Shown: in pieces, positions 1 through 33,870 of the stretch
Position numbering within the stretch: position 1 is the stretch's first letter
How the letters are laid out: every line of letters starts with the position of its first letter
From: an uncultured Rikenellaceae bacterium
GTDB taxonomy: Bacteria; Bacteroidota; Bacteroidia; Bacteroidales; VadinHA17
Length of the DNA: 33,870 nt
Assembly: GCA_964457185.1 (NCBI GenBank)
Contig: CAYWEQ010000011.1
Coordinates: forward strand, 1 to 33,870
Direction of reading: 5' to 3'
The notes under the pieces: model-generated
What the model was told of the DNA's origin: nothing
Seen by the model: only the letters and a program-made list of their open reading frames with translations
The model's database searches: none
Made by a program: the position numbers and the translations under genes

Positions 1-2
1 GA

Positions 3-899
3 GTCAACAGGGGACTCTTTTCCAACGAATCGGGACAGGGTTCAGCGCCTATTGCCCACTCGGCGGCAAGAGCACCGGAACCGGTGTCTGAAGGAATGGT
101 AGCAATACTCGAACCGTTTATTGATACTATTATTATATGTTTTCTTACGGGACTGGTCGTTCTTTCATCAGGAGTATGGCATGAAAAAATTGAAAACCAG
201 TTCCAGAATGCAGATATGACATTCCTTAACCAGATATATAATGAAAATGTTCCTGACCAGAAGAAGATGGTGTCGGATCTTATTATGCATAAGAAGGCGC
301 TGCCTCTTTTTAACGGACAGCTTGAAATCGTTGACGGAATGATGATCACACCTGTTTCACTTATAGTGTCAAGGTCAGTGGCTGAAGATTTCATATTCTA
401 TGACGGCAAGACGCCTTTTACAGGGAAAATAGATGTTGTTGAAGGCAAATGGAAGCCGGCATCACCTTCAGTCTCTGTGACCGGGAAATCGCTGATCCAC
501 AGCGCACCGCTGACATCAGAAGCCTTCAAGCATAGCATCCTTGGAAACTGGGGTCAGTATATAGTGAGCATTGGGTTGCTGCTTTTTGCTTTCTCAACAG
601 CTATTTCATGGTCTTACTATGGCGACAGGGCTCTGACCTACCTTGTAGGACCAAAATATGTCATGTGGTACAGGATCGTATTCGTCATAGCATTCTTCAT
701 TGCTTCTTTCACAGATACTACAATAATCTGGTCTCTTTCATACATAACCATAGCATTTATGGCTGTACCGAACCTGCTGGGTTTGTGGCTGCTCAGAAAA
801 GAGATAAAGACATCAATAGCAGATTACTGGGTTGATTTCTCAAGGAAATATCCCGAAGACAGGATGTCTAAAAAATACCTTAAAAAAGGCAGGTTATAA
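3..899 (+). CDS. Alanine/glycine:cation symporter (AGCS family), C-terminal part; the 5' end lies outside the window
   Basis: The frame stays open from base 3 and reads [46 protein letters not shown], which matches the AGCS signature [38 protein letters not shown] lies downstream. The listed ORF at 84 is only an internal Met. Confidence 0.85.
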
Positions 900-919
900 G
901 AATGAAAGGGTTGGCAATT

Positions 920-3604
920 CTATTTTTCTATTGAATCATATATTGCCTGTAATATATCTCCTCTTATATTAAGTTCCGATAACAGGTTGTTGTTTCGTGT
1001 CGGATTCACCCTGTTGCTCAGGAAGACATAGCTTATCTCATATTCCGGATCCACCCACACGAACGTCCCGGTATATCCTGAATGCCCGAAACTGACAGGT
1101 GAGGCGCTTCCGGCCGGGTAAGCATCCTTTTGAGTCAGTTCAGCATTATTGAGAAGCGGCTTGTCAAATCCCAGTCCGCGCCTGTTATCATTTTCAGGAT
1201 GCTGAACCCTGGTATATCGTTCCAGCACATCCCTGCTGATAATCTGTTCCCCTCCGTAGGATCCCATGCGCCGATAGAGCTCCATAAGCTTCATCAGGTC
1301 ATTGCCGGTTGCGAATAAGCCTGCATGCCCTGAGATGCCGCCAAGCATTGCTGCTCCCTCATCGTGCACAGTGCCGTGAAGCTGCTGCTTCCGGAACATG
1401 GAATCATATTCTGTCGGTACTATCCGGCTGAGAGGATACTTCACCCATGGATTGAAACAGATATCATAAGCTCCAAGCTTGTGCCAGACATTTGCGGCAA
1501 CATAATCATACCATTTCTCGCCGGCAAGCTTTTCAATTATTTCCGGGGAGATGATAAATGCAAGATCGGAATAGAGATATTTCTTCTCGCCAAGAGGAGA
1601 TTTTTTTATTTCATTAAAGATCTTCTTCCTGTAGTTTTCGTTGATAAAAAGCCACTGAGCAACTTCCAGCGGAAATTTATCCGACGATGCGTATTTGAAG
1701 ATATTCCTTTTGAACTCCCCGTTTTTTTTTACAGTCTCTCTCCAGAACGGGATCCATGAAATAAGCCCTGCCTGATGGGTCAGGATATCTGACATCAGCA
1801 GGTTCTCCTTATTGGAATTTTTGTAAAAGGGCAGGTAGTGTCCAAGAGTTTCGTCAGGAGAGAACCTGCCTTCACTGTCAAGAAGCATCAGTCCAGCAAG
1901 GGTGGAAGAGACTTTCGTTACCGATGCAAGGTCATAAAGATCATCCTCCTGAACGCTTATCCTGTTATCATAGGAATGATATCCATAAGTCTTGCTGAAT
2001 ACTACCATTCCTTTCCTTGCGACTGTAATCTCGCAGCCGGGGAAAGCTTTGGCTGTCAGTCCGATATTAACTATTGAATCAATGCTTCTTTCAAGCAGCG
2101 CTGACGACATCCCTGCATTTTCCGGCAGCCCGTATCCCATCCTTATATTTCCCGGTGTTATAATTCCGAAATCGTATGGCCATATCTCGTTGATTGTTAC
2201 GGGAAGGGACCCTCGTGCCCCTATCCCTCCGAAGATAAGCTGGGCTGACAGTTCCTCGGTAAATTCATTCTCCTGGTACGAAAGAACAAGCCCGTCAGCT
2301 TCTTTCAGCGATCTGATCCTGCCGATGGCATAGGGATTTCCAAACCAGGTAATTATTGTCCGGTTATTATCAATCAGCTTATCCAGGAATGTTGTCATTT
2401 CAGTCCTGATACCGAATCCGGACTGAGGACGCTGGTCAGTTCCATATATTCCTGCAATCACAATATCATATGCGGATAGCCTGCTGAGCAGATCATCTGC
2501 AGCTTTTATATCTGACAGATCGATATAGTAATTATCTGAAGGCTTATATTTTGATATTAACTTCTGAAACAGTGTTGTCCTGTTCTTGTTTACAGCAACG
2601 GTAGCTATTCTTATTTTATCGAGATTTTTAACTGGAACAATATTATCGTCGTTTTTCAGCAGAGTGAGGGCGTTCGCATATAATTCCCGGATCAATGCTT
2701 TCGTCTCAACCGATGACAGATTCTCTCCGAGGTTTTCTTCATTTATGTATTCGGATTGGTTGAGTCCTGCCCAATACTTTACAGCCAGAACCCTGCGGCA
2801 TTTTTCATTTATTGTCTCCTGAGATATACTCCCAGTCTTAATACCAGCACTTATTTCTTTCAGTGTGTGTTCCGGATCTTCTACATATTCAAGTACATCC
2901 ATGCCGGCTTTCAATGATAATAAACCAGTTCCTTCCCTTGACGGATAATTTGTGATGCCTGCCATATTCATGGCATTGGAAATAATTCCGTTATCCTGCA
3001 AGCCTTTCATAAACATCAGGGTTTTCCTGCTTACATTTTCAGGATCTTCACCAAAAGACCTGTAGTTTATTACAGGATTCTGAGGATTAATGTTAACATC
3101 AGCAACGGGAGCAAGGTTGATATGAATGCCAGCTCTTTTAAACTGTTCAGCAACTGCTTTACCCATCTGATAAATCAGTGAATCATCCCTTATTGCTCCA
3201 AGAGTCATCTGGTAAGGGAACCTGACTACCTTGTCCAGCCTCATTCCAAGACCCCATTCTCCGTCCTCGGCGAATATCAGCGGCACTCTTGAGATGCTCT
3301 GGAAATAGTTAAGCATTTCGGTCTGCTTCCCGGCAGTTCCCTCGAAAAAGACAACACCGCCGATACCTGATTTCCTGATTAAATTGGCCAGGTAGACCTC
3401 ATGGCCCATTTCACGGTTTGAATAGGCATCAATCCATATAAGCTGAGCAATTTTTTCTTCCTGAGAAAGAGTGTTGTACACAGAATCAACCCAGGGATGA
3501 TTTATATATTTTAAAAACGGAGGATCAGCTTTTTGAGCACTCAGCATAAAAGCTAGCTGGAAGAATAGAATTACGAATATGTACCTGATTGATTTAATAT
3601 GCAT
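920..3604 (-). CDS. Exported fusion protein: N-terminal GH3 (NagZ-like) module, apparently degenerate, plus a C-terminal class-C beta-lactamase-fold serine hydrolase (AmiE/YbbE-like MurNAc-L-Ala amidase candidate)
   Basis: GH3 motifs are AEDGEWGLGMRL and INLAPVADVNINPQNPVINYRSFGED. Beta-lactamase-fold motifs are SVTKV (SxxK), YSD and GHSGYTGTF. I place the start at Met16 (MHIKSIRYIFVILFFQLAFMLSAQ, a signal peptide), which removes the overlap with murQ. Confidence 0.85.
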   Translation of the reverse strand: MHIKSIRYIFVILFFQLAFMLSAQKADPPFLKYINHPWVDSVYNTLSQEEKIAQLIWIDAYSNREMGHEVYLANLIRKSGIGGVVFFEGTAGKQTEMLNYFQSISRVPLIFAEDGEWGLGMRLDKVVRFPYQMTLGAIRDDSLIYQMGKAVAEQFKRAGIHINLAPVADVNINPQNPVINYRSFGEDPENVSRKTLMFMKGLQDNGIISNAMNMAGITNYPSREGTGLLSLKAGMDVLEYVEDPEHTLKEISAGIKTGSISQETINEKCRRVLAVKYWAGLNQSEYINEENLGENLSSVETKALIRELYANALTLLKNDDNIVPVKNLDKIRIATVAVNKNRTTLFQKLISKYKPSDNYYIDLSDIKAADDLLSRLSAYDIVIAGIYGTDQRPQSGFGIRTEMTTFLDKLIDNNRTIITWFGNPYAIGRIRSLKEADGLVLSYQENEFTEELSAQLIFGGIGARGSLPVTINEIWPYDFGIITPGNIRMGYGLPENAGMSSALLERSIDSIVNIGLTAKAFPGCEITVARKGMVVFSKTYGYHSYDNRISVQEDDLYDLASVTKVSSTLAGLMLLDSEGRFSPDETLGHYLPFYKNSNKENLLMSDILTHQAGLISWIPFWRETVKKNGEFKRNIFKYASSDKFPLEVAQWLFINENYRKKIFNEIKKSPLGEKKYLYSDLAFIISPEIIEKLAGEKWYDYVAANVWHKLGAYDICFNPWVKYPLSRIVPTEYDSMFRKQQLHGTVHDEGAAMLGGISGHAGLFATGNDLMKLMELYRRMGSYGGEQIISRDVLERYTRVQHPENDNRRGLGFDKPLLNNAELTQKDAYPAGSASPVSFGHSGYTGTFVWVDPEYEISYVFLSNRVNPTRNNNLLSELNIRGDILQAIYDSIEK

Positions 3605-3620
3605 TGTATATTTTGTCGGT

Positions 3621-4463
3621 TTAGTGGGAATTCTTCCTGTAGGATTCAAGCGCTTTTTTTACAGACCCGTGTTTAAGAAGCAGGATCCTTGCAGCCTCTC
3701 TCTGGATGTTAAGCTCTTCTACCAGCATGCGTGTACCACGTTCAATTAGTTTCCTGTTCGTAAGCTGCATATTGACCATCTTGTTCCCTTTGACCCTGCC
3801 AAGCTTGATCATCACAGTTGTGGTTATCATATTCAGTATCATTTTCTGCGCCGTTCCTGCCTTAAGGCGGGTACTGCCTGTAACAAACTCCGGTCCCACA
3901 ACAGCCACTATGGGTATTTCAGCAGCCCCTGCAAGCTTGCTGCCGGGATTGCAGGTTATGCAACCGGTCAGTATCCCGTTCTCTCTTGCTTTCGTTATGC
4001 CGCCCAGAACATAAGGAGTCGATCCGGATGCGGCTATACCGATGACAGTGTCATTCTTGCCGATATTAAAGATATTAAGCTCTTTCCATGCTTTTTCAGG
4101 GTCATCCTCGGCAGCTTCCACAGATTTGCGCAGCGCTGTTTCGCCTCCGGCAATGAGCCCTATGACCATCGTACCCTGAACCCCGAAGGTGGGAGGGATC
4201 TCAGAGGCATCGAGAACGCCAAGCCTCCCGCTGGTACCTGCCCCCAGGTAAAAGATACGTCCCCCTTTTTTCATCTTTGAGATGATCTTTTTTACCAGTT
4301 TCTCAATTTGGGGAATGACTTTCCGGACAGCCAGATGTACTTGGGAGTCTTCCTGATTGATATTTTTCAATAATTCTCCTGCCTCCATCTTTTCAAGATT
4401 GTCAAAATTTGAGGACGATTCGGTTATACTAACCTTTACTGTAGGATTTTCCGGTTTTGCCAT
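3621..4463 (-). CDS. murQ: N-acetylmuramic acid 6-phosphate etherase (SIS domain)
   Basis: The SIS/MurQ pattern is present: GGRIFYLGAGTSGRLGVLDASEIPPTFG, AASGSTPYV and GSTRLKAGTAQK. Its ATG overlaps the upstream kinase stop by 1 nt (TAATG on the minus strand). Confidence 0.92.
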   Translation of the reverse strand: MAKPENPTVKVSITESSSNFDNLEKMEAGELLKNINQEDSQVHLAVRKVIPQIEKLVKKIISKMKKGGRIFYLGAGTSGRLGVLDASEIPPTFGVQGTMVIGLIAGGETALRKSVEAAEDDPEKAWKELNIFNIGKNDTVIGIAASGSTPYVLGGITKARENGILTGCITCNPGSKLAGAAEIPIVAVVGPEFVTGSTRLKAGTAQKMILNMITTTVMIKLGRVKGNKMVNMQLTNRKLIERGTRMLVEELNIQREAARILLLKHGSVKKALESYRKNSH

Positions 4464-5317
4464 TATTCATCTGTATCAAGATTGGTGATATGATATTTTA
4501 TCAGGTCAGCCATTGGAGATAAAGTGATCTTACCCGGTCTCAGACCATGCTTTTTCAGGGATTCTTCAAGAAACGTCCTGAAATGAACAGAAATGCTTCC
4601 TGTGAAATGGACCGGCAATACCTTTGATTCAGGGTACTGGAGTATGTTTCTTATTATGAATTCATCGAAGCTTGTGGTAACAATATCCTGTAATTCCTTA
4701 ATCCCCATGTTGGCCGATATGAACCTGGCAAACTGCCCGAGAAACCTGTTGGGAAAAGGCTTCATATATACTTTCTCAAGTATCTCAGCCGGTGTTATTT
4801 TGTAACTATCAAAGAACAGGTCAATGACATCCTTCGGAACCTGTTTTTTCAGTACTGCTGAAACCAGTTTCCTTCCTATAACTGCTCCTCCTCCTTCATC
4901 ACCCAGTATGTAGCCCAGCGGAGAGACATTTGCTGCAATGGATCTCCCGTCATAATAACATGAATTGGAACCTGTCCCCATGATACATGCAATACCCGCA
5001 TCATTCTGGCACAGTGAACGGGCTGCTCCGAGCAGGTCGGTGCCTATTAAAATTTCGCCGGCCGGGAAAACCCTGCTGATAGCCCCCTTTACAACATTGT
5101 TTTTGGCTTCACTGTTGCATCCGGTGCCGTAAAAATATATTTTGTCAAATGAATGTTCTGAAAGTTCAGGAAGCTCTTTTTTCAGGAGAAGATATATCTC
5201 ATCAGCAGGAAGAAAATACGGATTTATACCTGCAGAGAACAATGATTCTCCTGGTTTTCCTTCCTTTATTATTTTCCATTCGGTTTTTGTCGAACCGCTG
5301 TCAGCAACGAGAATCAT
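4463..5317 (-). CDS. murK: BadF/BadG/BcrA/BcrD-type sugar kinase; MurNAc/GlcNAc kinase candidate
   Basis: N-terminal MILVADSGSTKTEW (ASKHA phosphate-1 motif), plus CIMGTGSNS and LGDEGGG. It is translationally coupled to murQ, as in the Tannerella forsythia murTKQ arrangement. Confidence 0.75.
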   Translation of the reverse strand: MILVADSGSTKTEWKIIKEGKPGESLFSAGINPYFLPADEIYLLLKKELPELSEHSFDKIYFYGTGCNSEAKNNVVKGAISRVFPAGEILIGTDLLGAARSLCQNDAGIACIMGTGSNSCYYDGRSIAANVSPLGYILGDEGGGAVIGRKLVSAVLKKQVPKDVIDLFFDSYKITPAEILEKVYMKPFPNRFLGQFARFISANMGIKELQDIVTTSFDEFIIRNILQYPESKVLPVHFTGSISVHFRTFLEESLKKHGLRPGKITLSPMADLIKYHITNLDTDE

Positions 5318-5395
5318 GAATAATGATTGTTTAATATGTTGTTGTACTTGAATGTGTTAAATACAGGATAGCTTTATTTTTTTTGTGTTTGCATA

Positions 5396-5403
5396 CAAAA
5401 GTA
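5396..5403 (-). promoter_or_regulatory. Candidate -7 box (TACTTTTG on the minus strand) for the murK-murQ-GH3 fusion operon
   Basis: CAAAAGTA on the plus strand is TAnnTTTG on the minus strand. It lies about 80 nt upstream of the murK ATG at 5317. Confidence 0.3.
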
Positions 5404-5428
5404 AGTTAAAATTTGTAAGAAGAATAGT

Positions 5429-5452
5429 AAATTTATAAACTTTATAAATTTG
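5429..5452 (+). promoter_or_regulatory. Candidate Bacteroidota -7 promoter box (TAAATTTG, 5445-5452) embedded in a perfect 23-bp palindrome (5429-5451); candidate promoter/operator of the 5492-21704 operon
   Basis: The palindrome is AAATTTATAAA-C-TTTATAAATTT, with 11-bp arms that are exact reverse complements. TAnnTTTG lies 40 nt upstream of the ATG at 5492. Confidence 0.4.
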
Positions 5453-5491
5453 ATCATTATTGCTTATATTTCAACAATTACAGACTTCCTG

Positions 5492-8400
5492 ATGAACAGC
5501 ATTTTTTTTAAACGCATGGTAATAATCCCATGCTTAATTCTTTCAGGTTTTCAGGCGCTATATCCTCAGGTTAATGATAAGCTTGGCCGATCAGCAAAAG
5601 AGAGACTTAAAAGCTGGAAAAATCCTCTGACTGAATGGCAGCACATCGCCAAACCTGAGATTGATTCAGTCCTGGTTATGGAAGATCCGCAGAAAATTAT
5701 TCTTTATTTTAAGCCGGATCTCTCTTATTACCCGTTCAGGGAAGATAGCTATAGTCTGTTCCTGCAATCCTTCATAAAACCTCTCGGGAGGAAATTCCGC
5801 AGTTACAGCATAGATGTTATCACAAATAATTATTCACCCGGTCAGCTGATACCTAACTATTACCGTAAAGATATGCCGGTTGATTCATCACGTTTCCCGG
5901 TTGCCGGGAGAGTTAGGCCGGTCGTCGTCAGGAAGAAGAACGCGGAAACCTTTCAGAAGGGATTATCAGGTAATTCAGTGGCGTTATGGAACAGCCACGG
6001 TTACTATTTTGAGATGAACCTTGACCGGTGGGAATACCAGCGTGCAAAATTGTTCGGGACCGTGGAGGATATTTCGAACACCGGATTTGTGATCCCTTAC
6101 CTTACAAAGATGCTGGAGAATGCCGGTGCTGCCGTTTACCTGCCACGTGAGCGTGACACCCAGCTGAATGAGGTTATTGTCGATAATGACAGGTCAACAG
6201 GCAACTCTGAACTTGTACTACACCTTAATAATAATGTCAGGGAAGTATATAAGGGATTTATTCTCACAGATACACTGTTCCCGGATTACAATCCTTTCAG
6301 GCATGGCACATCGCTTCGAATTTCAGGTGATTCGGCAGATTTTATTCCCGATATTCCTGAAAAAGGCGACTATGCCGTGTATATCTCTTACCCGCTGCTG
6401 GAGGACAACAGCAGATCAGTCAGATATATTGTCAATCATACCGGAGGCAGAACAGAATATATTGTAAATCAAACAATTGGCGGTGGTACATGGATCTATA
6501 TCGGAACTTTCAGATTTGACAGAGGAAAGAATCCGCATACCGGATCTGTAACGGTGAAAGGTTCGGAAACCGATAGTGATCTTATTGCCCTTGATGCGGT
6601 AAAGTTTGGCGGAGGGATGGGGAACGTTGCCAGGCGTCCCTCACAGGAGATATTGATGAACCAGCAGTCAGTGAAGGAAAACAGCGCAGATGCTGTCAGG
6701 CAGGAATTACTTAACAGCGATGATTTCAGCTGGAAGCTGAGCGGAAAACCGAGATTTCTGGAAGCAGCAAGGTACTGGCTTCAGTATGCCGGCATGCCCG
6801 ATACACTGGTTTACAGCCCGAATACTTATAAGAACGATTATAACGATGACTATCAATCAAGGGGTTTATGGGTGAACTATCTTACTGAACTGCAGCCAAA
6901 GGGTCTTGGATTGCCAGTCGATCTGTCGCTCGCCTTCCACACCGATGCAGGCATCACGGATGGTGATTCCATCATAGGAACACTCGCAATATGTTATACC
7001 TCAGCCGATAACGGTAAGTTCCCGGACGGGACATCCAGGATGGCAGGCAGGGATCTTTGCGATGTTGTTCAGACACAGATAGTAGAAGATATAAGGAGGA
7101 TCTATGATCCTGACTGGACAAGAAGAGGATTATGGGACAGGCCTTATTCAGAAGCAAGAAGACCCGGTGTACCTGCTATGCTTCTAGAACTGCTCTCGCA
7201 TCAGAACCTGGCAGATATGAAGTATGGAATTGATCCTCGATTCAGATTCGAAGTATGCCGCTCCATATATAAAGGTATTCTGAAATACATCTCATATACA
7301 GAGAACAGGGATTATGCGGTTCAGCCTCTTCCGGTTTCAGATATGGCAATAACTCCCATGGGAGGCAAGACAATCAGGCTCTCATGGGAACCCGTGATTG
7401 ATGTGAGCGAACCTTCATCAAGACCTGACAGATATAAAATCTATACACGTCTCGGTGATAACGGTTTTGATAATGGATTTATAGTGAATGGCACATCTGC
7501 TGAAATAGAGCTGGCTTCTTATGATTCGATCTGCAGCTTAAAGGTAACTGCAATAAATGAAGGAGGCGAAAGTTTTGATTCAGAAATACTTTCAGCAGGG
7601 ATCAGTTCAGAAGCTTCAGGAAGTGTACTTGTTGTCAACGGATTTAACCGTATTTCCGGACCGGCATGGTTCGACACAGGGACGATGGCAGGGATTGCCT
7701 GGTGGGATGACCGCGGGGTGGCTGATCATTATGATATAATAACACTGGGAGACCAGTATGATTTCGACAGGGACAATCCATGGGTTGATGATGACTCGCC
7801 GGGGTGGGGTGCATCATATTCAGATAAGGCCGGAAAGGCAATTCCCGGAAACAGCTTCGACTTCCCTTATATTCATGGAAAAGCAATCATGGCGGCAGGA
7901 TACTCCTTTTATTCAGTTTCCGATGAATATTTTAATTCACCGGGTTCAAATGTCTCATCATTCAAAATAGTTGATCTTATTTTCGGAGAGGAAAAGACCA
8001 CTCAGTTTTTTAATGATACATCCGGATACGATTTCCGGATATATACACCGGAATTCATCCGGAAGATCACCGAATTGACAGGTGCCGGTACAAATATCTT
8101 CATTTCAGGTTCCTATGTCGGATCTGACCTGTTCATGACAGGCGATTCTACTGCAGTAAAATTCGCCGGCGATATACTTCATTTTACTCATCGCACAGGG
8201 CATGCGGTAAGAACCGGGGATGTTTATTCAACTGATTATGCAAAGAGCAATTTTTCAGGTTCTTTCAGCTTTAATGCAGGTCATTCTGTTTCAATATATT
8301 CTGCCGAGGCTCCTGATGCAATTGAACCTTCTGGCAAAGGAGCCGTATGCTCTTTCCGTTATGCCGAAAATAACGCCGCGGCTGGCGTGGCATACAATGG

Positions 8401-8503
8401 AAATTATAAGACGTTAATACTGGGATTCCCTTTTGAGACGATCTTGTCTGAAAAACAGAGAGAACAACTGATGAAACAGATTTTAAGATATTTTGAAAAA
8501 TAA
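5492..8503 (+). CDS. Large exported protein with an Amidase_3-like (MurNAc-L-Ala amidase fold) domain interrupted by a beta-rich insert, followed by an Fn3-like domain and a C-terminal domain of unknown function
   Basis: The signal peptide is MNSIFFKRMVIIPCLILSGFQALYPQ from the ATG at 5492; the track's 5450 start is a TTG extension. Amidase_3-like blocks are WNSHGYYFE...LENAGAAVYLPRERD, DLSLAFHTDAG and PAMLLELLSHQNLAD. The Fn3-like segment is TIRLSWEPV...YKIYTR...LKVTAINEGGES. Confidence 0.65.
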   Translation: MNSIFFKRMVIIPCLILSGFQALYPQVNDKLGRSAKERLKSWKNPLTEWQHIAKPEIDSVLVMEDPQKIILYFKPDLSYYPFREDSYSLFLQSFIKPLGRKFRSYSIDVITNNYSPGQLIPNYYRKDMPVDSSRFPVAGRVRPVVVRKKNAETFQKGLSGNSVALWNSHGYYFEMNLDRWEYQRAKLFGTVEDISNTGFVIPYLTKMLENAGAAVYLPRERDTQLNEVIVDNDRSTGNSELVLHLNNNVREVYKGFILTDTLFPDYNPFRHGTSLRISGDSADFIPDIPEKGDYAVYISYPLLEDNSRSVRYIVNHTGGRTEYIVNQTIGGGTWIYIGTFRFDRGKNPHTGSVTVKGSETDSDLIALDAVKFGGGMGNVARRPSQEILMNQQSVKENSADAVRQELLNSDDFSWKLSGKPRFLEAARYWLQYAGMPDTLVYSPNTYKNDYNDDYQSRGLWVNYLTELQPKGLGLPVDLSLAFHTDAGITDGDSIIGTLAICYTSADNGKFPDGTSRMAGRDLCDVVQTQIVEDIRRIYDPDWTRRGLWDRPYSEARRPGVPAMLLELLSHQNLADMKYGIDPRFRFEVCRSIYKGILKYISYTENRDYAVQPLPVSDMAITPMGGKTIRLSWEPVIDVSEPSSRPDRYKIYTRLGDNGFDNGFIVNGTSAEIELASYDSICSLKVTAINEGGESFDSEILSAGISSEASGSVLVVNGFNRISGPAWFDTGTMAGIAWWDDRGVADHYDIITLGDQYDFDRDNPWVDDDSPGWGASYSDKAGKAIPGNSFDFPYIHGKAIMAAGYSFYSVSDEYFNSPGSNVSSFKIVDLIFGEEKTTQFFNDTSGYDFRIYTPEFIRKITELTGAGTNIFISGSYVGSDLFMTGDSTAVKFAGDILHFTHRTGHAVRTGDVYSTDYAKSNFSGSFSFNAGHSVSIYSAEAPDAIEPSGKGAVCSFRYAENNAAAGVAYNGNYKTLILGFPFETILSEKQREQLMKQILRYFEK

Positions 8504-8512
8504 GCTATAATC

Positions 8513-16435: not shown

Positions 16436-19348
16436 ATGGATCTCTCCGGTTTACAGAAGGAACTTAAGGGTGATCTGTTCACGGATGACCTGCAGAGGAT
16501 ACTCTATGCAACTGATGCATCATCCTACAGGGAACTGCCGCTTGCTGTAACAAGACCAAAGGATAAGGATGATATACAGAAAATAATCAGTTTTGCCTCA
16601 TCAGTAAGAAGTTCTGTAATACCCAGGGGAGGAGGTACATCCCTTGCAGGACAGGTGGTCGGTTCAGGCATTGTTGTGGATGTATCCAGATATATGAACC
16701 ACATCCTTGAATTCAATCGTGAAGAAAGATGGGTGATAGTCGAACCCGGAGTAATACTGGCTGAGCTGAACAAATTCCTTTTACCTCATGGATTGCAGTT
16801 CGGACCGGAAACTTCAACTGCCGACAGGTGCTGTATGGCAGGAATGCTGGGCAACAATTCATGCGGATTGCATTCTATTATATACGGCAGTGTCAGGGAT
16901 CATATCCTTGAAACAGATGTCATCCTGTCCGATGGATCCGAAGTCACCTTCAGGGAATTGACAACTGAAGAGTTTCTTGGTAAATGTAATGGTGATCCGG
17001 CATCTCATGAAACATCCATCTACAGAAACATTCGTGATACATTATCAGATCCTGAAAACAGGACGGAAATAATGGAACAATTTCCTCATCCTGATCTGAA
17101 GCGGCGCAACAACGGGTATGCCCTTGATTCACTGATGGATACTGATCCGTTCTGCGGAAACGGTAAAAAAATAAACATCTGCAAACTGCTTGCAGGTTCG
17201 GAAGGTACCCTTGCATTCACAACAAAGATGAAGCTGAACCTCATCCCGGTGCCTTCCGGCAAAACAGGTCTTATCTGTGCTCATTTCACGAGCCTGCAGG
17301 ATGCTTTAAAAGCTAATATATTGATCCTCAGGCACAATCCGGCATCAATCGAAATGATCGATGATTTCATCCTGAATTGTACAAAAGAAAATATTGAACA
17401 GAAGAAAAACCGGTTTTTTATAAAGGGAGAACCTGCAATCGTACTGCTGATTGAGCTGATGCGGGATTCAGTCAGAGAGATTGAGGATGCCGCAGGGAAT
17501 ATTGAGAGGGAACTTACTCAGGCAGGTTATGGTTATCATTTCCCGCTATATACAAATATTGATGAAATACAGAAAGTCTGGGCACTTCGCAAAGCAGGTC
17601 TGGGTGTTCTTCTGAACATTCCCGGGGAAAAAAGAAGTGTCCAGGTAATTGAAGATACCTCAGTTCTTCCTGAATTTTTGCCTGAATATATCGTTGATTT
17701 TGAAAAGGTTCTGAAGAAATTTAATCTCAGCTGTGCATATTACGCTCATGTGGCAACAGGAGAGCTGCATCTCAGCCCTCTGCTGAACCTTAAGGATCCG
17801 GCAGATATTGTTCTGTATCGTAACCTGGCTGAGGAGATAGCCCGTCTTGTTAAGAAGTACAGGGGTTCTTTGAGCGGCGAGCATGGAGATGGACGGCTCC
17901 GCGGAGAATTCATTCCCTTCATGCTGGGACAGCATAATTACAGACTCCTGAAAGAACTCAAGAGGACATGGGATCCGGAAAATATTTTTAATCCCGGGAA
18001 GATCATCGATACTCCCCCGATGGACCAGAGTCTAAGGTACAGGATAGGAGAACAGCCGGCACCGCTTACGACCACTTTCAGATTTCCTGAAAAAGGCACG
18101 TTGCTTTTTGCAGTCGAAAAGTGCAGCGGTTCAGGCGACTGCCGGAAAAGCTCAATTATCGGAGGGACGATGTGTCCAACTTTCATGGTCACCGGCGACG
18201 AGGATAAATCAACACGAGGCAGGGCAAATATTTTGCGCGAATTCCTTACCCGTTCCGGACAGAAATATCCATGGGATCATGAGGAGATCTACCAGGTGAT
18301 GGATCTCTGTCTTTCATGCAAGGCGTGTAAATCGGAATGCCCTTCCAATGTCGACATGACCAGGTTCAAGGCTGAATTCCTGCAGCATTATTATGAAATT
18401 CACGGTGTCCCTTTCAGGACCTGGCTGATCGGGTGGCTGCCGCGGATAAACAGCCTGGGAATGGTTTTCCGTCCTGTAACTAATTTTATCACAGGTCTGG
18501 GGATCTTTAAGAAAATGATCGGATTTGAGGAAAAGCGCAGGATACCTTCACTGTCAAAAACAACACTGAAAGCCTGGGGACGCAGGCATCGGGACAATCA
18601 GACAGAAAAGAAGACCAGGGTTTATCTCTTTGCCGATGAATTCACAAACTACAATGAATCCGACCTGGGCATAAAAACTATCCTTCTCCTTGAGAAGCTG
18701 GGTTACCAGGTCGCTATCCCGAAACACAGGGAAAGCGGACGAACCTTCCTGTCCAGGGGAATGCTCAGGAGCGCGAAGAAAATTGCCAATAAAAACGTGC
18801 TGTTGCTGAAAGAGATAATTACTGAAGAGTCGCCCCTATTAGGACTGGAGCCGTCAGCGATACTGACATTCAGGGATGAGTATCCAGAGATTGTCAACCC
18901 ACGTTTACGTGATGATGCAGGAAGGCTGGGCGAGCGGGCTATATTGCTTGAAGAGTTTATCTGCCGGGAATTCGATAATGGAAAGATCACTTCAGGTCAG
19001 TTCACATCTGAAAAATTAAGTATTAAACTTCATGGTCATTGTCAGCAGAAAGCAATATCTTCAACAGGATTTACAAAGAAAATGCTTTCAATACCGGTCA
19101 ATTACATGGTTGATGAAATTCCGGGCGGATGCTGTGGGATGGCGGGAGCATTCGGGTATGAAAAGGAACATTACGAACTGAGTATGAAGATAGGGGAGAT
19201 GGTGCTTTTCCCTGCCGTGAGGTCAGCGTCAGAAGATACCATAATTGCTGCGCCCGGAACATCATGCAGGCACCACATATCGGAAGGTACGGGAAGAACC
19301 GCCCTGCACCCTGCAGAGATCCTGTTTGAAGCACTTATTAAAGATTGA
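16436..19348 (+). CDS. FAD-binding oxidase (GlcD-like) fused to 4Fe-4S and CCG cysteine-rich domains; Dld-II-type D-lactate dehydrogenase candidate
   Basis: The FAD PCMH-type region is IPRGGGTSLAGQ. The ferredoxin motif is CLSCKACKSECP. CCG-domain cysteines are GGCCGMAG and HGHCQQK. At 970 aa its architecture matches Shewanella Dld-II-like enzymes. Confidence 0.75.
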   Translation: MDLSGLQKELKGDLFTDDLQRILYATDASSYRELPLAVTRPKDKDDIQKIISFASSVRSSVIPRGGGTSLAGQVVGSGIVVDVSRYMNHILEFNREERWVIVEPGVILAELNKFLLPHGLQFGPETSTADRCCMAGMLGNNSCGLHSIIYGSVRDHILETDVILSDGSEVTFRELTTEEFLGKCNGDPASHETSIYRNIRDTLSDPENRTEIMEQFPHPDLKRRNNGYALDSLMDTDPFCGNGKKINICKLLAGSEGTLAFTTKMKLNLIPVPSGKTGLICAHFTSLQDALKANILILRHNPASIEMIDDFILNCTKENIEQKKNRFFIKGEPAIVLLIELMRDSVREIEDAAGNIERELTQAGYGYHFPLYTNIDEIQKVWALRKAGLGVLLNIPGEKRSVQVIEDTSVLPEFLPEYIVDFEKVLKKFNLSCAYYAHVATGELHLSPLLNLKDPADIVLYRNLAEEIARLVKKYRGSLSGEHGDGRLRGEFIPFMLGQHNYRLLKELKRTWDPENIFNPGKIIDTPPMDQSLRYRIGEQPAPLTTTFRFPEKGTLLFAVEKCSGSGDCRKSSIIGGTMCPTFMVTGDEDKSTRGRANILREFLTRSGQKYPWDHEEIYQVMDLCLSCKACKSECPSNVDMTRFKAEFLQHYYEIHGVPFRTWLIGWLPRINSLGMVFRPVTNFITGLGIFKKMIGFEEKRRIPSLSKTTLKAWGRRHRDNQTEKKTRVYLFADEFTNYNESDLGIKTILLLEKLGYQVAIPKHRESGRTFLSRGMLRSAKKIANKNVLLLKEIITEESPLLGLEPSAILTFRDEYPEIVNPRLRDDAGRLGERAILLEEFICREFDNGKITSGQFTSEKLSIKLHGHCQQKAISSTGFTKKMLSIPVNYMVDEIPGGCCGMAGAFGYEKEHYELSMKIGEMVLFPAVRSASEDTIIAAPGTSCRHHISEGTGRTALHPAEILFEALIKD

Positions 19349-19376
19349 GATTGGGATGTAATTAAAACATGGAACT

Positions 19377-21704
19377 ATGGAGATAGAAGGATTATCAAAG
19401 GTAGAGCAGTCGTTTTTCAACCGCTCGGGGAGAAAAGATTTTTCCACTAAGATACCTTACATAATTGTAAAGAATTTCCCTGACCTTGGATTGATTAGTT
19501 CACTGAGATTCCTGGAATGGCTGGCTGAAAATCCTGAAGGAAAGATCAGTCTTCCAACCGGCAAGACCCCTGAGTATTTTATTAAATGGACGCAAAGGCT
19601 TCTGGAAGGCTGGAACAAACCGGAGAACCGAAAGCTGATGGAAGAGAACGGCCTCTTCCTGACCAGGAAACCTTCGCTTAAAGGATTGCACTTCGTTCAG
19701 ATTGATGAGTTCTATCCCATTAATCCGAAACACCATAACAGCTTTTATGATTATGTAATGAATTATTACATAAAGGGATTTGATCTTGATCCTGGCAGGG
19801 CTCTGCTGATAAATGCCGACGAGATACCATTGTCCCGGGGTAAACATTTTTCCGAAGTATTCCCCGACAACCGTATTGACCTGACCCTTAGGAACAGGGA
19901 GGCTGTTACTCCGCTCGAAAAGTTGCAGCAGGCTTCTCTTTTCAGCATAGATAACTGGTGTACCGGCTATGAGAACAGGATCAGGGAAATGGGAGGGATA
20001 GGTTTCTTCCTTGGGGGCATGGGCCCTGACGGTCATATAGCCTTCAATACACGAGGCAGTGATCATAATTCCTCAACCCGTTTGACGGCTACCAACTTTG
20101 AAACACAGGCTGCATCGGCTGGCGACCTCGGTGGAATTGAAGTATCAAGGACCAGGCTGGTAATAACAATAGGGCTGGGAACAATTACCTGCAACCCTGA
20201 TGGTGTTACAATAATCTTCGCAGCCGGCGAGGCTAAGGCTCCTGTTGTGAGAAATGCTCTTGAAAATCCGCCTGATAACCTTTACCCGGCAACTGTCCTG
20301 CAAAGGCAGAAGAATGCTCGCTTCTACCTTACCGAGGGAGCAGCAGTTCTGCTTAATGACTGCATTGAAAAGTACTTCAAGGAAGGCGAATGGACCTTTG
20401 AAAAAACGGAAAAGGCAATTTTTGACCTGTGTCAGAGAATTGATAAATACGCACATAAACTGGAAATAGATGACCTCAGAAATGACAGGTACTGCTGCCT
20501 CATTCCCGGCCTGAGCATGGAGCGGGTGAAGGAAGTCATTGAAGCAACAAAAAAGAAAATTGAAGCCGGTAATAAAAAAGAACAAAATCAAACCTTTCTC
20601 CACACCGGACCCCATCATGACGATATAATGCTGGGTATTTTCCCGTGTATTATTCCTCAGCTTCGAATTACTTCCAATAAATTTCATTTTGCAGTATTTA
20701 CATCAGGATTTACTGCTGTTACAAACATTATGCTCCAGAATCTTCTTGAAGAGACACTTAATCATATAGAGCAGGATAAGATTAATATGATTGAATATCC
20801 GGATTTTTTTGATCAGGGATACAAATACAAATTTGATAAGGATGTGAGCCATTATCTTGATAAGATAGCGGCTAAAGATGAAGCAGGTAAATTAAGAGGT
20901 ATTTGTCACAGGATGATCAGGGTGATGGTACATATTTACAGACTGAAATCCCGGGAAGAGCTGACAGACCGGATAAAAAAGAATATTGAATTATTGAAAT
21001 CAAGCTATAGCGGGGAAAAGAATTCTCCTGATATTCAGAAGCTTAAAGGAATGCTCCGCGAATATGAGGAAGAGCTGGTTTGGGCTCATTACGGGGTTAA
21101 AGTTCAGGACATCGAGCACCTCCGTCTTGGATTCTATACCGGAGACATATTTACACCCCAGCCTCAAAGTGAGAGGGACGTGGAACCCATCCTTGATATG
21201 CTCAGACGCGTTAAGCCTACAATTGTAAGCCTTGCTTTTGATCCGGAAGGATCAGGCCCCGATACTCATTATAAGGTTCTGCAGGCACTCGCAGAAGCAC
21301 TGCGGCAGTGGAAAAAGGAGACTGACACTTCGGCGCTCAGGATAATTGGTTACAGGAATGTTTGGTTCAGATTCCATCCCGCTGATGCTAATATATTCAC
21401 TCCCGTATCCCTGAATTCAATGGCAATACTCGACCGGTCGTTCATGAACTGCTATATAAGCCAGGTTGATGCTTCATTCCCGAGCTACGAGCTTGACGGG
21501 CCTTTCAGCGATCTTTCCCAGCAGATATGGGTTGAACAGTTCAAGCGTGTGCAACTGATCCTGGGCAAGGATTTCTTCTATCAGCATGAAAGCCCGAAGA
21601 TAAGGGCAACACACGGTATGATATTTCATAAGGAGATGAAGGTGGATGAGTTTCTCATTCATGCCCGTGAACTGGAAAAGAGCATGGAGGGAGAAACAGG
21701 GTAG
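19377..21704 (+). CDS. nagB: Long glucosamine-6-phosphate deaminase (NagB-like N-terminal domain) fused to an LmbE/PIG-L-like deacetylase-fold domain
   Basis: NagB blocks are ISLPTGKTPEYF, FVQIDEFYP and GGMGPDGHIAFN. The LmbE-like motif is HTGPHHDDIMLG, and FDPEGSGPDTHYK lies further downstream. Confidence 0.8.
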   Translation: MEIEGLSKVEQSFFNRSGRKDFSTKIPYIIVKNFPDLGLISSLRFLEWLAENPEGKISLPTGKTPEYFIKWTQRLLEGWNKPENRKLMEENGLFLTRKPSLKGLHFVQIDEFYPINPKHHNSFYDYVMNYYIKGFDLDPGRALLINADEIPLSRGKHFSEVFPDNRIDLTLRNREAVTPLEKLQQASLFSIDNWCTGYENRIREMGGIGFFLGGMGPDGHIAFNTRGSDHNSSTRLTATNFETQAASAGDLGGIEVSRTRLVITIGLGTITCNPDGVTIIFAAGEAKAPVVRNALENPPDNLYPATVLQRQKNARFYLTEGAAVLLNDCIEKYFKEGEWTFEKTEKAIFDLCQRIDKYAHKLEIDDLRNDRYCCLIPGLSMERVKEVIEATKKKIEAGNKKEQNQTFLHTGPHHDDIMLGIFPCIIPQLRITSNKFHFAVFTSGFTAVTNIMLQNLLEETLNHIEQDKINMIEYPDFFDQGYKYKFDKDVSHYLDKIAAKDEAGKLRGICHRMIRVMVHIYRLKSREELTDRIKKNIELLKSSYSGEKNSPDIQKLKGMLREYEEELVWAHYGVKVQDIEHLRLGFYTGDIFTPQPQSERDVEPILDMLRRVKPTIVSLAFDPEGSGPDTHYKVLQALAEALRQWKKETDTSALRIIGYRNVWFRFHPADANIFTPVSLNSMAILDRSFMNCYISQVDASFPSYELDGPFSDLSQQIWVEQFKRVQLILGKDFFYQHESPKIRATHGMIFHKEMKVDEFLIHARELEKSMEGETG

Positions 21705-21727
21705 TTACAGATTATAATGAATCTCTT

Positions 21728-22978
21728 TCAATACAGGAAATAGTTACCGGCCCTGGTCCTGAAAGCCGGAATATCGCCGGTCCACATATCAATGATGGAA
21801 TCTACTCTCCAGGTCTTTGTGAACAGGATTCTTACCTGGTCGGTTCCGCAAACCTTATCGAACATATCGAGCCTCGCCTTTTCACAGATGGCAAAAATAT
21901 CTTTTCCGGGCCATAGTTTCCATGCTTCCTGCAGTATGTAGAACTGAATGAGCGACAGTGGTGCTATTCTGATATCCGTCAGATGTATCTGGACCCCGTG
22001 TACCATTTTACCCTGTGAAACACTGTAGTATGGTTTGTAATGCACGGGTCTGAAAATAACACCGGGAAGATCAAGCGAATTAAGGTTCCGGGCAAGCGAG
22101 TCAGCATCGTACCATTCAGTTGCAAACATCTGAAATGGCAATGTGTAACCGACCCCGATGCTTGCAACATACAATTCACCTGTGATACCGGTGGCGGGAT
22201 AATAGCAGGCTGTTACAGCATGAGGTATATGAGGAGAGGAGGGAACCCAGGGCAGCCCGGTATCCTCAAAGGACATATCTCTTTTCCATCCGTTCATCTT
22301 TATAACTTTCAGATCGCATCTTACGCCGTTTTCAAGAAGCCCTTCCCCATTCAGGTATAATGCAAGCTCACCGACAGTCATCCCATGAACATAAGGGATA
22401 GGATACTGGCTCACAAAAGATATGAATCCCTCCCTTACCAGCGGCCCTTCCATCCTGAACCCGCCAAGAGGATTAGGCCGGTCAAGGACGATAAACGGGA
22501 TATTACTTTCAGCAGCAGCCTCCATGGCAAGCCCCAGGGTGCTGATATATGTGTATGACCGGGATCCGATATCCTGTATGTCATACACAAGAACATCTAT
22601 CCCTTTGAGCATCTCTTTAGTTGGTTTTCTGGTGTTTCCATACAAGCTGTAAACGGGTAAACCTGTGGAGGGATCAGTTGCCGATCCTATGATCTCACCT
22701 GCAGTATAATCACCTCTCACTCCATGCTCAGGCCCGTAAAGAGCGGTAAGCTTAACACCGGGTGCGTTATATAAAAGGTCAATACAGGATTGTAAATCCC
22801 TGTTGACTCCGGTGGGATTGGTTATCAATCCCACTTTTTTGCCCTTTAATATTTCAAACTTGCTTTTAACAAGAACCTCCAGGCCTGTTTCAACAGGCTG
22901 TCCCTGCAGAGTGCAGGTTACGATAAAAATATGGATTACCGTAAGAATTGTCATGAATGTAATAACTCTGTGTCTCAT
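21728..22978 (-). CDS. namZ: DUF1343 / YbbC family exo-beta-N-acetylmuramidase, exported
   Basis: The N-terminal hydrophobic leader is MTILTVIHIFIVTCTLQG. DUF1343 blocks are VGLITNPTGV, ALYGPEHG, DVLVYDIQDIGSRSYTYIST and FIVLDRPNP. Confidence 0.85.
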   Translation of the reverse strand: MRHRVITFMTILTVIHIFIVTCTLQGQPVETGLEVLVKSKFEILKGKKVGLITNPTGVNRDLQSCIDLLYNAPGVKLTALYGPEHGVRGDYTAGEIIGSATDPSTGLPVYSLYGNTRKPTKEMLKGIDVLVYDIQDIGSRSYTYISTLGLAMEAAAESNIPFIVLDRPNPLGGFRMEGPLVREGFISFVSQYPIPYVHGMTVGELALYLNGEGLLENGVRCDLKVIKMNGWKRDMSFEDTGLPWVPSSPHIPHAVTACYYPATGITGELYVASIGVGYTLPFQMFATEWYDADSLARNLNSLDLPGVIFRPVHYKPYYSVSQGKMVHGVQIHLTDIRIAPLSLIQFYILQEAWKLWPGKDIFAICEKARLDMFDKVCGTDQVRILFTKTWRVDSIIDMWTGDIPAFRTRAGNYFLY

Positions 22979-23005
22979 ACATAGCCTTAATATGACGGCA
23001 ATTTA

Positions 23006-23013
23006 TAATTTTG
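23006..23013 (+). promoter_or_regulatory. Candidate -7 box (TAATTTTG) for the NlpC/P60-to-murU block
   Basis: TAnnTTTG lies 30 nt upstream of the ATG at 23043. The extended context TTTATAATTTTG resembles TTTATAAATTTG at 5441-5452. Confidence 0.4.
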
Positions 23014-23042
23014 TGAAATGGGATACAACATTTTATAAAATT

Positions 23043-24224
23043 ATGAGATTCAAAGTTATTCTGATCTTATTACTTCTGGTCACCGGATGCAGAACCAGGG
23101 AAGTGCCGCTTCAGATACAGAAAGATATTGACTCAATAGCAGTCAAATGGGTCCCTGATGAACGTGAGGGTATCTGCAGGTTTACTGTGAATATGTTAGC
23201 AGGTGATGCCCTGGTAATAAAAGGCGAAACAAACTTACCCGAAGCAAAAAATGAAATAATCAGTTATCTGGGAAACACGGGACTGCAGATCTTTGACAGT
23301 CTTAAAATCCTTCCCGATCCTTCAGGAACAGAAAAAAGGTGGGGATTGGTCACAGTAAGTGTCTGTAACATCAAAAGCAAACCATCCTTTGCAAGCGAAC
23401 AGGTCTCTCAGGCTGTAATGGGAACCCCTGTGAAAATCCTTAAAACCGGCGGAAGCTGGTTGCTGATACAAACTCCGGATCATTACCTTGGATGGACAAC
23501 TGACAGCAGCATAAGTGAAATGGATGAAGATGAAATCGCAGAATGGAAACTGTCTGACAGGTTGATATATACCTGTAAATCAGGCGATATCATGTCTGAA
23601 ACTGACGGAAGCGGTGTGATCTCGGATATTACTGCAGGTGCTGTCCTGCAAAAGATATCAGAAAGCAGGGATTATTATACTGTTGAGCTTCCTGACGGAA
23701 GAAGGGGGATTGTCAGTAAAAAGGAGACTGCTGAGTTTGATAAGTGGTGCGCCGAAATCAAACCCGATCCTGACAGGATGATTCAATTTGCTGAATCGCT
23801 GAACGGCTCGCCGTATATGTGGGGAGGAACATCTTCCAAGGCGATAGACTGCAGCGGATTTATCAAGATAATATTTTTTACAGGCGGTATCGTTCTGGCA
23901 CGCGATGCCTCGCAACAGTTTTCATACGGAGAGCCTGTTGACATTTCTTCATCCTGCGATTCTCTTGCACCGGGTGACCTGATCTTCTTCGGACATCTTA
24001 ATGATAAGGGAGAAAAAAGAATCACACATGTCGGAATGTATATCGGCGATACTGAAGTGATACATTCATCCGGAATGGTCAGGATAAACAGCCTTGATTC
24101 GACCCGCATCAACTACAGCAGTTATCTGAAAAAAACAATAATGGGAGCACGCAGAGTTATCGTTGAAGATTCTCAGAAAGGAACAGAGTCAGTAGCTCAT
24201 CATAGCTGGTATAACAATCTGTAA
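23043..24224 (+). CDS. Lipoprotein with SH3b-like repeats and a C-terminal NlpC/P60 cysteine peptidase domain (YkfC-like gamma-D-glutamyl-L-diamino acid endopeptidase candidate)
   Basis: The lipobox is MRFKVILILLLLVTGC from the ATG at 23043. NlpC/P60 catalytic context is PYMWGGTSSKAIDCSGF and HVGMYIGDTEVIHSS. The track's 22803 start overlaps namZ and is rejected. Confidence 0.85.
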   Translation: MRFKVILILLLLVTGCRTREVPLQIQKDIDSIAVKWVPDEREGICRFTVNMLAGDALVIKGETNLPEAKNEIISYLGNTGLQIFDSLKILPDPSGTEKRWGLVTVSVCNIKSKPSFASEQVSQAVMGTPVKILKTGGSWLLIQTPDHYLGWTTDSSISEMDEDEIAEWKLSDRLIYTCKSGDIMSETDGSGVISDITAGAVLQKISESRDYYTVELPDGRRGIVSKKETAEFDKWCAEIKPDPDRMIQFAESLNGSPYMWGGTSSKAIDCSGFIKIIFFTGGIVLARDASQQFSYGEPVDISSSCDSLAPGDLIFFGHLNDKGEKRITHVGMYIGDTEVIHSSGMVRINSLDSTRINYSSYLKKTIMGARRVIVEDSQKGTESVAHHSWYNNL

Positions 24225-24225
24225 A

Positions 24226-25380
24226 ATGAAGAAAAGGGATTTTTTGAAATACTGCTCCTTGATGGCAGGTGCAATGATTTCCGGCAGAGCAGGTGCTATT
24301 GCTGCTCCGGTAAAAACAACATCCTCAATGAAACGAAAGAGTAAAACAATGAAGCTCACGTTTATACCGTATGAGCTTCAGCTTAAACATGTGTTTACGC
24401 TGGCGACCAGCTCACGCACCACTACACCAGTTGTGCTTACAGAAATTGAGTACGACGGACAAAAAGGTTACGGTGAAGCCTCAATGCCTCCATACCTGGG
24501 AGAAAGTCATGAAACAGTGATAAAATTTCTTTCTCAGGTTAACCTTTCACAGTTTAAAGATCCTTTCCTCATTGAGGATATAGTGGCATATCTTGACGGA
24601 ATCATGCCTGGCAACTATGCAGCTAAAGCCTCTGTAGACATAGCTCTGCATGACCTTGTCGGGAAGCTGACAGGGAAACCATGGTTCAGGCTCTGGGGCC
24701 TTGATCCTGAGAAAACTCCCTTTACAAGCTTTACGATCGGCATTGATACCCCTGAGGTCGTCCGGCAGAAAGTTGCTGAGGCAGAACCTTATAAAATACT
24801 GAAAGTAAAGCTTGGACTTGGCAATGATAAGGAAATGGTTGAAACTATAAGGAGCATATCGGACAAACCGATCTGTGTGGATGTCAACCAGGGATGGAAA
24901 GACAGGAACTACGCCCTTGAAATGGCATACTGGCTTAAAGAAAATAATGTAATATTCCTTGAGCAGCCGATGCCGAAAACCATGACAGATGATATTGCCT
25001 GGCTTAATGCAAATTCACCCGTCCCGGTTGTTGCGGATGAGGCGCTGCAGACAATAGATGACCTTCTCACGATGAAAGGAGTATATTCCGCAATAAACAT
25101 CAAGCTGATGAAATGCGGAGGAATGAATGCGGCATACAAGATTGCCCTGATGGCAAGCGGGATGGGGATGAAGGTGATGATCGGTTGTATGACCGAAACA
25201 TCATGTGCAATATCAGCGGCTGCGCAGCTCTCACCGCTGGCTCAATGGGCCGACCTTGATGGTAATCTGCTGATAAGCAACGATTGTTACGAAGGCGTTA
25301 CCATCACCGATGGCAAGATAACCCTTAATGAAAAACCCGGGATAGGGATCACCGAAAAAATAAAAATGTTCCACAACTGA
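24226..25380 (+). CDS. Enolase-superfamily dipeptide epimerase (L-Ala-D/L-Glu epimerase, YkfB/YcjG-like) with an N-terminal Tat-like extension
   Basis: MR/MLE-type blocks are ILKVKLG, VDVNQGW, LEQP, VVADE and NIKLMKCGG. The ATG lies 1 nt after the NlpC/P60 stop. The first 41 aa read MKKRDFLKYCSLMAGAMISGRAGAIAAP... Confidence 0.8.
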   Translation: MKKRDFLKYCSLMAGAMISGRAGAIAAPVKTTSSMKRKSKTMKLTFIPYELQLKHVFTLATSSRTTTPVVLTEIEYDGQKGYGEASMPPYLGESHETVIKFLSQVNLSQFKDPFLIEDIVAYLDGIMPGNYAAKASVDIALHDLVGKLTGKPWFRLWGLDPEKTPFTSFTIGIDTPEVVRQKVAEAEPYKILKVKLGLGNDKEMVETIRSISDKPICVDVNQGWKDRNYALEMAYWLKENNVIFLEQPMPKTMTDDIAWLNANSPVPVVADEALQTIDDLLTMKGVYSAINIKLMKCGGMNAAYKIALMASGMGMKVMIGCMTETSCAISAAAQLSPLAQWADLDGNLLISNDCYEGVTITDGKITLNEKPGIGITEKIKMFHN

Positions 25381-25425
25381 TCATTGATCTATATTGCTAT
25401 TTTTATAGCTTTTTAGGATTTGAAT

Positions 25426-26526
25426 ATGGCAAAAGGCAGCAACCGGCTTGTTTCGCTTGATATATTCAGGGGATTAACAATCGCCTTCATGATTATAGTG
25501 AACACCCCAGGTAGCTGGAATTATGTTTATCCTCCCCTTAGCCATGCAAAATGGCATGGATGCACTCCCACCGATCTTGTTTTTCCTTTCTTCCTTTTCA
25601 TCGTGGGCGTCTCAATGTGGTATTCTTTTAAGAAGTATGGACATGAGATCAACACCGGATCACTGCTGAGAATACTCAGGCGGACAATTGCCATTTTTGC
25701 TGTTGGTATTTTCCTGGCAATATTCCCTTACTTCAACAGGGACTATTCAACACTCAGGATAATGGGAGTCCTCCAGAGGATTGCTGTTGCTTATGGCATA
25801 GGAGCTGTCATCTGCCTGGCAGTCAGACGTGAATATCTCTGGATTGTCACAGCCATTCTCCTGGTTCTCTACTGGGCACTGCTGGCATTATTCGGCGGAC
25901 CAGAACCATACAGCCTTGAAGGAAATCTTGTGCAGAAGGTTGATGCTGCAATACTTGGAACAAACCATCTGTACAGGGGATACGGAGTGCCTTTTGACCC
26001 TGAGGGATTGCTGAGTACACTGCCGGCAATAGGTACTGTCTTGATCGGGTATTTCATTGGCGAAATACTTGGCAAAGAAACACCATCAGGCAGAACAGTT
26101 TTAAAGCTCCTCCTGTTTGGAGTTGCATCAGCCGGGCTGGGTCTTTTATGGGGCCTTGTCTTCCCGGTCAATAAACCGATATGGACAAGTTCATATGTGC
26201 TCTATACGGCAGGCTGGGCAATGGCAGTACTGGCTGTTATTTATTATCTTGCTGACGTTCTTAGATTCCAGAAATGGGGACTTTTTTTTATGGTATTCGG
26301 CATGAACGCCCTGTTCTCTTTCGTTCTTGCCGGAATATGGACACGATTGATGTATTTCATTAAAATACAGGAGAATACAAGCCTTTATTCATGGTTTTAT
26401 GAAAAGATTTGCATTCCGGTCGCAGGAAATATGAACGGAAGCCTTATGTTTGCATTGATACAGATGTTACTGATATGGGTGATCGCATTAATATTGTATA
26501 AAAAGAAGATATTGATAAGACTTTAG
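25426..26526 (+). CDS. HGSNAT-like (DUF1624/DUF5009) multi-pass membrane acyl/acetyltransferase
   Basis: RLVSLDIFRGLTIAFMIIVNTPGSW...LSHAKWHGCTPTDLVFPFFLFIVGVSM resembles the heparan-alpha-glucosaminide N-acetyltransferase core, including the conserved His. The protein has about 11 hydrophobic segments. ATG at 25426 is preferred over TTG at 25420. Confidence 0.75.
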   Translation: MAKGSNRLVSLDIFRGLTIAFMIIVNTPGSWNYVYPPLSHAKWHGCTPTDLVFPFFLFIVGVSMWYSFKKYGHEINTGSLLRILRRTIAIFAVGIFLAIFPYFNRDYSTLRIMGVLQRIAVAYGIGAVICLAVRREYLWIVTAILLVLYWALLALFGGPEPYSLEGNLVQKVDAAILGTNHLYRGYGVPFDPEGLLSTLPAIGTVLIGYFIGEILGKETPSGRTVLKLLLFGVASAGLGLLWGLVFPVNKPIWTSSYVLYTAGWAMAVLAVIYYLADVLRFQKWGLFFMVFGMNALFSFVLAGIWTRLMYFIKIQENTSLYSWFYEKICIPVAGNMNGSLMFALIQMLLIWVIALILYKKKILIRL

Positions 26527-26566
26527 CGGTACAACGGTACAATGGTGCAATGGTACAATGGCATAT
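26527..26566. repeat. Tandem 8-bp repeat (CGGTACAA family), about 4.5 units, starting at the first base after the HGSNAT-like gene's TAG
   Basis: Read directly: cggtacaa cggtacaa tggtgcaa tggtacaa tggcatat. Confidence 0.9.
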
Positions 26567-26612
26567 AGACAGTGCAACTCGGTGATAAACTCCGTGGTTA
26601 AAAGATAAAAGC

Positions 26613-27647
26613 ATGACTGAAATTGAAATAATATCAGAAGGTTACAAAGAGCTGTTCGGCGGTTCAGATATTATGACCACACCTCTTCCGAGATCAGGTT
26701 CCGACAGGAGATATTTCAGAATAGAAGAAGGCAGTAAAAGTATCATCGGAGCCTATAATCCCAACCTGGAGGAAAACGAAGCATTTGTGGGATTCACTAA
26801 CCATTTCATTACCAAAAGCCTTCCTGTACCGGAAATTTACGGATACCTTCCCGGTAAATTTGTTTATTACCTGAAGGATCTTGGTGACACGAACCTGTAC
26901 ACATGGCTTCATGGCAGAAGTGATATCTCAAACTTCAATTCAGAAACGAAAGAACTCTACCGTAAAATAATTGATACTCTGATCTTGTTTCAGACCCAAG
27001 GTATAAAAGGGCTTAATCTTGATCTCTGTTACCCGCACCGGAGCTTTGACCGCCAGTCAATGATGTGGGATCTTAATTATTTCAAGTACATGCTGCTGAA
27101 GCTTCTGGCAGTTCCTTTTAATGAACGCAGCCTTGAGCAGGACTTTGTCTCTCTGGCCGATTACCTGCTTGAAACGGGACAGGACTATTTCCTTTACAGG
27201 GACTTTCAGACAGCTAATATAATGGTAATCGGGAATGAGCCATGGTTCATTGATTACCAGGGCGGCAGGAAAGGAGCTCCCCAGTACGATGTTGCCTCCC
27301 TGTTGTACGATGCAAAAATCCCGATGCTGCAGGCTGACAGGGATGAGATCCTCGATTATTATATTGAGAAATTCTGTCAGATATCACATGAGGATAAGAC
27401 GAAATTCAGAGGCTATTATGCCGGCTTCAGCATGATAAGGGTGATGCAGGCGCTGGGAGCTTTCGGCTTCAGAGGCCTGTATGAGCAGAAACCAACATTC
27501 ACCGAAAGCATAGTACCGGGTGTCAGTCTGCTGACACAGATCATGCTTCTGGCTGAAAGCCATATTACACTGCCTGAATTATACCATACAGTCAGATCGA
27601 TCCCTGAATCGCAAATATTTCAACGACTTTCTTTAGAGCATCATTAA
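26613..27647 (+). CDS. amgK: Anomeric MurNAc/GlcNAc kinase (aminoglycoside phosphotransferase fold)
   Basis: The APH-type catalytic loop is YRDFQTANIMV with IDYQGG. The gene lies immediately upstream of a MurU-type nucleotidyltransferase, as in the Pseudomonas amgK-murU pair. Confidence 0.75.
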   Translation: MTEIEIISEGYKELFGGSDIMTTPLPRSGSDRRYFRIEEGSKSIIGAYNPNLEENEAFVGFTNHFITKSLPVPEIYGYLPGKFVYYLKDLGDTNLYTWLHGRSDISNFNSETKELYRKIIDTLILFQTQGIKGLNLDLCYPHRSFDRQSMMWDLNYFKYMLLKLLAVPFNERSLEQDFVSLADYLLETGQDYFLYRDFQTANIMVIGNEPWFIDYQGGRKGAPQYDVASLLYDAKIPMLQADRDEILDYYIEKFCQISHEDKTKFRGYYAGFSMIRVMQALGAFGFRGLYEQKPTFTESIVPGVSLLTQIMLLAESHITLPELYHTVRSIPESQIFQRLSLEHH

Positions 27648-27657
27648 ATTTTGTCGA

Positions 27658-28374
27658 ATGAAGGCAATGATCCTTGCAGCCGGAAAAGGCACACGGCTTG
27701 GAAAAATTACTGATAATATTCCAAAGGTGCTTCTTGAAGTGAACGGGAAGAGTCTCCTTCGTCTTGCTGTTGAGAATTGTTCAGCCTATGGATTTGAAGA
27801 CATCATCATCAATGTGCATCACCTGGCAGATATGGTTGAGGATGAAATAGAAAGGCTGATCAGGGATGGATTTAAAATTACTGTATCGGACGAAAGGGAT
27901 ATGCTCCTTGAAACTGGCGGCGGGCTCTTCAAGGCCAGGGATTTTTTTGATACCAATCCATTCCTTTTATATAATGCTGATACAATTACTGACCTGGACC
28001 TTTCTGTGTTGTACCGGCATCACCTGAAAATGAAGGGACTGGCAACACTTGCTGTCAGGAACCGCGAAGGGAAAAGGTATCTTCTCATTGATAAGGAAGG
28101 CTTGATGAAAGGCTGGTGCAACAAAGTGACAGGAGAAAGAATTATTGCATGTGAGGAAACGGAAGATCTATCAGAAATAGCTTTTTCAGGAAGACATATC
28201 ATTGAGCCCGAAATATTCAATTACATGAGTGATGGTGTTTATACCATGACAGCACTATATCTTCACCTGGCAGAATCACACAAAATCTTCACCTACAGGG
28301 AGGACGGAGGTTACTGGATTACTGTAGGTACTCCCGAAGACGTGGAAAATGCAAGGGAATTCTTCAGAAAATAA
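27658..28374 (+). CDS. murU: MurNAc-alpha-1-phosphate uridylyltransferase (sugar nucleotidyltransferase fold)
   Basis: The N-terminal motif is MKAMILAAGKGTRLG, and the 238-aa size fits. It lies 10 nt downstream of amgK. Confidence 0.75.
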   Translation: MKAMILAAGKGTRLGKITDNIPKVLLEVNGKSLLRLAVENCSAYGFEDIIINVHHLADMVEDEIERLIRDGFKITVSDERDMLLETGGGLFKARDFFDTNPFLLYNADTITDLDLSVLYRHHLKMKGLATLAVRNREGKRYLLIDKEGLMKGWCNKVTGERIIACEETEDLSEIAFSGRHIIEPEIFNYMSDGVYTMTALYLHLAESHKIFTYREDGGYWITVGTPEDVENAREFFRK

Positions 28375-28423
28375 ATCCGCAATCCGCTATCCGCAATCCG
28401 AAATCCGAAATCCGGAATCCGAA
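28375..28423. repeat. Tandem 7-bp repeat (ATCCGNN), 7 units, filling the convergent murU/trkH intergenic gap and starting at the first base after the murU TAA
   Basis: Read directly: atccgca atccgct atccgca atccgaa atccgaa atccgga atccgaa. ATCCG recurs at an exact 7-nt period. Confidence 0.9.
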
Positions 28424-28427
28424 ATTT

Positions 28428-29873
28428 CTAGATTTTCCAGAACGACCTGCTGAAGAGCGCAAATCCCGTGATGATCTCCAGCCTTCCTAATATCATAAGA
28501 AGGCTCAGGACTATTTTGCTAAGTTCAGGCATATGGGCATAATTGCTCATGGGTCCTGCTGTACCCAGTCCCGGACCTATTCCGGCCATGCAGGTTGCAA
28601 CTGAACTTGCTGAAGTTACGGGATCGATGCCTGTAATAACAACAATGATGGTACCTGCTATAAAAATGAAAAGATAGAGTACAACGAAAGAGATTATGGT
28701 GTTATTTATGTTTTCCGTCACCAGCCTTCCGCTAAGCCTGATTGATGCAAGTGCCCTGGGGTGGGCCAATTTTATAAAAACACTTTTTATGTTTTTCAGC
28801 ACTATCAGGTGTCTTGCCATTTTTATCCCGCCGCTAGTTGATCCGGTCATCCCGCCGGCAAACATCAGGATAAATATCAGAACAAGACCGGCTGAAGGCC
28901 AGAAAAGATAATCTGTCGTTGCAAATCCGGTGCAGGTTATGATCGAAACGATCTGAAAATAGCCTTCCCTGAATGCTTCTTCAAAGGTGCGTGTGGAACT
29001 GGAATGAAGGATAATAGTCGCTATTGCTCCTGCAATGATGACAATAGTTATGAAAAACCACAATTCCTCGTTCTGTCTTACCTTCCTGAAATTGAATTTA
29101 AACAGATAATAGTATACAACCTGGCTTGTCCCTGCAAGCAGCATGAATATCATTACCACATACTGGCTGTAATCTGAATAAAATTGAATACTGTTATTCC
29201 TTGTTGAGAAACCTCCCGTTGCGATTGTCCCGAATGAGTGACAGACACTGTCAAACAGGGTCATATCACCCAGCCACAACAGAATAATTTCCGCAAGAGT
29301 GAGCCCCAGGTAAATTAACATCACTCTGAATCCGACAGCCTGTGTTTTTGGATGAATCTTTTCCTTCAATGAGGATTCAAGGCTGAATAACTGGTATCCT
29401 GATACTTTGAGCGAGGGCAGGATAATGATTACCAGCACAATTATTCCAAGGCCTCCTATCCAGTGAGTCAGGCTTCGGTAGAACAGAATTGAATACGGAA
29501 GGATCTCAACATCAGTTAGTATTGATGCTCCGGTGGTTGTAAATCCTGATGTTGATTCAAATAAAGCATTGATGAAAGATGAAATTGTGCCGCTGATAAG
29601 GTATGGCAACGATCCGAACAAGGTAAGAGTAATCCACGACAGAGTGACTGCCAGGTACCCGTCCCGCATGGTAATTTTGTTCGTGTCAGCTTTTGTGCTC
29701 GCAATACTGAAAACCAGGTAAATGAATAAGGTTATCAGGGATGACAGTAAAAAAGGAGATGACTCCTCTTTATATATCAGTGCAACCGGAATACATAACA
29801 GGAATGAGATAGTTTCGATCAGAAGAATTATACTCAGGATCCTGAGTATGATCAAAGGATTGATAAGCTTCAT
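28428..29873 (-). CDS. trkH: TrkH/KtrB-family K+ transporter membrane subunit, paralogue 1
   Basis: Four P-loop-like motifs are present: FTTTGAS, ATGGFST, TCTGFAT and GSTSGGIKMARH. The protein is multi-TM. Confidence 0.88.
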   Translation of the reverse strand: MKLINPLIILRILSIILLIETISFLLCIPVALIYKEESSPFLLSSLITLFIYLVFSIASTKADTNKITMRDGYLAVTLSWITLTLFGSLPYLISGTISSFINALFESTSGFTTTGASILTDVEILPYSILFYRSLTHWIGGLGIIVLVIIILPSLKVSGYQLFSLESSLKEKIHPKTQAVGFRVMLIYLGLTLAEIILLWLGDMTLFDSVCHSFGTIATGGFSTRNNSIQFYSDYSQYVVMIFMLLAGTSQVVYYYLFKFNFRKVRQNEELWFFITIVIIAGAIATIILHSSSTRTFEEAFREGYFQIVSIITCTGFATTDYLFWPSAGLVLIFILMFAGGMTGSTSGGIKMARHLIVLKNIKSVFIKLAHPRALASIRLSGRLVTENINNTIISFVVLYLFIFIAGTIIVVITGIDPVTSASSVATCMAGIGPGLGTAGPMSNYAHMPELSKIVLSLLMILGRLEIITGFALFSRSFWKI

Positions 29874-29933
29874 ACACCCCGGTTAAAAAGCCGGGTACAA
29901 ATATAAACATATATTGGGACTTAAAGTCATTTG

Positions 29934-29954
29934 CTCCCGCGTCCTCGGTCCTCG
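29934..29954. repeat. Short tandem 7-bp repeat (GTCCTCG x2 plus one degenerate unit) between the two trkH paralogues
   Basis: Read directly: ctcccgc gtcctcg gtcctcg. It lies about 30 nt downstream of the paralogue-2 stop on the minus strand. Confidence 0.6.
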
Positions 29955-29985
29955 TAAGCTGAACACCGGTTTCAGGCAGAGCCGA

Positions 29986-31431
29986 TTATAGTCTCCAGAA
30001 CGACCTTGTAAAGAGAACAAAAACCGTTATGATTTCAAGCCTCCCAACTATCATGAGTACGATGAAAACCAGCTTGCTGATTCCCGGGATGTGGGAATAA
30101 TTGCATACCGGCCCCAGGGTCCCGAGTGCCGGACCAACATTACCTAATGTTGCTGCTACACCACTTGCTGAAGTAATGGGATCGAGTCCTGTCAGTATAA
30201 TGATGATTGTACCTGACAGGAAGATGAACAGGTAAATCATTACAAATGAGATTATCGAGGTATTTACTTTTTCCGAAAGAGACAGTCCGTTTAGTTTTAT
30301 TTGTGTGATAACATTCTGGTGAATAAGCTTTTTAAAAACATTCCTGATATTTTTAAGGACAATGAGGTGTCTTGCCATCTTGATACTGCTTGTAGATGAA
30401 CCTGTATTTGCTCCTGCAAATAATAGAATAAATAACAGGATAACACCAGCAGGCGGCCATAATAAATAATCAGCAGTAACATAACCGGTTGTGGTGATAA
30501 TTGAAATGACCTGAAAAAGTCCTTCCCTGAAAACCGGTTCAAAGGGTGCGTTTGATTTTGAAAGTAATATTGCCACGACAATAACCACAGAAATGGTGAT
30601 CGTTCCTAAATAAAACCATAATTCTTCATTATTTTTTACTTTGCTGAACTGCAGTTTTATAATATAATAGTAAGCCACATAGCTGATACCTGATAACAGC
30701 ATAAAAACTGTTATTACATACTGTGTATAGGCAGAGTATTCGGCAATACTTGCATTTCTGGTAGAGAATCCCCCTGTGGCAACTGTTCCGAAAGTATGGC
30801 ATATGCTTTCAAAGAGATTCATTTCTCCAAGATATAGAAAGACAACTTCAGATACTGTAAGTCCGAGATATATAAATAATAACCTGAATCCGATTGCTTT
30901 TGTCTTTGGGTGTATTTTTTCTTTAAGGGATGATTCGAGGACCAATAATTGCTGGGCAGGTATCCTTAGTGAAGGCAGAATGATGATTACCAGAACTATA
31001 ATTCCTAGTCCTCCGATCCAGTGAGTAAAACTTCTCCAGAAAAGAATCGAATACGGAAGGCTTTCAATATCAGTTACTATCGAAGCTCCGGTTGTTGTGA
31101 ATCCGGAAGCTGATTCAAAAAGAGCATCAATGAATGAAGGAATTGTACTGCTGATAAGATATGGCAATGTGCCAATGAGTGAAAAAACAAGCCACGAAAG
31201 GGTTACAGCAAGGTAACTGTCGCGGTTGCTTATTTTAGTTGTATCTGCCTTTCTTGTAACAATCCTTAGAATAATAAATAAAATTCCGGTAATTGCCGAA
31301 GAAAGAATGAATGGGAGCAAAGATTCTTTATAAATGACACCTACCGGCAGGCAGATCATGAATGAGATTGTCTCAATCAGCATAATTGAACTCAGTATCC
31401 TCAGGATTATCAGTGGATTGATCAGCTTCAT
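29986..31431 (-). CDS. trkH: TrkH/KtrB-family transporter membrane subunit, paralogue 2, with a divergent fourth P-loop
   Basis: It is collinear with paralogue 1, with roughly two-thirds of residues identical by eye. P-loops are FTTTGAS, ATGGFST and TTTGYVT, but the fourth reads GSSTSSIKMARH. ATG at 31431 gives MKLINPL, matching paralogue 1; the track's 31440 start is a TTG. Confidence 0.85.
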   Translation of the reverse strand: MKLINPLIILRILSSIMLIETISFMICLPVGVIYKESLLPFILSSAITGILFIILRIVTRKADTTKISNRDSYLAVTLSWLVFSLIGTLPYLISSTIPSFIDALFESASGFTTTGASIVTDIESLPYSILFWRSFTHWIGGLGIIVLVIIILPSLRIPAQQLLVLESSLKEKIHPKTKAIGFRLLFIYLGLTVSEVVFLYLGEMNLFESICHTFGTVATGGFSTRNASIAEYSAYTQYVITVFMLLSGISYVAYYYIIKLQFSKVKNNEELWFYLGTITISVVIVVAILLSKSNAPFEPVFREGLFQVISIITTTGYVTADYLLWPPAGVILLFILLFAGANTGSSTSSIKMARHLIVLKNIRNVFKKLIHQNVITQIKLNGLSLSEKVNTSIISFVMIYLFIFLSGTIIIILTGLDPITSASGVAATLGNVGPALGTLGPVCNYSHIPGISKLVFIVLMIVGRLEIITVFVLFTRSFWRL

Positions 31432-31549
31432 AACCGGCAATATGTGAGTAAAGATAGTCAGAAAAAGTTTTCCCGGATAGAATGAAATGAATGGCAGGTT
31501 ACTTTATTCCGGATCTTAAAAAATCCATTGAATGGTCATTTTTTAATGT

Positions 31550-31557
31550 TATATTTG
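31550..31557 (+). promoter_or_regulatory. Candidate -7 box (TATATTTG) for the polyamine gene pair
   Basis: TAnnTTTG lies about 50 nt upstream of the ATG at 31609. Confidence 0.35.
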
Positions 31558-31608
31558 AGACAAACTGAAGTTTCAGGCTGAACCTTATACTTATCAAAAC
31601 CAGGTTAT

Positions 31609-32802
31609 ATGGGAAGAGTATTGGTCATTGGAGCAGGGGGCGTCGGAACCGTGGTGGTCCATAAAATGGCTTCCCTGCCGGAGGTCTTCAGCGAAATAAT
31701 GCTGGCCAGCCGCACAAAATCAAAATGCGACACCATTGCTGAAAGGATCGGAAAAGATCGGATCCGGACAGCACAGATTGATGCAGATAAGGTCCCGGAA
31801 ATGGTAAAACTGATCAGATCGTATAATCCTGATATTGTGGTCAATGTTGCACTTCCGTACCAGGACCTTCATATAATGGATGCCTGCCTTGAAACCGGTG
31901 TTGCCTATCTCGACACTGCCAATTATGAACCTCTGGAAGAGGCTAAATTTGAATACAGATGGCAGTGGGCATACCAGGAGCAATATCAGAAAGCGGGAAT
32001 AACGGCGATCCTGGGATGCGGTTTTGATCCTGGCGTAACATCAGTATTTACAGCATATGCAGCAAAACATCATTTTGATGAGCTGCATTACCTCGATATT
32101 GTAGACTGCAATGCAGGTGATCACGGAAAACCGTTTGCAACAAATTTCAATCCTGAAATAAATATCCGTGAAGTTACACAGAAAGGTAGGTACTGGGAGA
32201 ACGGCGAATGGGTCCTTACAAAACCTCATCAGATCCATAAGCCTTTGACCTATCCCGGTATTGGTCCGAAAGAATCATACCTCATATATCATGAAGAACT
32301 GGAATCTCTTGTAAAGAATTATCCAACCCTTAAAAGAGCAAGGTTCTGGATGACCTTCGGACAGGAGTATCTGACACATCTTCGGGTAATTCAGAATATA
32401 GGCATGGCTGGTATTGAACCTGTTATGTTCGACGGAAGGGAAATTGTTCCTATAAAGTTCTTGAAAGCAGTACTCCCTGATCCGGGAGAGCTTGGTGAGA
32501 ACTATAAGGGATGGACCTCTATAGGCTGCCGGATTGGAGGGATAAAAGACGGAAAGGGAAAAACATACTACATCTATAATAATTGCAGCCATGAGGCTGC
32601 ATATAAAGAGACAGGGGCTCAGGCAGTGAGTTATACAACTGGAGTCCCGGCTGCTTTAGGTGCAATGATGTACCTGAAAGGAATCTGGAAAAAGCCGGGT
32701 GTATTCAATGTGGAAGAATTTGACCCTGATCCGTTCATGGAACAACTCAATTTACTGGGATTACCCTGGGTGGAACTACATGATGTTGACCTTGAATTAT
32801 AA
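31609..32802 (+). CDS. Carboxynorspermidine/carboxyspermidine dehydrogenase (saccharopine dehydrogenase family)
   Basis: The Rossmann N-terminus is VLVIGAGGVGTVV. The 397-aa size and blocks such as AILGCGFDPGVT and IYHEELESL fit the family. The cognate decarboxylase follows. Confidence 0.85.
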   Translation: MGRVLVIGAGGVGTVVVHKMASLPEVFSEIMLASRTKSKCDTIAERIGKDRIRTAQIDADKVPEMVKLIRSYNPDIVVNVALPYQDLHIMDACLETGVAYLDTANYEPLEEAKFEYRWQWAYQEQYQKAGITAILGCGFDPGVTSVFTAYAAKHHFDELHYLDIVDCNAGDHGKPFATNFNPEINIREVTQKGRYWENGEWVLTKPHQIHKPLTYPGIGPKESYLIYHEELESLVKNYPTLKRARFWMTFGQEYLTHLRVIQNIGMAGIEPVMFDGREIVPIKFLKAVLPDPGELGENYKGWTSIGCRIGGIKDGKGKTYYIYNNCSHEAAYKETGAQAVSYTTGVPAALGAMMYLKGIWKKPGVFNVEEFDPDPFMEQLNLLGLPWVELHDVDLEL

Positions 32803-32842
32803 CGGCACAGCGGTACAACGGTACAACGGTACAAAGGCAAAA
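32803..32842. repeat. Tandem 8-bp repeat (CGGTACAA family), 3 perfect units plus 2 degenerate ones, starting at the first base after the dehydrogenase TAA and ending 10 nt before the nspC GTG
   Basis: Read directly: cggcacag cggtacaa cggtacaa cggtacaa aggcaaaa. Confidence 0.9.
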
Positions 32843-32851
32843 GGAACTATA

Positions 32852-33870
32852 GTGATAGACTACTCACAAATACCATCTCCGTGCTATGTAATTGATGAAG
32901 AAAGATTTAGAAATAATCTTTCTTTAATTAAACGTGTCTCTGATGAATCAGGCGCTAAGATAATCCTTGCCTTCAAGGGATTCTCCATGTGGGGCGTCTT
33001 CGGGATACTTAAGGAGTATATCTCAGGTGCAGCTGCGAGTTCGCTGCATGAAGCAAGGCTCTGCTTTGAGGAGATCGGATCTCCTGCTCATACTTATTCA
33101 CCTGTTTATAAGGATATTGAGTTTGAAGAAATCCTGGAATATAGTTCACATATCAGCTTCAACTCACTGGAACAATATAAGAAGTATTCGAATATATTAC
33201 AAAAATATTCGAAAAAGATATCGCCGGGACTGAGAATAAATCTGGAGTTTTCTGAGATCAGCCATGGAATATATGATCCCTGCTCACCGGGATCGAGGCT
33301 GGGAATAACCTCAGATGATCTGAAGGCGGGTTTGCCTGAAGGAATTGAAGGACTCCATTTTCATGTTCTGTTTGAATCGGATTCCTATGCCCTGGGAAAA
33401 GTGCTTAATGTTGTTGAACACAAATTCGGCATACATTTCCATGCACTGAAATGGATAAACATGGGTGGCGGCCACCTGATAACGGGCAGGAATTATGATA
33501 CCGCTCACCTCATAAAAATATTGAAGGATTTCAGGAAAAGGACAGGGCTCCATGTCATACTTGAACCGGGAAGCGCTTTTGCATGGGAAACCGGAGAACT
33601 TGTAGCAACTGTTGAAGATATTGTTGAGAACCAGGGTATTAAAACAGCTATTCTTGATGTTTCCTTTACTGCTCATATGCCCGACTGCCTTGAAATGCCT
33701 TATAAACCGAAGATCATCGGAGCCACTGATCCGCTCCCCGGAAAACCAACATACCGCTTAGGCGGCAGCTCATGCCTCTCCGGTGATTTCGTTGGTGACT
33801 GGTCGTTCGACAAAGAGCTAAAGCCAGGGGACAGGATCATCTTTCTTGATATGATCCATTATACAATGGT
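32852..33870 (+). CDS. nspC: Carboxynorspermidine/carboxyspermidine decarboxylase, 5' part; it runs off the window and is absent from the supplied ORF track
   Basis: My own translation from GTG 32852 reads (M)IDYSQIPSPCYVIDEERFRNNLSLIKRVSDESGAKIILAFKGFSMWGVF...GLHFHVLFES...WINMGGGH...ILEPGSAF...RLGGSSCLSGD. The frame stays open to the window end. This is the group IV PLP decarboxylase pattern typical of NspC. Confidence 0.8.
   Translation, partial: MIDYSQIPSPCYVIDEERFRNNLSLIKRVSDESGAKIILAFKGFSMWGVFGILKEYISGAAASSLHEARLCFEEIGSPAHTYSPVYKDIEFEEILEYSSHISFNSLEQYKKYSNILQKYSKKISPGLRINLEFSEISHGIYDPCSPGSRLGITSDDLKAGLPEGIEGLHFHVLFESDSYALGKVLNVVEHKFGIHFHALKWINMGGGHLITGRNYDTAHLIKILKDFRKRTGLHVILEPGSAFAWETGELVATVEDIVENQGIKTAILDVSFTAHMPDCLEMPYKPKIIGATDPLPGKPTYRLGGSSCLSGDFVGDWSFDKELKPGDRIIFLDMIHYTM

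Follow-up and report, generated by a model that had tools for sequence, protein, structure and literature searches.

The 27 kb between positions 920 and 28374 of the window (the whole stretch of 33,870 nucleotides analyzed here, from an uncultured Bacteroidales genome that is 64% complete) very likely represent an accessory locus for the utilization and salvage of peptidoglycan fragments, an enlarged relative of the Tanf_08345-08385 operon of Tannerella forsythia, an inhabitant of the mouth. The open reading frame listing placed 17 genes back to back in this region, and Pfam and NCBIfam profile searches assigned nearly all of the encoded proteins to the families named in a first-pass annotation, which had located most steps of peptidoglycan salvage here. 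Its genes were found where it had placed them: periplasmic harvest enzymes, AmpG import and a MurK/MurQ branch with follow-on enzymes are joined in one locus, which also holds an AmgK/MurU-like pair and a YkfC/YkfB-like pair for stem peptides. Family memberships and export signals were observed directly, and so were the conserved gene order and the genes for de novo synthesis that the genome carries. Judged from gene spacing and -7 motifs, four transcription units are probably present: murK-murQ-GH3/beta-lactamase-fold fusion on the minus strand, an eight-gene operon on the plus strand (5492-21704) whose genes are tightly spaced and in some cases overlap, namZ on the minus strand, and P60-epimerase-nagX-amgK-murU on the plus strand. 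The divergent promoter region at 5396-5452 carries two Bacteroidetes-type -7 motifs (TAnnTTTG), at 5445 on the plus and 5403 on the minus strand, and a further copy at 23006 lies ahead of the P60 lipoprotein gene. Five of the 18 copies of this motif in the window fall in intergenic DNA, which makes up about 2.4% of the window, including copies precisely within the three intergenic regions that matter for these units. A 23-bp palindrome at 5429-5451 showed no conservation among the 18 relatives compared.

Judged by the domains encoded, by the order of the genes and by annotation in the literature, the core of the locus and Tanf_08345-08385 are alike in content and order; the earlier likening to the T. 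forsythia murTKQ/ampG region was apt. The shared core comprises the 'xanthan-lyase-like' Golvesin/amidase protein, GT2, DUF4922, SpoIID/LytB, AmpG, NamZ1, MurK and MurQ. In T. forsythia, 'xanthan lyase'-gtf-gtf-lytB-ampG-namZ1-murT-murK-murQ form a single GppX-regulated transcript, and growth on peptidoglycan requires ampG (PMC5388701, PMC7670621, bioRxiv 10.1101/2021.12.02.470905); MurNAc has two fates in this organism, MurK/MurQ versus AmgK/MurU (PMC7670621). Both the core operon and the two-branch fate are thus already known from these studies, and the novelty claimed for the combined locus was overstated. New details are the deletion in the NagZ module, the NamZ1 type, the NagX-like gene and an AmgK-MurU adjacency confined to close relatives. 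The proposed synteny comparison bore out the clustering: the same gene order is repeated in about 25 other, independent Bacteroidales MAG loci, with GH9-CE4 identities of 60-86%, and is therefore not due to chance. A rearranged version occurs in Prolixibacteraceae and Marinilabilia (Marinilabiliales), where the order is kept in part.

Within the minus-strand unit, the kinase gene (4463-5317) encodes a MurK-type MurNAc kinase of the BadF/BadG/ASKHA fold, which matched the T. forsythia MurK structures 8oqw (E 1.7e-72) and 8ow9 (E 5.1e-72) and carries an S-P-L lactyl-pocket motif at residues 132-134, equivalent to S133-P134-L135 of MurK. [quoted passage not shown] The AmiE-like hydrolase proposed earlier does have a beta-lactamase fold but is not a separate protein: it forms the C-terminal part of a 909-aa exported fusion (920-3649, likely start ATG 3604) with a NagZ-type GH3 module and a GH3 C-domain (Pfam Glyco_hydro_3 and Beta-lactamase), for which PBP4B was the top NCBIfam match. 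The signal peptide ends in LSA-Q and the SxxK motif (S576-V-T-K) of the beta-lactamase fold is intact. The barrel of the NagZ module is broken by an 89-residue in-frame deletion, which takes out KHFPGHGD..DSH and is not found in the closest relative, and the nucleophile Asp is replaced by Asn. As the NagZ module is broken, an enzyme splitting imported GlcNAc-MurNAc was not identified in the window.

The plus-strand operon opens with an exported multidomain protein (5492-8503) that corresponds to Tanf_08345, the 'xanthan lyase' of T. forsythia. Behind a signal peptide it has a split Amidase_3-like core with an inserted Golvesin_C domain resembling the xanthan-lyase C-domain (Pfam E 8.8e-20), an Fn3 domain and a C-terminal alpha/beta domain. 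The Amidase_3 match noted in the first-pass annotation is weak in this protein (E 7.6e-5), although it recurs in 18 of 20 orthologues, next to Golvesin_C in all 20 and fn3 in 19. The half-domain Pfam match, together with H169, E192, H483 and E566, invariant in all 20 orthologues, suggests an amidase-like protein; AF2 modelled the amidase core poorly, and among solved structures xanthan lyase 6f2p (residues 947-1036) is the sole relative. The following gene (8513-9988) encodes a soluble GT2 glycosyltransferase with Glycos_transf_2 at residues 249-382, DSDD at 337-340 and an N-terminal half that has no assigned domain; a hydropathy scan found neither a signal peptide nor a hydrophobic segment. 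The DUF4922 protein (9998-10933; PF16269, 210.6 bits) belongs to the GalT/GDP-L-galactose phosphorylase branch of the HIT superfamily, with a weak Ap4A_phos_N match, HFHFQ at 148-152 and no signal peptide. Literature found for this protein deals with GDP-L-galactose phosphorylase and GDPGP1. The SpoIID/LytB-type lytic transglycosylase homologue (10930-12276; TIGR02669, 172.7 bits) has a VISSEM block at 125-130 and lacks a signal peptide, 10930 being the earliest start codon past the upstream stop; its orthologues have the same signal-less N-terminus.

These four genes might alternatively form a glycan-synthesis or glycosylation module that has nothing to do with peptidoglycan breakdown and is linked to the locus by history alone. 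GT2 and the sugar-nucleotide-type HIT enzyme are members of biosynthetic families, the GT2, DUF4922 and SpoIID proteins all lack export signals, and, according to a citation in PMC5388701, a previous study of T. forsythia had related the Tanf_08345-08370 operon to glycosylation. We consider this unlikely, since the four genes stay with AmpG, GH9-CE4, MurK and MurQ over about 35 loci in at least two orders, SpoIID/LytB and Amidase_3 are peptidoglycan-specific families, and the T. forsythia counterparts are co-transcribed with ampG-namZ1-murTKQ (PMC5388701).

The second half of the operon starts with an exported CelD_N-GH9-CE4 fusion (12273-14756, likely start ATG 12285; GH9 245 bits, CelD_N 69 bits, CE4 39.6 bits) with a signal peptide, whose CE4 part is nearest to PdaA/PdaB and has an HSDKH motif at 676; at least 579 relatives were detected in the searched genome contigs. 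The 554-aa MFS permease (14767-16431) has at least seven hydrophobic segments in a crude hydropathy scan and matched AmpG families best, namely TIGR00901 (E 1.6e-42), PRK11902 (E 1.5e-30) and PRK11010 (E 1.1e-22), all below the curated cut-off. Next follows a dehydrogenase of the YdiJ/Dld-II type (16436-19348), an FAD-linked oxidase with a 4Fe-4S/GlpC-like part (FAD_binding_4, FAD-oxidase_C, Fer4) that reached 591 bits with the YdiJ model against a cut-off of 1350; its gene context points to D-lactate as substrate. The last gene (19377-21704) encodes a 775-aa protein with a NagB domain (TIGR00502, E 5.4e-25; GPDGHIAFN block) fused to a divergent LmbE/PIG-L-like domain with a large insertion. 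The NagB-LmbE assignment held over both domains, residues 98-705 aligning to canonical NagB-PIG-L fusions of 633-668 aa (E 1e-37) with PHHDD opposite PHPDD and PDTH opposite HGTH, but Pfam PIG-L gave no match to this protein.

Downstream, on the minus strand, lies the gene for an exported GH171 protein, NamZ (21728-22978; NamZ_N 288 bits, NamZ_C 116.8 bits), with a signal peptide. With 514.6 bits to 4K05 (B. fragilis NamZ1) versus 176.4 bits to 4JJA, it is classed by sequence similarity as NamZ1, the disaccharide-releasing type, in which BfNamZ1 groups with TfNamZ1 (bioRxiv 10.1101/2021.12.02.470905). The final plus-strand unit begins with an SH3b-NlpC/P60 lipoprotein similar to YkfC and dipeptidyl-peptidase VI (23043-24224; NLPC_P60 76.8, SH3_3 49.2, SH3_16 37.7 bits), whose start Met at 23043 is followed by the lipobox LVTGC. 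The adjacent enolase-superfamily dipeptide epimerase (24226-25380; MR_MLE_N and MR_MLE_C) is YkfB/YcjG/DgcA-like (DgcA 219 bits, YcjG 161.6 bits, both below cut-off) and has a Tat-like leader, KKR[DE]F[LI]K, which is conserved and reads NRRNFLK in a Prolixibacteraceae orthologue. One of about five genes previously left unassigned (25420-26526) encodes a NagX-like, HGSNAT-type polytopic membrane acetyltransferase (NF046061, E 4e-45; 154.5 bits versus a cut-off of 480) with ten hydrophobic segments in a hydropathy scan, and is linked to AmgK-MurU in the relatives G001-G004, too. The AmgK-like anomeric sugar kinase of the APH fold (26613-27647; APH E 2e-10) gave NCBIfam matches limited to two AmgK models (52 and 37 bits; cut-off 550 for the 52-bit match), and its gene is paired with a MurU-like gene in five of five relatives. 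The MurU-like sugar-1-phosphate uridylyltransferase of the locus (27658-28374) matched NF045761 MurU best (125.9 bits versus a cut-off of 250), its best solved relatives being the MurU entries 4y7t (P. putida, E 6.9e-24) and 8hhd. Because scores lie below the curated equivalog cut-offs, the substrates of AmgK, MurU, AmpG, the epimerase and the dehydrogenase are putative.

Following this, we propose that stem peptides are removed in the periplasm by the Amidase_3-like protein, the beta-lactamase-fold hydrolase or both, that the NamZ1-type enzyme would then release GlcNAc-MurNAc from the bared glycan while GH9-CE4 may work at glycan ends, and that the P60 lipoprotein and the Tat-exported epimerase could process the stem peptides. 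Disaccharides would enter the cytoplasm through AmpG. MurNAc might there be burned, via MurK to MurNAc-6-P and via MurQ to GlcNAc-6-P and D-lactate, the latter being consumed by the FAD/FeS dehydrogenase and the amino sugar by the NagB-LmbE-like protein, or be re-used as UDP-MurNAc through AmgK and MurU. In this scheme we infer substrates, step order and co-regulation, as well as what GT2, DUF4922, the SpoIID homologue without a signal peptide, GH9-CE4 and NagX contribute. Use of cell-wall debris as food, or its thrifty re-use, is the more likely purpose of the locus.

A housekeeping locus that chiefly recycles products of the cell's own wall turnover, and does not harvest foreign peptidoglycan, is less probable, though it deserves consideration. 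AmpG and AmgK/MurU are classic recycling components, de novo wall synthesis genes exist in the genome, and GH9-CE4 is widely conserved and stands alone amid housekeeping genes in 26 distant loci. Moreover, a Pfam search detected no TonB-dependent receptor in the window, and open reading frames and profile searches revealed no regulator, SusC/SusD pair, anmK, nagA or intact nagZ there; these absences, as reported before, are correct, since every open reading frame of at least 100 aa received an assignment and the gaps between genes leave no room for a further one. On the other hand, the dissimilatory enzymes in the operon (dehydrogenase and NagB-type deaminase) point to food use, the T. forsythia counterpart takes up foreign fragments (PMC7670621), and the distribution of harvest and catabolic genes within the genus is patchy, a pattern at odds with a housekeeping role. 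Among its 12 other species, MurQ occurs in four and DUF4922 with NamZ1 in three, as compared to AmgK in all 12, and several congeners that are 99-100% complete keep AmgK but lack MurQ and DUF4922. By gene content, the harvest and catabolic genes of the locus are accessory within the genus.

The heavy reliance on exogenous cell wall proposed earlier, in the sense of MurNAc auxotrophy, is not supported by the gene content of the host. The locus resembles that of T. forsythia, which is an auxotroph, and in the incomplete genome murB is only a 43-residue C-terminal fragment; contrarily, the host possesses murA (439.5 bits, above cut-off) and glmS (809 bits), the murB fragment lies at a contig edge, murB is above cut-off in 8 of the 12 congeners, and most congeners lack the locus. 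Auxotrophy is thus highly improbable and close to refuted. The genome check also recovered nagA and a second NagZ-like gene beyond the window, whereas genome absences (anmK, mupP) carry little weight at this completeness.

The co-occurrence of both MurNAc branches in one locus, stressed in the first-pass annotation, is real but narrow. The branches are physically joined in G001 and G002, which are the closest relatives, as well as in three congeners, G126, G128 and G130; in the latter two, AmgK lies beside the core operon in a locus that lacks MurQ. Among the families sampled beyond the genus, another 18 possess both AmgK and MurQ, and AmgK lies at most 20 kb from MurQ in two of them and among other locus genes only in G082. 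By these genome comparisons, adjacency of AmgK-MurU to the locus appears restricted to close relatives. As AmgK is near-universal in the order (109 of 121 genomes, as compared to 24 of 121 for MurQ), this adjacency may partly reflect the landing place of the accessory locus.

The 33,870-nt window corresponds to contig C11 of a metagenome-assembled genome (MAG) that totals 2.38 Mb in 228 contigs and is 64% complete. Between 920 and 28374, 17 genes were called with hardly any spacing, flanked by unrelated genes for an alanine symporter, two TrkH proteins and norspermidine synthesis. The closest public relatives are uncultured Bacteroidales or Bacteroidia MAGs, the nearest being one from Lake Pavin sediment. 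A minus-strand group running from 5317 down to 920 encodes a BadF/BadG-type kinase, MurQ and an exported 909-aa fusion of a GH3 and a beta-lactamase-fold module (920-3649). On the plus strand, an operon with 4-28 nt gaps or 4-nt overlaps (5492-21704) encodes, in this order, a 1003-aa Golvesin_C/Amidase_3-like/Fn3 protein, a soluble GT2, a DUF4922 protein, a SpoIID/LytB homologue, a CelD_N-GH9-CE4 protein, an AmpG-family permease, a FAD/FeS dehydrogenase of the YdiJ/Dld-II type and a NagB-like protein of 775 aa (19377-21704). The minus-strand namZ gene separates this operon from a second plus-strand group (23043-28374) coding for an SH3b-NlpC/P60 lipoprotein, an enolase-superfamily epimerase and, at 25420-28374, a NagX-like membrane protein, an APH-fold kinase whose sole NCBIfam matches are AmgK models, and a nucleotidyltransferase best matched by MurU models and MurU structures in the PDB. 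Families were assigned with Pfam and NCBIfam. The single-locus peptidoglycan salvage gene set that the first-pass annotation had noticed was confirmed; as to its interpretation, the assigned function held, the proposed heavy reliance on exogenous wall fragments did not, and the novelty is limited, nothing in the locus overturning current knowledge.

The BadF/BadG-type kinase matched the Tannerella forsythia MurK crystal entries with an E-value of 1.7e-72 and keeps S-P-L at positions 132-134. In MurK, S133-P134-L135 gives space for the lactyl ether, and the slow paralogue K1058 carries R-A-L instead (PMC10465942); structure match and motif together indicate a MurK-type enzyme. Its gene abuts murQ, whose product scored 308.3 bits with TIGR00274, above the equivalog cut-off of 302. 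Both NamZ_N and NamZ_C exceeded their cut-offs, and the window protein reached 514.6 bits against 4K05 and 176.4 bits against 4JJA, which are NamZ1 and NamZ2 of Bacteroides fragilis, respectively; BfNamZ1 falls into one group with TfNamZ1, which liberates GlcNAc-MurNAc from peptide-free glycan (bioRxiv 10.1101/2021.12.02.470905). Since the window NamZ is of the NamZ1 type, GlcNAc-MurNAc, the substrate of AmpG, is likely its product. A second, NamZ2-like GH171 paralogue (38% identity) is located at 3458-4594 of contig C70 of the same genome and was present in all 12 sampled congeners, including those that lack the large locus. For the permease, NCBIfam ranked three AmpG models first (E-values between 1.6e-42 and 1.1e-22), none of them reaching its curated cut-off, and the position of the gene behind SpoIID and GH9-CE4 is kept across loci. 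By family, AmpG and the NagX-like protein are the only transporters within the locus.

The first-pass annotation had also stated that the window holds no catalytically intact nagZ, and the GH3 part of the fusion bears this out. Compared with B. subtilis NagZ, its GLQDNGI joins ISNAMNM directly, whereas the closest relative (locus L014, 80% identical) and locus L042 carry 89 extra residues at this point, including KHFPGHGD..DSH, followed by ISDAMNM. The window gene has therefore suffered an in-frame deletion of 267 bp, at about 2975-2990 on the minus strand, together with an Asp-to-Asn exchange at the nucleophile, so that the Asp-His dyad and the nucleophile, both intact in these two relatives, are lost. 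In the nucleotide sequence, a short ATAAT-like repeat marks the junction. A similar internal deletion of about 90 residues was found in locus L020, and in five further loci (L019, L028, L038, L039 and L069) the entire barrel is absent and the signal peptide is fused straight to the GH3 C-domain. Judged from these alignments, loss of the NagZ barrel is recent in the window and recurrent in the family, which thus offers a natural decay series of a NagZ module in which every member retains its GH3 C-domain and its beta-lactamase fold. The latter part (Pfam Beta-lactamase, 138 bits) possesses the SxxK motif S576-V-T-K and an H-S-G motif and is a putative amidase or hydrolase of the S12 type. Elsewhere in the genome, where the first-pass annotation had proposed to look, contig C214 was found to carry a NagZ-like gene that has the dyad as well as the nucleophile motif; it is not an intact allele of the broken gene but a distinct one (23-33% identity). 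The murQ-murR-murP-amiE-nagZ-namZ operon of B. subtilis likewise brings together a GH3 NagZ-type enzyme, an AmiE-like protein, NamZ and MurQ. However, in the window the NagZ and AmiE-like parts are fused in a single exported protein whose barrel is inactivated, and absent in several relatives, uptake is assigned to AmpG instead of the PTS (MurP), NamZ belongs to the NamZ1 type, which releases the disaccharide, and the regulator MurR is missing.

For the anabolic branch, the AmgK-like protein has an APH fold and scored 52.3 bits with NF045759 (cut-off 550) and 37.3 bits with NF045698 (cut-off 500), with no other NCBIfam matches, and the MurU-like protein scored 125.9 bits with its best NCBIfam model, NF045761 (cut-off 250), its best solved relatives being MurU entries. 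As in the AmgK-MurU(-MupP) bypass of Pseudomonas putida, the kinase gene adjoins the MurU-like gene, and this adjacency was kept in all five relatives compared; in contrast to that bypass, both proteins lie far below the equivalog cut-offs and neither MupP nor AnmK was found in the window. AnmK (PF03702) had no match in the genome as a whole either, an absence that carries little weight in a genome that is 64% complete. The pair comes directly after NagX in the two closest relatives; in the more distant Bacteroidales genomes G003 and G004 the GH3 fusion and NagX-AmgK-MurU occupy a locus apart from the main operon (L096 and L097), and in G005 AmgK lies 550 kb from the main locus. NagX-AmgK-MurU is a conserved three-gene block, and these arrangements hint that NagX may act with the anabolic branch. 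The open frame that holds the AmgK-like match is about 470-520 aa long in most of the Bacteroidales sampled, as compared to 352 aa in the window and its congeners, and many relatives may thus bear an additional domain of about 130 aa.

A scan for TAnnTTTG, the Bacteroidetes -7 motif, detected 18 copies in the window, five of them intergenic, and three of these lie directly upstream of the main operon (5445, plus strand), murK (5403, minus strand) and the P60 gene (23006, plus strand). No copy precedes amgK, which on this motif evidence suggests that one transcript probably carries amgK-murU as well as the genes for P60, the epimerase and NagX. A perfect 23-bp AT-rich palindrome at 5429-5451, at the promoter of the main operon, was considered as an operator; in 18 relatives the equivalent intergenic region had no palindrome with arms of at least 8 bases, so it was not counted as a conserved regulatory site.

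Relatives of GH9-CE4 occur at no fewer than 579 places, 80 of which were retrieved as loci. About 25 Bacteroidales MAGs in this set share the gene order GH3 fusion, MurQ and MurK (minus strand), Golvesin, GT2, DUF4922, SpoIID, GH9-CE4, AmpG, dehydrogenase and NagB-like (plus strand), NamZ (minus strand), and P60 and epimerase (plus strand), which provides the comparison of synteny that had been called for. Prolixibacteraceae and Marinilabilia have a rearranged locus without the dehydrogenase and the NagB-like gene and with NagX and a GH3-less fusion. In the cultured Marinilabilia salmonicolor JCM 21150 the locus (L081) contains MurQ, MurK, the Golvesin protein, GT2, DUF4922, SpoIID, GH9-CE4, AmpG, NagX and NamZ; locus L054 belongs to Tangfeifania diversioriginum DSM 27063. 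In a sample of 120 other families of the order, with a single genome standing for each, AmgK was detected in 108 and MurQ in 23; they occurred together in 18 families, and only in two of these were they at most 20 kb apart. In one of the two (G082) the Golvesin, NagX, GH9-CE4 and MurK genes are again nearby. Within the genus, all 12 other species had AmgK, four had MurQ and three had DUF4922 with NamZ1, and several genomes of 99-100% completeness have neither MurQ nor DUF4922. The patchy occurrence of MurQ, DUF4922 and NamZ1 as compared to the near-constant AmgK indicates that the harvesting and catabolic part is accessory, whereas AmgK-MurU is near-universal. In the genomes sampled, physical joining of the two branches is uncommon yet recurrent, and it may in part reflect the position of the accessory block.

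The dependence on exogenous fragments was contradicted by the search for de novo synthesis genes. The genome encodes MurA (439.5 bits, above cut-off) and GlmS (809 bits), and a 43-residue C-terminal match to MurB lies right at the end of contig C131; murB was above cut-off in eight of the 12 other species of the genus. MurNAc auxotrophy was rejected on these grounds: by its gene content, the organism is not a MurNAc auxotroph, and in keeping murA, glmS and the murB fragment it differs from T. forsythia. A nagA gene, which had likewise been expected outside the window, is present on contig C75, truncated by the contig end.

Among known systems, operon Tanf_08345-08385 of T. forsythia is the closest, and B. 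fragilis has a comparable cluster. The T. forsythia operon comprises 'xanthan lyase', gtf, gtf, lytB, ampG, ybbC/namZ1, murT, murK and murQ, is transcribed as a single GppX-activated transcript, and ampG is required for growth on peptidoglycan, the four upstream genes being of unknown function (PMC5388701; PMC7670621; bioRxiv 10.1101/2021.12.02.470905). The window shares with it, in the same order, the Golvesin_C protein, GT2, DUF4922, SpoIID/LytB, AmpG and NamZ1-type GH171, the first four being equated with 'xanthan lyase', gtf, gtf and lytB by published annotation and not by alignment. Also in common are MurK with the S-P-L pocket, MurQ and the two fates of MurNAc described for T. forsythia (PMC7670621), with AmgK/MurU as the anabolic arm. 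Contrarily, murK-murQ is divergent from the main operon in the window and at the operon end in T. forsythia, no GppX-type regulator is visible for the window locus, and no MurT-type MurNAc transporter was assigned by family among the window ORFs of at least 100 aa. GH9-CE4, the dehydrogenase and the NagB-LmbE-like gene are additional inside the window operon, and P60, the epimerase, NagX, AmgK-MurU and the GH3/beta-lactamase-fold fusion are additional beside it. NamZ is mostly absent where the anabolic route occurs (PMC8054146), and its presence beside that route in one locus is thus somewhat unusual, although T. forsythia, too, has both. Three features set the window apart: it has no SusC/SusD pair, its locus is physically linked to AmgK-MurU and its NagZ module is freshly broken.

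Three of the additional proteins could be characterized further. In the NagB-like protein the GPDGHIAFN block is present and the NagB domain is clear, while Pfam PIG-L did not match anywhere in its 775 aa. Nevertheless, it aligned over both domains (E 1e-37) to canonical NagB-PIG-L fusions of 633-668 aa from other Bacteroidales, retrieved with PF02585. This alignment pairs PHHDD with PHPDD and PDTH with HGTH, keeps one His of HxxH and places a large insertion, of about 130 residues as read from it, between PHHDD and PDTH. The earlier name NagB-LmbE is therefore correct as homology, its activity being putative. A homologue search with the C-terminal half returned a list filled by relatives at least 79% identical and without PIG-L annotations. 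Between loci whose first operon genes share 52-80% identity, this protein shares 74-88%, an unusually high degree of conservation, and over 6,500 related protein clusters exist in a large protein collection. The P60 protein, which starts at 23043, has the lipobox LVTGC, and the epimerase leader (24226-24330) contains a KKR[DE]F[LI]K that is conserved in orthologues, that of L039 being among those compared, and reads KKRDFLK in the window; a Prolixibacteraceae orthologue has the canonical twin-arginine NRRNFLK. Export of the epimerase hence looks real, and both proteins probably work outside the cytoplasm. Their neighbourhood resembles YkfC/YkfB of B. subtilis and dipeptidyl-peptidase VI with epimerase of Bacteroides in that a P60 protein, here with SH3_16, adjoins an epimerase; unlike in these two systems, the window P60 is a lipoprotein and the epimerase, whose substrate is a prediction, has a Tat-like leader.

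The first operon gene (5492-8503) showed a weak Amidase_3 match (E 7.6e-5) that recurs in 18 of 20 orthologues, in all of which H169, E192, H483 and E566 are invariant. Its only solved relative is the C-terminal domain of a Paenibacillus xanthan lyase, which accounts for the published 'xanthan lyase' annotation. An AlphaFold2 model built from the 20-sequence alignment had a mean pLDDT of 62, with values below 50 in the putative amidase core; in a Foldseek search of the PDB, the matches of this model were confined to Fn3 domains and the xanthan-lyase C-domain, apart from a weak resemblance of its C-terminal domain to class-I amidotransferases. A profile search with the same alignment against PDB sequences yielded just the xanthan-lyase domain and Fn3. 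The core is putatively Amidase_3-like. Export signals are absent from GT2 and DUF4922, and the SpoIID homologue cannot be extended upstream and lacks a hydrophobic N-terminal stretch, a signal-less start common to about 40 orthologues. Catalytic-type motifs are present in GT2 (DSDD), DUF4922 (HFHFQ), SpoIID (VISSEM) and CE4 (HSDKH). In one congener (G130, contig C13, 454357-455280) the DUF4922 match lies inside an open frame of 822 aa, suggesting that it is fused to one of its neighbours, GT2 or SpoIID. The CE4 part of GH9-CE4 is nearest to PdaA/PdaB, and the substrate of PdaA is peptide-free MurNAc. GH9-CE4 is also widespread outside such operons: Muribaculaceae, Ignavibacteriales and Chitinophagales are among the groups in which it stands alone. 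The nearest match of its CE4 domain is the spore-cortex MurNAc deacetylase PdaA. The neighbours in 26 such distant loci (within L061-L093) gave no hint of function, being mostly housekeeping genes, with an FeS/NAD-binding oxidoreductase pair, HisRS, SppA and also a TonB-dependent receptor recurring.

It is conceivable, though we consider it unlikely, that the signal-less GT2, the DUF4922 protein, which resembles sugar-nucleotide phosphorylases, the signal-less SpoIID, the PdaA-like GH9-CE4 and NagX perform undescribed chemistry on peptide-free glycan and imported GlcNAc-MurNAc. One possibility would be an energy-saving splitting of the disaccharide without NagZ, which, if true, would explain why the barrel has repeatedly decayed or been lost in this clade while those genes stay. 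Peptidoglycan is a large dead-cell pool of carbon and nitrogen in sediments and guts, and its consumption by Bacteroidota has been worked out only in T. forsythia, a specialised oral auxotroph. In free-living prototrophic Bacteroidales the system is larger and modular, and it is an accessory trait, with the downstream catabolic enzymes and the anabolic bypass wired alongside. Marinilabilia and Tangfeifania are cultured carriers of the locus in which the published operon genes of unknown function could be tested.
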